This document shows, in pieces, positions 1 through 64,000 of a DNA stretch of 64,000 nucleotides. The stretch comes from an uncultured Gammaproteobacteria bacterium. Its GTDB lineage: Bacteria; Patescibacteriota; Microgenomatia; Levybacterales; GWA1-39-11. Location: positions 122,180 to 186,179 of the forward strand of contig CAZHDZ010000002.1 of NCBI GenBank assembly GCA_964531275.1. Reading direction: 5' to 3'. The translations under genes were made by a program, and so were the position numbers. The number at the start of each line of letters is the position of its first letter. Within the stretch, counting starts at the first letter, position 1. The notes below the pieces were generated by a model. The model was not told the origin of the DNA and ran no database searches. It was given only the letters and a program-made list of their open reading frames with translations.

Positions 1-420
1 TCCCTTAACAAGCGTAGAGGTTGGGATTTCCTCAATCTGGCCGTCCCTCATAACCTTCGCATTTGGACTTGACATTTTCTTTAAAGACGCAAGGGTCTTT
101 TCTGCCTTATATTCTTGGTAAAACCCAATAATCGCATTAAGAACTATCACTATGCCTATGAGAAAAGCGTCTTTGTAGTCTTGAAGGAAGAGTGACAGCG
201 CAACTGCAGCAATAAGGATATAGATCATAAAACTCGCAAATTGCTTAAAAAATATCTCGAGCGGGGAAATCTTTCTTGGTTCTGGCAATACATTCTCTCC
301 ATCTCGTTCTAGACGTGATTTGGCTTCAGTTTTGGAAAGTCCTGTATCTGGATTGGACTCGAGTTTTTCAAAAATCTGTTTGGGGTTTTGATTGTACGGA
401 AGAAGTGAGGACAGGTCCAT
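1..420 (-). CDS. P-type cation-transporting ATPase, N-terminal part (partial; gene continues beyond window start)
   Basis: Reverse-strand translation from the ATG at 420 reads MDLSSLLPYNQNPKQIFEKLESNPDTGLSKTEAKSRLERDGENVLPEPRKISPLEIFFKQF...IGFYQEYKAEKTLASLKKMSSPNAKVMRDGQ, the classic Cation_ATPase_N / first TM pair of P-type ATPases. It is absent from the ORF track because it has no stop in the window. Confidence 0.6.
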   Translation of the reverse strand, partial: MDLSSLLPYNQNPKQIFEKLESNPDTGLSKTEAKSRLERDGENVLPEPRKISPLEIFFKQFASFMIYILIAAVALSLFLQDYKDAFLIGIVIVLNAIIGFYQEYKAEKTLASLKKMSSPNAKVMRDGQIEEIPTSTLVKG

Positions 421-430
421 TGTTACATTC

Positions 431-632
431 TAGAAGAAAACAACTCTAAAGTAAAAGATTGCCAAGAACTTAAAGCACTCTTTTCTTTAGATAAACAACA
501 CTAAAGTAAAAGATTGCCAAAAACCTAAAGCACTCTTTTCTTTAGATAATCAATACTAAAGTAAAAGATTGCCAAAAACCTAAAGCACTCTTTTCTTTAG
601 ATAATCAATACTAAAGTAAAAGATTGCCAAGA
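431..632. repeat. 55-bp tandem direct repeat, about 3.6 copies (core ctaaagtaaaagattgccaaRaacYtaaagcactcttttctttagataaWcaaYa); each unit carries a ctaaag/ctttag inverted repeat
   Basis: The core ctaaagtaaaagattgccaa recurs at 446, 501, 556 and 611 with a 55-nt period. The array lies in the divergent intergenic region between the P-type ATPase and terC. Confidence 0.8.
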
Positions 633-690
633 ATTTGATATACTCATTTCTTGTGGGTATTCAACGAAATCTTTGATATACTCATTTGTT

Positions 691-1611
691 ATGGATGTAC
701 AAGGAAATCTTCTGATTCTATTCGCGGTAATTATAGTAGCCTTCTTGGCTTTAGATCTTGGATACTTCAACAGGAAAGCACATAAAGTAACACCAAAAGC
801 AGCTCTCATACAGTCAATTTTCTGGGTAGGGGTTTCTATCGCCTTTGCTTTTTTAATAGCAATTTACATGGGGCAAAAAGTTGCGGTCGAATTTATGAGC
901 GCGTACGTCACAGAAAAAATGCTGTCTGTAGATAACCTTTTTGTCATAATGCTTATTTTTAATTTCTTCAAAATTGAGGAGAGATTTCATCATAAGGTAC
1001 TTTTCTGGGGAATTATGGGAGCAATTGTTTTTCGTGCAATTTTTATTCTATTGGGAGCATTTATTATTCATAATTTCAGCTGGGTTCTTTATGTATTCGG
1101 AGCGATACTCGTGTATACAGGTATCAAGTTATTTTCTGACAAAAAGGAAGAACATGTTGATTTCAATAATAATCGCGCGGTAAGAATTACTAGAAAATTT
1201 CTTCCGATAACAAGCGATTACCATAATGGTAAATTTTTTACCAGAAAGAAAGGCAAAATTTTATTCACAGAGCTAGTGCTTATTATCGTACTTGTTGAGG
1301 CTACCGATATTGTTTTTGCTATAGATTCTATTCCTGCTGCATTTGCTATTTCTCAAAATCCTTTCATTGTTTTTACTTCTAATATTTTTGCGATTATGGG
1401 ACTAAGAGCTCTGTTCTTTTTGCTTCAGAATGTTATGGATAAATTTCATCATCTACAGAAAGCTTTATCTTTTATTTTAGTTTTTATTGGTGGAAAGATG
1501 CTGCTAGGAATTTTTCATCTTCATTTAGACTCATTAGTATCTTTCGGGGTTATTATGGCCGCCCTTATTATTTCACTTATTACATCTGTACTTTTCCCCA
1601 AGAAAGTCTAG
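691..1611 (+). CDS. TerC family integral membrane protein
   Basis: ORF track 673..1611 uses a TTG start; the ATG at 691 gives MDVQGNLLILFAVIIVAFLALDLGYF. The protein has multi-TM TerC-like composition and the DxxxD/LSVDNLFV-type motifs typical of TerC/Alx. Confidence 0.7.
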   Translation: MDVQGNLLILFAVIIVAFLALDLGYFNRKAHKVTPKAALIQSIFWVGVSIAFAFLIAIYMGQKVAVEFMSAYVTEKMLSVDNLFVIMLIFNFFKIEERFHHKVLFWGIMGAIVFRAIFILLGAFIIHNFSWVLYVFGAILVYTGIKLFSDKKEEHVDFNNNRAVRITRKFLPITSDYHNGKFFTRKKGKILFTELVLIIVLVEATDIVFAIDSIPAAFAISQNPFIVFTSNIFAIMGLRALFFLLQNVMDKFHHLQKALSFILVFIGGKMLLGIFHLHLDSLVSFGVIMAALIISLITSVLFPKKV

Positions 1612-2168
1612 AGGTAGCTGTCAAAAGGAACTGCTGTCTCTCCTCTAAATACCATTCCTGATGTAGATGAGCCTATTGGTAATGTTGCTAGAGCAACTAC
1701 TTTTGCCGCAACCTCCTCAGGAAGCCTGTCTCCACCTGGGTTCATGTTGGTTTTGACTTTGCCTGGGTCCAGAGCATTTATAAGTACTCCATTGTGTGTT
1801 CTTTTTAATTCGCCTGCTAAAGAAGCTAGATAATAAAGTTCTGCAGCCTTAGACATTCCATATCCAGCCCCTCCTTTTGCACCAACCTCCTCAAGAGCTC
1901 TTTTATAGCTTCCCCAACTTCCAAACATCTGAACAATTCTTCCATAATTTGCTTCTTGCATCGCTGGCAAAACAGCTTGTGTCATATTTACAGAACCCAA
2001 TGTGTTCACTTCAAGCTCCTGTCTTATTACATCTATTGATACTGTAGATGCTTTTACGTTGCGGTCTTCTTGAGGAAATACAACGGCACAGTTAACGAGA
2101 ACATTTGCTCCTCCATTTCTCGCGTAGACCCTTCTTGCCAAGTTCTTTACTGCATGCTTAGTTGTCAA
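1608..2168 (-). CDS. SDR family oxidoreductase, C-terminal portion only (N-terminal Rossmann segment missing; probable gene remnant)
   Basis: 186 aa containing NCAVVFPQED, the YGMSKAA (YxxxK) active-site motif and LINALDPG, but no TGxxxGxG NAD-binding N-terminus. Local GC is clearly higher than the surroundings. Confidence 0.5.
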   Translation of the reverse strand: MTTKHAVKNLARRVYARNGGANVLVNCAVVFPQEDRNVKASTVSIDVIRQELEVNTLGSVNMTQAVLPAMQEANYGRIVQMFGSWGSYKRALEEVGAKGGAGYGMSKAAELYYLASLAGELKRTHNGVLINALDPGKVKTNMNPGGDRLPEEVAAKVVALATLPIGSSTSGMVFRGETAVPFDSYL

Positions 2169-2212
2169 TTATTTTTATATTGATTTGCGGATATTTTGTC
2201 CTGGCGGATGCA

Positions 2213-3334
2213 TTAACTAGTTGCGGGTTTGCTTCCGCTATTGCCCCCAAAGCCAAATCCTTGATCTAGCTTGTTGTTGACACGATTTGATACAAAATCT
2301 CTAAAAACTCCCCGAATTTTACCCGGGATATTGGCTTCATCTGGTTTGTCATATAATCCATCTAGCCCTACAGCTTGCAATACTCCTTCTCCCAGCAAGC
2401 CATATCCTGTGTTTCCGGGCAACACATTTAAAGCCTTAGTTGCTGCACGAGCAGTAGCTCGTTCAACCCATGTCTCATTTGGAGCCCCCAACTCTAACAG
2501 TAATTTACCCAGATTTTTTGTATTGCTCCCAACAGCAGCATGAGAAAGTTTTACAACTTCTTTTTTAAGAGCCGATAAATCACCATCAGACATTGCAAGT
2601 AGCCACCCATCAGCTTTTGCTGACAATTCTGGAACAAGTATATTTCCTGGCAATTTAAAACGTCTTAATGCTTCCCCAACATATGGAATTAGACCAGTAT
2701 TTTGCTCAACTTGCATTGCCGTCATGTCTCTATACCATTTTGTATGCAATGCTTCTCTTACACCTACTCTTCTTACCATTTCTCCTGCCTCCGGGCTTGC
2801 GTCTCTTAAGATCTTATCCTCCAAGTGGTACCAATTACGTGTTAAAAGTTCCTGAGCCATACCAAATGTTGTTAGCTGAACGGGTTTATCACCTGATTCA
2901 TGTATATAATCAAGACTTTGTACTCTAGCTACTTCAGCTTGAATTACGTCTTGAGGAACACCCATCTGCATAAGTATTAGTTGAAAAGGTGTTGAGTGGC
3001 CCTTTTCATCAGGTTCCCAGACATTTCGAGTAAACCTTGTAAGCCAAGGTGCGTTGTGAGCATCTCCTGCTTTTGCAAATTCGTCTGCGTACTGTGTCGT
3101 TGCGCATTCAGTTAATGCAGACAACCAGTTAATATCTTGGAAATCCTTTACTGATATTCCGTTAGGTAGACTATCAAGTGCTGGTGCAATATTTATTCGC
3201 GAAGAAAGATCTAGAAGAACATTCGGTTGCAAAAAACCTGCTGGAGCTGTTGCTTCCAAATGGCTAACATAACCTTCAAGCCCTTGCGCAGTGCTTGTTG
3301 AAGTTGGAGAACCATTGCCTATTATTTCAGACAT
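2213..3334 (-). CDS. hypothetical protein (higher-GC, likely horizontally acquired); function not recognised
   Basis: 373-aa ORF with no motif I can assign. Codon usage and GC differ from the neighbouring AT-rich genes. Confidence 0.45.
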   Translation of the reverse strand: MSEIIGNGSPTSTSTAQGLEGYVSHLEATAPAGFLQPNVLLDLSSRINIAPALDSLPNGISVKDFQDINWLSALTECATTQYADEFAKAGDAHNAPWLTRFTRNVWEPDEKGHSTPFQLILMQMGVPQDVIQAEVARVQSLDYIHESGDKPVQLTTFGMAQELLTRNWYHLEDKILRDASPEAGEMVRRVGVREALHTKWYRDMTAMQVEQNTGLIPYVGEALRRFKLPGNILVPELSAKADGWLLAMSDGDLSALKKEVVKLSHAAVGSNTKNLGKLLLELGAPNETWVERATARAATKALNVLPGNTGYGLLGEGVLQAVGLDGLYDKPDEANIPGKIRGVFRDFVSNRVNNKLDQGFGFGGNSGSKPATS

Positions 3335-3396
3335 AGTATATGTTATCAGATAGATCTCTAGGTAATGAGAATTTTGATATATAATAATTTTTTCAT

Positions 3397-4533
3397 ATGA
3401 ACTACATAGAGGTTATTGATGAGATATTTAGCCAATTCAAAGGGCAAAAGTTTGCTATAAAATTTTGGAATGGCAAAACAATTCAGTATGGTTCCGGAAA
3501 ATCGCCAGCTTTCACTTTAATTTTCAAAGATGAAGTAACGGTTCAGAGATTGCTTGGTCAGGGTTCATTAGGTTTTGGAGAATCCTACATGGATGAGTCC
3601 TTACAGATAGAGGGTGACATTGAAAGCTATCTTCGCATGCGTCACCAATTCAAGCATATAAAGCCTTCTCTTCGTCTTGCCATTGCGCGAATTCTATCCA
3701 ACAAGCCAAGGCATAAAAGTCGCAAAGATCAAATTTCACATCATTACGATTTGGGTAATGATTTTTTTAAATTAATCTTAGACAACACAACCATGATGTA
3801 CTCATCAGCTTTCTATAAAAATGAAAAAGAAAAATTAAATAGTGCTCAAACAAACAAAATAGAATTTATTTGTAAGTGGCTTGATCTACCAAGTAATTCA
3901 CAAGTTCTCGACCTTGGATCCGGTTGGGCAGGATTTGCAAAAATAGCAGCTCAAAAATTTAAGTGGAATGTTATTGGGCTCACATTAAGCCAAGCGCAGC
4001 TTGCCTATTCGCAGGATCTAACTGAAAAAGAAAAATTGCAGAAGAAAGTAGTATTTAAAGAGCAAGATTTTGTAAAAGCTTTACCGTCAAAAAAGTTTGA
4101 TGGAGCGGTAATTATTGAATCTATAGAGCATGTTGGACAAAATAATCTTCAAAAATTCTTTAAGGATGTAGCAAAAGTTCTAAAATCAGGAGCACCTTTT
4201 ATCATTCAGACAACCGGAAGATACGAAATTCACAGAGTAGATAAGTGGACATTGAAGTATGTATTTCCAGGAGGTTATCTTCCAAGTAAGGGAGAGCTGT
4301 TGAAGTATGCTCAGGATGCAGGATTTACTGTCGAGCTTTTCCGCGATGATACAGATGACTACATTCGTACCATGACGATATGGATACAAAATCTGGAAAA
4401 GAATCAAAAGACAATTGAGAAAATGTTTGACAAGTCATTCTATAGACTATGGTATCTATGGATGCATGGAGCAAAAGTTAATTTTGAAATAGGAGACATG
4501 AGTCTTTTTCGAATAAAGTTGCGTCGAGCATAA
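3397..4533 (+). CDS. cyclopropane-fatty-acyl-phospholipid synthase family SAM-dependent methyltransferase
   Basis: HYDLGNDFFKL...MMYSSAFY and the VLDLGSGWAG SAM-binding motif, with overall length typical of the CFA synthase / mycolic acid methyltransferase family. Confidence 0.75.
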   Translation: MNYIEVIDEIFSQFKGQKFAIKFWNGKTIQYGSGKSPAFTLIFKDEVTVQRLLGQGSLGFGESYMDESLQIEGDIESYLRMRHQFKHIKPSLRLAIARILSNKPRHKSRKDQISHHYDLGNDFFKLILDNTTMMYSSAFYKNEKEKLNSAQTNKIEFICKWLDLPSNSQVLDLGSGWAGFAKIAAQKFKWNVIGLTLSQAQLAYSQDLTEKEKLQKKVVFKEQDFVKALPSKKFDGAVIIESIEHVGQNNLQKFFKDVAKVLKSGAPFIIQTTGRYEIHRVDKWTLKYVFPGGYLPSKGELLKYAQDAGFTVELFRDDTDDYIRTMTIWIQNLEKNQKTIEKMFDKSFYRLWYLWMHGAKVNFEIGDMSLFRIKLRRA

Positions 4534-4577
4534 CAAGTGATTGAGAAATGTAAGGATTTACTGTAATAATCAACTAT

Positions 4578-5429
4578 ATGGACCCTCAAGCACAACAGCC
4601 AACAGCTCAACAAAATCCTGTCCCAACCACCGATTCTATTGCTATATCATCTATTCCTGCTGAAATTCCGAAGAAAGTAAAAAGATTTGAACTCTTGATG
4701 TATATTGGAATTGGATTAAGTCTTCTTACTTCGTCGTCATTTTTCCCATTCCTTCTCTTTGGCCTTGGGCTTGTATATTTAACTGTCAGAAAAAAAATAC
4801 CTTGGGCAAGAACAGCCCTGACAGTAGTGGTTGCTTTCGGTGTTTTTTCGACGTTACTGAGCATGGGAGGAATGCTTTACAACTTTAATCTTATTTATCT
4901 TATTGCCTTGCCTACCGCTTTTATTCAGGTTTATGCCATGTGGCTTATTTATTCAAAAGAAGCTAATCAGTGGATCTATGGCGACTATTCATTGCCAGGG
5001 GCAACGCAACCTACTGTTAGTAGAATTTGGCAAAAAACCATCCCGCTTACTAATCTCATCTTTTTAATAATTTCTGCTATTGCTGTTTTTGGTGTGGATT
5101 TTATTATTCTTATTAATTCTTTTGAGCTTCTTCCTTTTTGGATCGAAATGCTAGTAGTATTTGCAGTTTTTATGATCTTTTTTTATCTTGAGAATTACAG
5201 ATTCAAGTCGAAATTTTCAGATTCGTTTTCCTGGGCAGATAACGGTATTTATTCATTAGTACTTATCAGGAATATAATTCTTTTCTTAAATTTCATACCA
5301 TTCATTCAGATTGCAGGTGCATTAGCAACGGCGGTTGGAATCATTCCCTACATTATTATTTATTCAGTCCTAATTAATAAAAGAGACAAGATTGGTGTAG
5401 TTAACGCTTCTACAAATAATTCATTCTAA
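4578..5429 (+). CDS. hypothetical 8-TM membrane protein, paralog A (MDPQ-family)
   Basis: 283 aa with a Q/P-rich N-terminus followed by TM helices. The C-terminal half (LLPFWIEMLVVFAVFMIFFYLENYRFKSKF...LNFIPFIQIAGA) is nearly identical in pattern to the 5881..6786 product. Confidence 0.6.
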   Translation: MDPQAQQPTAQQNPVPTTDSIAISSIPAEIPKKVKRFELLMYIGIGLSLLTSSSFFPFLLFGLGLVYLTVRKKIPWARTALTVVVAFGVFSTLLSMGGMLYNFNLIYLIALPTAFIQVYAMWLIYSKEANQWIYGDYSLPGATQPTVSRIWQKTIPLTNLIFLIISAIAVFGVDFIILINSFELLPFWIEMLVVFAVFMIFFYLENYRFKSKFSDSFSWADNGIYSLVLIRNIILFLNFIPFIQIAGALATAVGIIPYIIIYSVLINKRDKIGVVNASTNNSF

Positions 5430-5516
5430 AACAGTAAATTCATGAAGAATCAATACAAACTAGGTTCATCACAGTCTACCCGTAATGGTTCACTGCGTGA
5501 TATGGTGTCTCCTTAA

Positions 5517-5828
5517 ATGCCAGGAAATATTAAAATTTCCAGAGCCCAAATAATTCTAGGAGTTGTTTTTAATGTTCTAAGTTTTTTGATTTTAATATTA
5601 GCCATTAGGGGAAGTTTTGAGATAAAGGATTATGTAGGGGCGCTTCTTTGGAGTTTGGTCTGGGCAACACCTCTTTTGCTTGGAAAGCTTTTTGTTGCTT
5701 ACTTAGCTATTCGTAAAAACTTAAATACCTTAAGAATTCTGCTGTTGCTTTGGTTCTGCTTGGACATAATCGCTTTTTTGATAGTACTTCTTTATATGGA
5801 CTTTTTCCGTGTGTTGAAGTACTTTTAA
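5517..5828 (+). CDS. truncated paralog of the MDPQ-family membrane protein (N-terminal half only)
   Basis: The 103-aa LLGKLFVAYLAIRKNLNTLRILLLLWFCLDIIAFLIVL aligns to AVGKLVLVHFFLRKRSNVIRILLLGWVCLDMIIVM of the 5881 gene. The conserved C-terminal half is absent. Confidence 0.4.
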   Translation: MPGNIKISRAQIILGVVFNVLSFLILILAIRGSFEIKDYVGALLWSLVWATPLLLGKLFVAYLAIRKNLNTLRILLLLWFCLDIIAFLIVLLYMDFFRVLKYF

Positions 5829-5880
5829 TTTCTTAGCCCAAGAAGTAACTATCTTAGGCAAGCAATGTGTAGTAAATCTA

Positions 5881-6786
5881 ATGGATCCACAGACCCAAAT
5901 TATTCAACAACCTGTCCAACAAAATTTACCAGAAGGTAAGATCCATGCAATGCCTAGAGCTATGATTTTATTCTCATTCTTAATGTATGTGGGTGCATTT
6001 TTGAGTATAGTTGGTCCTCCCATGATGCTTAAGATGTTGGATTCTGGTTTTTACTCTTCAAGAACAAACGATCAGGCATTATTCCTAAGCGCTTTAGTTA
6101 TTGTACCGTTTGCAGTGGGAAAGTTAGTGCTTGTACACTTTTTTTTGAGAAAGAGAAGCAACGTAATAAGAATTTTATTATTAGGGTGGGTTTGCTTGGA
6201 TATGATCATTGTGATGGCAAATTCGCTTGGTAGCGCTGGTAGTTTTATGGCTCCAATGTTCATTCCGTTTCTTGCTCCTCTTGTTCAACTTATTTCACTC
6301 TTTTTTCTTTTCAGTGCCAGCTCTAGAGAATGGTTCATAACAGGGTTTTCTAGTACATCAGAACTTTCGAGGAGGTATTGGTACAAAATTATACCGAAAA
6401 CAAACATTGTATTTCTGGTACTGTCCTGCATCTTAGTATTTGGGCTAGACTTGTTAATCTTATTGTCTTCACCTATGCTTTTTCCTTTTTGGATTGAAAT
6501 GCTTGTCGCTTTTGGAGTCTTTATGGGATTCTTCTATGCGGAATGCTACACCTTTAGATCTAAGTTTTCTCAATCTTATTCAAGCGTTGATATCCCACTG
6601 TACTGCCTAATAGTTCTACGAAATTTTGTTCTATTCCTCAACTTTATTCCTTTAATTCAAATTATTGGTGCTATATTATCTGCAGTGGGTATTTTGCCTT
6701 ATCTTATTGTGTATGTGATATTAATTAGGATTCGAAATAAAGAAACTATGGTTGCGCCAGTAGCTATTCCTCAACCTCAGCCCTAA
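5881..6786 (+). CDS. hypothetical 8-TM membrane protein, paralog B (MDPQ-family)
   Basis: 301 aa; the same start (MDPQTQ) and the same C-terminal FPFWIEMLVAFGVFMGFFY...LNFIPLIQIIGA block as the 4578 gene. Confidence 0.6.
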   Translation: MDPQTQIIQQPVQQNLPEGKIHAMPRAMILFSFLMYVGAFLSIVGPPMMLKMLDSGFYSSRTNDQALFLSALVIVPFAVGKLVLVHFFLRKRSNVIRILLLGWVCLDMIIVMANSLGSAGSFMAPMFIPFLAPLVQLISLFFLFSASSREWFITGFSSTSELSRRYWYKIIPKTNIVFLVLSCILVFGLDLLILLSSPMLFPFWIEMLVAFGVFMGFFYAECYTFRSKFSQSYSSVDIPLYCLIVLRNFVLFLNFIPLIQIIGAILSAVGILPYLIVYVILIRIRNKETMVAPVAIPQPQP

Positions 6787-7493
6787 AGCTTGCTAGCCTT
6801 TGACATTACCAATTCTGCTGCTACTTCAAATTCGTTACGTAATTTGGTAACTTTTACTTTTTTGGGATCTTTAAAGATATCCTTCGGATAAAGCGGCTTA
6901 CCAAAGGCAAAAATAATTTTCTTTTTTCCAGAAAGAATATTTGGGATAGTAAAATGTTCAGTGCCTGAAATTTTGACTGGAATTATTGGCAAACCCGTTT
7001 TGTAGCTTAAGAATGCTACTCCCCCTCTTGCCTTAGGTTTCTTAATATCACGAGTTACCCTGCCATGTGGAAATATACCTACGTTTCTCCCCTCTTTGAG
7101 AATCTGAAGATGATGAGGAAGGGCTCGTTCGTAGTCCTTAAGACCTTTATATGTTGGATATGCGCCAATTAACCTAAAGAAAAAACCTCCATAAAAGAAA
7201 TTTTTCCAGAACCCTAGGTATTTGTAGCTTGCCAAGGAGACATAGATTACTGGAAAATTTTTTGATAAGAACGGCAGAACAGATACCATAAGGAGTGGAT
7301 CCATTTCACTTAGGTGATAAGGCGCAAATATTGCATTGCTCTTGAGTCTTTCAACGTTTTTTATTCCTTTAATTTGAAGCGAGCAAAACAAAATCATAAC
7401 CGTTCTTAGCGGGAGCCAAACTGCTCGTTGAAAAAATATAGGGGAGGTGTATTTGTTCATTTTGAAAATGACTATTGACAGAAGAATTTGCAA
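6783..7493 (-). CDS. lysophospholipid (1-acyl-sn-glycerol-3-phosphate) acyltransferase, PlsC family
   Basis: HxxxxD-type block (APYHLSEMDP) and FPHGRVTRD (the FPEGTR-equivalent) characteristic of PlsC/LPLAT acyltransferases. Confidence 0.6.
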   Translation of the reverse strand: MQILLSIVIFKMNKYTSPIFFQRAVWLPLRTVMILFCSLQIKGIKNVERLKSNAIFAPYHLSEMDPLLMVSVLPFLSKNFPVIYVSLASYKYLGFWKNFFYGGFFFRLIGAYPTYKGLKDYERALPHHLQILKEGRNVGIFPHGRVTRDIKKPKARGGVAFLSYKTGLPIIPVKISGTEHFTIPNILSGKKKIIFAFGKPLYPKDIFKDPKKVKVTKLRNEFEVAAELVMSKASKL

Positions 7494-7514
7494 TGATTAC
7501 ATTTTATATACACC

Positions 7515-8162
7515 ATGAATTTGTTAGTAACATTATTTTTTCTTCAGAACATTATAGTAACAACTCTTCTTGGTTACAAATTCTTTTCTCAAAAAAACCC
7601 AGTATTTAAGAATTTTGGCATTGCCTTATTCCTAAATGCAGTAGCATTTGCTATTTGGTCATATGCAATTATCACCCAAGCCTCAGATCTAGGATTTTAC
7701 GTAACTGCTGGTGCTGCACCATTTATTGGATCCTTAGTTTTTTTAATGTTGGTAAGTGCGCAAAAAGTAAGCGAATCAATGAGAAAGAATCTTGTTATTG
7801 GATCTGCGGTAGTAGGTTTGGTGCTATTTGCTTTAAGAACTTTTGTATATCCATCAGCTCCTTCAATTTCTGAAGAAGGTTTGTTCTTCTTCAACTTACA
7901 CCCGATAATTCAAATGTTGTACGCCTTGGGCTTAGGATTTACTGCCATTCCAGCTATTAGTTTTGTGGCCGCAAAATTTAAAGGCAGATATTCTGCTATT
8001 GTGCGTTACGGATTTCTTTTAGAGGTAATTGGCGGAATTCTGCTTATGACAACATCTAATACATTCATGCTTTATATTTTGGGTTGGGTAATGGGTATTA
8101 CTTATTTTGTCCTGTGTGTTACTCTCGTTTTTAATAAAAAAACTTGGTCTCTATCCAATTAG
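7515..8162 (+). CDS. hypothetical multi-TM membrane protein
   Basis: 215 aa, about 6 hydrophobic helices, no recognisable motif. Confidence 0.45.
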   Translation: MNLLVTLFFLQNIIVTTLLGYKFFSQKNPVFKNFGIALFLNAVAFAIWSYAIITQASDLGFYVTAGAAPFIGSLVFLMLVSAQKVSESMRKNLVIGSAVVGLVLFALRTFVYPSAPSISEEGLFFFNLHPIIQMLYALGLGFTAIPAISFVAAKFKGRYSAIVRYGFLLEVIGGILLMTTSNTFMLYILGWVMGITYFVLCVTLVFNKKTWSLSN

Positions 8163-8224
8163 TATTCTGCCACTCTTCCTCTGCTAGAATAGCATACCTT
8201 TATGAAAGTTCTACATATAGGTTT

Positions 8225-8251
8225 ATGAAAATTTTACTTATACGACTATGA
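8225..8251 (+). other. 8-codon uORF (MKILLIRL) whose TGA overlaps the ATG of the downstream gene (ATGA) and which mimics its N-terminus (MRILLTG)
   Basis: atgaaaattttacttatacgactatga versus the gene start atgagaattttgcttactgga. Confidence 0.35.
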
Positions 8252-9186
8252 GAATTTTGCTTACTGGAATTTCAGGTAATTTAGGTTATGAAGTAGCTAG
8301 TGAATGTATTAAGAAAAATATTGAGATAATTCCTCTTGTGAGAAATAAGATATCAGTAGAGGAGTTATTTGACGTGAGTATATTCCCCGAAATCATAGAA
8401 ACAGATCTCTTAAGTGACCAAAAAATAAATCTTAGCTCATCAGTTGACGCAATTGTTCATTGCGCGGGAATTGTGCATTTTAAGAAAGCAGAGAATAATA
8501 ATGAGAAAATGCTCACAAAAATGATTGAGCTTGCTAAATGTATTGATGCCCCACTTTACTTTGTGAGCACAGCTTTTACCTTTAGGCCTCACAATGAGAA
8601 CTTTGTCCCGAATAACTCATACGAGCAAGACAAGTATAACTGCGAGAAATTGCTTAAAAATTCAGACATTCAACATTCCATAATAAAACCTTCTGTTCTT
8701 ACTGGCAGCAGTACAGACGGCTCTATAAGAAATTTTACAGGCTACTACTCTCTTCTTAAGGGTCTTTTGCAATACGCTGATATCTCTAGTAATAATGGAA
8801 TCAAATTAAGAGTTCCAAGATTCACGGGTTACTCAGACATTGTTCCTATTGATTTAGTTGCGCAAGAGATTGTTGGAATGGTGAAGTCACATACGCTTAA
8901 CGAATTGTATCTAACAAACATGAATCCACCTAAAGCGATGTGGCTATTTTCTGAGACGTTAGATTACTTTAACCTTTCTGAAGTCGTATCGATGGTAGAC
9001 ATGTCATTTGATCAATTTGGTAAGTTAAAATTGACTAAGGAAGAAAAGGAATTTCGTGAATTTAGCCAACACTTTTTGCCATACTGGGAACTTGGTTATA
9101 ATTTCCCTAATTCTGCGTTAAAGAATGCGTCTGTAGATAGAACTTATTTAAAGAAAATATTAGACTATTTTATATTACATAATTGA
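8248..9186 (+). CDS. NAD(P)-dependent epimerase/dehydratase or thioester-reductase-like extended SDR
   Basis: N-terminal LLTGISGNLG Rossmann motif and a YEQDK YxxxK motif. Confidence 0.6.
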   Translation: MRILLTGISGNLGYEVASECIKKNIEIIPLVRNKISVEELFDVSIFPEIIETDLLSDQKINLSSSVDAIVHCAGIVHFKKAENNNEKMLTKMIELAKCIDAPLYFVSTAFTFRPHNENFVPNNSYEQDKYNCEKLLKNSDIQHSIIKPSVLTGSSTDGSIRNFTGYYSLLKGLLQYADISSNNGIKLRVPRFTGYSDIVPIDLVAQEIVGMVKSHTLNELYLTNMNPPKAMWLFSETLDYFNLSEVVSMVDMSFDQFGKLKLTKEEKEFREFSQHFLPYWELGYNFPNSALKNASVDRTYLKKILDYFILHN

Positions 9187-9189
9187 TTA

Positions 9190-10272
9190 ATGAGTAAAGA
9201 AATTATTAACTATAGTCAATGTTGGGAAGATCCCACCATTCTTCTTAGGGCACTAAAGATATCAAAAAATGACATTGTTCTTTCGATAACTTCAGGAGGA
9301 GATAATACTTTGTCGATCGTGTCAAAGGATCCTAAGAAAATCGAAACAATTGATACCAATAGTGCTCAAAATTATCTTTTTGACCTAAAACTTTCCGCAA
9401 TACACTCCTTAAGTTATGATGAAGTACTTGAGTTTTTGGGGTTATCAGATTCTACTGATCGTATAGGGCTTTTTAAAAAACTTAAAGGAAATTTAAATTC
9501 AAAATCATTCAGTTGGTGGTTAAGTAAACCAACTCTTATTGAAAAAGGAGTAATTCATGTAGGAAAGCTTGAGCGCTTTCTCAATGGATTTCGAAGATTT
9601 GTGCTTCCTTTAATTCATGCCCAGAGTACCATAGAAGAATTTTGCTCGCAGGTAACACTTAGGAGGCAGCAAGTTTTTTACGCAAAATTTTGGAATACGT
9701 GGAAATGGAGAGCGTACTTCAAGATTTCGTCTCACCCTTTTGTTCTTAATCGCTTTGCAAGACAAAAAGAAATGACTTCCAACGTATCAACAGGAATAGT
9801 TACAACTAAATACTTTGATCGGCTTGAAAAAAGTCTTAATCAACAGCTCCTCTCAAATAACTATTTCATGACGTATTGCCTGAAAGGAAGCTTTTCAGAC
9901 ACTAAGCCGCACTATTTGAATGCAGACTCTTACAACAATATTAGAGCTTCCAAAACAGCAATAAATGTTACAACCATAGACGCTCTATCCTTTCTTAAAT
10001 CCGCAAAGACTAATACTTTTTCGAAATATAATCTATCCGACATCTTTGAGGCATTACCCCCAAAAGAATATGAAATGCTTTGGGAAGAAATAGTTAGAAC
10101 TGCTAAGAATAACGCTACTGTTGCCTACTGGAACAATCTTATAAAGAGACCTCTACCTTACCATTTGAAGCAAGTTGTTAGGGAAGACATGCGTCTGTCA
10201 AAAGTGTTAAGTAATCAGGATAGAGTCTTTTTTTATGACGGCTTTCACGTATGCACGATAATCAAGAAATGA
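9190..10272 (+). CDS. DUF3419 / BtaA-like protein (SAM:diacylglycerol 3-amino-3-carboxypropyl transferase family)
   Basis: N-terminus INYSQCWEDPTILLRALKISKNDIVLSITSGGDNTLS...IDTNSAQNYLFDLKL matches the BtaA/DUF3419 signature (YxQxWEDP ... SGGxN ... D-N-AQ ... LKL) as I recall it. Confidence 0.55.
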   Translation: MSKEIINYSQCWEDPTILLRALKISKNDIVLSITSGGDNTLSIVSKDPKKIETIDTNSAQNYLFDLKLSAIHSLSYDEVLEFLGLSDSTDRIGLFKKLKGNLNSKSFSWWLSKPTLIEKGVIHVGKLERFLNGFRRFVLPLIHAQSTIEEFCSQVTLRRQQVFYAKFWNTWKWRAYFKISSHPFVLNRFARQKEMTSNVSTGIVTTKYFDRLEKSLNQQLLSNNYFMTYCLKGSFSDTKPHYLNADSYNNIRASKTAINVTTIDALSFLKSAKTNTFSKYNLSDIFEALPPKEYEMLWEEIVRTAKNNATVAYWNNLIKRPLPYHLKQVVREDMRLSKVLSNQDRVFFYDGFHVCTIIKK

Positions 10273-11147
10273 AAAACAACCTATTTTATAAATTTTATGT
10301 GTATCAAAATGAGCGATTTCCTCTGATTGTGCTTGCAATAAGTTTGCTTCCTGCAGTTCTTAGCTCTAGTGTAATTGTAGAAAGTGCAGCTTCCGTGCCC
10401 AAGATAGGACTGACAGTTTTAATCGCAATACTTTATCTGCTTCACGTACGTTTGTTAGATGATAGACGGGATTTTTTGCATGACAATAAATTTCACAAAG
10501 ACCGTCCTGTTCAGATGGGAATTATTTCTAAGAAAGAGCTTATCTCTATAGATATACTTATAGTCCCACTATTAGTTCTTCTTGCACTTCTTAGCGGACC
10601 ATTGGCATTGCTCCTCATGCTACTTCTCATATCCTTTTCTTACTTTGCAGAGCAAAATTTTCATATTGGATCATTTCTGAGCCGACACTTCTTCCTCTAC
10701 AACTTGTTGAATACGTGTCAGACGATTGGTTTGCAAATATTTATATACTTTTTCCTCAATAGTAAATTAGAAATTAACAATCTTTTGTTTTTACATTTTC
10801 TTTTTACTTGTCTCGGTACCCTAGTATTCGAATTTGCACGGAAAGTAAAACGGCCTGGTAAAGATGGTTCTGGAAAAGACACCTATACTCACTTCCTGGG
10901 TTTTAGAAAGTCTATTTTTGCTTACTTGTTCTTATGCTGTATCAATTTGAGCATTTTTCTAGCCATTGCAACAATCATTGCTAAAGATAGTTCAGGCATA
11001 GTTGTGGGCACTATTTTGGCTGCTATCTTAATTTTAGGCACATCCATATTCCACCTTAAGAAGAAGGAAGCGTATTCTGAAAAAATAATGCAGCTATCCT
11101 TCATTTTGTCTTATGCAGTATGTAATTTAGTAATTTTTCTCTTATGA
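10269..11147 (+). CDS. UbiA-family prenyltransferase-like membrane protein
   Basis: LDDRRDFLHDNKFHKDRPVQMGIISKKE parallels the UbiA motif NDxxDxxxD...RP...G, and the protein has 7-8 TM helices. The ATG at 10269 overlaps the upstream stop (ATGA). Possibly a DGGGP-synthase-like enzyme. Confidence 0.5.
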   Translation: MKNNLFYKFYVYQNERFPLIVLAISLLPAVLSSSVIVESAASVPKIGLTVLIAILYLLHVRLLDDRRDFLHDNKFHKDRPVQMGIISKKELISIDILIVPLLVLLALLSGPLALLLMLLLISFSYFAEQNFHIGSFLSRHFFLYNLLNTCQTIGLQIFIYFFLNSKLEINNLLFLHFLFTCLGTLVFEFARKVKRPGKDGSGKDTYTHFLGFRKSIFAYLFLCCINLSIFLAIATIIAKDSSGIVVGTILAAILILGTSIFHLKKKEAYSEKIMQLSFILSYAVCNLVIFLL

Positions 11148-12733
11148 AACAATATTTTGACAGCGCAAATATTGCGGAGAGTTATTCTGGGATTGTTCTT
11201 CCCCTAACATCCTCCTTTGCCAAAATGGTTTACTCTCGTGTATACAGAGATTTGCTTAAAAAATCTGGAATTTCTGACAAGAAAGTCGAGTCATATAGAC
11301 ACATATTTGATGGGCTACTCGCATTTTTTTATGGGCGGATGTATTACAACATGAATAACTGGTATTTAATGGCGGCTTTTGCACCGGGATATAAAGCGAA
11401 TAAGAAAAATTTTGAAAGAATGATTACGAGTAATATAAAAGAGGAAATTGTTACCTCTATTAAGCCCTCTCTTCTATATAGACTCATATATCCTGAAATC
11501 CTAACATATAAAATTATTACGTATGGTTACAACGCTAAAAGATTCAAACTAACAGTCAGAAAAAAAATGAAAGCACTAAATGAATTGGATTTCGCAACAC
11601 TTTCCTACAAAGAATGCATTCAGCTTTTTGATCGAATCAATAAAGACTTTCTTAACAAATGGTACGTAGCTGTTGAAAACGATTTTTTTGTTATGACTTA
11701 TCTAGGAATTCTCAGTAAATTACTCACTGAGCAAGAATTTCAAAAAGTACTTACCTTCAAAAGTAAAGCCACAGAACAGGTTCAAGAAATAATTCAGTTA
11801 AGTAGTGAAATGGGAAAAGTAAAACTCTTGTGGAATGCAATTTTGAAGAATAATGAAAAAGAATTCTGGAAGCAGCTGTCTCTTAATCCTAAGATTAAAA
11901 GAATGTACAAGAACTATTCAGTAACTTTTGGAGGTAGATTCGCAAATGAACTAAAACTGGAATCTATTGGTGCAGACGAAGATATTACAAAACTTTTTGA
12001 CACTCTCAAAATGTATAGAAATTTTAAAATAGAACATTCTGTCCAAAGAGAAATTGGCATAACATCTAGAAAAAAAATGCTCGTTCAATTAATTCTAGGG
12101 CAATTTAAAAAATATGCTTCTCAGCGTGAAGAATTTAGGTTGCTACGGTCAAACACATATGGTTTGACCAGAAAGCTCTTTCGCAGAATGGGACAAATTT
12201 TAGTTGAGAAGAATCTTATTTCTTCAATTGATGACGTATTTTATTTAGAGCTCAATGAGCTATTGTCTGATTCAATATTACAAAATAAAAAGCTTAAAGA
12301 TATTATCTTAAAGAGAAAAAAAATATATGAAGAATATAAAAAAATTACTCCTCCAAGTCATTTTGAGACTGAAAACAACAAACTTCCAAAGCTTACAGAA
12401 AGAAAAACTATAAAAACCAAGATCATTCAAGCAAGGCCAGCATCTCCTGGAATTATTAGGGGGAAAGTAAGGGTTTTTAAAGATTTCTATATGCCAGATA
12501 AAATCGATTTTGATATTCTTGTTACCTCCCATACCGATCCTGGTTGGACTTCTCTAATGGGGCTTTCAAAAGGGATGATAATTGAGCATGGAGGGATACT
12601 TTCTCATGCATCAATTGTTGCAAGAGAGCTAAAAATTCCGGCTGTGATAGGCGCCATCGATGCTGTAAGCTTCCTACAGAACGGACAAATAGTCGAAATT
12701 GACGGCTCAACGGGAGTAATTAAAATACTTTAG
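11144..12733 (+). CDS. protein with a C-terminal PEP-utilizing-enzyme mobile (phosphohistidine) domain and a novel N-terminal region
   Basis: The C-terminus ARPASPGIIRGKVRVF...LVTSHTDPGWTSLMGLSKGMIIEHGGILSHASIVARELKIPAVIGA is the conserved His-swivel domain of PEP synthase / PPDK / rifampicin phosphotransferase. The N-terminal roughly 430 aa were not recognised. Confidence 0.6.
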   Translation: MKQYFDSANIAESYSGIVLPLTSSFAKMVYSRVYRDLLKKSGISDKKVESYRHIFDGLLAFFYGRMYYNMNNWYLMAAFAPGYKANKKNFERMITSNIKEEIVTSIKPSLLYRLIYPEILTYKIITYGYNAKRFKLTVRKKMKALNELDFATLSYKECIQLFDRINKDFLNKWYVAVENDFFVMTYLGILSKLLTEQEFQKVLTFKSKATEQVQEIIQLSSEMGKVKLLWNAILKNNEKEFWKQLSLNPKIKRMYKNYSVTFGGRFANELKLESIGADEDITKLFDTLKMYRNFKIEHSVQREIGITSRKKMLVQLILGQFKKYASQREEFRLLRSNTYGLTRKLFRRMGQILVEKNLISSIDDVFYLELNELLSDSILQNKKLKDIILKRKKIYEEYKKITPPSHFETENNKLPKLTERKTIKTKIIQARPASPGIIRGKVRVFKDFYMPDKIDFDILVTSHTDPGWTSLMGLSKGMIIEHGGILSHASIVARELKIPAVIGAIDAVSFLQNGQIVEIDGSTGVIKIL

Positions 12734-12734
12734 T

Positions 12735-13739
12735 ATGAAGATAAAAATCTACAAAGCAGAAGTGAATTTGCCAGCTGCTCTACTCGGTTTTTTAGATAGG
12801 ACTTATGGCACTCATAAGAATTACGACCTTTTTTTGAACGATTTTAAAAAAGCTTTTGCTTACTGCGTTGAGAGTAGCAATATAAAGTTTATTCCATTTA
12901 TTATTGAGAAAGACAAGGAAATGTTGGGTCACATTTCTTTAATCCTCGATCAACGATTGGGTCCAGCTACAGCTTTTTTCGGATTTTTTGAACTGGTGAA
13001 TGATAAAGCAGTATTTGATCTATTGTGGACAGAGCTTTGTAGTGAGGCGAAAAAGAAGGGTATTAAAATGCTTTTGGGGCCTGTTAATGGAAGTATTTGG
13101 CATCAGTATAGGAACATTAGTAAAAGTGATACCTCTGAGTATTTTAATTCTGAACCGATGAGTCAAAAGCATTACTTCGCTTTTCTTAAAGGCAGCAATG
13201 CAATAAAAGAAATAGAATATCATTCTGCATATCGAGAGAATTTTGCTGCCGTAATGTCTAAAATTAAGACCTCGGAAAGTATTCTTAAAGACTCTGGTTT
13301 TACTATAGAGCAGGAGGAAAAAATGGACCTAGGAAAGCTTATTAAGATTGCACATCTCTCAAAAACAGTTTTTTCTAAAAGTTGGGGATTTACAGAATTA
13401 ACAAAAGAAGAATTTTTAAAGCTCTATCCATCAGACAAAATTGAAGAAAATCTTAACAAGCTCTATATTCTTTACAAAAGAGAAGAAATTATTGGTTACT
13501 GTAGCACTATTATTGAAGATAAAGATACATTAATCTGTAAGACTATATGCATACTACCTGAGTATCAGGGGCTGGGATTGGGAAATGCCCTTGCCTTTAG
13601 AGTACATAAAGATGCAATTTCTGATGGATATTCTAAGATAATATACGCTTTGGTAAGAACAGATAATAAAATTAAGAATTTTCCTCAAAATGATGTTGTT
13701 ATTTTTAGAAACTACTCCACTTTTGAATTTAAAATATGA
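12735..13739 (+). CDS. GNAT-fold acyl-CoA N-acyltransferase-like protein (tandem GNAT halves)
   Basis: The C-terminal CILPEYQGLGLGNALAF block is a GNAT motif A-like Q/RxxGxG/A. A 334-aa length suggests a FemAB/MprF-C-like double GNAT. Confidence 0.4.
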   Translation: MKIKIYKAEVNLPAALLGFLDRTYGTHKNYDLFLNDFKKAFAYCVESSNIKFIPFIIEKDKEMLGHISLILDQRLGPATAFFGFFELVNDKAVFDLLWTELCSEAKKKGIKMLLGPVNGSIWHQYRNISKSDTSEYFNSEPMSQKHYFAFLKGSNAIKEIEYHSAYRENFAAVMSKIKTSESILKDSGFTIEQEEKMDLGKLIKIAHLSKTVFSKSWGFTELTKEEFLKLYPSDKIEENLNKLYILYKREEIIGYCSTIIEDKDTLICKTICILPEYQGLGLGNALAFRVHKDAISDGYSKIIYALVRTDNKIKNFPQNDVVIFRNYSTFEFKI

Positions 13740-14359
13740 ATCTAGCATTCTTCGGTTTTCTTGTCATGTCAATTGCTATTTTATTTATTTCTGAAATTGC
13801 CAGAAGAAAGCTAAATTTGCCTACGGAAATAACAAGAAGAGCTACACATGTAGTTGCTGCATTTATTGCTGCGATTTCCTCTCTATTCTTAGATAAATGG
13901 TTAATTGTAGTAGGATGTCTACTGTTTGCTGGAATAATGTTCTTATCTCGAAGAACAAGCCTTTTTAACTCTATACAAAAAGTAAAAAGAAAATCTTTGG
14001 GTGAAGTGTTCTTACCATTAAGCGAGGCAATAACAGCTTTAATTTTCCTGCCCATAGGACGGATCGAATTTCAGTATGGAGTGCTTGTCATGGGTCTTTC
14101 CGATCCTCTTGCTGGATTTATAGGAACGCGTTTTGGAAAACACGAAATTAAAATATTAGGAAACACAAAAAGCCTCGAGGGGTCACTTTCTTTCTTTCTA
14201 TGTACATTGATGTTGACACTTGTCTTTGCTCCCACGATAGGAATTAACTTACTAATCCTGCCCTTGTTATTAACGCTTATAGAGATTTGCCTAGGCTATG
14301 GTACAGACAACCTTGTGCTCCCTATCGCAGGAGCTACTCTGCTAAGTTTTTGTATATAA
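13736..14359 (+). CDS. CTP-transferase-1 superfamily membrane protein (polyprenol/phytol-kinase- or CdsA/CarS-like)
   Basis: GLSDPLAGFIGTRFGKHEIKILGNTKSLEGSLSFF resembles the VTE5/Sec59 GDxxAxxxGxxxGxxK...KSxEGS motif. 207 aa, multi-TM. The ATG overlaps the upstream stop. Confidence 0.45.
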   Translation: MNLAFFGFLVMSIAILFISEIARRKLNLPTEITRRATHVVAAFIAAISSLFLDKWLIVVGCLLFAGIMFLSRRTSLFNSIQKVKRKSLGEVFLPLSEAITALIFLPIGRIEFQYGVLVMGLSDPLAGFIGTRFGKHEIKILGNTKSLEGSLSFFLCTLMLTLVFAPTIGINLLILPLLLTLIEICLGYGTDNLVLPIAGATLLSFCI

Positions 14360-14569
14360 AATTCTCAAAAGAAAATTTTCTTTGCATTTCCTTACTATAA
14401 TCTTGTCGTGTTGGATGTCAGAAATCTGCATACTTTAATGAGTATGTTAAATATGATTTCAAATACTCTCTCTGTGTTATCTAGGAGGTTTTACGCTCTT
14501 TGCGGAATTAAAGGCCATGAAGTGTACTCACTTTTTGTCCAAGTTACTATGCATTGAGAATGTAAATAC

Positions 14570-14812
14570 TTGTGCTATAGTGAATTTATGAAGAAGAAAT
14601 GGGGAATTTTTGATCAAATTTTGTGGCTCTACTCCCTTCTTGCTACTATTTTTTATATTCTAGTATTTCTTTCTGTCGTTTTAAATCCTTCACCTGGTGC
14701 TTCTACAAATTCCGAGATTTCAATGGGTGGTATAATTTTTGTTGTGAGCCTTATACCGGTATTATTATTTCTTATTCGTGAGGGATATTTCCACTTCAAA
14801 TATTCCAAATAA
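14570..14812 (+). CDS. small hypothetical membrane protein
   Basis: 80 aa with two hydrophobic helices. Confidence 0.35.
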   Translation: MCYSEFMKKKWGIFDQILWLYSLLATIFYILVFLSVVLNPSPGASTNSEISMGGIIFVVSLIPVLLFLIREGYFHFKYSK

Positions 14813-15072
14813 TTTAATAGCTGTTTCTAGGAACTACCCCTTTTTGCTTTTGGGACGAAATACAGAACCTGTGATAACTGCTACAAAAAGTGCACGTAGT
14901 CCTTTGCCAATACCGGTAATAATCGAAGCTATAATTGCACTTATCTGCTTGGCAAATTGTGTTAATAAATTCTCAGTAACAGGATCCAGTTTTGGTTTGT
15001 CATTCTCGGCCATAAAATTAGTATAGCAATTAATTTACAAAAATCTCCTTAGTGTGTTAGAGTATTTTTATA

Positions 15073-15474
15073 GTGAGCTCTCCGATGAAAGAAAAATCCG
15101 CATCAGACCAAATTGATGCAATTGTTAAGAAGTTTGATGGTTGGCGTAGTGAGAAACTTGTCCTTATTCGTAAATTAATAAAGCAGGCAGACCCTGATGT
15201 CATAGAAGAAGTTAAATGGAAGTCTCCTTCAAATCCGGATGGTGTTCCTACGTGGTCTCATGATGGAATAATTTGCACAGGGGAAACGTATAAGAGCCAT
15301 CTTCGAATTGCATTTGCAAAAGGCCCATCCCTTAAAAATTCGGAAGGTGTAATGAATTCTTATAGGGCAGTAATTATTCGCGAGGAAGATGCTGTTAATG
15401 AAAAAGCCTTTAGTGAGCTTGTAGCTGAGGCGGTAAAACTCAATCAGGAGAAGAAAAAAAATAATGGAAAATGA
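15073..15474 (+). CDS. DUF1801 (YdhG/YdeI-like) domain protein
   Basis: The pattern ...[19 protein letters not shown]...[10 protein letters not shown]...LRIAFAKG is typical of DUF1801. Confidence 0.55.
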
Positions 15475-15841
15475 GAAAACAATACAACGAGTTCGTGCAA
15501 TGAAGGTTGCTGGAGTATATCCATTTTATGTTGCAAAGGCAGAGAAAAAAAATCGTTCAAAAGATGAAGTAGATGAAATTCTTTGCTGGCTAACGGGATA
15601 CAGTAAAAAAGAATTAGGTGAACAATTAGATAGTGATACAAATTTTGAAATGTTTTTTACGAAAGCTCCTCGCATGAATCCTTCGCGAGCATTAATTAAG
15701 GGCATGGTTTGCGGAGTTCGTGTTGAAGATGTGAAAGATCCTATCCTACGTGAAGTTAGGTATTTAGATAAATTAGTTGACGAACTGGCTCATGGAAAAG
15801 CTATGGAAAAAATCTTACGTCAACCTCAAGCGGCTATTTGA
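15464..15841 (+). CDS. DUF2200 domain protein
   Basis: [17 protein letters not shown]...[11 protein letters not shown] matches the DUF2200 family consensus. Overlaps the upstream gene by 11 nt. Confidence 0.55.
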
Positions 15842-16434
15842 ACAGTAAATTCTGTAGGCGCTACGTCATTCTTTCCTTCATGAGGCTCAAGCATTGCGTG
15901 AATGCTATTAAACCAATTTGTCCATAATGTTTTTGTTGGATCTGTGACTCTTTGCGGTTCTTCAGCAACAGAAAATCCTTGGCCCAAACACAAAGCCAGT
16001 ATTTCCGCAATATTCTCGTAAGGTTCTGTAATTACCAATTTACCATCTCTTCTTAATACCCTTTTGCTGGAATTTAGTATTTTTGCGTACAGGTCTTTTT
16101 GCCGACCATGGTTTTGAATCTCCTGTGAATCATGATAGCCGTTATCAAATATTTGCTCTGTGTCAGACCAATCTAGTAGATGTCCGTCTGTTCTAAGCTC
16201 ATCGAATACGTTATTTAAATACAAACCACTAATTGATTGCTCTTGGAAAGGAAGACTACAGTGATCATCGATTTGCCATTTAATCAAATGAAGATTGTCC
16301 GGCTTATCCAGCACGGGTCTTACAGTTGGATCAAGGGCAATGTACTGAGCATTGCTATTTTGTACCGATTGTCTCAGAAAAAAATCTGCTTTTGTACCGC
16401 CTCCAATATCAACGTAAATTGACTGCTCTTTCAT
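15826..16434 (-). CDS. class I SAM-dependent methyltransferase
   Basis: Motif [12 protein letters not shown] and post-motif LRRDGKLVI. Confidence 0.5.
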
Positions 16435-16475
16435 GGCTGGGAGTATATCTTATTATAGGATTAAATTCAATGAAG

Positions 16476-17072
16476 TTAGTTAATCTGTGCAGTTTTGACT
16501 TCGCCTGCTCGCTTATATTTAGCAAAAATTACCCCACTCGGTGTAACTGTTGATTCATAGAGGTGAAAAGCAAAAGGTCTTGTCCCTTTCTCAAATAACC
16601 GTTTTCCGTCCCCTATGGTGACAGGAAAAGTCTTAAGCCAAAATTCATCTACCAAGTCGTGTTCCATTAAGGTCTGAACAAGATTTGCGCTTCCGTATAC
16701 CTGCAAGTCTGGGCCCTCGGAGTTCTTCAATTCTTTTAATTCTTCAACACTTTTTATAACTTTAGTATTTTCCCAGCTAGGATTTTCTAGAGTACTAGAT
16801 ACAACATATTTAGTGATATCGTTAACTTGAGGCCACATGTCTGTGTGAGTCGGCCAAAAATTTACCCAAATGTCATAAGTTTTTCGTCCCAGGAGGAGGG
16901 CCTTCGTCTCTTCCATTTGCTTATTCATTTCCTGACCACCAACTTCATCTTCAAAATGTGGACCCATCCACCCGCCATATTGGAAATTGTTAGAAGTATC
17001 TTCCCCAGGACCACCTGGTGCCTGGATAACTCCATCAAGGGTAAGAAATTCGAGTACATAGATTTTTCTCAT
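16476..17072 (-). CDS. dihydrofolate reductase family protein (RibD C-terminal domain-like)
   Basis: MRKIYVLEFLTLDGVIQAPGGPGED...LLLGRKTYD is the typical YwjB/RibD_C DHFR-like N-terminus. The ORF track starts 10 codons earlier (17102). Confidence 0.6.
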   Translation of the reverse strand: MRKIYVLEFLTLDGVIQAPGGPGEDTSNNFQYGGWMGPHFEDEVGGQEMNKQMEETKALLLGRKTYDIWVNFWPTHTDMWPQVNDITKYVVSSTLENPSWENTKVIKSVEELKELKNSEGPDLQVYGSANLVQTLMEHDLVDEFWLKTFPVTIGDGKRLFEKGTRPFAFHLYESTVTPSGVIFAKYKRAGEVKTAQIN

Positions 17073-17117
17073 GTAATTAATTCTATCACCCTTTTTTGGC
17101 ATGATATTATTAAATTT

Positions 17118-17687
17118 GTGGGAATAATAACTTATTTTGATGTATTAGCCGTACTTCTCTTTGTCTTGATCTGGATTGGGATTGTAACTTTCCTTAGAAT
17201 TAAAAAACAAAAAAGTTTTATCTATTTATTATTTTTCACTATTTTCTACTTATATCTTTTTAAGGTGCTTGATTACACGTTATTTCAATTTCAATCTTTA
17301 TTAATTCTAAAATATTTAATGCCAAATCTTATACTTAGAGGTCAAGAAGCAGGTGAAAGTATCAACGTAATTCCTCTTATTACCCTTACAGGCGAAGATG
17401 TAAGAACATCTTTTCTGAACATAGTGATGTTAGTACCTTTTGGCTTCGGATTGCCCTTTATTACCAAGTTCCGTATGAAGAATGTAATTGTTGTAGGATT
17501 GGCTTTTAGTATTGTTATTGAGCTGCTACAACTATTAACAGGTAGTATTGCTGGGATTACGTTCAGGATTTTTGATATTAATGATGTATTTTTTAATACT
17601 CTTGGCGTTATCTTAGGCTACACTCTATTTATGTGGTCAAAACAAATTTTTCATCGCATATTTCCTAGGCTTGCTCTGGAGTATTAA
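17118..17687 (+). CDS. VanZ-like family membrane protein
   Basis: The C-terminal part of ORF 16827..17687 (LITLTGEDVRTSFLNIVMLVPFGFGLPF...LLQLLTGSIAGITFRIFDINDVFFNTLGVILGY) is VanZ-like. The true start must lie after the convergent/overlapping DHFR-like gene; the GTG at 17118 is plausible. Confidence 0.5.
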   Translation: MGIITYFDVLAVLLFVLIWIGIVTFLRIKKQKSFIYLLFFTIFYLYLFKVLDYTLFQFQSLLILKYLMPNLILRGQEAGESINVIPLITLTGEDVRTSFLNIVMLVPFGFGLPFITKFRMKNVIVVGLAFSIVIELLQLLTGSIAGITFRIFDINDVFFNTLGVILGYTLFMWSKQIFHRIFPRLALEY

Positions 17688-17855
17688 GCACCTCGCTTTT
17701 GTGGTTGATGCTATTGATGAAGTGGTAGCTTCCGTAAAAGAAAAGTGATGGGAAGTTTTTGTAGGCGTTTATGATTACGAAATGTCTACAAGTTATACTG
17801 CTCCAAGGGACCTGCCGGAATTGTCATTGAGCTTGCAGAGAAGATGAGGTAAATC

Positions 17856-18629
17856 TCATTTGGCTTCTACTTTACCTATCCATTTTCTAAATATTTGCTC
17901 TATTTCATCCAGCTGTGATTTTTCTTTAAAAGTGTGTGGTGCTTTTTTGATTATGTGAATTTCCTTATTTCCTGGTAGTTTGTCATAAAGTATTCGTTGG
18001 TGCGATGGAGGTGTACTTTCATCTTGATCTCCAACAATAAGGAGTACGGGCATTGTAAGACACGATGCTTCTGGCAAAACATCGTGTTTGAGTCTATCAA
18101 CCATGTGAGACCAGGGAAGTCTTTTGACCCCACCAGGTGCTCTATCACTTTTTTCTTCTTCCCATCCACTTTGCTCCCATTGTTTCATTTCATCTACCCC
18201 TCTTGATTCGGCACTTAATTTTCCGGAAACTACAGAAGAAATAGGAGCAAGACCTTTAACTTCTTTAGAGTGTTTTTCGGCATAAACAATAGTTGAGATA
18301 CCACCCAGGCTATGACCGACTAAATAGAAAGGTTCTTGATACCAGGATTGGGACTTTGACCATGTTATTACATCTTCTAAGTCTTCGTAGTAATTAGTCG
18401 TTGTTGCATCCTCATATCTTCCATCGCTTTCCCCAAATGTGTTAGTGGTATCGAATCTAACGACAACGAAGTCTTTGTCTTTAAATGCTTGTGCAAATGT
18501 AGCTATGTGTTCTTGCTCTTTGGAGCCGCTTAATCCATGCATAACGAAAGCTAAACCTTTCTGATTTTTTTCTTCATCAACAAGGACTACAACGTTTTGA
18601 CCTTTTCTATTTTGGATTTTCGTCTTCAC
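17856..18629 (-). CDS. alpha/beta hydrolase fold protein
   Basis: GHSLGG nucleophile elbow (GxSxG), with HG-containing N-terminal and Asp/His downstream positions. Confidence 0.65.
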   Translation of the reverse strand: MKTKIQNRKGQNVVVLVDEEKNQKGLAFVMHGLSGSKEQEHIATFAQAFKDKDFVVVRFDTTNTFGESDGRYEDATTTNYYEDLEDVITWSKSQSWYQEPFYLVGHSLGGISTIVYAEKHSKEVKGLAPISSVVSGKLSAESRGVDEMKQWEQSGWEEEKSDRAPGGVKRLPWSHMVDRLKHDVLPEASCLTMPVLLIVGDQDESTPPSHQRILYDKLPGNKEIHIIKKAPHTFKEKSQLDEIEQIFRKWIGKVEAK

Positions 18630-18695
18630 AAAAGGAGTATATCAAAGAAAAGAGAGGTTGAGGCAAGTTTGATTCTTATGGAATTAAGAACTTTG

Positions 18696-18766
18696 CTGGG
18701 ACGCTTGGATTCGAACCAAAATACACAGCTCCAAAGGCTGCGGTCCTACCATTAGACGACATCCCA
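18696..18766 (-). tRNA. tRNA-Gln (anticodon UUG), CCA not encoded
   Basis: The reverse complement folds as acceptor TGGGATG/CGTCCCA (U1:A72, characteristic of bacterial tRNA-Gln), D-arm GTC-TAATGGTAG-GAC, anticodon stem GCAGC/GCTGT with loop CTTTGGA (TTG), T-arm TTTGG-TTCGAAT-CCAAG, and discriminator G. Confidence 0.8.
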
Positions 18767-18860
18767 ACAAAGTTCTCAAACACTGACAACAAAATTCTCA
18801 AATTGTTGTCGTAGACAATTATACCAAACTAACCTTCACCTTCAACAAACTGCTATTATT

Positions 18861-19355
18861 TTGATTTTCGCAAGGTTTGAGAGTAATATGGGTAAAATGC
18901 TAGAAGATTTACAAAAATTTCTTGTTAAAGCAAAAACAAAAGGTTATGCTTCGTCGGGAGAATCTGGTGCCGTTGTTGAAAATGACATGTCAAAATCCAC
19001 ACGCTTTTTCGAAGGTAGTTATTCACTTCATGATAATTGGTTTGGCGGTGAGCCTTTCGGTGGCCGTGAGGTCGTTTGGAAAGACGAAAAGCCACATTGG
19101 ATGATGGTTTATTATGGTCATGATACAGGTATCGCAAAAGATTTAATACCATTTCTGATAAAGTGTCTTTCTCAAATACCAGAGGACATGCCCTTAAGAG
19201 GGCCAAGAGAGTTCTCCGAAGATGACTTTAGATATTTTAATACTTGGCATGGGACTTTAGAGGCCTTTAATGGAGAAGAGAAAATATTCTACAAAGGCGA
19301 GGAGGCCTATTCAGCGCGTTACGCTGGTGGTCTTGTTGACCAAAGAAAAGACTAA
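18861..19355 (+). CDS. conserved hypothetical protein (DUF5680-like)
   Basis: ...KGYASSGESGAVVENDMSKSTRFFEGSYSLHDNWFGGEPFGGREVVWKDEKPHWMMVYYGH. Alternative starts at 18888/18897 (MGKMLEDL). Confidence 0.45.
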   Translation: MIFARFESNMGKMLEDLQKFLVKAKTKGYASSGESGAVVENDMSKSTRFFEGSYSLHDNWFGGEPFGGREVVWKDEKPHWMMVYYGHDTGIAKDLIPFLIKCLSQIPEDMPLRGPREFSEDDFRYFNTWHGTLEAFNGEEKIFYKGEEAYSARYAGGLVDQRKD

Positions 19356-19407
19356 TTCTTACACTCCTTTTACTACTCGTTTACATTCTTCTGATACCCT
19401 TCATTCT

Positions 19408-19797
19408 GTGAATAAAAAGTTTTCAAAAATTGCATCAGTAATATCCGATATTATCGGTAGCCCATCCGCTTTTCTAGTAGCTGGATGTGCAATAACCGTA
19501 TGGCTCTTCTCGGGTCCTTTTCTGCAATTTTCCGACACCTGGCAACTTATCGTTAACACCTCAACTACCATCATTACCTTCCTTACTGTCTTTTTAATCC
19601 AACACACACAGAATAAGAATGACCGAGCAACTCAATTGAAATTAGATGAGATCTTGCATTCAATTACTAATGCACGTAATGATTTTATCGACTTGGAAGA
19701 AGTATCGGAGGAAAGATTAAAAAAACTGAGGCAGGAATACAAAAATATTAAGAAAAAAGAGCCTAAGTATAGCAAAAAACTAAAATCGAGGATATAA
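19408..19797 (+). CDS. small low-affinity iron permease family (Fet4-like) membrane protein
   Basis: GSPSAFLVAGCAITVWLFSGPFLQFSDTWQLIVNTSTTIITFLTVFLIQHTQNKNDRATQLKLDEIL matches the conserved core of bacterial proteins I recall as annotated low-affinity iron permease family. No ATG precedes the conserved region, so the in-frame GTG at 19408 is proposed. Confidence 0.5.
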   Translation: MNKKFSKIASVISDIIGSPSAFLVAGCAITVWLFSGPFLQFSDTWQLIVNTSTTIITFLTVFLIQHTQNKNDRATQLKLDEILHSITNARNDFIDLEEVSEERLKKLRQEYKNIKKKEPKYSKKLKSRI

Positions 19798-19809
19798 AAA
19801 GTGCTCCGC

Positions 19810-19839
19810 TTGACATATTATAGGACTAATATATATAAT
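19810..19839 (+). promoter_or_regulatory. sigma70-like promoter (TTGACA, 18 nt spacer, TATAAT) for the monooxygenase gene
   Basis: ttgaca at 19810-19815 and tataat at 19834-19839, about 20 nt upstream of the ATG at 19859, implying a short, SD-poor leader. Confidence 0.5.
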
Positions 19840-19858
19840 ACGCACTTGGCTTCAAAAT

Positions 19859-21202
19859 ATGGAACAAAAACACGTTGTTATTGCTGGTGCAGGAATTACT
19901 GGTTCTTATTTGGCAATAAGGCTATCTGAGAAGGGATATAAGGTGACTTTACTCGAGAAGCTTTCAAAGAAAGAAATACTCTCATCCGCATCCAAAAGAT
20001 CTTACAATTTAACCCTTTACGGTTATGCTCTTGATTTGCTTAAAAAAGCAGGCATTTGGAATGAAATCAAAACTCAAGTAATTCCACTTAAGGGCTCTGT
20101 CACTCAGTTGCCCTATTCACAAAAAACAATTACTTCAACAAATGATTCAAAAAAAGCACCTTATTATGCAATTTCGCGCTCTAACCTTCTTCTTATCCTC
20201 TTAGATAAGGCATTGGAGAAGAATAATGTCAAGGTTCTTTTCAGTTCAACACTTATTTCGGCAAATTCCTCTGCTCATACTGTTACATACAGAAATAGTG
20301 TGGGAAGAACTGTGAATGTCTCATGTGATTTTGTTGCGGGTTGTGATGGCGTAAATTCAAAGCTTAGAGAGTTCGTATTGAAAAATACAAAAGGTTCTCT
20401 TTCTAAAGAGTACTCGAGTTGGGTTTACCAACAGATTATTTTTACAAAAGATAAGGCTACCAAACTAAAGTTGCTTCCAAATTATGCATATACATGGAGC
20501 AGTAAGAATACAGTCATTGCTTCATTTCCTAATAAGGATGAATCGGTTACGGCTCTTCTCATTTATCCGTCAGAGAAAAGACCTACTTTTAGAGTATTTA
20601 AGAAATTATTTCCTTCTCTTTCTTCAATTGAGCTTGAGTTCGAACAGGCAGAAGACTCTACTGAGGGTAGATTTGTAACTCTCCACTCAACAAGTTGGTC
20701 CTTTAAAGAATTTATGGTTATTCTTGGTGATGCTGCACATGGATTCAATCCCTTTTTTGGGCAAGGAATATCAGCAGGGATGGGGGATGTACAGTCATTA
20801 CTAGAGGCAATTGACTCTAGTACAAATCTTGAGGTAGCATTTGATCGATTTGTTGAGATCAGAAAACTACAGATGGACGCTTTGGGCGAGTTGTCTAAGG
20901 AGGGATTCGAGAGATATAGAAGAGATAAATTGGCAGATTATGAAGTTATATATGACCGGATTGAGTCTTTGCTACATATGTATTTGCCACAATACATTGC
21001 ACCACCGATTTTTGAGTCTATATCCCAAAATCCTGGGTTTGCGCATACATATTTACAAAAAAGAATTAGTCAAAGGAATTTCTTAAATATGCTTGGCATG
21101 AGCGTGGCAGTGAAAACGATAATATTTCTGTTAGTTCTAAAGGAAAATTTTAGAAGCATAAAGCTTCCAACGCCGTCTCTTCAGTTGGAACGGAATGCAT
21201 AA
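19859..21202 (+). CDS. FAD-dependent monooxygenase / oxidoreductase (class A flavoprotein hydroxylase or geranylgeranyl-reductase-like)
   Basis: N-terminal VVIAGAGITGSYLAIRL...LLEK dinucleotide-binding motif, plus the GDAAHGFNPFFGQGISAGMGD fingerprint. Confidence 0.7.
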   Translation: MEQKHVVIAGAGITGSYLAIRLSEKGYKVTLLEKLSKKEILSSASKRSYNLTLYGYALDLLKKAGIWNEIKTQVIPLKGSVTQLPYSQKTITSTNDSKKAPYYAISRSNLLLILLDKALEKNNVKVLFSSTLISANSSAHTVTYRNSVGRTVNVSCDFVAGCDGVNSKLREFVLKNTKGSLSKEYSSWVYQQIIFTKDKATKLKLLPNYAYTWSSKNTVIASFPNKDESVTALLIYPSEKRPTFRVFKKLFPSLSSIELEFEQAEDSTEGRFVTLHSTSWSFKEFMVILGDAAHGFNPFFGQGISAGMGDVQSLLEAIDSSTNLEVAFDRFVEIRKLQMDALGELSKEGFERYRRDKLADYEVIYDRIESLLHMYLPQYIAPPIFESISQNPGFAHTYLQKRISQRNFLNMLGMSVAVKTIIFLLVLKENFRSIKLPTPSLQLERNA

Positions 21203-21212
21203 AAATGGCTAG

Positions 21213-22955
21213 TTGTGTCATAAGCAATTTGATGAGACGATACTTCATGTAATGAGCCAAGAGCCAGCTGAAGAATTCACTTTTCGAAATCTTTTTATTC
21301 CACTCACAACAACAAAAATTATTGCCTTTATTTCAATAATTGCTGTCCTAGTCTACTCTCCGGTCTTTCTGAATGGCTTTATTGCAGACGACTATTATTT
21401 GGTTGTTAATAATCCCCTCATACAGAGATTCTCCAACTTTACACATTTCTTTACAAATAGCTTTGGACTCATTGGAGGTTCGCCAACTGGAATTTATTAT
21501 CGCCCAATTATGTCTCTCCATTTTGCAATCGTCTATCATTTTTTTGGGGCCAATCCATTCTTCTTTCATTCTTTTCAGTTAGTTCTTCATGTAATAAATA
21601 GTCTTCTTTTATTCAGCTTTTTTAGAAGTTTTTTTACCCGCTCAATTGCTTTTGTGATGGTGTTAATTTTTGTGATTCATCCACTTAATGTAGAAACTGT
21701 TGCTTATATTTCTGCGTCACAGGATATTTTTTTTGTTACTTTTGGTTTGTTAGCGCTTAACGTTTCTACTCTCAAATTTAAATACCGTTTCATAATTGTT
21801 CCTGCTCTCCTTTTACTCAGTGTCCTTTCCAAGGAAACCGGAGTACTTTTTACCCTGTTCTTGCTGGGTCTGGCTTTTATGAAAGAAAGGAATTCTTTAA
21901 AGAAATATTCACTTGGGCTTGCTGTTGTGGGGGCAATTTATGTTGTTCTTCGCTTCTTGATCGCAAAAATTGGTTTTGCACATACTCCTCCGACTGCCAT
22001 TGGAGATTTAAGTTTAGTTGCTCGAGTAGAAAATATTCCTAAAATTTTTTTCTACTACATCTCGAACTTTGTTTGGCCTCAAAATTTAGTAATGCCTCAA
22101 GGGTGGGTAATAACGGAAAGGACTATCTCAAATTTCCATTTCCCCCTTGTAGTTGATAGCTTGTTGATTGCATTCATTCTTTACATGCTTATATTGCTCA
22201 GAAAGTCAAAAATGTTCAGATTGTATATCTTATTTTTGGCAATGTTCATCTTTGGCATGTTCTTTCATATGCAATTATTTCCTCTTGATATGACAGCGTC
22301 AGATCGTTGGTTTTATTTTCCCTTCATCGGAATTCTAGGAATGATTGGGGTTATGCTTAATAGTTTAAATACATTTTGGAGAAAAATTTGTATTATCTTA
22401 ATCCTAATTATTTCCTTAGCTTTGAGTGTTTCAACTTTTAAACGTGCTAGCTTGTGGAGAGATGGCTTAACTCTTTGGTCTCATGACATAAAGATTTCAA
22501 AGAACAATCCCGAAATTGAAAATGCTTATGGCTTTGCATTAATTGAGAATAAACAGTATCGTCAAGGTCAAATACATCTAGAGAGGGCTGTAAGGTTGTA
22601 TCCAAACGCGTCTTCGTGGACTAATTTGGGTGTTGCTCTGAGTATGCAAGGTGAGACCGATAGGGCTATTAGCTCGTTTAAGAAAGGCGTTGAGTACGGC
22701 AATTATTATTTAGCTTATGAGAACTTGGCGATTCAACTAGGAAAATCGAAAAGTCCTGAAGCACTCGCTTTTGCCGAAAAAGCTCTTGAGAAGTATCCGT
22801 TCAGCTCTAGGTTATGGCTTGTAAAATCTGTTTTGGAAAGTGAAGCCGGCAATAGTAGGGAGGCTTTTAGAGCAATCGAAAAGTCAGTTCGTTTCGGACG
22901 TAATCCACAAAACATAGAAATTTATAATCTATTGAAGCGCACTTACAATTACTAG
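21213..22955 (+). CDS. TMTC-like membrane protein: N-terminal GT-C-type (DUF1736-like) multi-TM domain fused to C-terminal TPR repeats
   Basis: About 11 TM helices with an early FIADDYYLV loop, followed by a soluble C-terminus with TPR-like repeats (NAYGFALIENKQYRQGQIHLERAVRLYPNASSWTNLGVAL...). Confidence 0.55.
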   Translation: MCHKQFDETILHVMSQEPAEEFTFRNLFIPLTTTKIIAFISIIAVLVYSPVFLNGFIADDYYLVVNNPLIQRFSNFTHFFTNSFGLIGGSPTGIYYRPIMSLHFAIVYHFFGANPFFFHSFQLVLHVINSLLLFSFFRSFFTRSIAFVMVLIFVIHPLNVETVAYISASQDIFFVTFGLLALNVSTLKFKYRFIIVPALLLLSVLSKETGVLFTLFLLGLAFMKERNSLKKYSLGLAVVGAIYVVLRFLIAKIGFAHTPPTAIGDLSLVARVENIPKIFFYYISNFVWPQNLVMPQGWVITERTISNFHFPLVVDSLLIAFILYMLILLRKSKMFRLYILFLAMFIFGMFFHMQLFPLDMTASDRWFYFPFIGILGMIGVMLNSLNTFWRKICIILILIISLALSVSTFKRASLWRDGLTLWSHDIKISKNNPEIENAYGFALIENKQYRQGQIHLERAVRLYPNASSWTNLGVALSMQGETDRAISSFKKGVEYGNYYLAYENLAIQLGKSKSPEALAFAEKALEKYPFSSRLWLVKSVLESEAGNSREAFRAIEKSVRFGRNPQNIEIYNLLKRTYNY

Positions 22956-23335
22956 TCATTTAAAACCTCAGGCAATTCTGCCTCGATTGGATAAAAGCGT
23001 ATTGAAAGCGAATTAACGCAGTGCCTGGTATCTTTTTCGGTAAGTTCTTCTCCTTCAAAAACATGTCCTAAATGGCCTTCACAATTAGCACATCTAATTT
23101 CTGTTCTTTGGCCGTCTTCATCCTCTACTCTTTTTACTGCGTCAGGGAAGTTCTCATCAAAAGCTGGCCAACCACACCCAGCATCAAATTTACTCTTTGA
23201 GGAAAAGAGTGGTGCGTTACATCTTCGACACACAAATGTCCCATCCTTGAAAAAGTCATCATATTCTCCTGTGAACGGCCGTTCTGTTCCTTTAAATTCT
23301 ATGACGTCTTGTTCTTCATTTGAAAGCGTGTTCAT
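22952..23335 (-). CDS. msrB: peptide-methionine (R)-S-oxide reductase MsrB
   Basis: CRRCNAPLF...GCGWPAF...RTEIRCANCEGHLGHVF: two CxxC pairs and the GWP and HLGHVF motifs of SelR/MsrB. Confidence 0.85.
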   Translation of the reverse strand: MNTLSNEEQDVIEFKGTERPFTGEYDDFFKDGTFVCRRCNAPLFSSKSKFDAGCGWPAFDENFPDAVKRVEDEDGQRTEIRCANCEGHLGHVFEGEELTEKDTRHCVNSLSIRFYPIEAELPEVLND

Positions 23336-23371
23336 GTACTCATTGTACAGTTTTGGGCGCTTAAATTATAG

Positions 23372-23653
23372 TTACAGAGTCTTTGCGATTTTATCAGTTT
23401 CGTCTTTAGCTCTGTATACAGTTTTCTCGCCATCCTCAATTGCTTCATCAACCTTCTTGTGGACTGCTTCTACGTCTTTCTTTTTTGAGTCCATCATATC
23501 CATTGCATGTTCTCGTGCATCATGGAGGGTACTTAGGACCTTTTCTCTAGTTTTTTTATCGGACAGAGCTACAGTTGCTGCAGTTACTCCTGCTCCTATT
23601 ACGGCTCCGGCGATACCTGCTGCAACAGTTATATTATTATTTGGTTTATTCAA
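23372..23653 (-). CDS. YtxH-like small protein (glycine-zipper N-terminus, charged helical C-terminus)
   Basis: AAGIAGAVIGAGVTAATVALSDKKTREK... resembles the YtxH/DUF948 arrangement. Confidence 0.45.
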   Translation of the reverse strand: MNKPNNNITVAAGIAGAVIGAGVTAATVALSDKKTREKVLSTLHDAREHAMDMMDSKKKDVEAVHKKVDEAIEDGEKTVYRAKDETDKIAKTL

Positions 23654-23754
23654 AATTATTCACCTCCATTCTTTTTACTATGCTACGTTCTTAGTGTAAA
23701 AATTCATGTAAATATATGTAATAGAGGTGTAAGGATGCCTGATATAATAATTAC

Positions 23755-24852
23755 ATGCAGCGAATATTATTGATTCTTAGTTTCTTACTACTGTCCTTCT
23801 TCTTTGCGCCTCAAGTGTTGGCCCAAAGCGATTTTTCTGAAAAGCGATTTGAAGGTACTATTATCGCAATCGCCGAAACAAGCAGAATAATAGAGGCCAA
23901 TGGCAATGCGCATCCATACCAGCGCCTGAAAGTTCTTGGTACTTCGGGCGAATTTAAAGGTAAGACGTATGAAGTAGAAAACGGTTCTTATAACCAGTCC
24001 GGGGTGGTATCCTACTCGGTTGGTGACAAAGTTCTTCTTTCTGCACAAAAAGATGTATCAGGAAGAACAACAATATTTATTAATGATTACGTAAGGCGCG
24101 GCCCTCTCTATCTGCTTGCAGCAATATTTATTGTCCTTGCGATAGTTATTGGTGGAAAACGTGGAATTTTTTCTTTAGTTGGTCTTATCCTTACTTTTGT
24201 CTTGATTTTTACGTTTGTACTTCCTGCAATCTCTTCCGGACAAAATCCAATAGTAATATCAATCATAGCCTCAATTGTAATTGTGCCCGTTACCTTTATT
24301 TTGTCGCATGGGGTTAACAAAAAAACTTTTTGTGCTATTTTCTCAACATTTATAGTTCTTGTTATTACCGCTATTCTCTCCCAGATATTTATTGGCGCAA
24401 CACATCTTTCCGGTTTTTCCTCCGATGAAGTCTCTTTTCTAAATACAATAAAAAAAGGAATGGTGGATGCAAAAGGATTACTCTTTGCAGGTATTTTAAT
24501 AGCCTTATTGGGGATTTTGGATGACATTACAATTGCTCAATCAGCAATCGTATTTCAACTCAAAAAAGCAAATCAAGAGCTAGGATTCCTTGAACTTTTT
24601 AAAAGGGCTATGGACGTAGGACGAGATCATATATCTTCTATGGCAAGTACGTTAATTCTTGTGTATGCAGGTGCGTCCCTACCTCTTCTTTTGCTTTTTA
24701 TAAATAGCCCTCTCCCCTATGAGCAGGTAATAAATTATGAAATTATTGCTGAGGAAATAGTTAGAACTTTAACTGCAAGTATTGGACTTATTTTAGCCGT
24801 ACCTATAACAACACTACTTACTGCCCTTGTTGCTTCGCAAAGAGCTAAATAA
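23755..24852 (+). CDS. YibE/F family membrane protein with signal peptide and N-terminal extracytoplasmic domain
   Basis: Signal peptide MQRILLILSFLLLSFFFAPQVLA, then a roughly 100-aa soluble domain, then the YibE/F-like TM core (LLAGILIALLGILDDITIAQSAIVFQL...). Confidence 0.55.
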   Translation: MQRILLILSFLLLSFFFAPQVLAQSDFSEKRFEGTIIAIAETSRIIEANGNAHPYQRLKVLGTSGEFKGKTYEVENGSYNQSGVVSYSVGDKVLLSAQKDVSGRTTIFINDYVRRGPLYLLAAIFIVLAIVIGGKRGIFSLVGLILTFVLIFTFVLPAISSGQNPIVISIIASIVIVPVTFILSHGVNKKTFCAIFSTFIVLVITAILSQIFIGATHLSGFSSDEVSFLNTIKKGMVDAKGLLFAGILIALLGILDDITIAQSAIVFQLKKANQELGFLELFKRAMDVGRDHISSMASTLILVYAGASLPLLLLFINSPLPYEQVINYEIIAEEIVRTLTASIGLILAVPITTLLTALVASQRAK

Positions 24853-25162
24853 TCTTAATTAGCGAACCCTTTTTAATTTTAAGTTTTTTTATATTCCCTT
24901 GCGGCATTTCCAGAACCCCATTGTATACTGGATTCCACAGATACAGCTTGTTGGGCGTTAGACTTTCCTTACATGCCACCACTTTTCCATCACTATCAAC
25001 AATTGCTACATCAATAGGATATTTCATAAAGAATGTATGTATTCCGAAATGAGTTTTAAAATAAATTGCGACTGGTTTTTTTGAAGTTAGCAGACCTTCG
25101 CTTTTTTCTTTCCAGGAATGTAACTTTTTTGCCTTAATTTTAATCATTCTTACAGCTCCCAT
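24845..25162 (-). CDS. DUF192 domain protein
   Basis: ...HTFFMKYPIDVAIVDSDGKVVA...NGVLEMPQG matches DUF192 (COG1430). The ORF track extends to a TTG at 25183; the ATG at 25162 is more plausible. Confidence 0.5.
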   Translation of the reverse strand: MGAVRMIKIKAKKLHSWKEKSEGLLTSKKPVAIYFKTHFGIHTFFMKYPIDVAIVDSDGKVVACKESLTPNKLYLWNPVYNGVLEMPQGNIKKLKIKKGSLIKII

Positions 25163-25177
25163 GATACGATATAGGAT

Positions 25178-25219
25178 ATGCAATTAGTAGATGACGTTTT
25201 TAGCGAAGCGAACATGTGA
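25178..25219 (+). other. 13-codon uORF (MQLVDDVFSEANM) duplicating the RBS region and first 8 codons of obg, 134 nt upstream
   Basis: ataggatATGcaattagtagatgacgttttt versus the obg start ataggatATGcaattagttgacgatgtattt. The four nucleotide differences in codons 1-8 are all synonymous. Confidence 0.45.
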
Positions 25220-25311
25220 GGGAGCCAAAAACATCCCAACTCACTCTAGCACAGACAAGAATTGTTGCTTTGATTTAATCATAGCTTCAGTCACATGTTA
25301 TAATATAGGAT

Positions 25312-26277
25312 ATGCAATTAGTTGACGATGTATTTATCAATGTAAAAGCTGGTAATGGTGGAAATGGTGCCACTGTTACAAAGCAGATGTATGCATCCAA
25401 AAAAACTATGCCCGACGGTGGTAATGGTGGCAATGGGGGCAATGTTTTCTTTAAGGCTGATGCCAATATCTCGGACCTTTCTCAATTCCAGTTCAAAAAG
25501 AAAATAAGAGGTATTGATGGGGTCTCTGGGTTAAATAAGGATTTAGATGGAGCAAACGGCGAGGATATTACTGTTCTTGTGCCATTTGGGACTAACATTT
25601 TTAATGAAGATACTAAGGAACATGTCGAATTGACCACAGATTTACCCTTTTGTGTTGCTTTTGGAGGAACCGGAGGAATGGGAAATCATGATTTCAAGCC
25701 AGATATAAAGACTTTTTCGCCTCGTCAACATTTAGGCACGATGGGGGATGATTTTAGACTACATTTAGTTCTTAATCTTATTGCTGATATTGGACTCGTT
25801 GGATTTCCAAATGCTGGAAAAAGCTCTCTTTTAAAAGCGTTAACCAATGCAACACCTAAAATTGGCGACTATCCCTTTACAACTCTTGATCCAAATTTGG
25901 GGGTTTTTGAAAAACTAGTTATTGCAGATGTACCCGGACTTATTGAGGGAGCATCAGGCGGTAAAGGACTAGGTATAAAATTTCTAAAGCATATTAAAAA
26001 AACTAAGCTTCTACTCCATTGTGTTGCTGCCACAGAAGACGACCCTTATAAGACATATATGACAATACGAAATGAATTTAAGGAATTTGATTCTTCTTTG
26101 CTTGAAAAGGAGGAAGTAATCCTTCTTACTAAAAGCGATCTTATTAGTGAAGGTGAGGTTGAAGTAAAACTTAAATCCCTTAAGAAAGCAAAAAAACCTG
26201 TTCTTGCGGTTAGTGTTTATGAAGAAGAGGCTCTTGCCGCAGTACGTCACCAACTACTAACTTCTCTTAAACCGTAA
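25312..26277 (+). CDS. obg: GTPase Obg/CgtA (short form without C-terminal extension)
   Basis: N-terminal glycine-rich Obg fold (NVKAGNGGNGATV...DGGNGGNGGNVFF), then the G domain with GFPNAGKSSLL (G1) and DYPFTTLDPNLGV (G2/switch). Confidence 0.85.
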   Translation: MQLVDDVFINVKAGNGGNGATVTKQMYASKKTMPDGGNGGNGGNVFFKADANISDLSQFQFKKKIRGIDGVSGLNKDLDGANGEDITVLVPFGTNIFNEDTKEHVELTTDLPFCVAFGGTGGMGNHDFKPDIKTFSPRQHLGTMGDDFRLHLVLNLIADIGLVGFPNAGKSSLLKALTNATPKIGDYPFTTLDPNLGVFEKLVIADVPGLIEGASGGKGLGIKFLKHIKKTKLLLHCVAATEDDPYKTYMTIRNEFKEFDSSLLEKEEVILLTKSDLISEGEVEVKLKSLKKAKKPVLAVSVYEEEALAAVRHQLLTSLKP

Positions 26278-26352
26278 TTATTAGCTACCAACCACCGATC
26301 ACCATCCACTAATTCAGTTTTCTTTCAGTCCTTTTCTGATAGAATATTCCCG

Positions 26353-27021
26353 ATGCGGATTTTAATTGTTGAGGACGAACAAAAAATAGCCAATTCCCTA
26401 AAGAAAGGTTTTGAGCAAGAATCATATGCGGTTGATGTTACGTATGACGGACGTGATGGATATGAAATGGCAATATCTGAAGAGTACGACGTAATAATTT
26501 TAGATAGACTTATGCCAAAAATGAGTGGTATCGAGCTTTGTAAGAAGCTCCGGGAAGAAAAAAATCATACTCCTATTATTATGTTGACAGCACGCGGGGA
26601 AGTTGATGATAAAGTAGAAGGTCTTAACGCCGGAGCGGATGACTATCTTCCGAAGCCATTTGCATTTGCGGAGCTTCTGGCTCGTGTGAGAGCTGTCTCG
26701 CGGCGTCCAAAAGCTGCTGTCGCCTCAGTTCTCCAGGTCGGTGACTTGACACTTGATTCTGTGACATTCGAAGCTGTTAGGGGGAAAATTAGAATTAGTC
26801 TTTCTAGCAAAGAGTATGCACTTCTAGAATATCTCATGCGGCATAAAGGCAAAGTAGTTAAGAAAGAGCAAATAATGACCCATGTATGGAATTATGATGC
26901 AGACGTGATGCCCAATTCAGTTGAGGTTTATATAACACATTTGAGAAACAAGATTGATAAACCTTTTGTTGGACGAGAGCTAATTACTACGGTTAGAGGT
27001 TTTGGTTATAAAATCGGATAA
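26353..27021 (+). CDS. OmpR-family two-component response regulator
   Basis: Receiver domain (ILIVEDE ... D51 in ILDRLMP ... K in LTARGE) plus a C-terminal winged-helix (LTxxEYxLLEYLMRHKGKVVxKEQI...VEVYITHLRNKID). Confidence 0.85.
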   Translation: MRILIVEDEQKIANSLKKGFEQESYAVDVTYDGRDGYEMAISEEYDVIILDRLMPKMSGIELCKKLREEKNHTPIIMLTARGEVDDKVEGLNAGADDYLPKPFAFAELLARVRAVSRRPKAAVASVLQVGDLTLDSVTFEAVRGKIRISLSSKEYALLEYLMRHKGKVVKKEQIMTHVWNYDADVMPNSVEVYITHLRNKIDKPFVGRELITTVRGFGYKIG

Positions 27022-27026
27022 ATTAG

Positions 27027-27242
27027 ATGTTTCACAACGCTAGATTACAACTCACTGCCTGGTATTTGATAAGCGTAGCCAAGCAAATAAATTAATATGT
27101 TTCACAACGCCAGATTACAATTAACGGCATGGTATTTGCTTAGTGTAACGAAGCAAATAAATATGTTCCATAACGCTAGACTACAACTATCGGCATGGTA
27201 TTTGCTTATGATCAAGGACAAAGCAAATACTAACTATTAAAT
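27027..27242 (+). repeat. three degenerate tandem copies (70, 66 and 80 nt) of the histidine-kinase 5' end, forming short uORFs that encode MFHNARLQL(T/S)AWYL...
   Basis: ATGs at 27027, 27097 and 27163, with the real gene ATG at 27243. Each copy starts atgttYcaYaacgcNagaYtWcaaYtNNcNgcMtggtatttg, and the differences fall almost exclusively at synonymous positions. Confidence 0.8.
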
Positions 27243-28253
27243 ATGTTCCATAACGCAAGACTTCAATTAACGGCATGGTATTTGCTTATGATCATGTTCA
27301 TTAGCCTTATTTTTAGCGTGGTCATTTATGCAAATGTCGATCGTGAATTAGTAAGATTCGAGAAATTTCAGGAATTAAGCCGTGATAGAGCCGCTCAATA
27401 TTTTGGGTCATATCCAGGAGCGGAAATCCCCAACACTGTTGACGAGCAACTTATAAATGAAGCAAGAGGTAGACTTTTAAGTGACCTTGTAATTTTAAAT
27501 GTTTGTATTCTCATTGCTGCAGGTGTTGCGGGGTACTTTTTAGCTGGTAGAACACTTACCCCCATTAGAAAAATGATTGAGGATCAGTCTCGATTCTTTG
27601 GAGATGCATCTCACGAGCTCAAAACGCCAATCACCTCTCTCAAGTCTGAAATAGAAATTTATCTTCGACTAAAGAAAAAAAGCTTAAAAGATGCTGACGA
27701 GGTGTTGAAAAGTAACCTTGAAGAAGTTAACAGAATGCAAGACTTAACTAATAACTTACTAACGCTCGCAACGCTTGAAAAAGCAGGTCAAAAGCTAAAT
27801 TTTACCCAAGTATTTATTCGTGAAGTACTCTTGGAAGCTTCAAAAAATGTAAGCGCACAAGCAAAGAAGAAAAAGACCAGCATTACAATAAAGGGTCAAA
27901 ATATTTCTTTTTCAGGCAATCAAAATAGTCTCATTCAGTTATTTACTATTCTTTTTGACAATGCCATTAAATATAGTAAGGACTCAAGCAAGATTGTTGC
28001 AAGCGCCCAAAAGACGAACGGATTCGTGAGTATAAAGGTAGTAGATAATGGAATAGGAATTCCTGAGGATGAAATAGAGAATATATTTGACAGATTTTAT
28101 AGAGTTGATAAATCAAGAACGTCGGGTGACGCTGGAGGTTTTGGCCTTGGGCTTTCGATAGCAAAAGAAATTGTTCTACTTCACGGTGGCGAAATACAAG
28201 TTAAAAGTTCGTCTTCCGGCTCTACATTTACGATCGATATCCCCTCAGCATAG
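27243..28253 (+). CDS. sensor histidine kinase (HisKA + HATPase_c), partner of the upstream OmpR regulator
   Basis: H-box GDASHELKTPITSL, N-box FDNAIKYS, and G boxes DNGIGIPED and GGFGLGLSIAKEIV, with two N-terminal TM segments. Confidence 0.85.
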   Translation: MFHNARLQLTAWYLLMIMFISLIFSVVIYANVDRELVRFEKFQELSRDRAAQYFGSYPGAEIPNTVDEQLINEARGRLLSDLVILNVCILIAAGVAGYFLAGRTLTPIRKMIEDQSRFFGDASHELKTPITSLKSEIEIYLRLKKKSLKDADEVLKSNLEEVNRMQDLTNNLLTLATLEKAGQKLNFTQVFIREVLLEASKNVSAQAKKKKTSITIKGQNISFSGNQNSLIQLFTILFDNAIKYSKDSSKIVASAQKTNGFVSIKVVDNGIGIPEDEIENIFDRFYRVDKSRTSGDAGGFGLGLSIAKEIVLLHGGEIQVKSSSSGSTFTIDIPSA

Positions 28254-28290
28254 GCTTGACAGTTACTACTGATTACAACATACTTAACTT

Positions 28291-29244
28291 ATGAGCTCAG
28301 ATGAGGTACATAAATATTTTGAAGTAGGGTTAAAAAGCGGAAAAAGCATTGCTGACATTAAAGCAGAGCTTATTTCTGCAGGAGTTGAGCCTACTTTGAT
28401 TGATACTGTAGCTGCAGAAGTAGAAAAGATTAGGGGAGAAATGCCGGAAGCCCCGAATCCAGCATCTCTTTCAAAAAGGATGTACCCCATAATTACTATC
28501 AATCGCATAAAGGATCCCAAAAGAAGCTATGCATTCCCTATATTTGGAGGCTTAACGAAGGGAATTATCCTAATTCCACAATTTGCCATGCTCTGGTTTG
28601 CTTCTCTATGTATGGGAGTGGGACTTCTTATTAACCCTTTTGTAGTGCTTTTTACGGGCAAATACTGGATGCCTGCCTATAATTGGGTTGTCCGATTCGT
28701 CAACATACAGGTAAAAATAAGTTTTTTCTTCAGTGGACTAACCAATAGATATCCTGGATTCAACTTCTCAATCCAAGACAGCTATATAGTAACTGTGCCC
28801 TATCCGACAGCTCCTAGCAAGCTATATGCTATACCTCTCTTTGGATTTGCGGTGAGAGCCATATTAACTCTTCCCTTTAATATTTACTCCTCAGTACTCA
28901 CGAGTGGTAGCTCTGTAATGGCTTCATTCTCTTCTTTCTCAGTTCTTTTCAAAGGATATTATCCGGAAAGTACATATGAGCTAGAAAGAGATTCATTAAG
29001 AGTTAATCTTGCTGGAACTCTGTACTTTGCGGGTATCAGTGACACTCTTCCCACCTATAAAATTTCAAAAAATCATTTAGGACTTAAGATGATATTTATA
29101 ATAATTGGCGCAATTTTAACAATTTTGAATATGTTAAGTAATTTCAGTGATCAAAATGATTCTCAAGGTAGAAATAGATATAAATCCTATCTAACACCCA
29201 CTCCAACATACGAAATTCCCTATAAAATAGAAAATACCAACTAA
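28291..29244 (+). CDS. DUF4389 domain membrane protein (two repeats)
   Basis: VLFTGKYWMPAYNWVVRFVNIQVKISFFFSGLTNRYPGFNF matches the DUF4389 signature (LFTGRYP ... W..RV.AY ... TDxYPPF); a second repeat has KGYYPESTYEL. Confidence 0.5.
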   Translation: MSSDEVHKYFEVGLKSGKSIADIKAELISAGVEPTLIDTVAAEVEKIRGEMPEAPNPASLSKRMYPIITINRIKDPKRSYAFPIFGGLTKGIILIPQFAMLWFASLCMGVGLLINPFVVLFTGKYWMPAYNWVVRFVNIQVKISFFFSGLTNRYPGFNFSIQDSYIVTVPYPTAPSKLYAIPLFGFAVRAILTLPFNIYSSVLTSGSSVMASFSSFSVLFKGYYPESTYELERDSLRVNLAGTLYFAGISDTLPTYKISKNHLGLKMIFIIIGAILTILNMLSNFSDQNDSQGRNRYKSYLTPTPTYEIPYKIENTN

Positions 29245-29256
29245 GTGTGGTATAAT
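29228..29256 (+). promoter_or_regulatory. candidate extended -10 promoter (tagaaa, 17 nt spacer, TGgTATAAT) giving a roughly 170-nt leader for the DEAD-box helicase gene
   Basis: Sequence tagaaaataccaactaagtgTGgTATAAT; such long leaders are typical of cold-shock DEAD-box helicase genes. Confidence 0.35.
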
Positions 29257-29429
29257 TACTCTAGGTTATTAAGCAGATAGTGTTTGACTCGTTCAAACCG
29301 AAGGCTCAACTTCTTTAAGATTTTCACCCTTCACCTTGCCCAACAATCTCATTTTTTTGAAAGCGCATTCTTGGGAATCGCATTAGTGCTAGATTTTTTA
29401 TTCCCGTTGTGCTTTCAAATTATCAAATT

Positions 29430-30707
29430 ATGAATAAAACATTTTACAAAAATAATAATGGTACTTCTGGCTCAGGTGGAAGAAGAAGCTTTGCTGGTCG
29501 TGGCAGCTACACCCAGTCGGGAAGCTACAACCAAAAAGGTGGTAGTCTTTCCAGAAATCCTCATGCATTTAGAAGCACACCACAAATGCGTGGTGGAAGA
29601 AAAATGTCCACATTTAATCCTTCAATGCTCGTAAATGAAGTAAAGGAATACACTCCTGTAGAGCAGTTTGTCCCAATACATAAATTCACAGACTTTAATT
29701 TAGATGAAAGATTAATGGCAAATATTGTTTCAAAAGGCTACGAACTTCCTACCCCTGTTCAAGATGAAGGTATTATTCCCATGCTTGAAGGCAAGGATAT
29801 TATCGGAATTGCCAATACAGGTACGGGAAAAACTGCTGCCTTTTTGATACCACTCATAAATAAAGTTCTTCAAGACCGTAACAAAAAGGTAATTATATTA
29901 GCTCCAACCCGCGAATTAGCTGTTCAGATTAGGGACGAATTTGAAGATTTTACGCGCGGTATGCATATCTACTCAGTGCTTTTAATAGGAGGGGTTAATG
30001 CTTATAGACAGAAAATGGGCTTGAGAAATGAATTTAATTTTGTGATAGGAACCCCTGGACGTGTGAAAGACATGATAATGGATCGAAAATTAAATCTTGC
30101 ACTCTTTGATAGTGTGGTTCTTGATGAGGCAGACCACATGGTAGACATTGGATTTATTCATGACGTTAAATACTTTATTTCGCTTCTTCCAAGAAAAAGA
30201 CAGTCTCTTTTCTTTTCGGCAACAATTGATGGAAAAGTTAAGGAAATCCTTAATGATTTCGTGACCAATCCAGTAACAATTTCTGTCAAAACTCACGATA
30301 CTGCTGATAATGTAGAGCAAGAAGTTATCAAGACTGAAAGCCAGAACAGAAAAATTGAGCAGCTCCATGACTTACTTATCAAGAAAAATTACGAAAAAGT
30401 TATAATTTTCGGTCGCACAAAATGGGGAGTACAAAAGGTCTCTGACGAATTAAATAGACGAGGGTTCAAAACAGGAGCGATCCATGGCAATAAGAACCAA
30501 AATCAAAGACAAAGAACCCTCACTCAATTTAAAAGGAACGAACTAACTATTCTTCTAGCAACTGACGTTGCCGCAAGAGGACTTGATATTGATGATGTGT
30601 CACACGTTATAAATTACGATATGCCGGCAACTTATGAAGATTATATTCATAGAATTGGTCGTACTGGACGTGCAAATAAGCGTGGGACTGCCTTAACTTT
30701 CGTCTAG
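29430..30707 (+). CDS. DEAD-box ATP-dependent RNA helicase with an Arg/Gly/Ser-rich N-terminal extension
   Basis: Q motif (LPTPVQ), motif I ANTGTGKTAAF, motif II VLDEADHM, motif III SAT, and motif VI HRIGRTGRA. The N-terminal 60 aa are rich in GGRR/RGG. Confidence 0.85.
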   Translation: MNKTFYKNNNGTSGSGGRRSFAGRGSYTQSGSYNQKGGSLSRNPHAFRSTPQMRGGRKMSTFNPSMLVNEVKEYTPVEQFVPIHKFTDFNLDERLMANIVSKGYELPTPVQDEGIIPMLEGKDIIGIANTGTGKTAAFLIPLINKVLQDRNKKVIILAPTRELAVQIRDEFEDFTRGMHIYSVLLIGGVNAYRQKMGLRNEFNFVIGTPGRVKDMIMDRKLNLALFDSVVLDEADHMVDIGFIHDVKYFISLLPRKRQSLFFSATIDGKVKEILNDFVTNPVTISVKTHDTADNVEQEVIKTESQNRKIEQLHDLLIKKNYEKVIIFGRTKWGVQKVSDELNRRGFKTGAIHGNKNQNQRQRTLTQFKRNELTILLATDVAARGLDIDDVSHVINYDMPATYEDYIHRIGRTGRANKRGTALTFV

Positions 30708-30947
30708 CGCTATTAGCTTCTCTTTTTCTTTCTTTGGTAACTTTTTAATTGCAATTTCCCTTTTTAATGCTTTGCTGAGATTTTCTGCCTCCTCTTTATA
30801 AACTAACTCGACAGGTCGTCTTCCCGTTGTGTATTTTGCACCACCCTTTTCTATTCCATTGTGCTCTTTCAATCTCCTTTCCAAGTCGCGCGCTATCCCG
30901 CAATAGTATGAGTTATCTCGACATTTTAATAGGTATACAAAATACAT
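30693..30947 (-). CDS. GIY-YIG nuclease superfamily protein (UPF0213/YhbQ-like)
   Basis: YFVYLLKCRDNSYYCGIARDLERRLKEHN...GAKYT; 84 aa. Confidence 0.7.
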   Translation of the reverse strand: MYFVYLLKCRDNSYYCGIARDLERRLKEHNGIEKGGAKYTTGRRPVELVYKEEAENLSKALKREIAIKKLPKKEKEKLIALDES

Positions 30948-31005
30948 GTACTAGGAGTAACTATACTGGATTTTAGGTGCAAAATGTGATACAATAAGTA
31001 CCTTC

Positions 31006-31278
31006 ATGCAAGTAAAAGTTGTTAATCCATGTACCCGTTGCGGAAAAGAACGCATAGAGGGAAAAAAGTATTCTGAAGAGATTGCTACATTTTTTGGCAC
31101 CTCCACAATAATTCATGTGGATACTGTTTGTCCTGATCCAGAATGTCAGAAAATCGTTGAGGAAAAATTGGATGCTCAGAAGGCTAAGTCTGATGAACTA
31201 AAGGCTGAAAAGCAAAAAAAGCTTGATGTAGCAACCGCAGCAAGAAAAGCAAAAGCTGCTGCTGCAATCAAAAATTAA
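31006..31278 (+). CDS. hypothetical small protein with a CxxC...CxxxxC zinc-ribbon-like N-terminus and a Lys/Ala-rich tail
   Basis: CTRCGK...CPDPEC; 90 aa. Confidence 0.4.
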   Translation: MQVKVVNPCTRCGKERIEGKKYSEEIATFFGTSTIIHVDTVCPDPECQKIVEEKLDAQKAKSDELKAEKQKKLDVATAARKAKAAAAIKN

Positions 31279-31639
31279 GTTTTACTACTTCGAGAGACTA
31301 CGATTGATATTTTCATAGGGATAATAGCTATATGGTAATTCTGCTGTTCTGGTTAGAAGCATGTAGTATGAATGCAAAAAAACTACGAACAAAAGCAGGG
31401 CAAAAGGTATGAGGAGGAGATAATGATACTGGCCTTCGGGTAGCTTTCTTTTTCTTGGCATTTGATGATTATACATAATCCACTTTACTGTATGCTAGCT
31501 GTTTTGTAAGAAGAAGTTTTTTAATTCATGCTAAAAATCCTTGCTCCTCTTCCCGATAGATCTAAGCTTGCCATGCATGTAGAGCTTGTTTATATCCCAT
31601 AAAAGTCAGGGAAATGCTAGACTTTATAAAGTACTAAAA

Positions 31640-31897
31640 ATGAAACGTAAAGTAAAAGTGTGGTTCAAGGCAAAAGAATATGGTTGGGGATGGTATCCGG
31701 CATCTTGGCAAGGATGGCTAGTCCTAGCTTCTTATGTCGTTATAAATTTCCTTACATTTCTTGAAGTTGACAGAATTTCAGACACTGCACAAGATTCCCT
31801 TATTAACTTTTTTCTTCCTTTTATATTCTTTCTTTCAGTCCTACTTGTCATTTGCTACATGACAGGAGAAAGACCTCGTTGGCGATGGGGAAAGTAA
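31640..31897 (+). CDS. small hypothetical membrane protein
   Basis: MKRKVKVWFKAKEYGWGWYPASWQGWLVLASYVVINFL...; two TM helices. The ORF track starts earlier (31586). Confidence 0.35.
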   Translation: MKRKVKVWFKAKEYGWGWYPASWQGWLVLASYVVINFLTFLEVDRISDTAQDSLINFFLPFIFFLSVLLVICYMTGERPRWRWGK

Positions 31898-32149
31898 ATC
31901 ATCGTGAAAATCCTAAAATTTTTTGTGAAACAAAAATTTGTAGACTTTGATGAGAATTGTTATAGAAGATATCTATTGTAAGAAAAATTTTCACGTAGTC
32001 TAATGATCATGGTTCTCGGCAGGACTCTACAAATTGCCCCTCTGTAAAGTCCACTTGATAATTCTTAGTCTTTAATCTTTCTGCCCGCGAAAGACAACTT
32101 TTGGCAGAGTTGTTCATTGTGGTCAGTTTTTTGAAAGGAGGTGACTATA

Positions 32150-32686
32150 ATGAATATAAATAGAAAAATAATGATGAGCGGGCTTTCAATAGTCTCAGCT
32201 CTCACTCTTCTCGGAGGCACAGCATTCGCTGCTTTTACAGTTCAAGCACAGACAACAAACAATACTTTCTCAACAACAACTCCAGGTCTTTTGGTTTCTG
32301 TTAATGGAGGAAGCGAGGGTACTTCTGTTGCTGGTGTAAACGTCTCAGGACTTATTCCTGGAATAGTAAGCCCAACCCAAAGTTTTACAGTGCGCAACAC
32401 TGATACTGATGCAGGAGCAAACACTGCAACGACTATGCAGCTAACTCCAACTGGAGCAAATACTCTTTCAGGTGATGATTTGTCAATAACTGTTAATTGT
32501 GGAGGAGGCGATATAACAGGTACCTATACGGCTTGGATTACAACTCCTCAGTCAATAGGAACAATCGCTCCTGGAGCAACTGCTAACTGTACGATGACTG
32601 CAACTTTAAGCAGCTCTGCACCGAATTCTGCAGCTGGCAAAAGTGCTGTATTTGACGCTACCTTCACAGGTACCGTTGGTCTTTAG
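32150..32686 (+). CDS. TasA/camelysin-like secreted protein with a SipW-cognate-class signal peptide
   Basis: A strong SD (aaaggagg) sits 5 nt before the ATG at 32150. The signal peptide ends ...GGTAFAAFTVQAQTTNNTFST, resembling the AFT/NNTF hallmark of SipW-processed TasA-like proteins; the mature part is Thr/Gly/Asn-rich and beta-rich. Confidence 0.6.
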   Translation: MNINRKIMMSGLSIVSALTLLGGTAFAAFTVQAQTTNNTFSTTTPGLLVSVNGGSEGTSVAGVNVSGLIPGIVSPTQSFTVRNTDTDAGANTATTMQLTPTGANTLSGDDLSITVNCGGGDITGTYTAWITTPQSIGTIAPGATANCTMTATLSSSAPNSAAGKSAVFDATFTGTVGL

Positions 32687-32750
32687 TTCTTTTTCGCCGG
32701 TGGTGGGCGACTGCCTGACTCACCACCGACACCGGTAGCAATTAATTAAT

Positions 32751-33320
32751 ATGAAACAAACAACTCAAAAGCTTCTCCACTCTCCTGCAGCACAGCTATT
32801 TTCTGCAGTTATGAACGCTCTTTTGATAGTCTTTATCTTCGGAATGGTACCGGTTGTGCTTTTCATATTTATTACTTCTAGAAGCCCTATGCTTTGGGGA
32901 ATTAAGTCATACGTTGTGCAGACAGGGAGCATGGAGCCAGCACTAGAGGTTGGTAGCATGGTTTTCACTTATCCGCAAAAGAGTTATGAAGTTGGTGATG
33001 TTATAACTTTTAACAGAGGGAAAATTATTATTACTCACAGAGTTCACAATATAACTTCAGCAGGATTTGTCACAAAGGGAGATGCCAACAGTTCTGTCGA
33101 TGCGCAGATTGTGAGCAAGGGCAATATTATAGGGAAAGATGTCGTTGTTGTGCCTCTAATAGGTCGCTTAACAGGATTTATTAAGACTCCATTTGGATTC
33201 GGACTACTGCTTGGTATCCCTACTCTACTATTTGTTATATACGAGGCTTTTCAAATTAAAAAGGAATGGGAAAAATCAATTGAGCAAAAAATTATGAAGA
33301 AATTGAATTATGAGGTTTAA
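32751..33320 (+). CDS. signal peptidase I, SipW-like (ER/archaeal type)
   Basis: VQTGSMEPALEVGSMVF (SGSMEP box) and ITHRVHNI (catalytic His box), with N- and C-terminal TM anchors. Confidence 0.75.
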   Translation: MKQTTQKLLHSPAAQLFSAVMNALLIVFIFGMVPVVLFIFITSRSPMLWGIKSYVVQTGSMEPALEVGSMVFTYPQKSYEVGDVITFNRGKIIITHRVHNITSAGFVTKGDANSSVDAQIVSKGNIIGKDVVVVPLIGRLTGFIKTPFGFGLLLGIPTLLFVIYEAFQIKKEWEKSIEQKIMKKLNYEV

Positions 33321-33786
33321 AAAGTATTATTTATTCGCGCCTATTGCGGGCACTCTAGTATTAATTCTTGTCTCCTCTACTCTAGCTATATTTACCACAC
33401 AAGCAAAGGCTTCCAATAATACTTTTTCAACTGCTTTAGTATTTGGTAGTCCTACCCCAACTATTACTCCCACTATCACAATCACGCCATCAGTGACTCC
33501 AACTACTACACCAACCCCAACTACAACGATAACTCCAACACCGACGTCTACTCATGATGACTGCGACACCAATGTAGTTGTAATAGGAGGGGGAGCTGGC
33601 TCTAATACAGAAGCTATAGTGGAATGCGAGACCTCAACAACAGTAAATCAAAGCAATAATACCACCAGCAACACCACAGTTAACCAAACGTCCTCTACAG
33701 GCAATAATTCTTCTTCTCACAACGTAACGACTGGTAATTCAAGCAACACTACGACTACAACCACAATAACCTCTACAAACAATTAA
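33310..33786 (+). CDS. second TasA-like SipW-cognate secreted protein with a Thr/Pro-rich linker and Asn/Ser/Thr-rich C-terminus
   Basis: The signal peptide ends LAIFTTQAKASNNTFST, followed by (PTxT)n repeats (PTPTITPTITITPSVTPTTTPTPTTTITPTPTS) and then N/S/T-rich sequence. Confidence 0.55.
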   Translation: MRFKKYYLFAPIAGTLVLILVSSTLAIFTTQAKASNNTFSTALVFGSPTPTITPTITITPSVTPTTTPTPTTTITPTPTSTHDDCDTNVVVIGGGAGSNTEAIVECETSTTVNQSNNTTSNTTVNQTSSTGNNSSSHNVTTGNSSNTTTTTTITSTNN

Positions 33787-34016
33787 GTATTACCTATAAC
33801 TTTTACAGTTATTACATCGCCCTTACTTTTCCTGCGTAACATTGAGTAGTAACAAGTTAAATTTACTTAATTTTTATTTAACTTTATTTTAATTTTTATT
33901 TAACTTAGTTTTATACTATACTGTAAGTAGATAGTATCCACGCTGCTTTTGTTAAAAGAAATTATCTGAATTTTGAGCCCCAGTATAGAATACTGGCGAA
34001 ATCATAAATATACATA

Positions 34017-35504
34017 ATGAGTTCAATCGAATTAAAGAAAAATTCAAATCGTTTAGAGAAAAATAAAAGTTTTGTGTATAAGGGAGTGAGCTACATGCAT
34101 TATGCTGATATAGCTTTCCATCAAAGTGCATACTATCTCTTTACAAGAAAGCAAAAGATTCTCATTGTTGCTCTTCTACTAACCATAGCGGGTGCATTTC
34201 TTTTCAACTGGCATGCAACATTAATTTTCGCAGTTATATTTGTCACAGCGATATACTTCATTGATTTTTTCTTTAACTTTTTTCTCATCTTTAGAAGTTT
34301 TACAAATAAGCAAGAGCTTTCATTTACGAAAGACGAAGTACTTGCCTATAACAAAAGTTGGCCTACTTACACAATCCTTTGCCCTTTATACAAAGAATGG
34401 GCAGTAATTCCACAATTTGTTAAGGCAATGAAAAATCTTGATTATCCCAAAGAAAAGTTACAAATACTTTTCTTGCTCGAAGAGGATGATGTGCAATCGC
34501 AACAAGTTGTTAAGGAGTTTAATCTTCCTTCATTTTTCGAAACCGTGATTGTTCCACACTCTCTCCCAAAAACAAAACCAAAGGCAATGAATTTTGCATT
34601 GTCTAAAATTAAAGGAGAGTATTGTGTAATTTACGACGCAGAAGATGTGCCAGATACTTTGCAATTAAAGAAAGCGATTCTAGGATTTGATTTATCTGGT
34701 GAAAAAGTAGCATGCATACAAGCAAAACTAAATTTTTATAATCCGAGTCAAAATCTTTTAACAAAGGCTTTCACTGCTGAATATTCATTATGGTTTGAGC
34801 TTATTCTTCCGGGGCTACAGACGCTTAATGCTCCTATACCTCTTGGTGGTACGTCTAATCATTTTCGAACTGAAGGTATTAAGATGCTTGGTGGGTGGGA
34901 TCCATTTAACGTTACAGAAGACGCTGATCTGGGCATTAGACTTTTTAAAAAGGGTTACAAAACTGCAATTCTAGATTCAGTTACTCTTGAAGAGGCAAAT
35001 AGTGATTTTCTTAACTGGTATAACCAAAGAACTCGGTGGATAAAAGGATATATACAGACATACGTTGTTCACATGCGTCATCCCACTACATTTGATAAAA
35101 AGTTTTTGAATTCACATGTATTCTTGTTTCAGTTGATTATAGGGTCCAAAGTTTTCTCTCTTTTAGTAAACCCGTTCATGTGGATGTTAACTCTTGCTTA
35201 TTTTGTGTTCCAATTTCAGTTTGGTGCTTTTGTTGAATCGCTCTACCCGCCAATAGTTTTGTACTTTGCAGTAGCTACCTTAATATTTGGTAATTTTTTG
35301 CAGATTGTATATTACATGATCGGTTGCTACAGAAAAAAAGAATTTGCACTTTGCAAATATGCATTAATAATCCCACTCTATTGGATTGGAATGAGCGTTG
35401 CAGCATGGAAAGCATTATATGAAACGTTCTATAAGCCTTATTACTGGTCAAAAACAAAACATGGTTTACATCTACAAAAGCCTGTAGTTTCTACAAATAG
35501 TTAA
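34017..35504 (+). CDS. family 2 glycosyltransferase, processive beta-glycan synthase-like (BcsA/NodC-like), paralog 1 (single-domain)
   Basis: D...DAED (VIYDAEDVP), TED (VTEDADLGIR) and QxxRW (QRTRWIKGY) motifs, with 2 N-terminal and about 4 C-terminal TM helices. Confidence 0.8.
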   Translation: MSSIELKKNSNRLEKNKSFVYKGVSYMHYADIAFHQSAYYLFTRKQKILIVALLLTIAGAFLFNWHATLIFAVIFVTAIYFIDFFFNFFLIFRSFTNKQELSFTKDEVLAYNKSWPTYTILCPLYKEWAVIPQFVKAMKNLDYPKEKLQILFLLEEDDVQSQQVVKEFNLPSFFETVIVPHSLPKTKPKAMNFALSKIKGEYCVIYDAEDVPDTLQLKKAILGFDLSGEKVACIQAKLNFYNPSQNLLTKAFTAEYSLWFELILPGLQTLNAPIPLGGTSNHFRTEGIKMLGGWDPFNVTEDADLGIRLFKKGYKTAILDSVTLEEANSDFLNWYNQRTRWIKGYIQTYVVHMRHPTTFDKKFLNSHVFLFQLIIGSKVFSLLVNPFMWMLTLAYFVFQFQFGAFVESLYPPIVLYFAVATLIFGNFLQIVYYMIGCYRKKEFALCKYALIIPLYWIGMSVAAWKALYETFYKPYYWSKTKHGLHLQKPVVSTNS

Positions 35505-36932
35505 ATGGGATTCATAAAGAAAAACTTACTTGATATTTTATGTTGGCTGCTTTTAGTGGCCGGGGTTTTTGCTGTTTATGTAGTAGCTATTGAAAAAAAC
35601 TTTACATCATCCGTAGAAAGAGGAAGATACGCCCTAACAAGAGCAATTGTTGAAGATAAGTCTTTTAAAATAGATAGCTATAAAGAGTTTTCGTACCCTG
35701 ACGTTAGTTTTAAAAATGGCCATTACTATAGTCGATTTCCTGCAGGCATGTCTTTCCTGATGGCACCTGCACACATGATAGCTTTAAGGATATCTCCACA
35801 AAATCCACAAATTGTTGGTTTTGAATTCGTATCACTACTCTCTGCACTTTCAGTAGGATTTTTATATATCTTAGGACGAATTAATAAATTCAGCATTTCA
35901 ACTTCATTGCTTGGAGGCTACGTATTTGCGTTTGCGACTATTCTATTTTCATTTTCTGGGGGTTACTGGGCACATATTCCTTCAATTTTTGTTGTCTCAT
36001 CTGTTCTTGTTATCTTTTCTCTTTTCCTAAAAAGTCCAAAGTACCGGCATATATTTCTAATTGCGTTACTCTATTCCATTGGATTCAGCATAGATTTTCC
36101 GAATGCACTTTTCCTTTTCCCGATTATTTTGTTTATTCTTATTGCAGGTTACAAGAAGGGGAAACTTACTTTTCTGAAATATTTTGGTCTCATTATTACT
36201 CCTATTATTCTTATTATTTCGCTAATTCTCTTGTATAACACCTTAAGCTTCGGTAAACCCCTAGCAATTGGACAGTCTGCTTCAGTATCAGTTGGGACGA
36301 GATTTAAAACAAGCTTTATTCCATTAAAAGACTGGACTTCAGAAGGAGTATTTGATGACAGAAGGCTTTTTCCAGGCCTATACACTCAATTAATTAGTTC
36401 TCAACGAGGTCTTCTCATGTTTTCCCCTATCGTTTTCTTGGCTTGCATTGGCTTTATAAGTCTTTTTAAGAAAGACAAAATTTTCAGCACGGTAACTGCG
36501 AGCATTTTCTTGATTAATGTTATTTTTTATTCTGTATGGCAAGACTATTGGGGTGGCTGGAGTTATGGACCAAGATATCTGCTGGCAGTTCTTCCCATAT
36601 TTCTTTTGCCGACTCTTTTCTTTATTAAAGAAAAGCTGAAGAATATTTTGTTTCTAGTTTTATTTATTTTAGCCTCATTCTGGGGAATTTTAATTAACAC
36701 ATTGGGTGCTCTTACGGGCATACTTTTACCGTGCCCCTGCGAAGGATATTATGGACTTAAATATTCTCCACTCCAAGCTTTTAATCACCTTTATACCGCA
36801 AGCGATATTAACTCATTTTTTTACGATTCCTTCCTCCGTTCATTATTATCCCCACAATATATGTTCTTGCTTCTATTTTCTGTAATCATGTTGTTTTTTA
36901 TAGTTCTTGTATTAGTACATGAGAAAAAATAG
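35505..36932 (+). CDS. GT-C family (ArnT/PMT-like) membrane glycosyltransferase, paralog of 53999..55540
   Basis: About 12 TM helices. The first loop ERGRYALTRAIVED resembles the DEGRYAEISREM loop of ArnT/PMT_2. Confidence 0.5.
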   Translation: MGFIKKNLLDILCWLLLVAGVFAVYVVAIEKNFTSSVERGRYALTRAIVEDKSFKIDSYKEFSYPDVSFKNGHYYSRFPAGMSFLMAPAHMIALRISPQNPQIVGFEFVSLLSALSVGFLYILGRINKFSISTSLLGGYVFAFATILFSFSGGYWAHIPSIFVVSSVLVIFSLFLKSPKYRHIFLIALLYSIGFSIDFPNALFLFPIILFILIAGYKKGKLTFLKYFGLIITPIILIISLILLYNTLSFGKPLAIGQSASVSVGTRFKTSFIPLKDWTSEGVFDDRRLFPGLYTQLISSQRGLLMFSPIVFLACIGFISLFKKDKIFSTVTASIFLINVIFYSVWQDYWGGWSYGPRYLLAVLPIFLLPTLFFIKEKLKNILFLVLFILASFWGILINTLGALTGILLPCPCEGYYGLKYSPLQAFNHLYTASDINSFFYDSFLRSLLSPQYMFLLLFSVIMLFFIVLVLVHEKK

Positions 36933-39525
36933 TACACATTTTTATTTTTGGATAACTGCTGCAGTAGCATCAATATTGAGCATTGCCAGTTACATCTATT
37001 ATCTAAATCAAGGCGTTACAGTCGCTTACAACGATGCCAGAGCGCATTTAGATATGGCAAGACTGGTCGTTGATAATCTAAAACCCGGTATCGCACAAAT
37101 GGGAAGCGTTTGGTTACCACTTAATCACGTGCTTATGCTTCCGCTTATATGGAATTACACGCTGTGGCAATCTGGATTTGCAGGAAGTTTGGTGTCAATG
37201 ATCACGTTTATTGGAAGCGCACTTTTCATCTTTTTACTTGTTAATGAACTGACGAAAAAAGCACACGTAGCCTTTCTAGGTAGTCTTGTATTCATTTTAA
37301 ATCCAAACGTGTTATATATGCAGACAACACCCATGACAGAACTTACGCTTTTATTCTTCTTTACAGGCACAAGCTACTTTCTCTGTAAGTGGGTAAAAGA
37401 AAATTTCAACATTATCTATTTAATATTATCTGCTTTCATGGTATTTGGTGCCACCCTCACGCGGTATGATGGATGGTTCCTATTTATCTGCCTCATACCC
37501 TTAATAGCCGTTATGTCATTTGTTTCTGTTATTTCAAAAAGAACTGATATAAAACGAGCAGTTCTTGTTCAGTTAGCAAGAATTATTGAAGGAAGAATTG
37601 TAATTTTTTCGACAATTGGAGGCTATGGAATCCTATTATGGCTATTATGGAACCAAATTATTTACGGACAAGCCCTCTATTTCATGATCGGTCCATATTC
37701 AGCATATGCGCAGCAAACAAAGATTAAAGAGGCTGGGTCCTTATTAACCTACCACAACCTTCCACTCTCCATACAGTCTTATTGGTGGGCGATGGTTGAC
37801 AATACAGGCTCGCTATTGTTATTGCTAGGCGTAATTGGCTTCTTATACTTCCTTATTAAGCAAAAAATTAACCCAATTGCTTTAGCGCTATACACACTAC
37901 TTACCCCGTTGGTTTTCCATATACTTTCACTGTATGCAGGGAATTCAATATTAGTTGTGCCCGAGCTTGGTTCATCAGCTACACAAGAAGCTCATACCTC
38001 ATGGTTTAATGTAAGATATGGGTTAATGATGGTTCCCGCTGTTGCTATTTTTAGCGCATATCTTGCAAGTAAAGCCCGACTTATTGCAGTAATATTATTA
38101 ATTTCGATAATTGCTCAAGCAGGTTTGTTGTATATTAGAAATGATGTTATTACACTAACTGATGGTGTGATCGGGACTAGTTCACTGGACGTTGGAGATG
38201 CAAGCACCTGGATGAGGAGTGAGGTTGCTTCTGGAAATGGCCACATTTTAACCTCTATTGCCTACAATAATGCTTTAGCTTTTAGCACTGGTATTCCCCT
38301 AAAGAGGTTTATTCATGAAGGCACGGGAAATTACTGGTCAGACTCATTAACAGCACCCTCCAAGCATGCTACGTGGATAGTTATGGCAAATGGAGATGTA
38401 GGAGATGCAATATATACATCTTTAGTAACAAAGAAGAATCCTGATTTTAAGAATAACTTTACTCTGGTTATGAAAGGGAAGCATACGAATATTTATCAAA
38501 GAAACGAAACCTTAACGGATAAAAAAAATGCTGTTTTGGGTGTAAATATGGAAAATCTCAACATTCATGGCATGAATTCATATGATCTTGTATACAGAAC
38601 ACATAGGGAAATAGATGAAACCCTCAGTACTGCCGCTTCTCATAATATAAATACAATCCGTTTTTGGGGTTTTGGCGAAGGCTTTAAAGACTCATTCCAA
38701 CCAAATCTCGGAGAATTTAACTATAAAATGTTTGATAATTTGGCATACGCTGTTCATGAAGCTGAAAAAAAGAACCTAAAAGTAATTATCACATTCTCGA
38801 ATTATTGGAAGGATTATGGTGGAATAATTCAGTACTTAAAGTGGCACAACCTACCTAGTGCAACTACTACTCAAAAAGATGAATTTTTTCAAAATGAAAA
38901 AATAATTGTAAGCTTTGAAAAGTATATAAATGAGCTCTTGAGCTATAAGAGTTTGTACACAGGCAAACCCTTAAAGGAAGAGAAAGCTATTCTCGGATGG
39001 GAGCTAATGAATGAAGCGAGAAGTTCCACGGTTAAACGACAGGATATAATATTAAAATGGATGGATCGAACTTCTACTTATGTTAAGAGGCTAGATCCTA
39101 CTCGTCCAATTTTCGCAGGAGTAGAAGGTTTTACAGCTCAGTATCAACCTGATGGACATGGGCCGTTATTAGAAGATGTAGCGAAGCTTAAAAATATCGA
39201 TATCTTAACTGGTCACTACTACATAAGGGAAAATGATAAGTCTTCAATCGCTGAAGTGTTTTCGTATTGGCAAAAGATACAAAAAAGCAGCGGAAAACCT
39301 CTTCTTGTTGAAGAGGCTGGATTTGTAAAGAATAAAAAAGGGAATGAAAATAAAAACAGAATAGACCTATATAAAGACATATATAAAGAGGCTGATTCAA
39401 GAGGGCTTAACGGAGTGCTTCTTTGGAATTGGGCTCTAGCGATAGACAGTAGTTTTGGAATTTCCCCAAAAGATAAAAATGATAGTGCTATTTTAAATTT
39501 AATAAAAACGCAGGGAGCTAAGTAG
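36919..39525 (+). CDS. fusion protein: N-terminal GT-C-like multi-TM domain (paralog of 45212.. and 52378..) plus C-terminal GH5-type glycoside hydrolase domain
   Basis: The N-terminal roughly 500 aa are multi-TM with YNDARAHLDMARLVVDNLKPGIAQMGSVWLPLNHVLMLP. The C-terminal roughly 330 aa carry NTIRFWGF, a TIM-barrel strand LKVIITFSNYW, and a GWELMNEAR (NEP-like) catalytic acid/base motif of GH5. Confidence 0.55.
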   Translation: MRKNSTHFYFWITAAVASILSIASYIYYLNQGVTVAYNDARAHLDMARLVVDNLKPGIAQMGSVWLPLNHVLMLPLIWNYTLWQSGFAGSLVSMITFIGSALFIFLLVNELTKKAHVAFLGSLVFILNPNVLYMQTTPMTELTLLFFFTGTSYFLCKWVKENFNIIYLILSAFMVFGATLTRYDGWFLFICLIPLIAVMSFVSVISKRTDIKRAVLVQLARIIEGRIVIFSTIGGYGILLWLLWNQIIYGQALYFMIGPYSAYAQQTKIKEAGSLLTYHNLPLSIQSYWWAMVDNTGSLLLLLGVIGFLYFLIKQKINPIALALYTLLTPLVFHILSLYAGNSILVVPELGSSATQEAHTSWFNVRYGLMMVPAVAIFSAYLASKARLIAVILLISIIAQAGLLYIRNDVITLTDGVIGTSSLDVGDASTWMRSEVASGNGHILTSIAYNNALAFSTGIPLKRFIHEGTGNYWSDSLTAPSKHATWIVMANGDVGDAIYTSLVTKKNPDFKNNFTLVMKGKHTNIYQRNETLTDKKNAVLGVNMENLNIHGMNSYDLVYRTHREIDETLSTAASHNINTIRFWGFGEGFKDSFQPNLGEFNYKMFDNLAYAVHEAEKKNLKVIITFSNYWKDYGGIIQYLKWHNLPSATTTQKDEFFQNEKIIVSFEKYINELLSYKSLYTGKPLKEEKAILGWELMNEARSSTVKRQDIILKWMDRTSTYVKRLDPTRPIFAGVEGFTAQYQPDGHGPLLEDVAKLKNIDILTGHYYIRENDKSSIAEVFSYWQKIQKSSGKPLLVEEAGFVKNKKGNENKNRIDLYKDIYKEADSRGLNGVLLWNWALAIDSSFGISPKDKNDSAILNLIKTQGAK

Positions 39526-39542
39526 ATGAGTGTTTAAAAAGA

Positions 39543-40091
39543 TTAGGCTTCGGGTGTTGCGATTTGAGTTGCCGTGATCACAAATTCTAGACCACTTTTG
39601 AGATTGTTGAAATGAGGTTCGTAAGGAAAATACAGTTGTCTTTCTTCTTCAACCCCAAGCTCCCAGCGACTGACATCCCAGGCTAGTCTATCTCCATTTT
39701 CCGAATATTGCCCTAATCCCTGATAGGTAGGTACACCCCCTACTGAAAGGCTAATTCTTGCAAGATCAATCTCTGGATCTATTTCATCAAACGCAAAAGA
39801 CATTGATACAGGTCCCTCGGAAAGGACTCGTGTTTTGTCCGGTTGCATTTCGTATACTACTTTTGTCGGACCCAGAGGCATATCTCCCTCGATAGTTTTG
39901 CTTGATGTTGCGGCTAGACTAAAGTTCCAACGACCTTTGCCAAGACCTTCTACGTCTAGGTCTACTGTTCCTAATTCGATATCTTCAAAGTCTCTTTCTC
40001 CATCTATATTTGGCTCAAAGTCTTCAGGTATTCTAAATTTCTCACCAAGTTTTACGTTAAGTTGTGGTCTAGGATTCTCTTCTGAGGTCAT
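39543..40091 (-). CDS. hypothetical protein (acidic, no TM helices)
   Basis: 182-aa ORF with no recognisable motif and slightly elevated GC. Confidence 0.35.
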   Translation of the reverse strand: MTSEENPRPQLNVKLGEKFRIPEDFEPNIDGERDFEDIELGTVDLDVEGLGKGRWNFSLAATSSKTIEGDMPLGPTKVVYEMQPDKTRVLSEGPVSMSFAFDEIDPEIDLARISLSVGGVPTYQGLGQYSENGDRLAWDVSRWELGVEEERQLYFPYEPHFNNLKSGLEFVITATQIATPEA

Positions 40092-40132
40092 TTGTAAAGT
40101 ATAAGGGTGGGGCTAAATGGAGTCAATAATTG

Positions 40133-40951
40133 TTATAGTGACCAGATCTTGAAGTTCTTAAATTCTACGTCCATAAAATCTGTTCTTATTCCTGCGTAAT
40201 TATCTTCACTTATAGGTCTTGAGCCATATCTAGATCCCTCGTCTGTTGCTGTAAGATACGTGGTCCATGAGCCTCTATTCTGCAAATCTCCTTCAAGCGT
40301 TATGTTAACCTTTCCATTGTCATTTCTGACAACGGTCTTAATACCTATCCACGAGTTGAGGGGAATGAGATTTGGATTTGAATTTCTATTATATGTTCCA
40401 TTGAGCACTTTCTTGTAGGCCAATGTATAGTATGACCCATTTAATTTCTTTTTAATTACCATAGCACCATCAACTCTTAATCCTGCGTAGTACAGAGTTT
40501 GGCCATCCATTGCGTATCTGCTCATGAGTAAAATTCCATTCCCTTCACTTCTATTACTACTAGAAAGCGCGTTGTAACGATTTATTTTGAAATAATTTGT
40601 TTGAGCAAAATTGCCCCATCGTGGTCTTGTGATAAGCCTTAGAAGATTTTGTGGTTGTCTTCCTCCGTTAGTATCAGTACTGCTACTTTTTGCGTACATT
40701 TGGAAAATAGGACTGGAAGAAGGAAGATCTCCCTGGAGTGATTTACCAATTCCGTCTGTGACTGTGATTGTTCCACCAGAATTAACCCACAAATTTGGGT
40801 TATTGCTCGTATCCATGCTGCCGGCGCCGAGAATTGTCATATTCTGGCCTGGGGTAAATGAATAAAGAATAGCTGCGTAAGCTTGAGTGGCTCCAACTAA
40901 ACTTAAGAGAAAAAGGGCAAGCAGTATAACTTTCATTTGATGCTGCTTCAT
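40133..40951 (-). CDS. secreted protein with a LamG/concanavalin-like jelly-roll domain
   Basis: Signal peptide MKVILLALFLLSLVGATQAYA. The beta-rich body contains a YAGLRVDG block similar to the C-terminal domain of the adjacent deacetylase. Confidence 0.4.
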   Translation of the reverse strand: MKQHQMKVILLALFLLSLVGATQAYAAILYSFTPGQNMTILGAGSMDTSNNPNLWVNSGGTITVTDGIGKSLQGDLPSSSPIFQMYAKSSSTDTNGGRQPQNLLRLITRPRWGNFAQTNYFKINRYNALSSSNRSEGNGILLMSRYAMDGQTLYYAGLRVDGAMVIKKKLNGSYYTLAYKKVLNGTYNRNSNPNLIPLNSWIGIKTVVRNDNGKVNITLEGDLQNRGSWTTYLTATDEGSRYGSRPISEDNYAGIRTDFMDVEFKNFKIWSL

Positions 40952-42540
40952 CGGTCCTCATAATATACCTTTACGTCACTAATTTCAACTTTTGCCTTAT
41001 TCTGAGTTCCTGAATACACACCAAATCCAATTCCACCATTTGGAATTGTGCCAACGGTTCTAGAAGATATGAGAGTCCTATTGTTGTAGAGGCATTCGAT
41101 TAAATTGCCTGTTACTCTCATTCCTATATATGCTCCGTCAGAAAGCGTTAAATAGTAATTACTTCCTGTCTTTGTAAGTACTATTCTTTTGCCATCTACT
41201 TTTTGGTCAAGAGTTACTCCGTCAGGGTTATAGGTGCAAACAACCATATTATTTCCATCAATTGCTCTTGAGATTACACTAAAGTTCTTTCCACTAACAA
41301 GCTTTGCGTTTGCACTTACAGTGTAGTCAGTCCAAAGATATGACCCGTCTAAAAATGTTGTTAGACTTGCACTTTTGGTGCCAACATTCAACGTCATAAC
41401 TCCTTGAGAAATTGTGTAGTCGAGATTTCCATTGCTACTTACCCAATTCTCGTTTTCTTCTACAAAAAAGTTGCCCGTAAAAGGAAGACTTTTTGATTGG
41501 CTCGCAGCCATGGTATGTATAAATTCCGTAATTTTTACATTCTCTGAGGACTTTATTCTTCTAACAAGTCTTTTCTCTGCATTGATTTTAAAATTATTTC
41601 TAAAGTAACCGGTTCTTTTATCTGTTTTAAATTGGATCATATATTTGTTGTATACACTTGCAGTAAGCGCCAAGATCTCCCCAGCAGTACTTTCCGTGCC
41701 ATAATCTCCAAATGGAAATGCATAACTTGTTACTGTATTGCCCAGAAGATCTTCAATATCTCTTTTCGAATCTGTTAAGTCCTGAATAATTCTTTCTCTA
41801 TATTCCTTGTCATTTTCTAGTCTGTTCTCACGATCAAGCCATTTCTTGTTAGTCATGAAATGTCCCCTCTTCCCTTCTTTATTTATTTTGATAAGATTGT
41901 GATCATTTCTTCCATGAGACTGTATATCCCATCTACCTGTCGCAGCCATTTCCAGCACTTCTTCTCGAGTTATGTAATATGGGGATTTTTCATTTGTAGT
42001 CGAATGAGCAGTGATAACATACATAATTGCCTTAAAGCCCAATGCCTGAAGTAAAGGATCGGAGTTATAGTAGCTCGTCTTAATACCGTCATCGAAAGTT
42101 AAAAGAAATGATCTATCGGGAAGTTCAATCTTTCCTTCCAAAAAATCTTCAAATTCTCTAAGCGTTACGGTCCTGTACCCTTCCTTCTTAAGAGCAAGCA
42201 TTTGTTGAGTAAAATTCTCGAGAGAGATTTCTTCAGTAGGATCTTCAATCTTACCGCTCTCTCTTGTAACTCCGTGATATACAAGAACCGGAACTGCATC
42301 CGCATTTCTGTTTTCAATTTTATTAACAACAAGATTAGATACAACTTTTTGATAGTTATTTAGATCGTCATTCATTTGCTTCTGTAACTGACTCTCACGA
42401 CTTTGCACTTTGGCAGCTTTTTCAAATATGAAATCAATTGCCGAAGTGTGAAAATAGTACTTTCCGATTAAATTGGAAAGTACAAAAAAAAGTAGAAGAA
42501 CTCCAACTATCTCTACAAGAAATTTTAACCTCTTATCCAT
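40948..42540 (-). CDS. polysaccharide deacetylase (CE4, NodB domain) with N-terminal TM anchor and C-terminal LamG-like domain
   Basis: LLTFDDGIKTSYY (TFDDG motif 1), HGRNDH (His motif), and an N-terminal TM helix. The C-terminal roughly 170 aa form a jelly-roll-like domain. Confidence 0.7.
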   Translation of the reverse strand: MDKRLKFLVEIVGVLLLFFVLSNLIGKYYFHTSAIDFIFEKAAKVQSRESQLQKQMNDDLNNYQKVVSNLVVNKIENRNADAVPVLVYHGVTRESGKIEDPTEEISLENFTQQMLALKKEGYRTVTLREFEDFLEGKIELPDRSFLLTFDDGIKTSYYNSDPLLQALGFKAIMYVITAHSTTNEKSPYYITREEVLEMAATGRWDIQSHGRNDHNLIKINKEGKRGHFMTNKKWLDRENRLENDKEYRERIIQDLTDSKRDIEDLLGNTVTSYAFPFGDYGTESTAGEILALTASVYNKYMIQFKTDKRTGYFRNNFKINAEKRLVRRIKSSENVKITEFIHTMAASQSKSLPFTGNFFVEENENWVSSNGNLDYTISQGVMTLNVGTKSASLTTFLDGSYLWTDYTVSANAKLVSGKNFSVISRAIDGNNMVVCTYNPDGVTLDQKVDGKRIVLTKTGSNYYLTLSDGAYIGMRVTGNLIECLYNNRTLISSRTVGTIPNGGIGFGVYSGTQNKAKVEISDVKVYYEDR

Positions 42541-43859
42541 ATTGATTTTTTAATAGTAAAAAGGGAATAGAATATCAACCAAGAAAGAATAAAGGTAGAC
42601 ATAAGGCTCATGATTGGTCTAAAAATCCACTTATAATCGCTGTTTTCTTCGAATTTATACGCAAGCCCGTACAAAAAGCCTACAAATGCAATTCCTACTA
42701 TATACAAAAAACCTGTCTCAAAGTTACCCCGGAGAGGCAGGTAGATTATGTGTCTTGCTACAATAAAAGGTCCAAGCAATACAAAAAGGATGTGCGTATA
42801 ATAGACGGCTGCAGGAATAAAAGGCTTCTTCCAATAAAAGCTACCGGTAAAGAAAATATTGCGAATAAAACTTTTCTTCCATCTAACTTGCTGCTTAATA
42901 AATTTAGGAAAAGTATCGGGAATATTTGTCCAAACTTTAGCAGATTTTGAGTACACCACTTTCCAATCCTTTGCGGGATAATTAACTGAAGTTACAAATG
43001 GGGAATCTTTGTATTGCTTCTTTAGTTTTTTCTCAAGAAATTTACTTCCCAGTACGAAGGCTGTTAATGTTCTATCTGTGGCAAATCTAAATTCTTGACC
43101 CAAAAATGTGTCACCTTCCCAGGCAGGTATGAAATTGTAAATTGCTTCTCGCCTAAAAACAGCTAGGGGTCCTGAGACACAAGTTACCGCGCCAAAGACA
43201 CTTTCAAAAGCTTTTCTAATAGAGAACTGGCCCTCATACCAAGTGTCCTGAATTTTAGTAAGCAGGTTCTTCTCTGAGTTAAGAGCTCTGCAATGTCCAC
43301 TGACTGCACCAATTGATGAATCGTGTGCAAATATAAGCTCGATCTTTTCAAGAGCATCTGGTGCAAGCACAGAATCGCTATCAGAAAAAGCAAGAATGCT
43401 ACCTTTGGATTCAAAGATTGCTTTTGCTATTGCTTTTTTCTTCCCAAGATTTTGAGTTAATGTAATAACTTTAATTTTGTAATTCTTAGCCAGCCTTGCA
43501 AGTAGAAGTGGTGTAGCATCGTCACTTTGATCATCAACAATTATTATTTCTTTATTTGTGTAGGTTTGGTGAATGATAGAAAGAACACATCTCTCGATAA
43601 GTGCTTCCTCATTTCGCACTGCAACAATACACGTAATAAGATTTCGTCCACCTTTAGTAAAGCGCGAATTCTTAGCAACAATATATGGATCCTTATAGAA
43701 ATTAAAAACAGTAAAAAATACAAAAAGAATTCCAAGAGTAACGGTCACTCCATAACCCAAGAAAAGCACACTCTCATTTCCTTGCGAGAATAATAGCTTC
43801 CCAGCAAGTATAGAAACAATCGTTAGAAGTATGACGTGAGAGGCTATTTTTTTTCTCAT
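42525..43859 (-). CDS. family 2 glycosyltransferase (membrane-embedded, PgaC/Bcs-like)
   Basis: IIVDDQSDD, AFSDSDSV (DxD), QVRWKKS (QxxRW), and N- and C-terminal TM helices. Confidence 0.7.
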   Translation of the reverse strand: MRKKIASHVILLTIVSILAGKLLFSQGNESVLFLGYGVTVTLGILFVFFTVFNFYKDPYIVAKNSRFTKGGRNLITCIVAVRNEEALIERCVLSIIHQTYTNKEIIIVDDQSDDATPLLLARLAKNYKIKVITLTQNLGKKKAIAKAIFESKGSILAFSDSDSVLAPDALEKIELIFAHDSSIGAVSGHCRALNSEKNLLTKIQDTWYEGQFSIRKAFESVFGAVTCVSGPLAVFRREAIYNFIPAWEGDTFLGQEFRFATDRTLTAFVLGSKFLEKKLKKQYKDSPFVTSVNYPAKDWKVVYSKSAKVWTNIPDTFPKFIKQQVRWKKSFIRNIFFTGSFYWKKPFIPAAVYYTHILFVLLGPFIVARHIIYLPLRGNFETGFLYIVGIAFVGFLYGLAYKFEENSDYKWIFRPIMSLMSTFILSWLIFYSLFTIKKSIWIRG

Positions 43860-45142
43860 TATATTGTTCTGCCAATGCCTTTGTAATAAATATCTTGATC
43901 CTTAAAAGCGTCTCTACTTAGGAAATTTCTTCCATCGACAAGAACCTTAATGCCATGCTTTTTTAGAAGCTCTGGAGTAAGCACTTTGAATTCCTTATGT
44001 GTTGTAGCAAGAAGGATTGCATCAGCTCCTTCCAGAGCCTCCTCGATAGAATTAACATTAGACTTGGCAGGAATATATGGGTCATAAATTCTTAAAATAG
44101 CTCCTTTATTCTTTAGATCCTCAAGCATTTCATAGGCAGGACTTTCACGATCATCATCAATATTGCCCTTGTATGAAAGCCCCAAGAAAGCAATTTTTGA
44201 TCCTTTTACAGATTTTTCAACTGAATTAAGTCCATTGAGCATTAACTCAACTGTTTTTTGAGGCATTTGATTATTTATTCTTCGGGCAAGAGAAAGGAAA
44301 TCGTGATGAAATCCATTCTTCTTTGCATATTCAATAAGATAATAAGGATCCACCGGAATGCAGTGCCCACCCACTCCACATCCTGGGTAATGTGCCATAA
44401 ACGCAAAAGGCTTCGTTGCAGCACCATCGATAACATTAACAACATCTATCCCTAGCTTTGAAAAGGATAATGCCAATTCATTTACAAAAGCAATATTAAT
44501 ATCACGAAAAGAATTCTCAACAACCTTACAGGCTTCTGCTTCTTTCAAAGAACCCATCTCTTTCACTGATGCTGTGAGAATTGTTCTATAAAAAGTTGCA
44601 GCACGTTCCAAGCTTTCATCATCAAAGCCACCAACAACTCTATTTATATTTTCTACATTCCATTTTGGATCTCCGGGATTAATTCTCTCTGGGCAGTGAC
44701 TTAAGAAGAAATCAATTCCACATTTTAAGCCTGAGCTTTCCTCAAGAATTGGCGCCATGACATCTTCACTTACTCCTGGGTTAACTGTCGACTCCAGAAT
44801 AATTAGTTGACCTTTCTCTAAGTGCTTACCGATTGATTCACATGCAGAAACCACTGGTCCGTAATCTGGCATATGATTGTCATCAATTGGTGTAGGCACA
44901 CAAACAATAACTATTTCTGCTCCTTTTATTTTTGAAAAATCATTTGTTACGGTTAGATTTGATGTAGGAAGATATTTTTCAACAGCTTCATCTTTGAAAG
45001 TAGGAATTTTATTATTGAGCTTTTCGACTGTATTAGGATTTCTGACAATGCCAGTGACACTATAACCTTTCCTATCTGCCAAAAGAGCCAGTGGCAAACC
45101 CACATAGCCTAATCCTATAATTGCTATTTTACTACCACTCAT
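43859..45142 (-). CDS. nucleotide-sugar 6-dehydrogenase (UDP-ManNAc/UDP-GlcNAc dehydrogenase WecC/TviB-like)
   Basis: N-terminal IAIIGLGYVGLPLA Rossmann, a catalytic GGHCIPVDPYYL block, and a C-terminal UDPG_MGDP_dh_C-like end. Confidence 0.8.
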   Translation of the reverse strand: MSGSKIAIIGLGYVGLPLALLADRKGYSVTGIVRNPNTVEKLNNKIPTFKDEAVEKYLPTSNLTVTNDFSKIKGAEIVIVCVPTPIDDNHMPDYGPVVSACESIGKHLEKGQLIILESTVNPGVSEDVMAPILEESSGLKCGIDFFLSHCPERINPGDPKWNVENINRVVGGFDDESLERAATFYRTILTASVKEMGSLKEAEACKVVENSFRDINIAFVNELALSFSKLGIDVVNVIDGAATKPFAFMAHYPGCGVGGHCIPVDPYYLIEYAKKNGFHHDFLSLARRINNQMPQKTVELMLNGLNSVEKSVKGSKIAFLGLSYKGNIDDDRESPAYEMLEDLKNKGAILRIYDPYIPAKSNVNSIEEALEGADAILLATTHKEFKVLTPELLKKHGIKVLVDGRNFLSRDAFKDQDIYYKGIGRTI

Positions 45143-45211
45143 AGGTACATATTATATCTTATAATGATTCCTTAGGCAACCGAGAGTATGTGGTTTTTAA
45201 AGAGACATCGC

Positions 45212-46747
45212 TTAACTTTTTCTTTTATATACGAAGATTTCACCATTTCTATATACAACATCAAAATACTTGTTGAGCTGAACATTTGAACTCAACTGTC
45301 TCCATATTGCATCGGTCTTATCATGTCTCACAATTAACCACCTAACATGATCCTGAGGTTTTTCCAATGCATTCTCCCAGTGGGGATGATTACCAACATA
45401 GATAATATTTTCAAAAGGTATATTAAGGTCAATTGGGTCTGCACTTCTCGCAAAATCGTCAAACATTACATAACCATAATCGTAATTATCCCTAACAAAG
45501 TTTGTTGCAGGAGAGGGTCTTCTAGAAGAAAGTCCTACAATTCCATCTTGAAGAGACACCGGTGTCCCACTGACCACAAATAGATATGCCTGAACAGCAA
45601 TTACGGCAATAATTACTGGTTTTAGGTACTTATGTAAGGAAGCTGTTAAAAGAGCTAAAAATACTGCTACGGCAGGGACCATAATAATTCCATACCGAAT
45701 GTTAAAAAGAGTCCACTGGTAGTCTTGTGGAACAAGCTCTGGCACTAGTAAAATTGAAATACCCAAGTAAAGTGTTATCACATAGAAAATATATGGAGTA
45801 AGTAAGGCTAAGCTGGCCGCAAAAGTTGCTCTGCTTTTAGAAAAAATTGTTTTCCCTATTCCTAAAAGTACTCCAAGCAATGCGACAATTGAAACTACAA
45901 CACCTGCATTTTGAGCTGATGCTAACGAATAATAGGTAAGAGAATTTGTAATATTTTTATATGATGGAAGTTCTCCGCGAGCCAACCAATCCATTTGTTG
46001 CGATTTTGCAGAATAAGGGCTATTTAAATAATAAGCAGGATCATTAAATATAAGATAACACCACAATGACCAGAGACCTATTCCAAAGAATGCAAGAACT
46101 GCATATATTACAATACTGCCTTCTATCTTCTTGTACTTATACCCTTTCAGTAAGCCAATGATAACTACTGCTATGACTTCAAAAATTACTAGAAACCACG
46201 CGTCATAGCGCATTAAGGTTCCTGCAAAAGCTGCAAATGAAGCAAGAATAAGTGGCCCAATCGTTCCTTTCTTCGCCCAAAGGACAAGATAGTACGAGGA
46301 TAAAATCAAAGAACAAATTAAGGGTAATTCTCCGAGGGGAGTTGTCTGCATATATAGTATGTTGGGATTTAATGCAAAAACTACAACTCCTACGATTTGT
46401 GCAAACCTTGAAGGGGTAAAAAGTCGAATTAGCTTGTATACATATAGTACTGAGACAACATAACTCAATGCTGCAACAATTGTTCCTGCAAGGCCACTTC
46501 TCCACAGAAAATCATTCCATACAAATGGGAGCATAAGCATATGAGGTAGTGGCAACCATGCTCCTCCTAATTGTCCAAAGCCAGGAGTAAGTCCGCTAAC
46601 AACTCTTTTTGCTATATTTATATGTGATTCAGCATCTCCATAAGCAAGTATTAAGTTGTTGGTGAATGCATAGAAAATACTACTCATGCTTGCTACACAT
46701 GCAAGTAAAATAATAGAAAGTAATATATTTTTGTCTACTCTTGTCAT
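45212..46747 (-). CDS. GT-C-like multi-TM membrane protein (paralog of the N-domain of 36919.. and of 52378..)
   Basis: AYGDAESHINIAKRVVSGLTPGFGQLGGAWLPLPHMLMLPFVWNDFLWRSGLAG aligns with the other two paralogs. About 12 TM helices. Confidence 0.5.
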   Translation of the reverse strand: MTRVDKNILLSIILLACVASMSSIFYAFTNNLILAYGDAESHINIAKRVVSGLTPGFGQLGGAWLPLPHMLMLPFVWNDFLWRSGLAGTIVAALSYVVSVLYVYKLIRLFTPSRFAQIVGVVVFALNPNILYMQTTPLGELPLICSLILSSYYLVLWAKKGTIGPLILASFAAFAGTLMRYDAWFLVIFEVIAVVIIGLLKGYKYKKIEGSIVIYAVLAFFGIGLWSLWCYLIFNDPAYYLNSPYSAKSQQMDWLARGELPSYKNITNSLTYYSLASAQNAGVVVSIVALLGVLLGIGKTIFSKSRATFAASLALLTPYIFYVITLYLGISILLVPELVPQDYQWTLFNIRYGIIMVPAVAVFLALLTASLHKYLKPVIIAVIAVQAYLFVVSGTPVSLQDGIVGLSSRRPSPATNFVRDNYDYGYVMFDDFARSADPIDLNIPFENIIYVGNHPHWENALEKPQDHVRWLIVRHDKTDAIWRQLSSNVQLNKYFDVVYRNGEIFVYKRKS

Positions 46748-48864
46748 ATGGCACCTTTAAAAATATTGTTCTTCAAATGTAAACCGTGCTTTGTCTTTGA
46801 CCAATGGTGTGGTGCAGTAATTAGCTTATATACAGCCATCCATGCAGCGGCACTCATGAGTAACCAATATATGGGCACAAAAAGAGCGTATTTAATAAGC
46901 GCATAGTGCCCATGCTTTGCGCATCCGATCATGTAGTAATACATGTAAAGGAAATTCCCACAGATGAGAGAAGCAATGCCAAGATAAAGAACAGGTACTG
47001 GGAATAATGATTCAATTATTGGACCAAATTGAGACCTAAATAAGAAATAGAGAATTGTTAGCATCCACATTGCGGGGTTAACAAACATTGAAAATATTTT
47101 GCCCCCAATAACCATTTGAAAAAACAAAAGATCAGGTTTTCTAAATGTACTTGAGAAATCTCCTGGTTTTCTCATGTGCAAGAAATACGTTTGAATGTAC
47201 CCTTTTATCCATCTCGTTCTTTGCCAAAACCAGTTATTTAAATCACTATTTGCTTCCTCTAGAGTTACTGAAGAAACTATGGCTGTTTTGAATCCTAATT
47301 TTGCGATTCTCATCCCTAGATCTGCGTCTTCTGTTACATTAAATGCATCCCAACCCTTCAACATCTTAAGATCTGAAGTTCTAAAGTGGTTTGAGGTTCC
47401 ACCTAATGGGATTGGAGCTTTTATAGATTGTAGGCCCGTAAGAACCAAATCAAACCATAGTGAATACTCGGCTGTAAACGCTTTTGTCAGAATATTTTGA
47501 TGGGGATTGTAAAAATTTAACTTAGCCTGTATGCACGCTGTTTTACGCCCTGCCCTCTCAAATGCAAGAACTGCTTTTTTAAGTTGCATAGGTTCTGGTG
47601 CATCTTCGGCATCAAAAATAACAACAAACTCTCCAGTCGCCCGAAGCAATCCATAATTACAAGCCTTTGGTTTTGTCTTTGGGAATGAATGAGGAACAAT
47701 AATTGCTTCAAAATATGAAGGTAGGTGAAGTTTTTCTATGTAAGAAAGGCTTTCAGTATCATCTTCCTCCAAGAGCAGCTGAACCTGCAACTTATTTTTT
47801 GGATAGTCTAACTTTGATATCGCTTGGGTAAATTGAGGGATTACCTGCCATTCTTTATAAAGCGGGCAAAGAATTGTGTACCTTGGGAGGCGTTCATCAT
47901 TGATTTCTGAAAGCGCTACATCTTCTATAACTATCTCTGCTGGATTTGCAAAGCTTCTTATGATTAAGAATAGGTTAAAAAGTAAATCCAGAAAATATAA
48001 TGTCGTTATAATCCCAACAAAGGAGATAAGAGCTAACTTCCAGTCTGAAGCAAAGGAATACACGCCAGCAGTTAGCATTAAGAGCATTAGTGTAATTTGT
48101 CTTTGATTGAATCTATAGAATGCACTTTCATCCTGAGGAAGCTCTGAGTAATGAACAAATTCTTTCCCGTCGTAATGAAATCCATTGCCTTTTTCTTTTG
48201 CAATTCGTGGGTGAAAAGGAATTACTACGTGTCCAAGAACTTTAAGACGCAACTTTTCCTTAACTAATGTCATTATCCCATGAAGGGTTCTATTGGCAGG
48301 TTTTTTGAAGAATCTTCTTGAAGTGTTGGCTTTGAAAGCAGTAACGATATAGCCGGCGTCTTTTGAACTTTGTATAAATTCAAAGTCAAAAATAGATGAA
48401 TTTAAATTTAAACGCTCATAAATTTCTCTCTTAAAAACAACTAAATCCAGCTGAAGATCTACACCTACTAATTTTCTCAAAAACCCCTTAGCTACTCTTT
48501 TATTGCTTGCGTAGACAATGTCGTTTGATTCCAACTCTTGTATCATTTGACTAACGATATCAATCGGGTATTTGCTTCCAAATTCCATTACGCAAATATT
48601 CTTATACGATGAATTTTTCAAACCTCTTTGAATGTTGTAACCACGACCCGGCTTTCCGTCTCTTTTTATTAACTTAATGGGATAATGGCTTAAGAAAACC
48701 CTCGTGTCCCACTCAGAACTTTCTGAAAATGTGTCGGCAACAAAAATTATTTCGTACGAGTCACGCTGACCATCAAACAAAGCGTCAATTTTAGTTACTA
48801 TTGACTCAAAACTTTTTCTGACGCCGGATACATGAACAATAAAGGAGGTTTTTGGAAGATTCAT
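46744..48864 (-). CDS. bifunctional glycosyltransferase: N-terminal DPM1/ArnC-like GT2 domain, TM region, C-terminal processive BcsA/NodC-like GT2 domain (paralog 2)
   Basis: The N-terminus has IIFVADTF...RDGKPGRG. The C-terminal half has the YTILCPLYKEWQVIPQF block shared with 34017.., plus FDAEDAP, TEDADLGMR and QRTRWIKGY. Confidence 0.75.
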   Translation of the reverse strand: MNLPKTSFIVHVSGVRKSFESIVTKIDALFDGQRDSYEIIFVADTFSESSEWDTRVFLSHYPIKLIKRDGKPGRGYNIQRGLKNSSYKNICVMEFGSKYPIDIVSQMIQELESNDIVYASNKRVAKGFLRKLVGVDLQLDLVVFKREIYERLNLNSSIFDFEFIQSSKDAGYIVTAFKANTSRRFFKKPANRTLHGIMTLVKEKLRLKVLGHVVIPFHPRIAKEKGNGFHYDGKEFVHYSELPQDESAFYRFNQRQITLMLLMLTAGVYSFASDWKLALISFVGIITTLYFLDLLFNLFLIIRSFANPAEIVIEDVALSEINDERLPRYTILCPLYKEWQVIPQFTQAISKLDYPKNKLQVQLLLEEDDTESLSYIEKLHLPSYFEAIIVPHSFPKTKPKACNYGLLRATGEFVVIFDAEDAPEPMQLKKAVLAFERAGRKTACIQAKLNFYNPHQNILTKAFTAEYSLWFDLVLTGLQSIKAPIPLGGTSNHFRTSDLKMLKGWDAFNVTEDADLGMRIAKLGFKTAIVSSVTLEEANSDLNNWFWQRTRWIKGYIQTYFLHMRKPGDFSSTFRKPDLLFFQMVIGGKIFSMFVNPAMWMLTILYFLFRSQFGPIIESLFPVPVLYLGIASLICGNFLYMYYYMIGCAKHGHYALIKYALFVPIYWLLMSAAAWMAVYKLITAPHHWSKTKHGLHLKNNIFKGAI

Positions 48865-49043
48865 TTGATACCTCCTGTTCGTGATTTTATATATCGATTA
48901 AATTCAGCCCAGTCTATTCTGTAGGATTTACCGATTTTAACAGCGGGTATTTCTCCCGAATGAATGTACGAATAGATAGTAATAGGATTGAGTCGTAATA
49001 CTTGCGCTATTTCTTTAACTGTTTTGAAATTCTTATTAACCAT
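48861..49043 (-). CDS. excisionase/MerR-like helix-turn-helix DNA-binding protein, translationally coupled to the downstream bifunctional GT2
   Basis: FKTVKEIAQVLRLNPITIYSYIHSGEIPAVKIGKSYRI matches the excisionase-family HTH (LTVKEAAELLGVS..TIYRLI..GELPAVKIGR.WRI). Its stop overlaps the GT2 start by 4 nt. Confidence 0.65.
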   Translation of the reverse strand: MVNKNFKTVKEIAQVLRLNPITIYSYIHSGEIPAVKIGKSYRIDWAEFNRYIKSRTGGIK

Positions 49044-49218
49044 TATAATTTAATATAGTATGATATATTTATATATAGTTACTATAACACTTAGCTTCAA
49101 AAAAGCAAGCTTTTTTATAGAGATATTGAGGTATTCATACAATTCTCTTACTTAATCCATGAACAATGAAAGCTATTCTAAATAGTCCAAATTCTGCTTG
49201 AAAATATCGAATTCCAGA

Positions 49219-49752
49219 CTAAGCCTGAGGTTTTGCCACAACAACAAATCTTTTAGAATCTAAAAAGCCTGTACACGTATAAATTGTTATCCTACTGTCG
49301 TTAGTGTTGTCGATTATGTACGTCTGAGATGGATTAACAGTTGCTGTATACTCAATAACGAATTTTTTCTTATAGCCGTTTTCCATAATTATGTAGACTG
49401 TTTGACCAGGTTTTACTTTTGGAAGATCTGCCAAAAGATAATTCCAGTTGTGACCATACATCACACTGTTCCCTTTTTGTCCTGGTAGAGGTGATGAAGA
49501 CAAGTATGAGACCCCTTGGTTGCTTGTTTCCCACATATTCCCTTTTGTAATAGCAGGAATAATAGGCAAATTAACTTTTATAGACGGAATCTCTATTCTT
49601 TGAGGAGCTTCAAAACTAAGAACATTGACGGAAGTAGGAGCTTTTTCAAAGGACAATAAGTATGGAGAATGACGAAGAAAGAAAAGATAACAACTAAAGA
49701 TAAGAAAACCTAAGCCTAATAATAGTATGAGATTGGGAATTAAGTTTCTCAT
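49219..49752 (-). CDS. sortase (class E-like transpeptidase)
   Basis: N-terminal TM anchor, His box VMYGHNW, catalytic ITIYTCTG (TLxTC) and a downstream Arg (KRFVVV). Confidence 0.7.
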   Translation of the reverse strand: MRNLIPNLILLLGLGFLIFSCYLFFLRHSPYLLSFEKAPTSVNVLSFEAPQRIEIPSIKVNLPIIPAITKGNMWETSNQGVSYLSSSPLPGQKGNSVMYGHNWNYLLADLPKVKPGQTVYIIMENGYKKKFVIEYTATVNPSQTYIIDNTNDSRITIYTCTGFLDSKRFVVVAKPQA

Positions 49753-49763
49753 AAAAAGAAATC

Positions 49764-50363
49764 TTAATTTGAACGAGTTTTTAATCGAAGAATGAGTCCT
49801 GTTATCGTAAGCAATACACCAACTGTGAAGATTTCAGCTATGAAAAGCATGTTTCCTGTTGAAGCCAAATTGGTTCCTTGAGCAGACTGAACAATAGAGC
49901 CTTTGCCGTCACTTCTTCCATCAGTTCTACCATCGGTTCTACCATCAGTTCTTCCATCTCCTCCGCTCGTACTAGATGCAGAGCATGTATAATTCTTATT
50001 TTGAGCTAGATACGGGACATCCGAAAGTCCCCATGCCTCTCCGCTAGGAACAAATATCCACCCCTGACTTTGATATACCTTAATTTCATCTTCAGTTAGA
50101 TTTCCGATTTTCATCCAGTTTGTTTGGATACCAGCACCATCACTTCCACAAAAACATTGCATTGCATTTTCGCCTTCAGCATATACAACATCTTTTCCTA
50201 TTTTTGATCCAATACCAACTATGCCATGGGTGCCATCCTGATAATTTGCAATAACTGTTCCAGTTGGAACAAGACAAGAAGTGAAAGAATCTTGTGCAAA
50301 AGCAGGTTTTGTCAACGCAAGAACACAGGCTGCTAAAAATGATAAGAGAAGCAATTTATTCAT
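49764..50363 (-). CDS. sortase substrate: secreted protein with DGRT repeats and a C-terminal LASTG sorting signal
   Basis: Signal peptide MNKLLLLSFLAACVLALTKPAFA, then GDGRTDGRTDGRTDGRSDG repeats, then LASTGN plus the hydrophobic MLFIAEIFTVGVLLTITGLIL and a basic RLKTRSN tail (cell-wall sorting signal). Confidence 0.7.
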   Translation of the reverse strand: MNKLLLLSFLAACVLALTKPAFAQDSFTSCLVPTGTVIANYQDGTHGIVGIGSKIGKDVVYAEGENAMQCFCGSDGAGIQTNWMKIGNLTEDEIKVYQSQGWIFVPSGEAWGLSDVPYLAQNKNYTCSASSTSGGDGRTDGRTDGRTDGRSDGKGSIVQSAQGTNLASTGNMLFIAEIFTVGVLLTITGLILRLKTRSN

Positions 50364-50431
50364 ATCGAAGCAGTAGTATAGTATATTACTCTGGGCTTGT
50401 CAACAAGTATATTGCTAGCCTAATTTCTCAA

Positions 50432-51385
50432 TTATAGAGACGTCTCAAGAGGCACAAGAGGCATTGTAATCGCTTGTAAATATGTTAGTGCTGAATGTAA
50501 TTGTCCCAACAACATATAAGCAAGAATTCTCATTGAAAATCCCAAATAAAGAAAAGCTACAACCAACCCCAAAGTGCTTGGATGATGCTTCTTCTGATAA
50601 TATTTAATGCCCTGAATTTGACGTTGCAATATATACAATTTGTGGAATTTCTTGTCTGTAGAAGCACCACAAAGGTGCGTTGAGGTAAATTTAGGCGTAA
50701 ACATAAACTTAAATCCTGCATCATGAATTCTTTTACACCATTCTAGATCGTCCATATAAAGAAATATTCTTTCGTCATTCCCTCCAGTTTTTTCAAACAC
50801 TTTATACTTTAAAAAGTAGAAGCATGTTGGTGCCCACTCTACCTGCAAATCCTTTTTGTATAGTTCTTCTTTGTAACCATAAATTTTACTTATTCTGTCC
50901 TTAATAAAAGGAATACTTTCAAAACCTAATAGCCAAAAAATGGTTCTTCTAGGTGTAGGTAGATACCCGCCATAAGTTTCAAATTTGTGCTCGGCATTGA
51001 ATAATTTACAAATCATCAAATCAGTATCTGGGTTCTTTTCCATGTAATTAAAAGAGTTGGCAATCGCATCTTCTTCAAGATACAAATCAGAATTTAATAA
51101 GAGTATAAAATCCGCATTTTTAGATGCTCTCATGCCAACGTTATATCCGATCGAAACCCCAGCATTTGTAGGATTAATTATTAAAGTTACTTGAGGGTAT
51201 TTTGACTTGATCATTTCAACACTTCCATCCGAGGAAGCATTATCAACAACTATAATTTCTGCCTTGTGCTTACTTGTCTTCTGACAATACGCAACGGCAC
51301 TTAACGCTTTTTGTATGCAAACGTCAGTAATGTCTCTTGTGTTGTAGTTAAGAATTACGAGTGATACTTTCATATTATTTTTCAT
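50432..51385 (-). CDS. family 2 glycosyltransferase (WbbL/rhamnosyl- or hexosyltransferase-like, soluble GT-A)
   Basis: MKVSLVILNYNTRD...IIVVDNASSDGS and DDLEWCKR (DxD region). The ORF track starts at 51439; the ATG at 51385 or 51373 is more likely. Confidence 0.7.
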   Translation of the reverse strand: MKNNMKVSLVILNYNTRDITDVCIQKALSAVAYCQKTSKHKAEIIVVDNASSDGSVEMIKSKYPQVTLIINPTNAGVSIGYNVGMRASKNADFILLLNSDLYLEEDAIANSFNYMEKNPDTDLMICKLFNAEHKFETYGGYLPTPRRTIFWLLGFESIPFIKDRISKIYGYKEELYKKDLQVEWAPTCFYFLKYKVFEKTGGNDERIFLYMDDLEWCKRIHDAGFKFMFTPKFTSTHLCGASTDKKFHKLYILQRQIQGIKYYQKKHHPSTLGLVVAFLYLGFSMRILAYMLLGQLHSALTYLQAITMPLVPLETSL

Positions 51386-52376
51386 TGACCTCCTGATAGA
51401 ATGTCTTAAGCTCCAATGCAGCTGCCTTAGGCATCCCATCTTTTGTCCAGATTTCAGTTGATCCGCCAGTATTTATCCAGTAATTAAGTCCAATAACATT
51501 TGGGTTTTCGGACAATAAATCCAAGACTTCTTTTACCCATTCTGCCTGCTCCACTTCGCTCATATTTCCATTAATATCAGGTATGGGCGCGCCAAACTCT
51601 CCTAGAATAACTTTCCCTCCGCTCATTTTTGCAATTTTTGTTATATCAGAATTTAATTGTGTAGGGCTTTTGACATAGTGGTCTATCGTTACAATTCCCC
51701 CCATTTTTTCTGTGGTATTTCGATCCATAACAAGCTTTGCAATGTCAAAATTCATAGAACTGTAATTTGATGCCACTTTCTTTCCTATTTTTTCAAACTC
51801 TTGTGTTGTTGCGTTGTATTCATCGATAAGAAATTTTCTGTGTCCATTGACATCTCCGTTCTGTCTAGGGTCACCAGGCCCTCCATTTTCACATTCAGGG
51901 CACGGAGAAAATACGTCGCCATCTTCAAAGAGTTCAGAATTAGTTCTGATGAACTCTCTTGTCAACTTAAGATGTTGTGCCCTATCAATCTTCGAATACC
52001 CAAACCAACCTTCCCATCCAGAAAAATTTCCACGAAACCACACTTTTAATTTATTCTCGCGAGCAATTTTAACCCAACGTCGCAAGATAGGAAGAAATTC
52101 TGAGTCATATGGAGTGGCAATCCCCACGTGAGTTGCTCCAATTTCTGCTATTTCCTTTACCTGAAGCTCTATAGTCTTATTAAATGATTCATCATTCAAC
52201 TTTTCTCGAGATAGATCTCTTGAGTACTTCATTGTATCAACGGATTCAAACTTCCATCGGTTCTCCGCAGGCTTAAGATAGTTATAGGCAAAATATAGAG
52301 ATATAGCTATTAGAATTACCCCTACTGTAATAAGACCTGAAGCAAAATGTTTTTTATGTTGTGGCTGTATATCCAT
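51375..52376 (-). CDS. membrane-anchored glycoside-hydrolase-like (GH5/cellulase-like TIM-barrel) protein
   Basis: N-terminal TM helix, then IGATHVGIATPY...KLKVWFRGNFSGWEGWFGY, similar in pattern to the GH5 domain of 36919..39525. Confidence 0.4.
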   Translation of the reverse strand: MDIQPQHKKHFASGLITVGVILIAISLYFAYNYLKPAENRWKFESVDTMKYSRDLSREKLNDESFNKTIELQVKEIAEIGATHVGIATPYDSEFLPILRRWVKIARENKLKVWFRGNFSGWEGWFGYSKIDRAQHLKLTREFIRTNSELFEDGDVFSPCPECENGGPGDPRQNGDVNGHRKFLIDEYNATTQEFEKIGKKVASNYSSMNFDIAKLVMDRNTTEKMGGIVTIDHYVKSPTQLNSDITKIAKMSGGKVILGEFGAPIPDINGNMSEVEQAEWVKEVLDLLSENPNVIGLNYWINTGGSTEIWTKDGMPKAAALELKTFYQEVNEK

Positions 52377-52377
52377 A

Positions 52378-54006
52378 TTATCTTTGTGGCCCAAGAGAAG
52401 CCTCTGTATTAAGGTTCTTTACATATTCCTTCTTTAATTGATAAATGTCTGCAAATGGGTAGCTTCCCACCTTGTCATATCTTGCAAGACCACTATTATC
52501 TTTAAGGAGTTTGAATGTTTGATCATTTAAATCATTGGTTCTCATAATAATCCACCTCGCCCATCTGTCAGGTGAAGAAGTTGCAGCCAACCAGTAATTG
52601 CCAGTACCTTCATGAATAAATTTCTTCATAGGATATCCTGATGAGAAAATTATCGCGTCATGAGATGCCGCAGATATTAATATAAAACCGTCATCCCCTG
52701 CATTATTCTTGAGCCATCCCGAAACCTCAGAAACATTTTTTTGACTTGAACCAACCTGAGCATCATCAATTGTTACTGCATCATGATTAACAAATGTAAA
52801 GAAGGCTACAAATAAAAGAATCCCAATAATAAGAAGCTTCATCTTCTGAGCTCTCCCGATTAGATAACCTATAAATATTGCGATTGATGGCATAAGCATA
52901 AGACCATATCGCACGTTGAACCAAGTATTACCGGATAAACCTTGAATAAAAAGCACAGACTGTCCCATAAAAAGTGCGAGGATATTAAAAACTAGAGGAG
53001 CAAAAAGAGCTAATGCCGCAATTTTATAGGCTGTTTTAATTTTCTTGTCTAAGTAAAAAACAATTGCACCAATTGCTCCAAGTACAAGCACGAGAGCATT
53101 GGAGTTATATGCGAGAGCATACAAATATACCTGAGTAGAAAATATTATATTTTTCTTAGTTTCTAGATTGCCTGCGGCCTCAAGCTGCAACTGCTGTGCG
53201 TAAGCGGAATAAGGACCATAAATGAAGTAAAGTGGATCTTTAAAAATTATAAGATTCCATAAAAGCCACAGCACTACACCTAAAGCACCAACAGTAGCAA
53301 AGAATAGAAATCTTGCCTCGGCCCCCCTAAATCCAATTTTCTTGTACGTATAAATCGTAACGATAATAGTTGAAACGGCAAGCAAGAACCATCCATCATA
53401 ACGAATTAATGTAGAAAGCATAACCCAGAATGAAGCTTTTATTAATGAAAGAAGTTTCTCGCTTTTAAAGAAGTTGAGTAATTCAAAGCAAGCTGCTGTC
53501 ATAGTAGCAAGTAGCAAAAGTTCAGTCATTGCAGTTGATTGCATGTATAACACGTTAATATTTGCTAAAAATACGGCAACCGCGACAACTCTCCCAAGAA
53601 CATTTACATTTAACCTTTTTAGGTAGTAATAAATTAAACCGCCGGTTGCTACAAAAGAAATCATTGATTGCAATGCGCCCGAAAGTCCCGAATGCCACAT
53701 AAAGTCGTTCCAAATCGTTGGAATCATAAGTAAATGAGGCAAAGGAAGCCATACAGATCCTAACTGCGCAAGCCCAGGCTTAAGTCCTTCAACAGCACGA
53801 CGTCCAATATCCAAATGTGATCTGGCATCGTTATAAGAAAGACCTAATCCATTTTGTAAGTAAAAATAAAATGCACCAATAGATATCAAGGAAAGGACCA
53901 GCATGAGAAACACAATCCCGTAGCGATTTACAACATTCTTCCCTTTTGCAATTAACTCACTTGGGACAGTTATAGAAATTGTTGGATCGAAGAATTTCTT
54001 AAGCAT
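52378..54006 (-). CDS. GT-C-like multi-TM membrane protein (paralog of 45212.. and of the N-domain of 36919..)
   Basis: SYNDARSHLDIGRRAVEGLKPGLAQLGSVWLPLPHLLMIPTIWNDFMWHSGLSG, with about 12 TM helices. Confidence 0.5.
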   Translation of the reverse strand: MLKKFFDPTISITVPSELIAKGKNVVNRYGIVFLMLVLSLISIGAFYFYLQNGLGLSYNDARSHLDIGRRAVEGLKPGLAQLGSVWLPLPHLLMIPTIWNDFMWHSGLSGALQSMISFVATGGLIYYYLKRLNVNVLGRVVAVAVFLANINVLYMQSTAMTELLLLATMTAACFELLNFFKSEKLLSLIKASFWVMLSTLIRYDGWFLLAVSTIIVTIYTYKKIGFRGAEARFLFFATVGALGVVLWLLWNLIIFKDPLYFIYGPYSAYAQQLQLEAAGNLETKKNIIFSTQVYLYALAYNSNALVLVLGAIGAIVFYLDKKIKTAYKIAALALFAPLVFNILALFMGQSVLFIQGLSGNTWFNVRYGLMLMPSIAIFIGYLIGRAQKMKLLIIGILLFVAFFTFVNHDAVTIDDAQVGSSQKNVSEVSGWLKNNAGDDGFILISAASHDAIIFSSGYPMKKFIHEGTGNYWLAATSSPDRWARWIIMRTNDLNDQTFKLLKDNSGLARYDKVGSYPFADIYQLKKEYVKNLNTEASLGPQR

Positions 54007-55540
54007 GTACCCTCCTTGCTTTAAATGTAAATATAAATATCAGAACTAAAATAGGTGCAGTAAGTAAGGCATAGAAGAGTGTTGGACTTATAAAGTTTTT
54101 TAAAAGGGAGTTGTAGACAAAAGATTTTGAATTACCTGAAAGCACAAAATTTAAATTGCGGTCTATTGAGTACCTCTGAACTTTACCTGTTTGCTTTTCT
54201 AATGCCAAGACCTGAACCTTTGGAGGGTTTGCACTTGAGCTAATTGCTCCCAACGCATTAACAGAAATAGAATAAGAAGCCATAACCAAAAATAAAATTA
54301 AAAAACTTTTTTTCTTAACATACTCAGTAATTGCTTGAGCAAGCAAAATTGAGAGGATAGCATATGCAGGTATTAGATAACGAGAACCAAATGCCCATCC
54401 TCCCCATGGATCTCCCCATAGCGAATAAAGAACTACATTCATAACAGCAATAGAAACAAGGAGATTCACTTCTTTTTGTCTTTTCTTCCAGACTGCAAAT
54501 ATACCCAAAATCCCAAGAAGCATAATTGGCGTAAAATAAACGATTCCACGATCAGGACTTAAGAAGTGTATATAAAATCCATTGAGAAGATTTCTTGTTC
54601 TAAAGAATCCTGTTGCCGTCTTGTCTTGATTCCGATCTCCTGCAACTATTTCCTGCACAGGCTGATCTACTACAAGATTTGAAGTCGTTGGCTTTCCAGC
54701 AGCATTAATAGCAGCAACAGAATCAATCGTTCCAGATAACTGCAACGGCTTATTATATGAACCCAGACTGAACCACACATAAAATGCCAGTGGAATAAGA
54801 ACTACTAACGGGGTGAGTATTGAAAGTAGATGTAAAGAGATAGTAAATCCCTTTTTCTCCATTTTTCCCCAAATTATTCTTCCTGTTGCCCAGAGAGCAA
54901 TAGGCAACATGAGAACTAAATTAGGATAATCAACAGGTACGGAAACGGCTAATAAAAACCACACCCCAGCTAAGCTAGCAAAATTCTTCCATCTCAGCAA
55001 TAAATAAACAGACAAGAGAATTAAGAAAAGAGAAATGTGATGCTGATATAAAGTTACTGCATAAGTAAATGCAGGTGTTGCAAAAAGAAATAGTGCGCTC
55101 GCGGCCAAGGAGGCGTAGATGTTAGCGCCAAGAATTCTCGCTATTTTTACTATTAAGAATGCGTTAATAAGAGCAAATAACGCAATTATTGCGACCGTCC
55201 CAACCTGGGCGATGCCCAAAACCCTACCTAATAAGTAGCCTGGCATTGCAATAAAAGAAACCCCAGGGGCAAAAAGGGAAACATAATTTCCATTTGTGTA
55301 ACCTAAATCGGGAGTTGCAAACTTAGCAACAGGAAGACGGAATATAAGAGAATTGTCCTCAATGTATGAATATAACAACGCAAATCTTCCTCTCTCTGGA
55401 GAAAGCTCGAAAGGGCCAAATTCTTTCCATTTTGGTGTGTTAAGATCATTGGATGTAGGATTACCTGATATTCCCCTAAGAGAAACCAGAAGTACTAAGG
55501 CAAAGAGAATAAACGTACTGATAAAAATTAATTTACGCAT
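53999..55540 (-). CDS. GT-C family (ArnT/PMT-like) membrane glycosyltransferase, paralog of 35505..36932
   Basis: ERGRFALLYSYIEDNSL...TNGNYVSLFAPGVSFIAMPGY parallels ERGRYALTRAIVEDKSF...KNGHYYSRFPAGMSFLMAPAH. Confidence 0.5.
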   Translation of the reverse strand: MRKLIFISTFILFALVLLVSLRGISGNPTSNDLNTPKWKEFGPFELSPERGRFALLYSYIEDNSLIFRLPVAKFATPDLGYTNGNYVSLFAPGVSFIAMPGYLLGRVLGIAQVGTVAIIALFALINAFLIVKIARILGANIYASLAASALFLFATPAFTYAVTLYQHHISLFLILLSVYLLLRWKNFASLAGVWFLLAVSVPVDYPNLVLMLPIALWATGRIIWGKMEKKGFTISLHLLSILTPLVVLIPLAFYVWFSLGSYNKPLQLSGTIDSVAAINAAGKPTTSNLVVDQPVQEIVAGDRNQDKTATGFFRTRNLLNGFYIHFLSPDRGIVYFTPIMLLGILGIFAVWKKRQKEVNLLVSIAVMNVVLYSLWGDPWGGWAFGSRYLIPAYAILSILLAQAITEYVKKKSFLILFLVMASYSISVNALGAISSSANPPKVQVLALEKQTGKVQRYSIDRNLNFVLSGNSKSFVYNSLLKNFISPTLFYALLTAPILVLIFIFTFKARRVHA

Positions 55541-55541
55541 A

Positions 55542-56579
55542 TTATTTTTTTAAAGAAACCAGCTTTCTGTAATTGCTATAAAACAGCCTATTGCTAACTA
55601 ATTTTTTTCTCAATTTGGATAGATTGACAAGCAAAATTCTTGCAGCAAGATTATTGGTGTAGTAAATATCATATTGCATTTTTGAGATGCTAGTAAAGCT
55701 TCTTTTTAACATGTCGTCTCCTCTACTAAAATCGAAAAGTTCCATTCCTTCTTTGTGCAGACCCTCAAATAACGAATATGCAAGAATTTTCCCTGGTGTT
55801 AGGAAAGCATAAGAATTGTTAAAAGATTTATTTATACCATGGTATATTTTTCCCGATCTTACTCCTATTTCGTATGCAATTGGCTTTTTTTTGTAATAAA
55901 GAACATTCATCCCAATATTGTCTCTCCCATTTTTTACTAAGCTGGCAAAAAACGCCCTATTCAGCGGATTATTAAATGTTCCTATGTTCTTTTTTTGTCT
56001 ATAGCTAATTCTGTCTATCTTCATGGCAATTTTTAGAGACTGAACGCTACCTCTATTCATCTCGAATGAAATATCACGTCCGTATTCTTCATAAACTTTC
56101 TTAATTTTTCTCATGTTCTTACTTTTAACAAATCTGAAAGGATTATTTTCAAAGGGCAGTTGGAGATTTACGCCAGTCTCGAGTTTTTCAATGCCTCGCT
56201 GTGAAAATAAACTAGCTAGATCTTCTGGGACCTCAGTCAGAACAAAAGAGCCTTTAGCCTTCAGGGCATTAAAAAGTGTATTAATAGTCGCCGTCTCATA
56301 TTTATCGATAAGAAGTGCACTTCTATCAACAAAAAGCCCACCAGGGTTTGTATAGAAAGAAATACCAAACTTCTTTACCAAAACAAGAGGCAATAAGGCT
56401 TTTAGCTTGTTTTTATGTCGTATGCAGATTATTACGGGTTTTAAATCAGGATATACTTCACTACATATCTGAAACCACACATATGAATTGAAGAAATGAG
56501 CACATACTGAGCTATCCCACAGGGATTTCCATTCTTCTATTAAGCTTTCGTTTATAAATTCAATATATTCGATTTTCAT
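55542..56579 (-). CDS. FemAB/CelD-like GNAT-fold acyltransferase (Acetyltransf_6-like)
   Basis: 345-aa soluble protein with a N...W...F...Y...W N-terminal pattern and a C-terminal GNAT-like core. Weak assignment. Confidence 0.35.
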   Translation of the reverse strand: MKIEYIEFINESLIEEWKSLWDSSVCAHFFNSYVWFQICSEVYPDLKPVIICIRHKNKLKALLPLVLVKKFGISFYTNPGGLFVDRSALLIDKYETATINTLFNALKAKGSFVLTEVPEDLASLFSQRGIEKLETGVNLQLPFENNPFRFVKSKNMRKIKKVYEEYGRDISFEMNRGSVQSLKIAMKIDRISYRQKKNIGTFNNPLNRAFFASLVKNGRDNIGMNVLYYKKKPIAYEIGVRSGKIYHGINKSFNNSYAFLTPGKILAYSLFEGLHKEGMELFDFSRGDDMLKRSFTSISKMQYDIYYTNNLAARILLVNLSKLRKKLVSNRLFYSNYRKLVSLKK

Positions 56580-57331
56580 TATAGATTTGTAAAAAACACT
56601 TCATTCTTCTTCGGCATTTTTCCGGAAGGAAAGAGCAGATCAAATTGCGTTTTGTAGAGCTTTACAAGCTTTTCTTTTGCATCCCAATCTGTCTTGAATA
56701 CATATCTCTTGCCTTTTGCTGCGCGTTCAATATCAATCATGTTGTAGGGAAAATCTGACCAATAGATGACGTTATGAAAATCCTCAGAGGACTTAAATGT
56801 AAGAGTATGATCGACATGCCCACCTACAGCCAAAGGAGCAAATACATATGCATTCTTTTCAATGAAAGAGAGTTTATTTTTTATCAGGTCAACAGTTTTT
56901 ACATCTTGTTTTGCTATCTTTTTACCGATAATGTTCAATCTATATATCGGGTACATAACTGAAAATTCTGTTAGAAAAGTACTTAAGAATTTTTCTAGAA
57001 AATTTTGAGAGTACTTCTTTCTCCATAATGCCTCTGAAAATCCCAAATTCACTACATTTACTCCCATTCTTTTCATGACAATACTGTCTTCTACTACTCT
57101 TTCTTTGTAATACGAGTTTGCTGAGCTAAAACCCGCTCTTTGAGTAGATTTCTGGGCTGACAATGTACTCTTTCTCCCTGCTTTTGTAAAGATATTTATA
57201 ACCGTTACATTTGTTCTTTTTGTAAGTCTACTCATGAGTCCACCAGCTGAAAGCACCGCGTCATCTAAGTGTGGTGACAAAAAATAACAGTTAATCTTTT
57301 CTTTTTCAATTTTTTTAATAAGATTTTCCAT
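56579..57331 (-). CDS. PIG-L / LmbE family N-acetylglucosaminyl deacetylase
   Basis: YFLSPHLDDAVLSAGGLM matches the PIG-L motif SPHPDDExLGxGG; there is a downstream HxDH-type region (GGHVDH). Confidence 0.7.
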   Translation of the reverse strand: MENLIKKIEKEKINCYFLSPHLDDAVLSAGGLMSRLTKRTNVTVINIFTKAGRKSTLSAQKSTQRAGFSSANSYYKERVVEDSIVMKRMGVNVVNLGFSEALWRKKYSQNFLEKFLSTFLTEFSVMYPIYRLNIIGKKIAKQDVKTVDLIKNKLSFIEKNAYVFAPLAVGGHVDHTLTFKSSEDFHNVIYWSDFPYNMIDIERAAKGKRYVFKTDWDAKEKLVKLYKTQFDLLFPSGKMPKKNEVFFTNL

Positions 57332-57332
57332 A

Positions 57333-58406
57333 TTAGATTGATACTGCTTTAATGTATTCCCTACCTACGTATTCCCAATTAAATTTGTTAGCGTATTTTT
57401 TCCCTTTTTTAGCAATAGCGTCATGTGTTTTATGGTTTTTAGCTACTTCTCCTATTGCATGCGAAAGTTTTTCCGTGTCAAAAGGTCTGATTTTTATGCT
57501 TAATCCATTTGGTATCCATTTAAGACCAGGAATGTTAAATGAAATTAATGGAACTCCGGCACTTAAACTTTCTAGACAAACCATAGAAAATGTTTCGAAC
57601 CTTGAAGGAACTACAACGCAAATAGCACTAGATAATAATTTTTGTTTTTGAATTGAATTAACTTTACCTTTTAAGATCACTTTCGAATCAAGTTTAAGAC
57701 GTGTAATGTACTTCTTTAAGATGGTTAATTGCTTTGCTTCTCCACTCCCGGCCAAAACAAGTTTTTGTGGGATATTTGCTTTTTTATACGATTCCAGCAG
57801 AAGGTCCAACCCTTTCTGATTAACCTCTAACCTTCCAATAAAGAGTATGTATCTCTTGGGAGAAGCGAACGTCTGGATTTTCTCTATGCCGTTTGGGATA
57901 ACGACTATGCTTGCTTTTTTATTTTGTAGCTTAACTTCGTTTTTTATTTGGTTTTGGGTAACTATGAACTTATTGTATTTTTTCAGGCCAAAATTCTCTA
58001 CTAAATCAAAAGGCAGCTTATACTTTCTTTTCATGTCGGAAGCACTAAGCATATGAACAAGTCCAATAACTGGTTTTTTGGTAAACAAAGGCAAAAATGA
58101 AGTTGAGAATGGAGGAGTAAAGTTCTCTACCCATACATCAAAATTATTCTTTCTGACGATACTCGGCAATAATAGTTGGTACACGATTTGTCCTAGCTTA
58201 GGGCCTCCAAAAGCAATACCAATCCTTCTATACGCAACACCTTCAACTTTTTCGTTTTTTGCCCCAAAATACCTGCCTGTTATTACTTCTACATCAAATT
58301 TTCGGGAAAGTTCTTTAGCACTTTTGTGAACAGCATAAGCACCACCACCGGCATAATGCGGGTTTTTTATATCGTCATAAGTAGAAATTATTATTTTTTT
58401 TGTCAT
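57333..58406 (-). CDS. family 4 glycosyltransferase (GT-B)
   Basis: FIGRLEVNQKGLDLL...LVLAGSG...VVPSRFETFSMVCLESLSAGVPLISFNIPG (EX7E motif). Confidence 0.75.
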   Translation of the reverse strand: MTKKIIISTYDDIKNPHYAGGGAYAVHKSAKELSRKFDVEVITGRYFGAKNEKVEGVAYRRIGIAFGGPKLGQIVYQLLLPSIVRKNNFDVWVENFTPPFSTSFLPLFTKKPVIGLVHMLSASDMKRKYKLPFDLVENFGLKKYNKFIVTQNQIKNEVKLQNKKASIVVIPNGIEKIQTFASPKRYILFIGRLEVNQKGLDLLLESYKKANIPQKLVLAGSGEAKQLTILKKYITRLKLDSKVILKGKVNSIQKQKLLSSAICVVVPSRFETFSMVCLESLSAGVPLISFNIPGLKWIPNGLSIKIRPFDTEKLSHAIGEVAKNHKTHDAIAKKGKKYANKFNWEYVGREYIKAVSI

Positions 58407-58407
58407 G

Positions 58408-59667
58408 TTAAAAAAAGAGTGATGAAATTCTATTAGCTATATAGCCTGCTTTTTTAAGAGAAAACATAGGAGTTCTTTTTTCGTGCTCTTGAAATAGAAT
58501 GTGCCCAAATGAACGTGAGCTTTCTTCCCAACTGAATTGTTTTGCCCACTTATATGCTTCTTTTGAAGCCAAGTCTCGAAGCCTCTGATTAACTATTAAT
58601 TTTTTAATGCTTCTTGAAAAAGCCTTGGTATCTTTAAGCTTGACTAATATTCCAGTTTTGCCATCAACTATTGAATCTCTCAAGCCTTTAGTGTCTGAAG
58701 CAATCACCGGAGTTCTGCAAGAATTTGCCTCAATTACTGTGATCCCCCATCCTTCCACGGTTGATGGCTGAACAGCAAACCAACTCTGAGAAAGAAGTCG
58801 TATTTTTTCTTCTTCACTTACCTTCCCCAAAAACAAAATTTTATCTTCTAACCCTAGCTTTACAACTAAATCCCTGAGACTTCCCAAAGTATCTCCTTCT
58901 CCGACAATATAGAATCGAGCATTGGCAAATCTTTTGGCCACTGTTGCAAATGCACGAATTGCAACATCAACATTTTTGTAAGCCTTTAGCCTGCCAAGAT
59001 AAATCATCGAAGGAAAATCAGTTTTTTTGAATTTCTTGGTCGGCATTTCTATTCCTGGATTGACAATCTGAACTCTTTCCTCAGATGCGATTCCTGCTTT
59101 TACTATTTCACGTCGTGAGGATTCTGATACGGTTATTACTTGGTGATTCTTATAGACAAGAGGCATAACCTTGCCTTCAATAAAACGTCCTATATGTGAC
59201 ATTGGAAATTTCATTTGCTCAATGAAAATCTCCTGATGCACATGATGAACTAATAATATTACGGGCTTTCTTGTAAAAAGAGGAGTAAAAAATGGAATAC
59301 CATTTTCTGAGTCAATTATTACATCGTATTTATTTCTAAACTTAAAAATTGTATAAAGTATTGCCCAAAGATATACCGTAAAGAATCCACCGCGTCTTAT
59401 TATGTTAACCATTCCTATAGTCTCGTTTCGACTACTTTGACCGTCATTTCCACAGAATAGTGTTACTGAATTTCCTTCTTGGGCCCATCTTTTAGATAAC
59501 TCTTGAATATAGACCTCTGCTCCACCTGACCATGCGTGCTTAGTATCTCTCCAATTAAAGACTAGGACTCTAAGACCCTTGCCTTTTACTTTTTTACCCG
59601 GTATGAATAGCCCACCCAAGTCTCTAAGGTTTGAAAGGACAATTAATGATTTATCTAAGATACTCAT
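58408..59667 (-). CDS. family 4 glycosyltransferase (GT-B)
   Basis: YLGRLKAYKNVDVAIRAF...YIVGEG...VQPSTVEGWGITVIEANSCRTPVIASDTKGL. Confidence 0.75.
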   Translation of the reverse strand: MSILDKSLIVLSNLRDLGGLFIPGKKVKGKGLRVLVFNWRDTKHAWSGGAEVYIQELSKRWAQEGNSVTLFCGNDGQSSRNETIGMVNIIRRGGFFTVYLWAILYTIFKFRNKYDVIIDSENGIPFFTPLFTRKPVILLVHHVHQEIFIEQMKFPMSHIGRFIEGKVMPLVYKNHQVITVSESSRREIVKAGIASEERVQIVNPGIEMPTKKFKKTDFPSMIYLGRLKAYKNVDVAIRAFATVAKRFANARFYIVGEGDTLGSLRDLVVKLGLEDKILFLGKVSEEEKIRLLSQSWFAVQPSTVEGWGITVIEANSCRTPVIASDTKGLRDSIVDGKTGILVKLKDTKAFSRSIKKLIVNQRLRDLASKEAYKWAKQFSWEESSRSFGHILFQEHEKRTPMFSLKKAGYIANRISSLFF

Positions 59668-59669
59668 AA

Positions 59670-62114
59670 TTAAAATATTGATGACGCGTACTTCAAAGGC
59701 GTGACAATTGCTTTTTTGAAAGCAAGAACACCGAAGCTGATAATCTTTCTCTCAGCAATACCAATAACAATAAGAGTTCCAGCAAATAGTGCTAAAGTTT
59801 TTCTCTCAAAAGACCCAAGGAGGACGATGGGCCCAAGAATTCCACGAGTTACAGAAACTTTGGGGAACTTAAAGTCTGGCTTAGGAAGTCGAAGTCCAGG
59901 TTGAGGCACAACGACCGGAACAACTTCAGCTGCTCTTTCCTGTTCTTGTTTTTTCTTAAGAAGATGAAGACCGTGAACAGTTTTCTCCCAATAGAATGGT
60001 TTGAAAATCAATTGGTATAAAGCCATGAATCCAGCAACAGAAATCATGAGCCAATAAAAGGGTATTAAGAACGTGTATTTTATAAGTGGGTAATGCTCTC
60101 TTTTCATTACTCCAATCATGTAGTAGTACATAAATAGGAAATTTCCGAATATGAGAGAGAAGGCTGCCATGTAAAAAACAATGGCAGGGTAAAGTTTTTC
60201 TATTGTGGGTCCAACGTAAATATAAAGCGTAAAGTATGCAATTGTTGCAAGCCAAAGCAAGGGGTTAATCAGAATAAACGCAATCTTACCCCCAATGATC
60301 AGGTGAAATATAGGAAAATGATGTCCGCGTGTTTTTGCAAAGGCAAGACTATTTCTCGTATGCACAAGATACGTCTGCATGTAGCCTTTAATCCAACGTG
60401 ATCTTTGCCTTATCCAATTTCCCCACTTACTGTTAGCCTCCTCAAGGGTCAGAGAATCAATAATCGCCGTCTTATAACCACCTTTAAATAAACGCATACC
60501 TAAATCGGCATCTTCAGTTACGTTGAACGGATCCCACCCTTGCAACATATGCAGATCCTCAGTTCTAAAGTGATTTGAGGTCCCTCCTAGTGGAATGCTT
60601 GTATTAATTGATTGAAGTCCCGTTAGTGTAATGTCAAACCATAGCGAATACTCAGCTGTAAAGAACCTTGTAAGTAGGTTTTGTGAGGGGTTGTAGTAAT
60701 TTAGTTTTGCCTGCAAGCAAACGACATCTCGCCCGGCTTTTTGAAATGCTGCATAAGCTTTTTTCAACTGCATTGGTTCTGGCTTATCCTCGGCATCAAA
60801 AATGACTAGGTATTCACCCCTAGCAAAAGAGAGCCCATAATTACATGCCTTTGGCTTAGTCTTTGGTTGAGAATTAGGAACAACTACAACCCGTACATAT
60901 GATGGTAGCTTCATCTGCCTTGCAGCAAGTATTGATTCTTTATCGTCTTCTTCAAGAAGCAGCATGACGTCCAATTTCCTTTTTGGCCATGATAACTGAG
61001 ATATATTCTCTACAAATTGGGGAATAATATGAGCTTCTTTGTAAAGAGGGCACAAAATTGTATATATGGGTAGATGCTTGTCTTGCAATACTGAAAGCTC
61101 TCTTGGTGTGAAAGAAATTTCCTGAGGAAAATGGAGACTTTTAAGTACTACAAATAGATTAAATACTGTGTCAGAGAAGTAAATAAAGCTTAATATGGCA
61201 ACAATAAACGAAAGAGTTGCAACCGGACTCAAAACCACTCCCATAATAGCAAGCTCAATAAGAAGTGCTATCGTAAATTTTTGACCTGAAGTAAATGTAA
61301 TGATAGATGATTTGCTGTGATGCAGTGTCGTGTGAGTAACGTATTTTTTTCTCTTATATCGGATTCCTGCACCACGCATTGTATTTGTCTTTTCAGAAGG
61401 AACGATACGAGGAGATAACTTGGCCAATTTGAGATTTAGCGCAGAAGAACCAATCTCATATACAGTTCTAATTATTCCGATTTTAGATTCTCCCTTTTTT
61501 CTCTTTGAAAAAGTTATGTCGTGATTTGTAATCGAGAACCCCGCTTCGCGTGCACTATGCAAAAAAGCTAGATCAAAAGTCCAAGCAGAAGATGGCTTGA
61601 AATATATTGTAGATATTACTTCTTTTTTAAATACTTTAAGCCCTGATTGTATATCATGGTCAAGGCCAAACAAGAACTTTCCAAATCCAAATCTAAAACC
61701 ACGACTAAGAGTTCTTCGAAGAACATTGTCTTTGTACCTTCTTCTATTGGAACAAACAATATCTACATCCTTTAGCTTAAGAGCCATTTTTGCGATTTCT
61801 TCGGGAGGATATTGAAGATCAGCATCGATGAGGGCCAAATTAGAATATTTAGCTTCGGAAAAGCCCTCAAATAACGAATAAGCCTTTCCTTGCTTTCCCT
61901 TTTTGAGCAAATGCCTTACAGGATAATTTTCTGTAAGTTTTTTTACTATTCTTGCGGTTCCGTCTTTTGATCTATCATCTATTATTAGAATTTCAAATTT
62001 AAATTTACCCTTCTCTAAAGAAGCTGATAGTCTTTCTATTAATTCCCTAACAGAACCTTGCTCGTTGTAAGCCGGAACAATTATTGATATCTCTTTTTTA
62101 AATATGTTTTTCAT
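59670..62114 (-). CDS. bifunctional glycosyltransferase: N-terminal DPM1/ArnC-like GT2 domain, TM region, C-terminal processive BcsA/NodC-like GT2 domain (paralog 3)
   Basis: The N-terminus has ISIIVPAYNEQGSVRELIERL...ILIIDDRSKDGT...LIDADLQYPPEEI. The C-terminal half has YTILCPLYKEAHIIPQF, VIFDAEDKPEPMQL, TEDADLGMR and QRSRWIKGY. Confidence 0.8.
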   Translation of the reverse strand: MKNIFKKEISIIVPAYNEQGSVRELIERLSASLEKGKFKFEILIIDDRSKDGTARIVKKLTENYPVRHLLKKGKQGKAYSLFEGFSEAKYSNLALIDADLQYPPEEIAKMALKLKDVDIVCSNRRRYKDNVLRRTLSRGFRFGFGKFLFGLDHDIQSGLKVFKKEVISTIYFKPSSAWTFDLAFLHSAREAGFSITNHDITFSKRKKGESKIGIIRTVYEIGSSALNLKLAKLSPRIVPSEKTNTMRGAGIRYKRKKYVTHTTLHHSKSSIITFTSGQKFTIALLIELAIMGVVLSPVATLSFIVAILSFIYFSDTVFNLFVVLKSLHFPQEISFTPRELSVLQDKHLPIYTILCPLYKEAHIIPQFVENISQLSWPKRKLDVMLLLEEDDKESILAARQMKLPSYVRVVVVPNSQPKTKPKACNYGLSFARGEYLVIFDAEDKPEPMQLKKAYAAFQKAGRDVVCLQAKLNYYNPSQNLLTRFFTAEYSLWFDITLTGLQSINTSIPLGGTSNHFRTEDLHMLQGWDPFNVTEDADLGMRLFKGGYKTAIIDSLTLEEANSKWGNWIRQRSRWIKGYMQTYLVHTRNSLAFAKTRGHHFPIFHLIIGGKIAFILINPLLWLATIAYFTLYIYVGPTIEKLYPAIVFYMAAFSLIFGNFLFMYYYMIGVMKREHYPLIKYTFLIPFYWLMISVAGFMALYQLIFKPFYWEKTVHGLHLLKKKQEQERAAEVVPVVVPQPGLRLPKPDFKFPKVSVTRGILGPIVLLGSFERKTLALFAGTLIVIGIAERKIISFGVLAFKKAIVTPLKYASSIF

Positions 62115-62115
62115 G

Positions 62116-62307
62116 CTATTTAGAACCTACTTTGTGGTACTCAATAAATTTATTAAGTGATTGATTAGACACACGATAATGTCCCCCGAATTCCACAGCT
62201 TCGAGAGATCCTTCTTTTATGTATTTGTAAATCGTGAGAGCAGACAAACGAAGAAGCAAAGCAACCTCTTGCACAGTATAAAAATCGGCAGATGAAAAAT
62301 ATCCCAT
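62116..62307 (-). CDS. excisionase/MerR-like helix-turn-helix DNA-binding protein, immediately upstream of (and coupled to) the bifunctional GT2
   Basis: FYTVQEVALLLRLSALTIYKYIKEGSLEAVEFGGHYRV. Its stop lies 1 nt before the GT2 ATG. Confidence 0.65.
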   Translation of the reverse strand: MGYFSSADFYTVQEVALLLRLSALTIYKYIKEGSLEAVEFGGHYRVSNQSLNKFIEYHKVGSK

Positions 62308-62520
62308 ATAATTTTACTAGAAGCTGTGAATTATAGCCAAGCTAAGCTATTCTGTCAACTATAGGGTTCTATCTACTGCTTTGAATTATTGTTAAGTTTG
62401 CTTAACTATGCTTTAGACATAAATGCAATGTACTGTGTTGCACAACATAATCGCATGGAGATGTATGAACTTGGTAGGATTTTTGTCACACAAGGAAAAG
62501 AAATGTAATATACTTAATTA

Positions 62521-64000
62521 ATGCTTCTTTTAATTTTATTTTCGTTCATAGCAGGTTTCGTAACCATACTCTCACCTTGTATTTTGCCGATTCTCCCCAT
62601 AGTCCTTTCCGGCTCTTTGAATGGAGGACACCGAAGACCAATAGGCATTGTAATCGGTTTTGTTCTAAGCTTTACCCTCTTCACACTTTTCTTATCGGCA
62701 ATAGTTAAGGCAACCGGTCTTTCTCCTGAACTTCTGAGAAATTTTTCAGTCCTTATTATTCTTTTCTTCGGCACTGCTCTTCTTCTTCCTAATTTTCAGG
62801 TTCTTATGGAAAAACTATTCACAAAACTTGCAGGAAGTGTAAGTGGAAAAGTTAGTCAAGGGAACGGATTTTGGAGCGGACTACTGCTAGGCTTGAGTTT
62901 AGGACTCATTTGGACTCCCTGCGTTGGACCTATAATTGCGTCCGTTATAACCCTTGCTGCAACAAGCAGTGTGAATGGAAGCGCAATTTTAATCACAGTT
63001 GCTTACTCAATAGGGACAGCTATTCCAATGTTTGCAATTACGTACGGAGGACGGAAGTTGCTTCAGAAAGTTCCGTGGCTACTTCGAAATACAGGGAACA
63101 TCCAAAAAGTCTTTGGGATACTTATGATCTTAGTTGCAATAGGCATCTTCTTCAACTTGGATAGAAAATTCCAATCAGCGGTTCTTGATAAGTTGCCGCA
63201 ATATGGAGCTGGCTTAACCAAAATTGAAGATAATGCAGCTGTAAAAGAACAGCTTGAAAAAGTGAGAGCAGACAAATCGAGTCTGTCACTAGATATGGGA
63301 ATGCATGCAACTGCACCGGAGTTAATTCAAGGAGGAGACTGGTTCAACACAAAACCCCTCACTATTAAATCCCTCTCCGGCAAAGTTGTACTAATAGATT
63401 TTTGGACCTACACATGCATCAATTGCATAAGAACTCTCCCCTATCTTAAGTCTTGGTATTCAAAATATGAAAAGGATGGATTCGTTATTATTGGAGTACA
63501 CACCCCAGAATTTGCTTTTGAAAAAGACTCAAAGAATGTTAAGCAAGCAATAGCAGACTTTGAAATAAAATATCCTGTCATGCAGGATAACGATTACGCT
63601 ACCTGGAGCGCATACAACAATCGCTATTGGCCTGCACACTACCTCATAGATAAGAATGGAAAAATTCGCTACACACACTTTGGAGAAGGGGAATACGACA
63701 AGACAGAGGAAATGATCCAAAAACTCCTTAAAGAGACTGGTGCAAATATACAGGACAAGATAAAAAATGAATCGTATGATGTAGATTCCCAAACTCCCGA
63801 GACATATTTAGGGTACGCTCGAATGCAAGGATTGGCTTCACCTGAAAGTGCCGCTCACGATACAAAAAGCGCGTACACGATTCCATCATCACTAAATCTT
63901 AATACATTTGCTTTTGCTGGAAACTGGACAATTGAAGAAGAAATGGCAACTGGAGAAGAAGGCTCGATAATCGACTTCAAGTTTCTAGCAAAGAACGTAT
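62521..64000 (+). CDS. DipZ-like thiol:disulfide interchange protein (CcdA/DsbD membrane domain fused to a thioredoxin-like domain), 3' end beyond window
   Basis: From the ATG at 62521, the frame is open to the window end (hence absent from the ORF track). The CcdA half has SPCILPILP and TPCVGPI; the redoxin half has FWTYTCINCIRTLPYL (CxxC). Confidence 0.7.
   Translation, partial: MLLLILFSFIAGFVTILSPCILPILPIVLSGSLNGGHRRPIGIVIGFVLSFTLFTLFLSAIVKATGLSPELLRNFSVLIILFFGTALLLPNFQVLMEKLFTKLAGSVSGKVSQGNGFWSGLLLGLSLGLIWTPCVGPIIASVITLAATSSVNGSAILITVAYSIGTAIPMFAITYGGRKLLQKVPWLLRNTGNIQKVFGILMILVAIGIFFNLDRKFQSAVLDKLPQYGAGLTKIEDNAAVKEQLEKVRADKSSLSLDMGMHATAPELIQGGDWFNTKPLTIKSLSGKVVLIDFWTYTCINCIRTLPYLKSWYSKYEKDGFVIIGVHTPEFAFEKDSKNVKQAIADFEIKYPVMQDNDYATWSAYNNRYWPAHYLIDKNGKIRYTHFGEGEYDKTEEMIQKLLKETGANIQDKIKNESYDVDSQTPETYLGYARMQGLASPESAAHDTKSAYTIPSSLNLNTFAFAGNWTIEEEMATGEEGSIIDFKFLAKNV

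Follow-up and report, generated by a model that had tools for sequence, protein, structure and literature searches.

Partial copies of gene starts upstream of four genes in a Levybacteria-like Patescibacteria genome and their possible origin as scars of slippage and recombination

The window analysed here is a 64-kb stretch of DNA from a Patescibacteria (CPR), Levybacteria-like genome. In it, four genes are preceded by one to three copies of their own start region: terC, an NAD-epimerase gene, obg and a histidine kinase (HK) gene. At all four loci, the copied part comprises the promoter, the start codon and the first codons of the gene itself. A sequence-only reading of this DNA had named the same four genes, and each locus was found where it had been placed. 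Why should a gene carry pieces of its own beginning in front of it, and are these pieces artefacts, regulatory elements or remnants of past events?

The terC copies lie next to a second array in the ATPase-terC region, which contains the following features:
1..420, minus strand: 5' part of a P-type cation ATPase gene, identified by translation (ATG at 420..418, divergent from terC)
438..652: 55-nt tandem array in the ATPase-terC divergent promoter region (3.4 copies, 96% identity)
634..709, plus strand: two copies of the terC promoter-start module (634-671 and 672-709; 84% identical)
653..676, plus strand: terC pseudo-start uORF (GTG653-TGA676, VGIQRNL and stop)
691..1611, plus strand: terC, TerC family membrane protein (Pfam PF03741, E 1.6e-52)

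Each terC module consists of an extended -10 element (TTTGATATACT), 8 nt, a start codon and six codons, and the repeat as a whole was a 38-nt unit present 2.2 times (634-716). The pseudo-start ORF stops 15 nt before the real ATG at 691, and its pN/pS against the real start was ~1. The 55-nt unit has no start codon and contains the palindrome CTAAAG-N9-CTTTAG. The orthologues of terC are 306 aa long with an identical start position. The ATPase gene is divergent from terC also in relatives L166 and L194; the 55-nt array was absent from relatives, in which the ATPase-terC spacer measures 76-82 nt.

The epimerase gene, the first in a lineage-specific glycan cluster and only 61% identical to its nearest homologue, shows a shorter unit:
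8194..8262, plus strand: three 23-nt units (-8 to +15 of the epimerase start; TRF score 67)
8202..8251, plus strand: two 8-codon pseudo-start uORFs (8202-8228, MKVLHIGL and stop; 8225-8251, MKILLIRL and stop)
8248..9186, plus strand: NAD-dependent epimerase/reductase gene (Pfam; real ATG 8248)

This 23-nt unit was present in 2.5-3 copies, and the TGA of each uORF overlaps the following ATG as ATGA. The sole strong extended -10 element of the locus (TGCTAGAAT, 8182-8190) lies upstream of the first pseudo-start, and pN/pS of the pseudo-starts against the real start was ~0.4-0.5.

In the third locus, the start of a divergent DUF192 gene was copied together with that of obg:
24845..25147, minus strand: DUF192 gene, divergent from obg
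25125..25202: upstream module copy (real DUF192 start, TGATACGAT plus 7 nt, obg pseudo-start)
25178..25219, plus strand: obg pseudo-start uORF (MQLVDDVFSEANM and stop)
25203..25259: spacer between the obg copies (~57-60 nt)
25260..25336: downstream module copy (DUF192 pseudo-start, TGTTATAAT plus 7 nt, real obg start)
25312..26277, plus strand: obg, a GTPase (Pfam)

The duplicated segment is ~75 nt long and not strictly tandem, because the spacer, which had no detectable similarity to obg or DUF192 coding sequence, parts the copies. The DUF192 pseudo-start in the downstream copy has its ATG at 25282..25280 on the minus strand (MIKSK...), and TGTTATAAT is a perfect extended -10 element of the real obg start. 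Over its first 8 codons the obg uORF agrees with Obg, all 4 differences being synonymous (pS 1.0, pN 0), and its stop lies 93 nt from the real ATG. Obg itself has 91% amino-acid identity to its orthologues, against which no mosaicism was seen in the gene body.

The largest array directly follows the stop codon of an OmpR-type response regulator (RR) gene:
26353..27021, plus strand: OmpR-type RR (stop at 27021)
27027..27095, plus strand: HK pseudo-start 1 (HK1; MFHNARLQLTAWYLISVAKQIN and stop), in the ancestral position, 5 nt after the RR stop
27097..27240, plus strand: in-frame fusion of HK pseudo-starts 2 and 3 (47 aa in all; the second of its ATGs at 27163)
27243..28253, plus strand: sensor histidine kinase, real start (Pfam)

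The four HK ATGs (27027, 27097, 27163 and the real one at 27243) follow stop codons, where these occur, at distances of 5, 1 and 2 nt. HK2 is a mosaic; its 5' half is HK1-like and its codons 8-15 are identical to the real start. Between HK1 and the real start (HK4), pS was 0.91 and pN 0.06, and HK1 and HK2 differed by 7 synonymous and 3 non-synonymous changes over 21 codons that include a non-HK tail.

One explanation would be that the start regions of co-occurring strains were chained into false tandem arrays during assembly, which the sequence-only reading had listed as an option. A related species with ~75% nucleotide identity does occur in the sequencing run concerned, and the HK heads could pass for those of different alleles. 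In addition, the RR-HK junction in the MAG of one relative coincides with a 100-N gap. However, no exact stretch of at least 31 nt was common to the copies, and each head-tail junction was unique and occurred in no real gene. The Logan contigs of SRR12762304, assembled at k=31 independently of the window, were exact substrings of it across the obg and HK loci, giving both base for base. Comparable pseudo-start arrays in relatives (L163/L184 and L164/L174) were identical across 10 + 10 samples and three different assemblers. These results make an artefact very unlikely, and the observation of the copies is confirmed.

The copies are also unusually frequent. TRF (period at least 15, score at least 60) found 5 arrays in the 64-kb window versus 1 in 40 Markov shuffles. 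In a tiling scan of the 64 kb, strong local direct repeats were confined to gene 5' regions, apart from the Gly-rich coding repeat of Obg; the scan detected no independent 3'-end duplicate (0 versus 4-5 at 5' ends). Start-region duplicates scoring at least 20 occurred at 3 of the 62 starts in the window and at 2 of ~1,940 starts elsewhere, in 2.2 Mb of other genomes' loci. The 3 starts represent two independent loci, since a single duplication accounts for both obg and DUF192. By this score the short duplicates at NAD and terC do not exceed background; only TRF supports them (67 and 115, respectively).

The composition of the promoters may explain why gene starts can be duplicated. A TAnnnT box ending 5-8 nt before the ATG was found at 18 of 58 predicted starts, often in the extended form TGnTAnnnT, and Shine-Dalgarno (SD) cores were rare. 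Judged by these motifs, many genes of the host genome look leaderless, so promoter and start codon would lie within ~20 nt; the ATPase gene is probably leaderless because a TAGAAT -10 box lies 6 nt before its ATG. At terC and obg, a -10 element without SD lies ~5-9 nt from the start codon, and each terC copy and each obg copy carries such a box. Candidate -10 boxes are weaker at HK and the NAD gene. Because the predicted modules are so compact (-10 box, transcription start and ATG within ~20 nt), a duplication of 23-134 nt over the 5' boundary would rebuild a full module beside an intact gene. Such a duplication would thus be tolerated, and the upstream copy would become a pseudo-start with a uORF of 7-47 aa. 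Tolerance alone is no full account of the lack of 3'-end duplicates.

Comparison with relatives gave different results for different loci. The terC and obg duplications were in none of the relatives fetched, which have single-copy starts there. At the RR-HK junction, some relatives are tight (ATGA overlap in L083, 1-nt gap in L166), and others have two pseudo-starts that are frameshifted and ~50-60% identical to the real head (L163/L184, L164/L174). Over the whole 11 kb, L174 and L184 form mosaic blocks of ~60% to 100% identity: 93-100% in RR, helicase and DAO, 65-86% in HK and ~50-60% in DUF4389, so that HK and the downstream DUF4389 gene are a cassette hypervariable between close relatives. 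Identity between the two drops inside the pseudo-start array, from ~95% to ~70% (93-97% to 65-86%), and their real HK heads have synonymous differences only. These findings place a recombination breakpoint inside the HK array of relatives. Identity of the window to L174 and L184 was ~75% throughout, and neither a recently imported block nor a block boundary was visible.

The same arrays bear on the idea that the copies are phase-variable or copy-number-variable contingency loci, which the sequence-only reading had also raised. Tandem geometry at gene starts fits this idea, and the 55-nt array with its 96% identity could slip. The start-region copies, 78-93% identical with indels and no long exact repeats, are however too diverged for frequent slippage, and the arrays of two relatives showed no copy-number change across 20 samples; the window species itself was seen in a single run. 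Moreover, the gene would stay on whether a unit was gained or lost, since the last copy invariably brings its own start. Such variation is extremely improbable here.

We then consider whether selection acts on the copies. Synonymous-only divergence was confirmed at obg and HK, whereas pN/pS was ~0.4-2 for the NAD, terC and DUF192 copies, which look neutral. The HK1 head differs from the real head of its own genome at 9 of 42 nt without any amino-acid change, and from the real heads of L163, L184 and L174 at 5 of 42 nt (small numbers); HK1, the own real head and the three other species' heads all encode MFHNARLQLTAWYL. For a neutral HK1, in which non-synonymous sites would be expected to change as well, binomial p was 0.008 with one lineage constrained and 0.0003 with neither. 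If HK1 arose in situ, it was under peptide-level selection. The earlier observation of synonymous-only divergence at two loci was thus upheld; selection on the peptide does not follow from it, since cheaper explanations exist.

One interpretation of this pattern, corresponding to the leader-peptide option of the sequence-only reading, is that the pseudo-starts are functional uORFs, translated and kept by selection, acting either as a reinitiation relay that sets the amount of HK or epimerase per transcript or as micropeptides that mimic the N-terminus, for example a half-TM1 peptide modulating the kinase. At HK and obg the peptide is conserved while synonymous sites are saturated, the HK stops lie 1, 2 or 5 nt from the next ATG and the NAD stops overlap it, and the heads of the units are 79-90% identical, versus only ~50-60% in the 20 nt upstream of each ATG. 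However, stops near an ATG are expected anyway in AT-rich tails, and at NAD the overlap follows automatically from the 23-nt period once the start context is ATGA. The pseudo-starts are conserved in no relative, being decayed and frameshifted at HK and absent at obg and terC, and the NAD, terC and DUF192 copies appear to evolve neutrally. Only one independent old comparison (HK1 type versus real type) bears on selection, with p ~0.01. A distance of 93 nt separates the obg uORF stop from the real start, and it is improbable that 8 shared residues function as a peptide. The 47-aa HK uORF had no short-protein homologue among 1.84 billion representatives, weak evidence since very short ORFs are rarely called; the 14 matches at E <= 0.001 were all repetitive proteins of 670-3122 aa. 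We consider functional uORFs unlikely. A broader version, in which selection keeps tandem promoter-start copies whose peptides or translation serve as a relay or decoy setting downstream expression, is less likely still; the conservation of the HK1/HK2 peptide past synonymous saturation is the one observation that still fits it.

The copies could instead reflect an in-situ mutational burst, in which short tandem duplications became more frequent in this lineage, e.g. after loss of a repair function, and slippage copies survived where they did no harm. On this account, small-sample noise would explain the synonymous bias, together with promoter overlap at obg. Several results agree with this explanation: the head-to-tail geometry, the microhomology at the terC junction (TTTGAT versus TTCTGAT), the young 55-nt array with 96% identity in the intergenic region of terC, the specificity of the enrichment to the window genome, and neutral pN/pS at 3 of 5 pseudo-starts. 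It does not account for the 9 differences without amino-acid change between HK1 and the real head at nearly saturated synonymous sites, nor for the greater similarity of HK1 to heads from other species than to the head it would have derived from. In addition, 3'-end duplicates, which should be equally harmless, were not found. A burst by itself is rather improbable.

Taken together, we lean towards the view that the copies are structural scars of slippage and recombination at gene starts, not new regulation. In this view, compact promoter-start modules were partially duplicated where leaderless or tightly coupled genes begin, and the Patescibacteria lineage concerned has genomes that appear to be mosaics of recombined blocks. 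The short copies (NAD 23 nt, terC 38 nt, 55-nt array) may have arisen by slipped-strand duplication followed by neutral decay; contiguous head-to-tail copies beyond chance were found at terC, NAD, HK and the 55-nt array, with microhomology noted at terC. At RR-HK, and possibly at DUF192-obg, imprecise or out-of-register recombination between diverged lineages is suggested. The upstream copies would then be heads of formerly resident alleles, at HK left at a recombination breakpoint, and their differences from the current head would be synonymous since each was a genuine gene start until its displacement. In favour of this are the breakpoint inside the array of relatives, the closeness of HK1 to heads of other species, the HK2 mosaic, which suggests exchange among the copies, and the presence of the ~75% identical relative in the sequencing run. 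This allelic origin is proposed by analogy with relatives, because no donor lineage was found for HK1 or for the current HK allele. Against it, a purely neutral HK1 at pS 0.91 should show non-synonymous changes too; the uniform identity of the window to L174 and L184, the obg gene body free of mosaicism and the lack of 3'-end duplicates also count against the scar reading.

For obg, the upstream copy keeps the third positions of relatives (1 difference in 20 nt versus L165), and the real copy carries the changes. The sequence of the upstream copy was probably constrained as DNA, owing to a plausible overlap with the divergent DUF192 promoter, leaving the real obg start free to drift at synonymous sites only; a minus-strand -35/-10 match was found at the corresponding position of the downstream copy, over obg codons 4-6. 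Scars of this kind may have side effects on expression without requiring them, either because promoters are added in tandem or because termination-reinitiation is relayed via the NAD and HK uORFs. The architecture, the synonymous pattern and the enrichment are real, but the step from them to an undescribed regulatory style is unsupported.

If the reading as scars is right, compact leaderless modules allow the 5' ends of genes to be partially duplicated with unusual tolerance, and the gene starts of these Patescibacteria are preferred junctions for swapping diverged alleles, with the HK-DUF4389 cassette as a clear example. Pseudo-starts would then be a readable record of past allele replacements, and synonymous-only divergence of an upstream copy would, on its own, prove no functional peptide. 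If the relay or decoy reading were true, it would mean new cis-regulation in a phylum with almost nothing known on gene expression, with regulation assembled from pieces of the very gene it controls.

The arrangement resembles several known systems. It shares with leader-peptide attenuators (trp, his and erm type) a short ORF upstream of the gene on the same strand. The comparison was rejected since no terminator/antiterminator structure was apparent, no regulatory codon run was seen and the ORFs are not conserved in relatives. The cis-acting leader peptides listed as one option by the earlier reading also find little support: a simple scan of 300-800 and 24800-27400 (terC, obg and HK loci) found no terminator-like site, the HK array had no significant RNA fold (z -0.52), and Rfam at E <= 1 over 1-30000 gave no match except one tRNA.

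One report describes overlapping or closely spaced stop/start distances as allowing termination-reinitiation coupling (PMC10666635). The two ATGA overlaps at NAD and the 1-5-nt gaps at HK suggest such coupling at these loci, and the RR-HK junction of relatives would likewise be coupled. In contrast, no partner gene is involved here, as each upstream ORF is a piece of the gene that follows it, and the distances at terC (15 nt) and obg (93 nt) do not fit.

With leaderless genes whose promoter abuts the start codon, reportedly extensive in Mycobacterium tuberculosis, the window shares the -10 box 5-8 nt before the ATG and the lack of SD; no description of tandem duplication of such modules was found in the literature searched.

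Displaced gene-end fragments are a further parallel. In E. coli icd, e14 or phage 21 leaves a 163-bp pseudo-icd, and the replacement is conservative, with a single Asp to Glu change (PMC6379469). The feature shared with icd/e14, and with Rac at the ttcA 5' end, is an incomplete copy of a gene end adjoining the intact gene. Here, however, the fragments are 5' ends including the promoter, up to three are stacked, and several unrelated genes within 27 kb are affected. Duplication of an att site by an integrative element was rejected, as only 0-60 nt lie between the copies, with no ORF and no integrase.

Homology-facilitated illegitimate and out-of-register homeologous recombination are known from naturally transformable bacteria, e.g. 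Acinetobacter and Streptococcus pneumoniae. For the window lineage such recombination is a proposal, and the NAD and terC copies look instead like plain slippage. What the HK locus would share with it is a homologous anchor with an imprecise junction that inserts a foreign allele and leaves part of the resident one, and in relatives the breakpoint lies inside the array itself.

The sequence-only reading had described upstream copies of the start region at four genes: terC, an NAD-reductase gene (here NAD-epimerase), obg and a histidine kinase gene (HK). The obg gene is divergent from DUF192, and HK lies downstream of a response regulator gene (RR). All four loci were recovered, with gene identities backed by Pfam. 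Each upstream copy of a start codon and first codons (pseudo-start) opens a short uORF. The features are as follows (window positions):

438-652: 55-nt array, 3.4 copies, 96% identity, directly 5' of the terC unit and younger than it
634-671, plus strand: terC 38-nt unit, with a second copy at 672-709; a GTG in the upstream copy begins a uORF
653-676, plus strand: terC uORF, GTG start, VGIQRNL and stop; the real terC ATG is at 691
8194-8262, plus strand: three 23-nt units at the NAD-epimerase gene, with two 8-codon uORFs; real ATG at 8248
25125-25202, recurring at 25260-25336: obg module of about 75 nt, the copies split by an unrelated spacer of ~57-60 nt
27027, 27097 and 27163, plus strand: ATGs of the three HK pseudo-starts (HK1, HK2, HK3), which fill the 221 nt from the RR stop to the real ATG at 27243

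The best Obg matches are Patescibacteria (Levyibacteriota and others, 47-51% identity), and the G+C content of the window is 36.6%. Shine-Dalgarno cores are rare at the predicted starts, and a TAnnnT box, often extended to TGnTAnnnT, ends 5-8 nt 5' of the ATG at 18 of 58. We infer from these motifs that many of the operon-first genes lack a leader, which would pack promoter, transcription start and start codon into about 20 nt. Each duplicated unit copies this compact promoter-start module plus the first 6-17 codons, and since the obg unit spans the entire divergent DUF192-obg promoter region, it supplies a pseudo-start for both genes. The 55-nt unit carries a palindrome, CTAAAG-N9-CTTTAG, and its array lies between terC and a divergent P-type ATPase gene. 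Both genes are probably leaderless, and the palindrome is a possible operator for this pair of metal-homeostasis genes.

We assessed whether such copies exceed chance and found five TRF arrays (period at least 15, score at least 60) in the window versus one in total in 40 Markov shuffles. A tiling scan over the whole 64 kb showed that strong local direct repeats, apart from the Gly-rich coding repeat of Obg, are confined to the 5' regions of terC, obg and HK, and it detected no independent 3'-end duplicate. In a start-probe scan, 3 of 62 starts in the window scored at least 20, compared with 2 of ~1,940 in ~2.2 Mb of other bacterial loci; a single duplication accounts for both obg and DUF192, so the three starts count as two independent loci. 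By this score the short NAD and terC duplicates are not outstanding, TRF being their one line of support. In ~128 kb from the same family and in ~136 kb from other CPR loci, the start-probe scan found no comparable duplicates, so it offers no basis for extending the phenomenon beyond this genome. Outside these loci, the window has one further non-coding tandem array, an AT-rich 22-nt repeat of ~2.5 copies (33862-33920), ~100 nt 5' of a gene starting at 34017. A 12-nt unit repeated ~4 times (49906-49953) is an in-frame coding repeat within a minus-strand ORF (49764-50363).

Syntenic loci were collected by protein searches and contig look-ups from the two closest species (L163/L184 type and L164/L174 type) and from further relatives' contigs (L165, L166, L168 and L083). 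The obg duplication was absent from every syntenic locus compared, the DUF192-obg spacer being 30 nt in the three closest relatives. The terC duplication and the 55-nt array were absent from three species, where the spacer is 76-82 nt. At the RR-HK junction, the two genes overlap as ATGA in L083 and are separated by 1 nt in L166, and each of the two closest species carries two HK pseudo-starts (ATGTTCCTTGACG... and ATGTTTCATGACG...), decayed with indels and frameshifts. Within each of these two species, ten independent samples processed with three assemblers gave one and the same array. These results demonstrate that HK-junction arrays are real genomic features that arise repeatedly and decay, with a copy number invariant within those two species. 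Phase or copy-number variation, one explanation offered earlier, finds no support at HK in those two species, and we regard phase variation as extremely improbable. An assembly artefact, also proposed, is very improbable: besides the agreement among samples, two Logan contigs (run SRR12762304) reproduce the window exactly, as substrings of it, across the obg and HK loci, the copies have no identical stretch of 31 nt or longer in common, and every head-tail junction is unique sequence.

Several further features were observed at these loci. In the L165 contig (MAG GCA_964436385.1), a 100-N scaffold gap (4402-4501) coincides exactly with the RR-HK junction, and this fits a repeat or heterogeneity there beyond the assembler's resolution. 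In L168, the RR-HK spacer (9944-10000) holds another small tandem repeat, a 14-nt unit (AACTAGTAACTAAT) in 2.5 copies, with no pseudo-starts. The same contig (6960-7760), as well as L169 and L171, has an IS200/IS605-type Y1 transposase gene between DUF192 and obg, flanked by ~50-nt repeats with the hairpin CCACCCGCGGGGTGG; this intergenic region is the one duplicated in the window. The closest homologue of the NAD epimerase is 61% identical and lies on a 2.4-kb contig. The genes after terC (~1600-14500), among them the NAD-epimerase glycan cluster (8248-14359), lack a counterpart beside terC in the relative's contig L197, and this region is probably a lineage-specific island.

Nei-Gojobori counts bore out the earlier claim of synonymous-only divergence at two loci. 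At obg, the copy and the real start gave pS 1.0 and pN 0 (Fisher p 1.7e-4). At HK, HK1 versus the real head gave pS 0.91 and pN 0.06 (Fisher p 1.8e-5; binomial p 0.008 if one lineage is constrained), and HK1 versus HK2 gave pS 0.57 and pN 0.06 over 21 codons (Fisher p 1.3e-4). The NAD, terC and DUF192 pseudo-starts showed pN/pS of about 0.4-2. With 4 differences in 52 nt, HK3 was copied recently from the real head, and HK2 combines HK1-like and real-head sequence in a mosaic, leaving a single independent old HK comparison; the case at HK is therefore thinner than it appears.

At obg, the upstream copy retains the third-position states of the relatives (1 difference in 20 nt versus L165), and the changes sit in the real copy. 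The pseudo-start occupies the expected place of the -35 region in the real DUF192 promoter, and we infer that the two overlap. The downstream copy has a minus-strand -35/-10 match at the corresponding position, covering obg codons 4-6; the scan reported none in the upstream copy. After duplication, nucleotide-level constraint would have stayed on the upstream copy and amino-acid constraint on the real obg, and such a split would yield synonymous-only differences without a functional peptide. The body of the window's obg gave no sign of import, its identity to relatives showing no abrupt change from end to end. The ~60-nt spacer did not resemble obg codons 9-36 or DUF192 coding sequence above shuffles, and a resemblance of the DUF192 pseudo-start to relatives' DUF192 protein ('LS..LE') was not significant and was dropped.

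We then compared the HK region between the L174 and L184 contigs. Protein identity is 99.1% for RR, 98.1% for the helicase and 99.8% for DAO, but 87.5% for HK and 56.7% for DUF4389, a membrane protein encoded 3' of HK. Nucleotide identity is 93-100% in flanking genes, 65-86% in HK and about 50-60% in DUF4389, and the drop from 93-97% to 65-86% falls within the pseudo-start array. Blocks of about 60% to 100% identity make up the full 11 kb as a mosaic. HK and DUF4389 thus form a hypervariable cassette (window 27243-29244; L174 10001-12002; L184 7759-9591). Direct reading showed only synonymous differences between the real HK heads of the L174 and L184 alleles. HK1, the head type that begins ATGTTTCACAACGCTAGATTACAACTCACTGCC, differs at 5/42 positions from each of three real heads in other species and at 9/42 from that of its own genome, and all of them encode MFHNARLQLTAWYL. 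A displaced head of this kind is what would be left behind if an allele were replaced through an imprecise or out-of-register left junction, and by analogy with the relatives HK1 may be one. The terC contig of the L174-type species (L200) comes from the same run, SRR12762304, as the window's Logan contigs, indicating that two relatives at ~75% nucleotide identity co-occur. Recent block transfer between them was rejected, identity being uniformly about 75%; no donor lineage for HK1 was found, the window having no close relative among the sequences compared. A purely in-situ mutational burst is quite improbable in our judgement. Had HK1 arisen in situ, it would have been under peptide-level selection for a time comparable to the separation of the species. 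The HK unit tails aligned to the RR 3' end no better than shuffles (p 0.25-0.95).

Functional uORFs are a rather unlikely alternative. Their stop-start spacings (5, 1 and 2 nt at HK; ATGA twice at NAD, where each TGA stop overlaps the next ATG) would permit a termination-reinitiation relay, and such spacings are reported to allow this coupling (PMC10666635). They are also to be expected by chance in AT-rich tails, and the 23-nt period produces them automatically. The 47-aa uORF formed by HK2 and HK3 in frame had no short-protein homologues, the search giving only spurious matches to long repetitive proteins. Terminator scans of the terC, obg and HK loci found no terminator, the HK array gave no significant fold, and Rfam at E <= 1 over positions 1-30000 returned no RNA family match apart from one tRNA.

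Of the proposal of an undescribed regulatory style with selection on the peptide, the copies and the two synonymous-only loci stand; the probable overlap with the DUF192 promoter at obg and the HK allele-head data make a structural reading the most likely. On balance we favour, by a modest degree, tolerated partial duplications of leaderless promoter-start modules, produced by slippage and recombination between diverged lineages and then decaying. Literature searches turned up no description of tandemly duplicated leaderless starts or pseudo-starts. The observation is confirmed and unusual.

Follow-up and report, generated by a model that had tools for sequence, protein, structure and literature searches.

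Genes of the cluster

The cluster occupies positions 3397-14359 of the window, by which we mean the whole 64-kb stretch of DNA that was analysed. An earlier sequence-only reading had given thirteen genes for this interval, but 12 open reading frames (ORFs) of at least 100 aa were counted, all of them intact and all on the forward strand except the acyltransferase gene at 6783-7493. The 4-nt ATGA overlaps of start and stop codons which it had described are real at 10269, 11144 and 13736 (10251 is an alternative start for the first of these ORFs), and neighbouring ORFs lie 3 nt apart at 9186/9190 and 1 nt apart at 12733/12735. Translational coupling through the overlaps runs from the DUF3419 gene to the last gene and links the core genes. 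Families were assigned by Pfam and NCBIfam profile searches, and each of those named earlier (CMAS, PlsC, SDR, DUF3419, UbiA, PEP-utiliser, tandem GNAT and CTP-transferase) survived profile or fold tests.

The first gene (3397-4533) encodes a CMAS-family SAM methyltransferase (Pfam CMAS, 1.6e-65) with the N-terminal domain of CFA synthases (DUF7884). Over its whole length it resembles the solved CFA synthases 5Z9O, 7QOS and 6BQC, at a score under the NCBIfam equivalog cut-off (225.7 against 400). In its pocket Q replaces the His of LLHTIG in 17 of 17 compared sequences and S or A replaces the Cys of YSCAYF in 16 of 17 (L028 retains Cys), and the IE(S/A)IEH motif is that of MmaA4. The protein looks like a putative lipid-olefin methyltransferase with a non-canonical pocket; of the proposed acyl-chain methylase or cyclopropanase the family stands, while cyclopropanation is doubtful because cyclopropane synthases have His and Cys at the replaced positions.

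Two polytopic membrane proteins of 283 aa (4578-5429) and 301 aa (5881-6786) are paralogues of a cluster-specific family (36% identity, 3e-55) with about 7-8 hydrophobic segments in a crude hydropathy scan, in agreement with the tandem 8-TM family described before. The former gave no family match in Pfam or NCBIfam profile searches; its C-terminal ~130 aa are conserved, with position unchanged, in 16 Patescibacteria loci. Between them a 103-aa membrane ORF (5517-5828), with no orthologue found in other loci, resembles the N-terminal part of the 301-aa protein (residues 55-109, BLASTP 5e-9) and is possibly a duplication remnant. The reverse-strand gene at 6783-7493 encodes a PlsC-type lysolipid/glycerolipid acyltransferase (Pfam Acyltransferase, 4.3e-13) whose HX4D motif, HLSEMD at residue 60, is kept in 23 of 24 orthologues as well; position and orientation of the gene are identical across 24 loci. 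It is followed by a conserved 215-aa membrane protein (7515-8162) with ~6-7 hydrophobic segments, which gave no family match in the profile searches, has 19 invariant positions and occurs in 25 of 32 Patescibacteria-type loci. An extended SDR of thioester-reductase/fatty-acyl-reductase type (8248-9186) matched NAD_binding_4/Epimerase (2.5e-13), the TIGR01746 thioester-reductase domain (5.7e-12) and PRK07201 (1.3e-12), and all 18 orthologues carry GxxGxxG and YxxxK.

The DUF3419 protein (9190-10272) matched its Pfam profile over the full length (2.3e-68, positions 10-384 of 385) and has 16 invariant positions (WED, GxN, D55 and others) in common with two btaB-linked BtaA proteins. All invariant positions are kept although identity to these proteins is only 23-25%. 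The earlier BtaA-like assignment stands for the family; the protein belongs to a subfamily distinct from btaB-linked BtaA. Canonical BtaA genes have a BtaB-type methyltransferase gene after them, but none was found in this cluster. We regard 9190-10272 as a candidate enzyme that would transfer the 3-amino-3-carboxypropyl group of SAM onto the hydroxyl of a lipid; given the low identity it may perform different chemistry, for example methylation.

The next gene (10269-11147) encodes a UbiA-superfamily intramembrane prenyl/alkyl transferase (Pfam UbiA, 4.2e-11, 43.1 bits against a cut-off of 34.2). As for the likeness to DGGGP synthase proposed earlier, DGGGP synthase 6M31 was the best match of the profile among solved proteins (7.7e-8). 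The first motif, D70-x3-D74-x3-D78, is invariant; the second Asp-rich motif is non-canonical.

The third core gene (11144-12733) encodes a phosphohistidine enzyme (Pfam PEP-utilizers, 3.8e-21) that covers residues 322-890 of the 898-residue NCBIfam model PRK06241.2-2 (4.5e-86); RedH and PigC are among its other NCBIfam matches. The best PDB matches of the family profile were 5FBS and 5HV1 (3.6e-73), which we take to be the Listeria rifampin phosphotransferase (RPH); these solved relatives phosphorylate a hydroxyl through phospho-His. The protein had been thought to contain only the phosphohistidine swivel domain, and instead comprises both the substrate-binding region and the swivel His domain of an RPH/PigC-type enzyme.

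The tandem (double) GNAT N-acyltransferase (12735-13739) matched Pfam Acetyltransf_1 in its C-terminal half only (5.3e-10), and this half keeps the QGxGxG CoA motif. Its AF2 model (pLDDT 88, pTM 0.86) had as best Foldseek matches the tandem GNATs 2WPW, 5KF1, 7Q3A and MshD. The double-GNAT architecture was thus recognised correctly, but acetyl-CoA tandem GNATs, which acylate amines, matched better (TMq 0.56-0.64) than MprF/FemX (0.35-0.45), and with the CoA motif kept, aminoacyl-tRNA chemistry is not favoured. The last protein (13736-14359) is a CTP-transferase-superfamily membrane protein of phytol/dolichol-kinase type (COG0170-like). Alone it gave no profile match; CTP_transf_1 was matched by 5 of 29 orthologues (best 5.9e-5), and the sole meaningful structural match of its AF2 model was CDP-DAG synthase 4Q2E, in line with the CTP-dependent enzyme predicted earlier. 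Relatives carry the automatic name 'phytol kinase', and the protein could be a CdsA/CarS-like cytidylyltransferase rather than a kinase.

Distribution of the core genes

The core of five genes (DUF3419, UbiA, rifampin-phosphotransferase-like kinase, tandem GNAT and phytol/dolichol-kinase-like protein) was complete in 28 fetched loci and colinear on one strand in 26 of these, the carriers among fetched loci being Patescibacteria and Bacteroidales MAGs. Genes of the cluster are syntenic in more than 40 loci, and because the same order recurs in dozens of independent contigs whose proteins are 30-70% identical the arrangement is not due to chance. A natural fusion of kinase and GNAT is also present (P0372). 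The Patescibacteria extension (CMAS, small membrane-protein family, PlsC, 215-aa protein and SDR) was found in 16-25 of 32 loci. CMAS, PlsC and SDR were absent from the Bacteroidales, Brevibacillus and Roseinatronobacter loci, and for this reason the extension may have a separate, co-located function.

In the cultured Brevibacillus laterosporus B9 the core gene set is present in a different order on a 1.4-Mb secondary replicon. The set is flanked there by genes for a P450, an HMG-CoA reductase of class I (1.6e-117) and a member of the fatty-acid CoA ligase family (1.8e-120). Roseinatronobacter sp. S2 carries part of the set on a plasmid, together with a gene of the fatty-acid CoA ligase family. 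Its annotation includes UbiA and PEP/pyruvate-binding genes; tblastn found DUF3419 and GNAT-like sequences and no UbiA match, and the kinase-like protein was weak (blastp 1.2e-11). Clustering at 50% identity gave 52 clusters of the marker GNAT (E<=1e-30) in a set of 1.84 billion representatives. Such a patchy distribution suits an accessory function better than a core membrane one.

A slot between the UbiA and kinase genes, or beside the cluster, holds either radical-SAM or ferritin-like di-iron genes, which are mutually exclusive. The best NCBIfam match of the radical-SAM genes was Tes, a weak one. Alternation of this kind is commonly seen where a hydrocarbon chain is modified by either an anaerobic or an aerobic route.

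Proposed pathway and alternative readings

The region is very probably a conserved lipid-biosynthetic or remodelling cluster. As the best overall explanation we favour, with a probability of about 0.4, an operon-like cluster which makes or remodels a membrane lipid and whose mechanism we infer. The lipid reading is backed by the HMG-CoA reductase and CoA ligase of Brevibacillus, the DGGGP-synthase relative and the 'phytol kinase' name. We only tentatively propose that UbiA-type alkyl/prenyl transfer, a SAM-derived head group and N-acylation are combined on one molecule, and the exact substrates and order of steps given below are quite unlikely to be correct throughout.

The pathway would start from a long-chain isoprenoid or allylic lipid alcohol, either salvaged or obtained by four-electron reduction of an activated acid, with the SDR as reducer here and the fatty-acid CoA ligase and HMG-CoA-reductase homologue in Brevibacillus. 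The alcohol would be phosphorylated twice, by the CTP-dependent kinase-like membrane protein and by the phosphohistidine enzyme, the latter moving a phosphate of ATP via its His as rifampin phosphotransferase does. The resulting diphosphate would then alkylate a glycerol-type acceptor through the UbiA enzyme, giving an ether bond as formed by DGGGP synthase. A difficulty here is that the diphosphate donor of UbiA enzymes has to be allylic or stabilised in some other way, so that the diphosphate of a saturated fatty alcohol would serve poorly, and Patescibacteria are not known for bulk synthesis of isoprenoid alcohols. PlsC could esterify a free hydroxyl with a (host-derived) acyl chain, DUF3419 could add the 3-amino-3-carboxypropyl group of SAM at the hydroxyl that is left, in the manner of BtaA on diacylglycerol, and the tandem GNAT may N-acylate the new alpha-amino group from acyl-CoA. 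A chain double bond would be tailored by the CMAS homologue and, in other genomes, by an enzyme of radical-SAM, di-iron or P450 type. We predict as product a glycerolipid of N-acyl-homoserine type that is free of phosphorus and carries an ether-linked chain. As a precedent, for the mycoketide alkyl chain a thioester reductase and PEP-swivel domain pair was proposed to act in release and phosphorylation (PMC2443190).

Everything found agrees with the earlier view of a system for building and decorating a lipid that has an isoprenoid link and whose head group is SAM-derived or an amino acid. The system is not self-contained, as the cluster holds no fatty-acid, isoprenoid or glycerol-backbone synthesis; it also holds no phosphatase and no glycerol-phosphate enzyme. 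We found no description of such an operon in the literature, and the sequence-only reading had not recognised the combination either. Patescibacteria, ultra-small bacteria of the candidate phyla radiation (CPR), are generally regarded as incapable of membrane-lipid synthesis of their own, and the cluster would represent an apparently undescribed lipid pathway in them.

In CPR-enriched fractions below 0.2 µm, lysolipids, all with betaine head groups, made up 31% of intact polar lipids, and abundances of Falkow-, Kaiser- and Parcubacteria correlated with lyso-DGTS/DGTA/DGCC; the biosynthetic genes were not identified (PMC7242380). These data speak for the proposed pathway and would also fit plain betaine/homoserine-lipid remodelling of host-derived diacylglycerol or lysolipids, with DUF3419 as BtaA on diacylglycerol or monoacylglycerol, PlsC re-acylating lysolipids and the CMAS homologue as BtaB analogue or acyl-chain modifier, while the UbiA, kinase and phytol-kinase-like genes do a separate co-located job such as polyprenyl phosphate recycling. 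The BtaA-invariant positions of the full-length DUF3419 protein and the intact HX4D motif of PlsC agree with this, as does the inclusion of N-methyltransferases (CNMT, TNMT and PavNMT, all among the PDB matches of the CMAS homologue) in the CMAS family. However, the homologue keeps the lipid-binding N-domain and is much closer to CFA synthases (3.5e-55) than to the N-methyltransferases (about 1e-14), and the BtaB-type enzyme is missing. Moreover, the core looks like one pathway, since its five genes stay together across four phyla even where CMAS and PlsC are absent, are translationally coupled and include the kinase-GNAT fusion. We therefore consider simple remodelling unlikely.

An origin as a specialised-metabolite cluster, making for example a prenylated N-acyl-homoserine-type signal, surfactant or antibiotic at the membrane for export, is to our mind similarly improbable. 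Horizontal transfer is suggested by the patchy cross-phylum distribution. The location on a plasmid in Roseinatronobacter, and on a secondary replicon next to a P450 and a CoA ligase in Brevibacillus, is a usual setting for natural-product genes, and natural-product clusters often have a tailoring slot that varies as here (radical SAM, di-iron, P450). Relatives of the RPH/PigC type take part in inactivating antibiotics and in making prodiginines. Yet the 11-kb cluster is kept, highly conserved, in many very small Patescibacteria genomes, it encodes five or six integral membrane proteins and a PlsC-type acyltransferase, and no NRPS/PKS, exporter or regulator is consistently linked across loci.

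The UbiA superfamily includes decaprenyl-phosphate phosphoribosyltransferase-like enzymes with PRPP as donor, and dolichol/polyprenol kinases are the family of the last gene. A polyprenyl-phosphate carrier-lipid pathway for envelope glycans could accordingly be imagined, in which the kinase-like protein makes polyprenyl phosphate from polyprenol, UbiA uses PRPP and the other enzymes decorate the head group; the atypical second UbiA motif and the glycosyltransferases abundant farther downstream in the window would suit it. It is very unlikely, as no sugar-nucleotide, glycosyltransferase or flippase gene lies in or consistently adjoins the cluster at any locus, PlsC, the CFA-synthase-like enzyme and the fatty-acid CoA ligase point to acyl lipids, and the best solved UbiA relative is DGGGP synthase.

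A flanking gene, and loss of the ATP-grasp domain

In an alignment with the 758-aa orthologue P0003 the phosphohistidine enzyme spans residues 231-758, residues 1-229 being absent, and no ATP-grasp coding sequence was detectable anywhere in the 64-kb window. About 90% of close orthologues (~758 aa) have the domain; roughly 10%, including the window protein, are without it. Clean loss recurs in at least nine other lineages whose closest relatives are long forms, and in these the rest of the cluster was complete wherever checked. Judged by its sequence, 11144-12733 is a truncated RPH/PigC-type enzyme from which ATP-grasp was lost cleanly and repeatedly. Such conservation of shortened kinases is awkward for an obligatory ATP-dependent step, and in this genome the phosphorylation would need a phosphoryl donor in trans or is lost. 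That the cluster is decaying and non-functional here, to which the missing domain, the duplicated membrane-protein gene and the 103-aa fragment might point, is highly improbable, as all 12 ORFs are intact, the short enzyme keeps the catalytic-His motif GGILSHASIVARE, every family-invariant position and its 4-nt coupling to UbiA, the truncation recurs with clusters otherwise complete, and an independent assembly of the source reads reproduced the junction.

Before position 3397, on the reverse strand at 2213-3334, a 373-aa protein with two ExxH motifs is a candidate ferritin-like di-iron desaturase/hydroxylase, whose membership of the cluster is uncertain; it gave no Pfam or NCBIfam match. It is a possible accessory gene of the cluster: an orthologue (39% identity) with a weak FA_desaturase_2 match (E 0.044) lies directly after the last cluster gene in locus L043, and an E..H..W.RD motif is common to the window protein and a 204-aa di-iron ORF inside the cluster elsewhere (E 0.03).

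Gene content and distribution of the cluster

The cluster at window positions 3397-14359 lies in AT-rich DNA (GC 0.33-0.40 throughout the window) and was found to hold 12 ORFs of at least 100 aa, rather than the 13 genes first counted, with 11 on the + strand and one (6783-7493) on the - strand. Searches with Pfam and NCBIfam profiles bore out the families which the sequence-only reading had named (CMAS, PlsC, SDR, DUF3419, UbiA, PEP-utilizers and GNAT). Five + strand genes, the five-gene core, encode a full-length DUF3419 protein (9190-10272), a UbiA-family protein (10269-11147), a phosphohistidine protein of the RPH/PigC type (11144-12733, here called the kinase), a tandem GNAT protein (12735-13739) and a 207-aa membrane protein (13736-14359, here called the last gene). 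The tight, coupled string that had been described at 9190-14359 was recovered, with ATGA start/stop overlaps at 10269, 11144 and 13736 and a spacing of 1-3 nt at the two remaining junctions. Upstream of the core on the + strand are two polytopic membrane proteins which are paralogues (4578-5429 and 5881-6786, 36% identity), an ORF similar to the N-terminal part of the second of these (5517-5828) and a conserved 215-aa membrane protein with no family match (7515-8162). Profile searches gave nothing reliable for the 215-aa protein, for the 283/301-aa family of paralogues or for a 373-aa protein encoded upstream of the cluster, and PDB sequence searches were uninformative for the DUF3419 protein, the last gene and the SDR. 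A scan for promoters and terminators gave a result that was not above shuffled expectation.

Hundreds of kinase homologues were found, nearly all in Patescibacteria MAGs (Davies-, Levy-, Pacei-, Kaiser-, Staskawicz-, Taylor- and Saccharibacteria), and the closest of them (66% identical) comes from a locus with an identical set and order of genes. Judged by its nearest homologues, the window itself is probably of Patescibacteria origin. A scan of GTDB species representatives, in which cluster genes were located by tblastn with the window proteins, yielded 42 loci; the full five-gene core was present in 28, in 26 of them with all genes colinear on a single strand. Outside the Bacteroidota there were 32 loci, mostly from Patescibacteria and often truncated at a contig end, and in these the same tblastn searches located the CMAS homologue (16/32), the small membrane family (16/32), the PlsC protein (24/32), the 215-aa protein (25/32) and the SDR (18/32), while the Bacteroidota loci (n = 11) contained the five-gene core only. 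The gene order therefore clearly recurs elsewhere, which was the check that the sequence-only reading had proposed, and synteny in more than 40 loci rules out a chance juxtaposition or mis-called ORFs. The linkage of the five core genes is tight and ancient, and the conserved cluster spans 10-12 genes in many tiny CPR (candidate phyla radiation) genomes. When the GNAT was used as a marker, 52 representatives at 50% clustering were found among 1.84 billion (E<=1e-30), so the cluster is an accessory trait of a subset. One metagenomic protein of 1002 aa (P0372, a single representative) is a natural fusion of a full-length kinase and a tandem GNAT; its kinase part is 50% identical to P0003, a 758-aa long-form orthologue of the window kinase, and its GNAT part, which is without the first ~65 residues, is 49% identical to the window GNAT. 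This fusion provides Rosetta-stone support for a functional link between kinase and GNAT. In one of the closest related loci (L002) the flank at 14.9-22.3 kb contains genes for type IV secretion (TrbL, TrbC, VirB4-like) and a diversity-generating retroelement, made up of a reverse transcriptase and a bAvd gene, all of which are absent from the window.

Each enzyme belongs to a known superfamily and the combination matches no described operon found in the literature. Searches of the literature on Patescibacteria/CPR lipids, on BtaA and betaine lipids and on UbiA/PEP-synthase combinations gave no description of it, as the sequence-only reading had suspected, and a paper on the lipocone superfamily mentions Patescibacteria and not the cluster genes. 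The cluster is a real, widely conserved and apparently undescribed lipid pathway made of known kinds of enzyme, of which the product and the order of steps are hypotheses. The boldest reading, with a probability of about 12%, is an unrecognised route in Patescibacteria and scattered other bacteria in which a scavenged (possibly 2-enoyl) fatty or prenoic acid would be reduced, activated by a pair consisting of a CTP-kinase and a swivel enzyme, transferred to glycerol by the UbiA protein, capped with a SAM-derived homoserine group and N-acylated to give ether-linked, phosphorus-free glycerolipids.

Putative head-group, prenyl-transfer and chain-modifying enzymes

The DUF3419 protein (9190-10272, +; profile 2.3e-68) matched PF11899 at 231.6 bits against a cut-off of 28.2, over positions 10-384 of the 385-position profile. 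It retains 16 invariant columns, including WED, GxN and D55, which are common to the BtaA proteins of Chondrinema and Rhizobium, to which it is only 23-25% identical, and it would plausibly attach a SAM-derived aminocarboxypropyl group to a lipid hydroxyl. The resemblance to the btaA-btaB (DGTS) operon of alpha-proteobacteria and Bacteroidota lies in this full-length BtaA-family protein with its 16 common positions. In Chondrinema and Rhizobium, however, a class I (BtaB-type) methyltransferase gene follows btaA, whereas no BtaB-type gene was found in the window cluster or in the related loci examined, and here the DUF3419 gene is always linked to genes for UbiA, an RPH-like kinase, a tandem GNAT and a phytol-kinase-like protein. 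N-acylation of the amine is predicted in place of the N-trimethylation of the btaAB type. The common BtaA columns would suit a plain betaine-lipid remodelling pathway lying beside an unrelated UbiA/kinase module, and the missing BtaB together with the constant company of UbiA and kinase speak against it; we consider this explanation unlikely.

The UbiA-family protein (10269-11147, +), which the ether-lipid route would use for transfer to glycerol, scored 43.1 bits against a cut-off of 34.2; the PF01040 match covers residues 32-283 and about 7 hydrophobic segments are present. In the first Asp-rich motif, (N/D)DxxDxxxD (LDDRRDFLHD in the window), the aspartates D70, D74 and D78 do not vary among 28 orthologues. 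The region of the second motif reads FEFxRKxKxPGxDGxGKDTY, with R197 and K198 invariant, E194 and D210 nearly so, and no canonical DxxxD. By profile comparison the sole solved relative was DGGGP synthase 6M31 (7.7e-8). The likeness to archaeal DGGGP synthase is thus that of a nearest solved relative with the first Asp-rich motif kept; the differences are the atypical second motif and a cluster without GGGP synthase or G1P dehydrogenase, and the equivalog level was not reached with the NCBIfam prenyltransferase models (26 vs 443 and 20.9 vs 269 bits). Heptaprenylglyceryl phosphate made by Bacillus PcrB/YvoF represents a bacterial archaeal-type ether-lipid route, and the idea that a prenyl ether is formed and then acylated has a precedent. 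A FAD-dependent monooxygenase of the UbiH/VioC type (19859-21202), 5.5 kb downstream of the cluster, matches the geranylgeranyl-reductase family less well (64.7 bits vs a cut-off of 158.8); no conserved link between it and the cluster was seen in other loci.

The extended SDR (8248-9186, +) gave its best matches to NAD_binding_4, the thioester-reductase domain TIGR01746 and PRK07201. The PlsC-type acyltransferase, the one - strand gene (6783-7493, 4.3e-13), matched PF01553 at 49.7 bits against a cut-off of 23, and its HX4D motif, HLSEMD at residue 60, is kept in 23/24 orthologues.

The CMAS homologue (3397-4533, +) resembles the CFA synthases over its full length including the N-terminal lipid-binding domain (CMAS 1.6e-65, DUF7884 7.1e-18), and its residues 20-373 align with CFA synthase 5Z9O. 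The equivalog level for CFA synthase was not reached (225.7 bits vs a cut-off of 400). In the pocket the window protein has YSSAFY and IIQTTG where the canonical motifs are YSCAYF and LLHTIG. Gln replaces the His of LLHTIG in 17/17 sequences compared and Ser or Ala replaces the Cys of YSCAYF in 16/17, the Cys being kept in a single locus (L028). In the E. coli and CmaA1 structures, as we understand them, these His and Cys residues serve as ligands of the bicarbonate that cyclopropane formation requires. It is doubtful, with both replaced, that the CMAS homologue is a bona fide cyclopropane synthase, and because the ligands are replaced, methyl branching or hydroxylation is no less likely a result. 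The homologues carry IE(S/A)IEH, and the combination of Q with IExxEH also occurs in MmaA4 (2FK7), so that among the mycolic-acid methyltransferases the pattern IE(S/A)xEH...Q is that of MmaA4, a hydroxymycolate synthase which makes no cyclopropanes. In the closest relatives (L002-L004, 3001-4002) a fused CTP_transf_like + DUF359 gene, absent from the window, lies directly upstream of the CMAS gene and so adjoins acyl-CoA-using enzymes; its product could carry out the last two steps of CoA synthesis as a phosphopantetheine adenylyltransferase and an archaeal-type dephospho-CoA kinase.

The slot between the UbiA and kinase genes was found to be empty or to hold either a radical SAM enzyme or a ferritin-like di-iron protein of ~200 aa. 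Radical SAM genes occupy it in Patescibacteria (L035 3775-4962, L013 8835-9989 and L015 8854-9984), while in Bacteroidales (L022, L023, L037, L040 and L045) they lie upstream of DUF3419. The enzymes of the two groups are 42% identical, and their best NCBIfam model was the tetraether lipid synthase Tes, far below cut-off. Ferritin-like di-iron ORFs of 190-204 aa were found in the slot in five loci (L048 9394-10008, L046, L021, L041 and L034). Since oxygen-independent and oxygen-dependent enzymes are mutually exclusive here, one oxidative modification of the hydrocarbon chain is suggested, for which the radical SAM and di-iron enzymes look like anaerobic and aerobic alternatives. In place of these enzymes the window has the 373-aa protein (2213-3334, -), and Brevibacillus a P450. 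The 373-aa protein, which is encoded just upstream of the cluster where the local GC is higher (0.39), has two ExxH motifs and no family match; an orthologue directly follows the cluster in locus L043 and a fragment lies upstream of it in L002-L004. A role in the system as an oxygen-dependent desaturase or hydroxylase is possible. Immediately downstream of the 373-aa gene is a short-chain dehydrogenase ORF (1608-2168, -) which matches adh_short positions 59-187 only and is missing the NAD-binding N-terminus; possibly the ORF is disrupted or a pseudogene.

Among cultured organisms, the best matches to the DUF3419 protein in a plasmid collection were from Brevibacillus laterosporus B9 (33.6% identity) and Roseinatronobacter sp. 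S2 (29%). The Brevibacillus locus (NZ_CP011076 459505-478563, a stretch without annotation in the record) encodes a class I HMG-CoA reductase homologue, UbiA, an 892-aa kinase, DUF3419, a 439-aa protein whose N-terminal half is homologous to the window last gene, a tandem GNAT, a fatty-acid CoA ligase family protein and a P450. The Roseinatronobacter plasmid (NZ_CP121116) encodes UbiA and an 808-aa PEP/pyruvate-binding protein, both assigned from the record annotation, together with DUF3419, a 439-aa membrane protein, a 281-aa GNAT-like protein and a fatty-acid CoA ligase family protein; no match to the window UbiA was obtained on it by tblastn and the match to the last gene was weak. Brevibacillus laterosporus thus has the five-gene core and Roseinatronobacter sp. 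S2 a partial version. In both the order differs from that of the window, with UbiA and the kinase preceding DUF3419. In both, too, the phytol-kinase-like domain is the N-terminal half of the 439-aa membrane protein, which has an extra C-terminal transmembrane region. Because the core is present in a cultivable Brevibacillus and partly in Roseinatronobacter, the chemistry is open to ordinary genetics and lipidomics. The CoA ligase and P450 genes of Brevibacillus would be at home in the pathway of a specialised metabolite, the PlsC-type acyltransferase in three quarters of the non-Bacteroidota loci less so, and we regard such a product as another unlikely explanation.

The tandem GNAT, the last gene and the phosphohistidine enzyme

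The GNAT protein (12735-13739, +), in which the profile match falls in the C-terminal half, would in the ether-lipid route acylate the homoserine-type amine. Its AF2 model (pLDDT 88) has a tandem GNAT fold with full-length matches to 2WPW, 5KF1, 7Q3A and 1OZP, that is, a tandem GNAT of the clavulanate pathway, the C. acetobutylicum glucosamine N-acetyltransferase, MAB_4324 and MshD (TMq 0.56-0.64). Matches to MprF/FemX were significant (E about 1e-9) with a TMq of 0.35-0.45. The CoA motif QGLGLG (QGxGxG) is kept, G281 and G283 being invariant within EYQGLGLGNAL, and no Pfam DUF2156/LPG_synthase_C match was found in the window GNAT. The likeness to the MprF C-terminal domain is one of fold class and size, as the sequence-only reading had it; with its CoA motif and its TMq ranking the protein is nearer to acetyl-CoA tandem GNATs, and an MprF-like aminoacyl-lipid synthase is not favoured.

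The last gene (13736-14359) had no match to PF01148 (CTP_transf_1) even at E<=1, and 5/29 orthologues matched (best 5.9e-5). A precomputed PF01148 assignment exists for a few of its homologues, and the JGI names of many are phytol or dolichol kinase. CdsA was the sole meaningful structural neighbour of the predicted model (pLDDT 95), and this match of fold upholds the assignment to a family of CTP-dependent enzymes made from sequence. The protein is predicted to be a member of the CdsA/dolichol-kinase/phytol-kinase superfamily. The invariant motifs RxxxH, D123, KSxEG and DNxxxP resemble what we take to be the kinase branch, and it is a candidate kinase or cytidylyltransferase. Its dolichol-kinase kinship would fit a polyprenyl-phosphate carrier pathway, and the likeness of the UbiA protein to DGGGP synthase would not; this explanation is improbable.

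The kinase (11144-12733, +), the presumed partner of the last gene in the ether-lipid route, had been described as a phosphohistidine swivel domain only, which proved too narrow. Residues 3-529, in effect its whole length, align to positions 322-890 of the 898-position 'PEP synthase' model PRK06241.2-2 (4.5e-86), and the NCBIfam models for RPH, PigC and RedH were also matched, all far below their equivalog cut-offs. The best PDB matches of the family profile were 5FBS and 5HV1 (3.6e-73), presumably structures of rifampin phosphotransferase from Listeria that were deposited under the name 'phosphoenolpyruvate synthase', and Pfam Rph_4th was found on close homologues. RPH-type enzymes transfer the beta-phosphate of ATP to a histidine and from there to a hydroxyl. 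The swivel His domain is at the extreme C-terminus (PEP-utilizers 3.8e-21, residues 457-524 of 529) and the catalytic motif GGILSHASIVARE is present, its His being invariant in 20 homologues; the window kinase keeps all family-invariant residues, including the His of GGxLSHASIVARE. No PEP-utilizers_C match, and hence no TIM-barrel of PEP synthase/PPDK, was found in it. Because the gene is embedded in a lipid cluster, a lipid hydroxyl or phosphate is the presumed substrate.

Most kinase orthologues share the architecture of RPH, PigC and RedH, with ATP-grasp, substrate-binding and swivel His domains, but the ATP-grasp domain is missing from the window kinase and from about 10% of its relatives. 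Long-form orthologues are ~758 aa and carry an N-terminal PPDK_N ATP-grasp of about 229 aa, shorter than that of RPH, which is present in about 90% of close orthologues; the window kinase corresponds to residues 231-758. No ATP-grasp coding sequence was found between UbiA and the kinase or anywhere in the window. A tblastn search with the N-terminal 235 aa of the long-form orthologue P0003 gave a best E of 0.94, on which grounds we rejected an ATP-grasp half at another place in the window or one masked by a frameshift. A separate ATP-grasp gene in the short-form loci was also rejected, the slot ORF being a ferritin-like di-iron protein in L048 and a radical SAM enzyme in L035. The UbiA stop overlaps the kinase start in the window, an identical junction was obtained in an independent Logan read assembly, and the overlap is retained with the short kinase gene in four further loci inspected (L047, L051, L052 and L053). 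Short forms made up 10/118 close homologues, each nearest to long forms at 58-80% identity. Judged from these alignments, the loss of the ATP-grasp is recurrent and precise. Decay in the window genome, which would be compatible with any of the other alternatives, could also leave a kinase without its ATP-grasp, and is very doubtful for a protein which keeps every family-invariant residue and an intact junction.

Proposed pathway and its relation to known systems

In the proposed pathway the CTP-dependent kinase-like protein and the phosphohistidine enzyme would phosphorylate a lipid alcohol twice, first to the monophosphate and then to the diphosphate, and the diphosphate would be used by the UbiA enzyme for transfer to a glycerol-type acceptor, as in DGGGP synthase. 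The DUF3419 protein would then aminocarboxypropylate a free hydroxyl from SAM, as BtaA does, and the GNAT would N-acylate the newly added amine. For Patescibacteria we would further expect PlsC to attach, through an ester bond, an acyl chain that presumably comes from the host, and the CMAS homologue to methylate a double bond. This would seem the most economical pathway that uses every core enzyme once, and the core is recurrently associated with acid-activating or -reducing enzymes (the SDR, or a CoA ligase with an HMG-CoA-reductase homologue) or with chain tailoring. We have to admit that its weak points are the divergence of the DUF3419 protein from BtaA, the ambiguity of the last gene between kinase and cytidylyltransferase, the kinases without an ATP-grasp, a cluster without a phosphatase and the dependence of UbiA enzymes on a donor which is allylic or stabilised.

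In phytol salvage of plants and cyanobacteria, VTE5 (a CTP-dependent phytol kinase) and VTE6 (a phytyl-phosphate kinase) act in turn to supply a UbiA-type prenyltransferase. The cluster likewise pairs a putative lipid-alcohol kinase of the CTP-transferase family with a second phosphorylating enzyme feeding a UbiA-family transferase, but its second enzyme is of the RPH/PEP-synthase type, not VTE6/DUF92, and there is no tocopherol or chlorophyll context. By analogy, the cluster would act most like a hybrid of phytol salvage and UbiA transfer with head-group attachment of the BtaA type and N-acylation. As a member of known systems it fails in each case, as btaAB (no BtaB), as CFA synthase (pocket and equivalog), as DGGGP synthase (equivalog), as PPDK (no PEP-binding domain) and as MprF (fold ranking).

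A further likeness is to Rv2047c, which lies beside pks12 in M. tuberculosis and has been proposed to release and phosphorylate the mycoketide chain (PMC2443190). There a thioester-reductase-type SDR is paired with a swivel domain of the PEP-utiliser type, in a route that leads to a lipid alkyl phosphate (PMC2443190), and the window kinase matched NCBIfam PRK05865, 'sugar epimerase family protein' (854 aa, 1.8e-22), which we infer to correspond to Rv2047c. Rv2047c differs in being a single fused protein, whereas the window has two genes with DUF3419 and UbiA between them, and its function is only proposed.

As context and SIGNIFICANCE, CPR genomes encode no complete lipid pathway (Probst et al., PMC7242380). 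In the same study, 31% of the intact polar lipids of a CPR-enriched small-cell fraction were lysolipids, all with betaine head groups, and Falkow-, Kaiser- and Parcubacteria were correlated with lyso-DGTS/DGTA/DGCC (PMC7242380). It is the only in-situ lipidomic study, it gives no genes explaining the betaine lysolipids and does not mention BtaA (PMC7242380), and according to a 2024 review the mechanisms of lipid uptake and breakdown in Patescibacteria are still unidentified (PMC11665869). A conserved cluster that gives these very lineages a BtaA-family enzyme and an acyltransferase of the lysolipid type is a direct and testable lead. It is of interest since CPR bacteria are described as being without lipid biosynthesis, and it offers a genetic handle on how their membranes are built or remodelled through a BtaA-family enzyme, an acyltransferase, a chain methyltransferase and the UbiA/kinase module. 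New enzymology could be involved as well, in a phosphohistidine enzyme acting on a lipid, in the recurrent ATP-grasp loss and in a BtaA subfamily coupled to N-acylation. If the ether-lipid route is true, the pairing of a CTP-dependent membrane kinase with a phosphohistidine 'swivel' enzyme would be unprecedented, 'lipid-auxotrophic' bacteria would be active lipid builders and the genetic source of the betaine-type lysolipids in CPR samples would be identified.

Further along, the window contains a large envelope/glycan block (34017-62114) with at least three big family-2 glycosyltransferases (34017-35504, 46744-48864 and 59670-62114), a polysaccharide deacetylase (40948-42540) and several ORFs of 475-870 aa without a Pfam match.

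Follow-up and report, generated by a model that had tools for sequence, protein, structure and literature searches.

According to published work, leaderless genes are marked by a −10 box (TANNNT) adjoining the start codon (Zheng et al. 2011, PMC3160421; Deinococcus–Thermus study, PMC12340547); such genes have been described mainly in Actinobacteria and Deinococcus–Thermus. Divergent genes can be served by bidirectional promoters whose −10 elements overlap (Warman et al., bioRxiv 10.1101/2020.01.31.928960; PMC12825309), and leaderless short open reading frames (uORFs) stand at the 5′ end of mycobacterial polycistronic mRNAs (Shell et al. 2015, PMC4633059; polycysteine attenuators, 10.1101/834739). 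The start of obg analysed here shares features with each of these systems. Like known leaderless genes, it has a hexamer beginning 13 nt before the ATG, no spaced Shine–Dalgarno sequence, conservation of this layout in orthologues and enrichment of the layout across the window (the whole 64-kb stretch of DNA that was analysed); unlike them, it belongs to Patescibacteria, where it is known from sequence alone and where our literature search for leaderless genes found no paper. As in described bidirectional promoters, the opposite-strand −10 elements overlap, their positions 2 and 6 are paired and the divergent genes lie about 30 nt apart, whereas here the whole unit is tandem-duplicated, creating a predicted inner convergent promoter pair of which we found no description in the literature. 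Like the mycobacterial uORFs, the upstream copy is a short reading frame from a predicted 5′-terminal AUG ahead of a longer gene. Those uORFs are unrelated to the gene downstream and some are conserved, whereas the obg decoy is a paralogous, lineage-specific copy of the first 8 codons of obg itself.

Anatomy of the DUF192–obg junction

Self-BLAST of the window returned a 77-nt gapped match upstream of obg at E = 3e-8. Gapped local alignment placed a 78-nt repeat at 25125–25202 and 25261–25336, with 78% identity over 77 columns; over their whole length the copies differ by 15 mismatches and 2 single-nt gaps, the longest exact repeat between them is 20 nt, and chance is excluded as the source of the match. 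The repeat comprises codons 1–7 of the divergent DUF192 gene, a 30-nt intergenic region and obg codons 1–8. The original prediction had described a second obg start consisting of a ribosome-binding site and eight codons. That duplicate exists, ATG 25178 and ATG 25312 both opening the sequence MQLVDDVF, and an independent Logan assembly agrees (a contig from SRR12762304, 100% identical over 2,588 nt with both copies included); its extent had been underestimated, as the repeat spans 78 nt and reaches into DUF192 codons 1–7. Together, these data demonstrate the following anatomy, in which promoter elements and leaderless starts are predictions.

24845–25147, minus strand: DUF192 gene (100 aa, start MIKIKAKK), divergent from obg; PF02643, start set by orthologues
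25125–25202, no strand: repeat copy 1, DUF192-proximal, with DUF192 codons 1–7 (minus strand), the 30-nt intergenic region and decoy obg codons 1–8; from alignment with copy 2
25162–25177, plus strand: putative promoter P1, extended −10 TGaTACGAT (25162–25170) and 7-nt spacer ATAGGAT; read from the sequence
25171–25166, minus strand: putative opposite-strand −10 of P1, TATCGT, facing DUF192; read from the sequence
25178–25219, plus strand: decoy, a predicted leaderless mini-ORF of 13 codons, MQLVDDVFSEANM and stop; from the sequence
25203–25260, no strand: 58-nt filler between the copies, without homology to the sequences compared
25241–25282, minus strand: DUF192-start relic of 13 codons, MIKSKQQFLSVLE and stop, frameshifted relative to MIKIKAKKL; from alignment and sequence
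25261–25336, no strand: repeat copy 2, obg-proximal, with the frameshifted DUF192-start relic, a 29-nt intergenic region and the real obg codons 1–8; from alignment with copy 1
25296–25311, plus strand: putative promoter P2, extended −10 TGtTATAAT (25296–25304) and spacer ATAGGAT; read from the sequence
25305–25300, minus strand: putative opposite-strand −10 of P2, TATTAT; from the sequence, also found by a promoter scan
25312–26277, plus strand: obg, encoding the Obg/CgtA GTPase (321 aa); from homologues and from Pfam matches of the identical protein to GTP1_OBG and MMR_HSR1

The upstream copy was also thought to overlap the 5′ end of the DUF192 gene; that overlap depends on a mechanically called reading frame from TTG 25183, and relatives put the start at ATG 25147. 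The NCBI record of this gene gives a 105-aa version starting at ATG 25162. A plain tandem duplication was rejected: the copies do not abut, and a 58-nt filler without homology to the flanking genes intervenes. Local alignment of the filler with obg codons 9–48, DUF192 codons, the whole window on both strands and seven relatives' loci gave no homology (all shuffle p > 0.2), and a search of viral contigs gave no exact match.

The shared ataggat, first taken for a duplicated ribosome-binding site, is the 7-nt spacer between the extended −10 (TGnTAYRAT) and the apparently leaderless ATG. It is not a ribosome-binding site because AGGA, the only purine-rich tract, ends 1 nt before the ATG; no Shine–Dalgarno sequence lies at functional spacing. 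TATAAT (25299–25304) and TACGAT (25165–25170) are each followed by 7 nt and an ATG, each hexamer beginning 13 nt upstream of it; the criterion applied was a TANNNT hexamer starting about 12 nt upstream of the start codon (PMC3160421). A −10-like hexamer lies 6–7 nt before the obg ATG in 10 of 10 relatives, which demonstrates that the −10/ATG architecture is conserved, and TGTTATAATATAGGATATG of P2 recurs identically in relatives L117 and L119. TANNNT hexamers occur 5–9 nt upstream of the start in 16 of 51 window genes, against about 5.9 expected. By placement of the −10, lack of a spaced Shine–Dalgarno, orthologue conservation and window enrichment, obg thus has the sequence profile of a leaderless gene.

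On the opposite strand, hexamers overlap each plus-strand −10 with positions 2 and 6 paired (TATAAT/TATTAT and TACGAT/TATCGT). Taking divergent start sites about 18 bp apart and base-paired −10 positions 2 and 6 as the criterion, the −10 geometry read at both copies matches a bidirectional promoter with overlapping −10 elements. The predicted transcription starts fall at 25311/25312 on the plus strand and at about 25293 on the minus strand.

Comparison with relatives and the preferred reading

Relatives were collected by protein search and contig look-ups, giving a set of 10 from nine lineages with Obg 66–89% identical. The upstream copy, whose conservation the original prediction had proposed to check in obg upstream regions of related genomes, is demonstrably absent from all 10, each of which has a single copy of the obg start. 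Their DUF192–obg intergenic region measures 19–57 nt in nine of 10, and one lineage has an IS200/IS605 insertion there. Among the sequences compared, the obg-start duplication is therefore lineage-specific. Both window copies carry Phe8 (TTT), a residue found in no relative (Y, T, V or H instead), and this unique shared residue points to in-situ duplication after the split from the nearest relative.

We favour, at a probability of roughly 0.6, a lineage-specific duplication-with-insertion of about 135 bp that doubled a bidirectional promoter/start module, the decoy most likely being a tolerated by-product. The host would be a Patescibacteria (Levybacteria-like) genome in which a compact module common to the divergent DUF192 and obg genes was doubled. 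Throughout the clade, obg would be driven by an extended −10 (TGnTAYRAT) ending 7 nt before the ATG, implying a leaderless mRNA, and the other strand of the AT-rich −10 hexamer would face DUF192. Promoter, start codon and first codons would form one physical unit; in leaderless genes the promoter and start codon are fused, and therefore duplicating the promoter would copy the start too. After the event, the outer halves would serve the real genes, copy 1 for DUF192 and copy 2, with its perfect TATAAT, for obg. The inner halves would be relics, namely the 13-codon leaderless decoy of the Obg N terminus on the plus strand and the frameshifted 13-codon DUF192-start relic on the minus strand, and the two inner promoters would converge across the 58-nt filler. 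The four silent differences described below would mostly reflect the limitation of the real obg copy to silent change, together with the small number of sites. The decoy would then act as a weak second promoter at the very most, rather than serve re-initiation or supply a decoy peptide as a dedicated device. The obg-start duplication is real and is probably an ordinary genome scar, with no demonstrated regulatory device.

The decoy frame and other duplicated starts in the window

The decoy at 25178–25219 reads ATG CAA TTA GTA GAT GAC GTT TTT AGC GAA GCG AAC ATG TGA, and obg from 25312 begins ATG CAA TTA GTT GAC GAT GTA TTT. It was correctly predicted that the upstream copy ends after 13 codons and that the four nucleotide differences in the MQLVDDVF codons are all silent: codons 1–8 contain 4 synonymous differences at 4.0 synonymous sites and 0 non-synonymous at 20 sites. 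The shared portion ends at these 8 codons, the remainder (SEANM and stop) having no counterpart in obg. A diversity-generating retroelement was rejected, as the differences (A/T, T/C, C/T and T/A) are not adenine-specific. The decoy retains its intact extended −10 (TGaTACGAT) and ATG and has neither an indel nor a missense change, whereas the DUF192-start relic in copy 2 carries a frameshift.

Under a neutral-relic model, about 86% of differences are expected in the decoy, where just 16–24% of random changes are silent, and four of four silent differences then have P about 0.006–0.015. Changes in the real obg copy should be silent anyway, and the pattern suggests constraint on the decoy no more than moderately. 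Set against the three nearest relatives (L082, L088 and L089), the real copy is a plausible source of two or more of the four changes; the direction of change is uncertain, since copy-2 codons are present in more distant relatives. Across orthologues, synonymous codon identity is 51% at obg codons 2–8 against 37% at codons 9–22, a slight excess that does not demonstrate DNA-level constraint on codons 2–8.

In an alternative that we consider unlikely, the decoy would be translated as a leaderless uORF with a function of its own, purifying selection would act on its peptide or frame, and it would tune obg, with one and the same device operating here and at the histidine kinase 2 kb downstream. 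The decoy would occlude the promoter, affect the P1 transcript through coupling to translation, or yield a decoy N-terminal peptide. The improbability of the silent-only pattern and the intact promoter and ATG of the decoy speak for it, as do the kinase decoys described below and the known use of leaderless short ORFs as attenuators in mycobacteria (10.1101/834739, PMC4633059). Against it, the decoy is missing in 10 of 10 relatives and has just 8 codons in common with obg, its tail being unmatched, and at least half of the silent changes may belong to the real copy. The leader likewise offers nothing for such a device: no terminator-like site was found in it, neither RNA nor DNA folding is significant (fold z-score −0.36), and Rfam gives no match at E up to 1. 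Of the features expected of a regulatory uORF or attenuator, none was seen: there is no terminator or structure, no conservation in the 10 relatives and no stop close to the obg start, the distance being 92 nt. A decoy N-terminus function, as first suggested, thus gains neither terminator, structure, RNA family nor conservation; what it keeps is that a neutral relic would be mildly unlikely to show silent differences alone (P about 0.01).

Termination–reinitiation coupling occurs at overlapping stop and start codons such as ATGA. Such coupling fits the arrays at 8202/8225/8248, where the codons overlap as ATGA, and at the kinase, where decoy junctions run from stop to next start as TAA-T-ATG and TAA-AT-ATG; the obg decoy is unlike them. 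Regulated re-initiation had been proposed for obg, and it is neither needed nor geometrically favoured, because the decoy stop lies 92 nt from the obg ATG and this gap holds the perfect TGnTATAAT promoter of obg itself.

Start-region duplications demonstrably recur in the 64-kb window, at four gene starts (691, 8248, 25312 and 27243). At the same BLAST threshold, 129 kb of relatives' loci contained no comparable short-range repeat, the single match, in L004, being a 300-nt repeat. A scan for ATG-led upstream copies matching a gene at 7 or more of its first 8 codons returned obg and the histidine kinase only in the window, none in the loci of 15 relatives and none in 1,580 random control windows. 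We attribute to chance a weak 64-nt match between 7608–7671 and 25257–25320 (67% identity, E = 0.05). The view that the obg case is no one-off therefore holds as far as recurrence goes and fails as a general regulatory mechanism: peptide conservation is not general among the four duplications, because the copy at 691 has diverged mostly non-synonymously, which also counts against selection on the obg decoy.

At the kinase, the three decoys encode MFHNARLQLTAWYL[IL]SV[AT]KQIN-type peptides and differ mutually mainly at silent sites (pS 0.33–0.94, pN 0.03–0.08); between decoys c1 and c2, neither of which is a functional copy, 15 codons show 5 silent and 2 conservative changes. Judged from these sequences, peptide-level conservation is stronger there than at obg, and the neutral-relic model does not account for it. 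That duplicated starts are kept as translated decoy mini-ORFs, at obg and especially in the three kinase decoys, with peptide or frame under purifying selection, strikes us as rather improbable. If true, it would define a previously undescribed class of paralogous N-terminal micro-ORFs that could tune their parent gene, whether ribosomes are relayed across stop/start junctions or the peptide competes with the parent N terminus. The kinase pattern, the unexplained filler, the P of about 0.006–0.015 and the intact decoy beside a frameshifted DUF192 relic all count against reading the obg duplication as a scar.

Other origins of the second copy, and implications

An origin we hold to be quite improbable is import of one copy by recombination from a related strain, for which DNA uptake followed by homology-facilitated illegitimate recombination is one possible route. 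Two functional alleles would in that case have diverged in the ordinary way, giving the silent differences, and junction DNA would make up the filler, in keeping with its foreign or unplaced origin. The copy-2 silent states (GTT, GAC, GAT, GTA, TGTTATAAT) are all found in other lineages and copy 1 resembles L082 and L088, but third-position states are highly prone to homoplasy. Also in favour, both silent-only cases, obg and the kinase, flank one obg-RR unit. The lineage-unique Phe8 in both copies means, however, that the donor must have been a very close relative, and no second strain was found in databases, the 90%-identity protein clusters of Obg, DUF192, YibE_F and the kinase holding this genome alone. 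An Obg search of genome contigs reached no more than 51% identity, and an exact scan of metagenome contigs with the conserved 18-mer ATAGGATATGCAATTAGT gave 26 matches, all chance in unrelated contexts and none from a relative. Per-gene divergence from the nearest relative, L082, shows no step at the junction, a comparison in which silent sites are saturated everywhere (0.47–0.83 at four-fold degenerate sites).

It is very improbable that a small mobile element (MITE or IS remnant) inserted in the DUF192–obg spacer left this structure as its footprint or as a target duplication. The spacer is an insertion site in L119–L121, where an IS200/IS605 Y1 transposase with hairpin ends sits in it, and the filler has no local homologue. 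Target-site duplications of bacterial IS elements usually measure a few to about 14 bp, far less than the 78-nt flanking duplication seen here. The filler, moreover, has no terminal inverted repeats and no significant fold or hairpin, recurs neither in the 64-kb window nor in relatives' loci, and shows no similarity to the L119 element. Least credible of all is an assembly artefact joining strain variants: the source genome is a MAG, silent-only differences look like strain polymorphism and repeats do hamper assembly here (Logan contig L127 breaks within a 55-nt repeat array at 446–630), but the contig from an independent assembler is identical through both copies, the longest exact repeat is too short at 20 nt, and collapsing or looping strain variants cannot yield a unique filler and differing left halves.

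Even as a scar, the duplicated obg start is a clean natural example of how promoter, start codon and first codons would form one duplicable module in a leaderless organisation. Duplication of such a promoter would automatically yield a decoy start and, where the promoter is bidirectional, also a convergent inner promoter pair. The locus and its window further provide sequence-level evidence for common leaderless expression in one Patescibacteria lineage. Four duplications in 64 kb, together with the peptide-conserved kinase decoys, offer a lead on how expression proceeds after start duplication in Shine–Dalgarno-poor genomes, where duplicated starts may allow a stop/start ribosome relay and N-terminal micro-ORFs may become functional.

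Structure and age of the obg start repeat

The second obg start described in the original prediction is present exactly as claimed: positions 25178–25219 code for MQLVDDVFSEANM*, and obg, the gene for the Obg/CgtA GTPase, opens with MQLVDDVF at 25312. The eight codons common to this mini-ORF (the decoy) and the gene differ at four third positions (GTA/GTT, GAT/GAC, GAC/GAT and GTT/GTA), and all four differences are silent. The duplication is real but its size had been understated, as gapped alignment gives a true unit of 78 nt that also takes in the start of the divergent DUF192 gene. Its two copies are 78% identical over 77 columns, with 15 mismatches and two single-nucleotide gaps, and match each other with E = 3e-8 in a self-BLAST of the window.

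Features of the obg start region
25125–25202: copy 1, DUF192-proximal
25162–25170 (+): predicted extended −10 of copy 1 (P1), TGaTACGAT
25203–25260: filler between the copies, 58 nt
25261–25336: copy 2, obg-proximal
25296–25304 (+): predicted extended −10 of copy 2 (P2), TGtTATAAT
78-nt unit, part 1 (−): first seven DUF192 codons
78-nt unit, part 2: entire 30-nt intergenic region
78-nt unit, part 3: obg codons 1–8

A scan for upstream, ATG-led repeats of the eight opening codons of a gene (at least 7/8 identical, within 400 nt) returned only obg and the histidine kinase gene at 27243 in the window. The same scan found none in 15 relatives' loci and none in 1,580 random control windows, and the obg match is therefore far beyond chance.

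The nearest named relatives of the Obg protein are Patescibacteria, specifically Levybacteria/Levyibacteriota. DNA was recovered for relatives with Obg identities of 89% (L082–L087), 79% (L088), 74% (L089), 70% (L116), 69% (L117 and L122), 68% (L123), 67% (L119–L121) and 66% (L124/L125). DUF192 and obg are divergent in all of them and the start region is single-copy in every one, so that the duplication is specific to the window's lineage. The intergenic distance in relatives is 19–57 nt, except in L119–L121, where an IS200/IS605-type element occupies the spacer (3165–3955 in L119), making the spacer an insertion site in a relative; the Y1 transposase of the L119 element lies between direct copies of an end that contains a hairpin (...CCACCCGCGGGGTGG...). 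Four-fold degenerate sites are saturated between the window and its nearest relative (0.47–0.83 differ), and absence from relatives therefore dates the event only as younger than a deep split. No further strains of this genome occur in the protein collection searched. Both copies encode Phe8 (TTT), where relatives carry Tyr, Thr, Val or His, which argues that both derive from one sequence within the window's lineage.

A candidate bidirectional, leaderless promoter

The shared "ataggat", claimed as a ribosome-binding site, is not one, since only 1 nt separates its AGGA from the ATG. In both copies the gap from the extended −10 to the ATG is exactly 7 nt. A TATAAT, TACAAT or TAAAAT hexamer lies 6–7 nt ahead of the obg ATG in 10/10 relatives, and L117 and L119 share the identical string TGTTATAATATAGGATATG. 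Leaderless genes have as their published signature a −10-like TANNNT box some 12 nt ahead of the start codon (PMC3160421; PMC12340547); obg likewise has a TANNNT-type box near its start codon, from which we infer that its mRNA is leaderless or nearly so. Across the window, a TANNNT hexamer lies 5–9 nt upstream of 16/51 gene starts, against about 5.9 expected from background frequency, and correctly spaced Shine–Dalgarno-like 4-mers are few. This pattern suggests that leaderless expression is widespread in this Patescibacteria genome. Many first-in-operon genes of the window have TGnTAnnnT or TANNNT 6–8 nt before the ATG without a Shine–Dalgarno sequence (for example, at 23755, 26353, 28291, 40091, 43859, 16434 and 18629), and a clear GGAGG is seen in only a few genes (51 gene starts).

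Read on the other strand, this AT-rich segment carries TATTAT in copy 2 (promoter scan) and TATCGT in copy 1, offset from the forward hexamers so that positions 2 and 6 of each pair. Overlapping −10 elements with this offset are the geometry of bidirectional promoters (bioRxiv 10.1101/2020.01.31.928960). Because the obg/DUF192 spacer has the same geometry, a single bidirectional promoter is the best reading of the ancestral 30-nt spacer; it would have driven leaderless obg on one side and, on the other, DUF192 behind a leader of roughly 12 nt.

Since the promoter is physically continuous with the start codon and first codons, copying it copied both gene starts. The outer halves are still joined to the real genes, copy 1 to DUF192 and copy 2 to obg. 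What lies inside is relict: on the + strand the obg decoy of 13 codons, and on the minus strand an equally long but frameshifted remnant of the DUF192 start, MIKSKQQFLSVLE*. The inner promoters, if both active, would fire convergently across the filler. The true DUF192 start is ATG 25147 (MIKIKAKK), matching relatives; NCBI annotates 105 aa from ATG 25162 and Logan 100 aa from 25147. On the minus strand of copy 1 (25148–25162), an A-to-C difference from relatives (TCACATG to TCCCATG) loses the TGA that closes an upstream ATG there and makes a GGAG 8 nt before the DUF192 ATG.

Regulated re-initiation or a decoy N-terminus had been suggested as a mechanism. Between the stop of the decoy and the obg ATG there are 92 nt, which include the consensus P2 promoter; the obg upstream region has no terminator-like site, folds no better than shuffled sequence (z = −0.36) and matches no Rfam family at E up to 1. 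The anatomy at obg gives no hint of either attenuation or re-initiation.

Silent differences and alternative origins

If all changes were unconstrained, the computed probability of 4/4 silent differences would be 0.0003–0.002; in the real obg copy, however, none but silent changes can occur. A refined relic model allows the relic to change at any of 24 sites but confines the real copy to about 4 silent ones. Under it, a given difference is silent with a probability of 0.28–0.35, giving P of about 0.006–0.015 for 4/4 (computed). The decoy has no indels or missense changes, and the DUF192 relic of copy 2 has a frameshift. Among the nearest relatives (L082, L088 and L089), the differences at codons 4 and 5, two of the four, are private to copy 2: the GTA of copy 1 is shared by all three and its GAT by L082 and L088. 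This polarity towards copy 2 is suggestive only, because the more distant L116 and L117 carry the GTT of copy 2 and silent sites are saturated against L082. Codon identity among orthologues is 51% at codons 2–8 versus 37% at codons 9–22, no sign of strong conservation of silent positions at the DNA level in the former. The case that the decoy is not decaying freely is moderate, not decisive, with four substitutions as its basis, and we consider it unlikely that the decoy is a functional uORF.

Illegitimate recombination that brought in one copy from a related strain would account for both the silent differences and the filler, but the donor would have to share the lineage-specific Phe8, and such an origin is improbable. 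The footprint of a mobile element is unlikely, as the filler has no inverted repeats and no second copy in the window or in the relatives' loci, and the repeat on either side of it measures 78 nt. An assembly artefact is also unlikely: a Logan contig (L001, run SRR12762304) is 100% identical to the window across 2,588 nt, both copies included, so the structure is not specific to one assembler, the longest exact repeat is only 20 nt and the filler is unique.

The best description of the feature is a duplication, specific to this lineage, of a putatively leaderless, bidirectional promoter–start module, leaving a short decoy ORF. The observation in the original prediction is confirmed, its interpretation only partly supported: the obg duplication is an unusual-looking, mechanistically ordinary product of genome evolution, and a regulatory system is not demonstrated.

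Other duplicated gene starts in the window

Four gene starts in the window are preceded by their own copies (691, 8248, 25312 for obg and 27243 for the kinase). The view in the original prediction that the obg case is not a one-off holds, in that start-module duplication recurs.

Start-region duplications besides obg
634–673 / 672–711: gene 691, period 38, copies directly abutting
8199–8256: period 23 nt, 2.5 copies, spanning ATG 8248, where an epimerase-family gene begins
27018–27294: kinase decoys, three N-terminus copies at ATG 27027, 27097 and 27163, real start 27243

No comparable short-range repeats were found in 129 kb of relatives' loci at the same BLAST threshold, the sole match being a 300-nt repeat in L004. 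The recurrent phenomenon is short duplication of gene-start modules in the window's lineage. Behind it may lie a mutational tendency on which survivorship acts as a filter: where the genome is compact and spacers measure 20–30 nt, a tolerated duplication would leave one intact promoter–start unit (obg and gene 691) or, alternatively, stop/start junctions would pass ribosomes on to the real start (at gene 8248 and at the kinase).

In the gene 691 unit, 8 nt separate TGATATACT from a start codon. The gene itself begins at ATG 691 (MDVQGNL), and the upstream copy, VGIQRNL* from GTG at 653, differs from it mostly non-synonymously, so peptide conservation is not general across the start duplications. 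Just upstream, 446–630 is a 55-nt tandem repeat (3.4 copies, 96% identity), inside which Logan contig L127 ends, at 601. At gene 8248, the mini-ORFs MKVLHIGL* and MKILLIRL* precede MRILLTG, each TGA overlapping the next ATG as ATGA, in a chain that runs from a near-5′-terminal ATG at 8202, downstream of TGCTAGAAT, through to the real start. Three diverged segments of about 1.1–1.2 kb (34252–35480, 46777–47999 and 59955–61101, the last inside an 814-aa glycosyltransferase gene; 60–65% nucleotide identity) are ordinary gene-family paralogues.

The kinase decoys code for MFHNARLQLTAWYLISVAKQIN* and for a 47-aa product in which two copies are fused, with junctions (TAA-T-ATG and TAA-AT-ATG) that place stops 1–2 nt ahead of the next ATG. 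Among themselves they differ mostly silently (pS 0.33–0.94, pN 0.03–0.08), and the pure decoys c1 and c2 differ by five silent and two conservative changes in 15 codons (computed neutral P about 0.005). Judged from these substitutions, peptide conservation among the kinase decoys is strong; the pattern is not explained by the relic model and is the main lead. In most relatives the stop of the response regulator (RR) gene directly abuts the kinase ATG, and this junction is unstable across the clade. At the junction, L082 (5719–5809) has two degenerate kinase-start copies (ATGTTCCTTGACG... and ATGTTTCATGACG...), L119 (6140–6196) has a 14-nt unit, TAGTAACTAATAAC, repeated twice, and L088 (about 4430–4530) is interrupted at this very point by 100 N.

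What makes these results interesting is the evidence they give that genes of a Patescibacteria lineage are expressed leaderlessly, along with the clustering of start-region duplications, above all the peptide-conserving kinase array.
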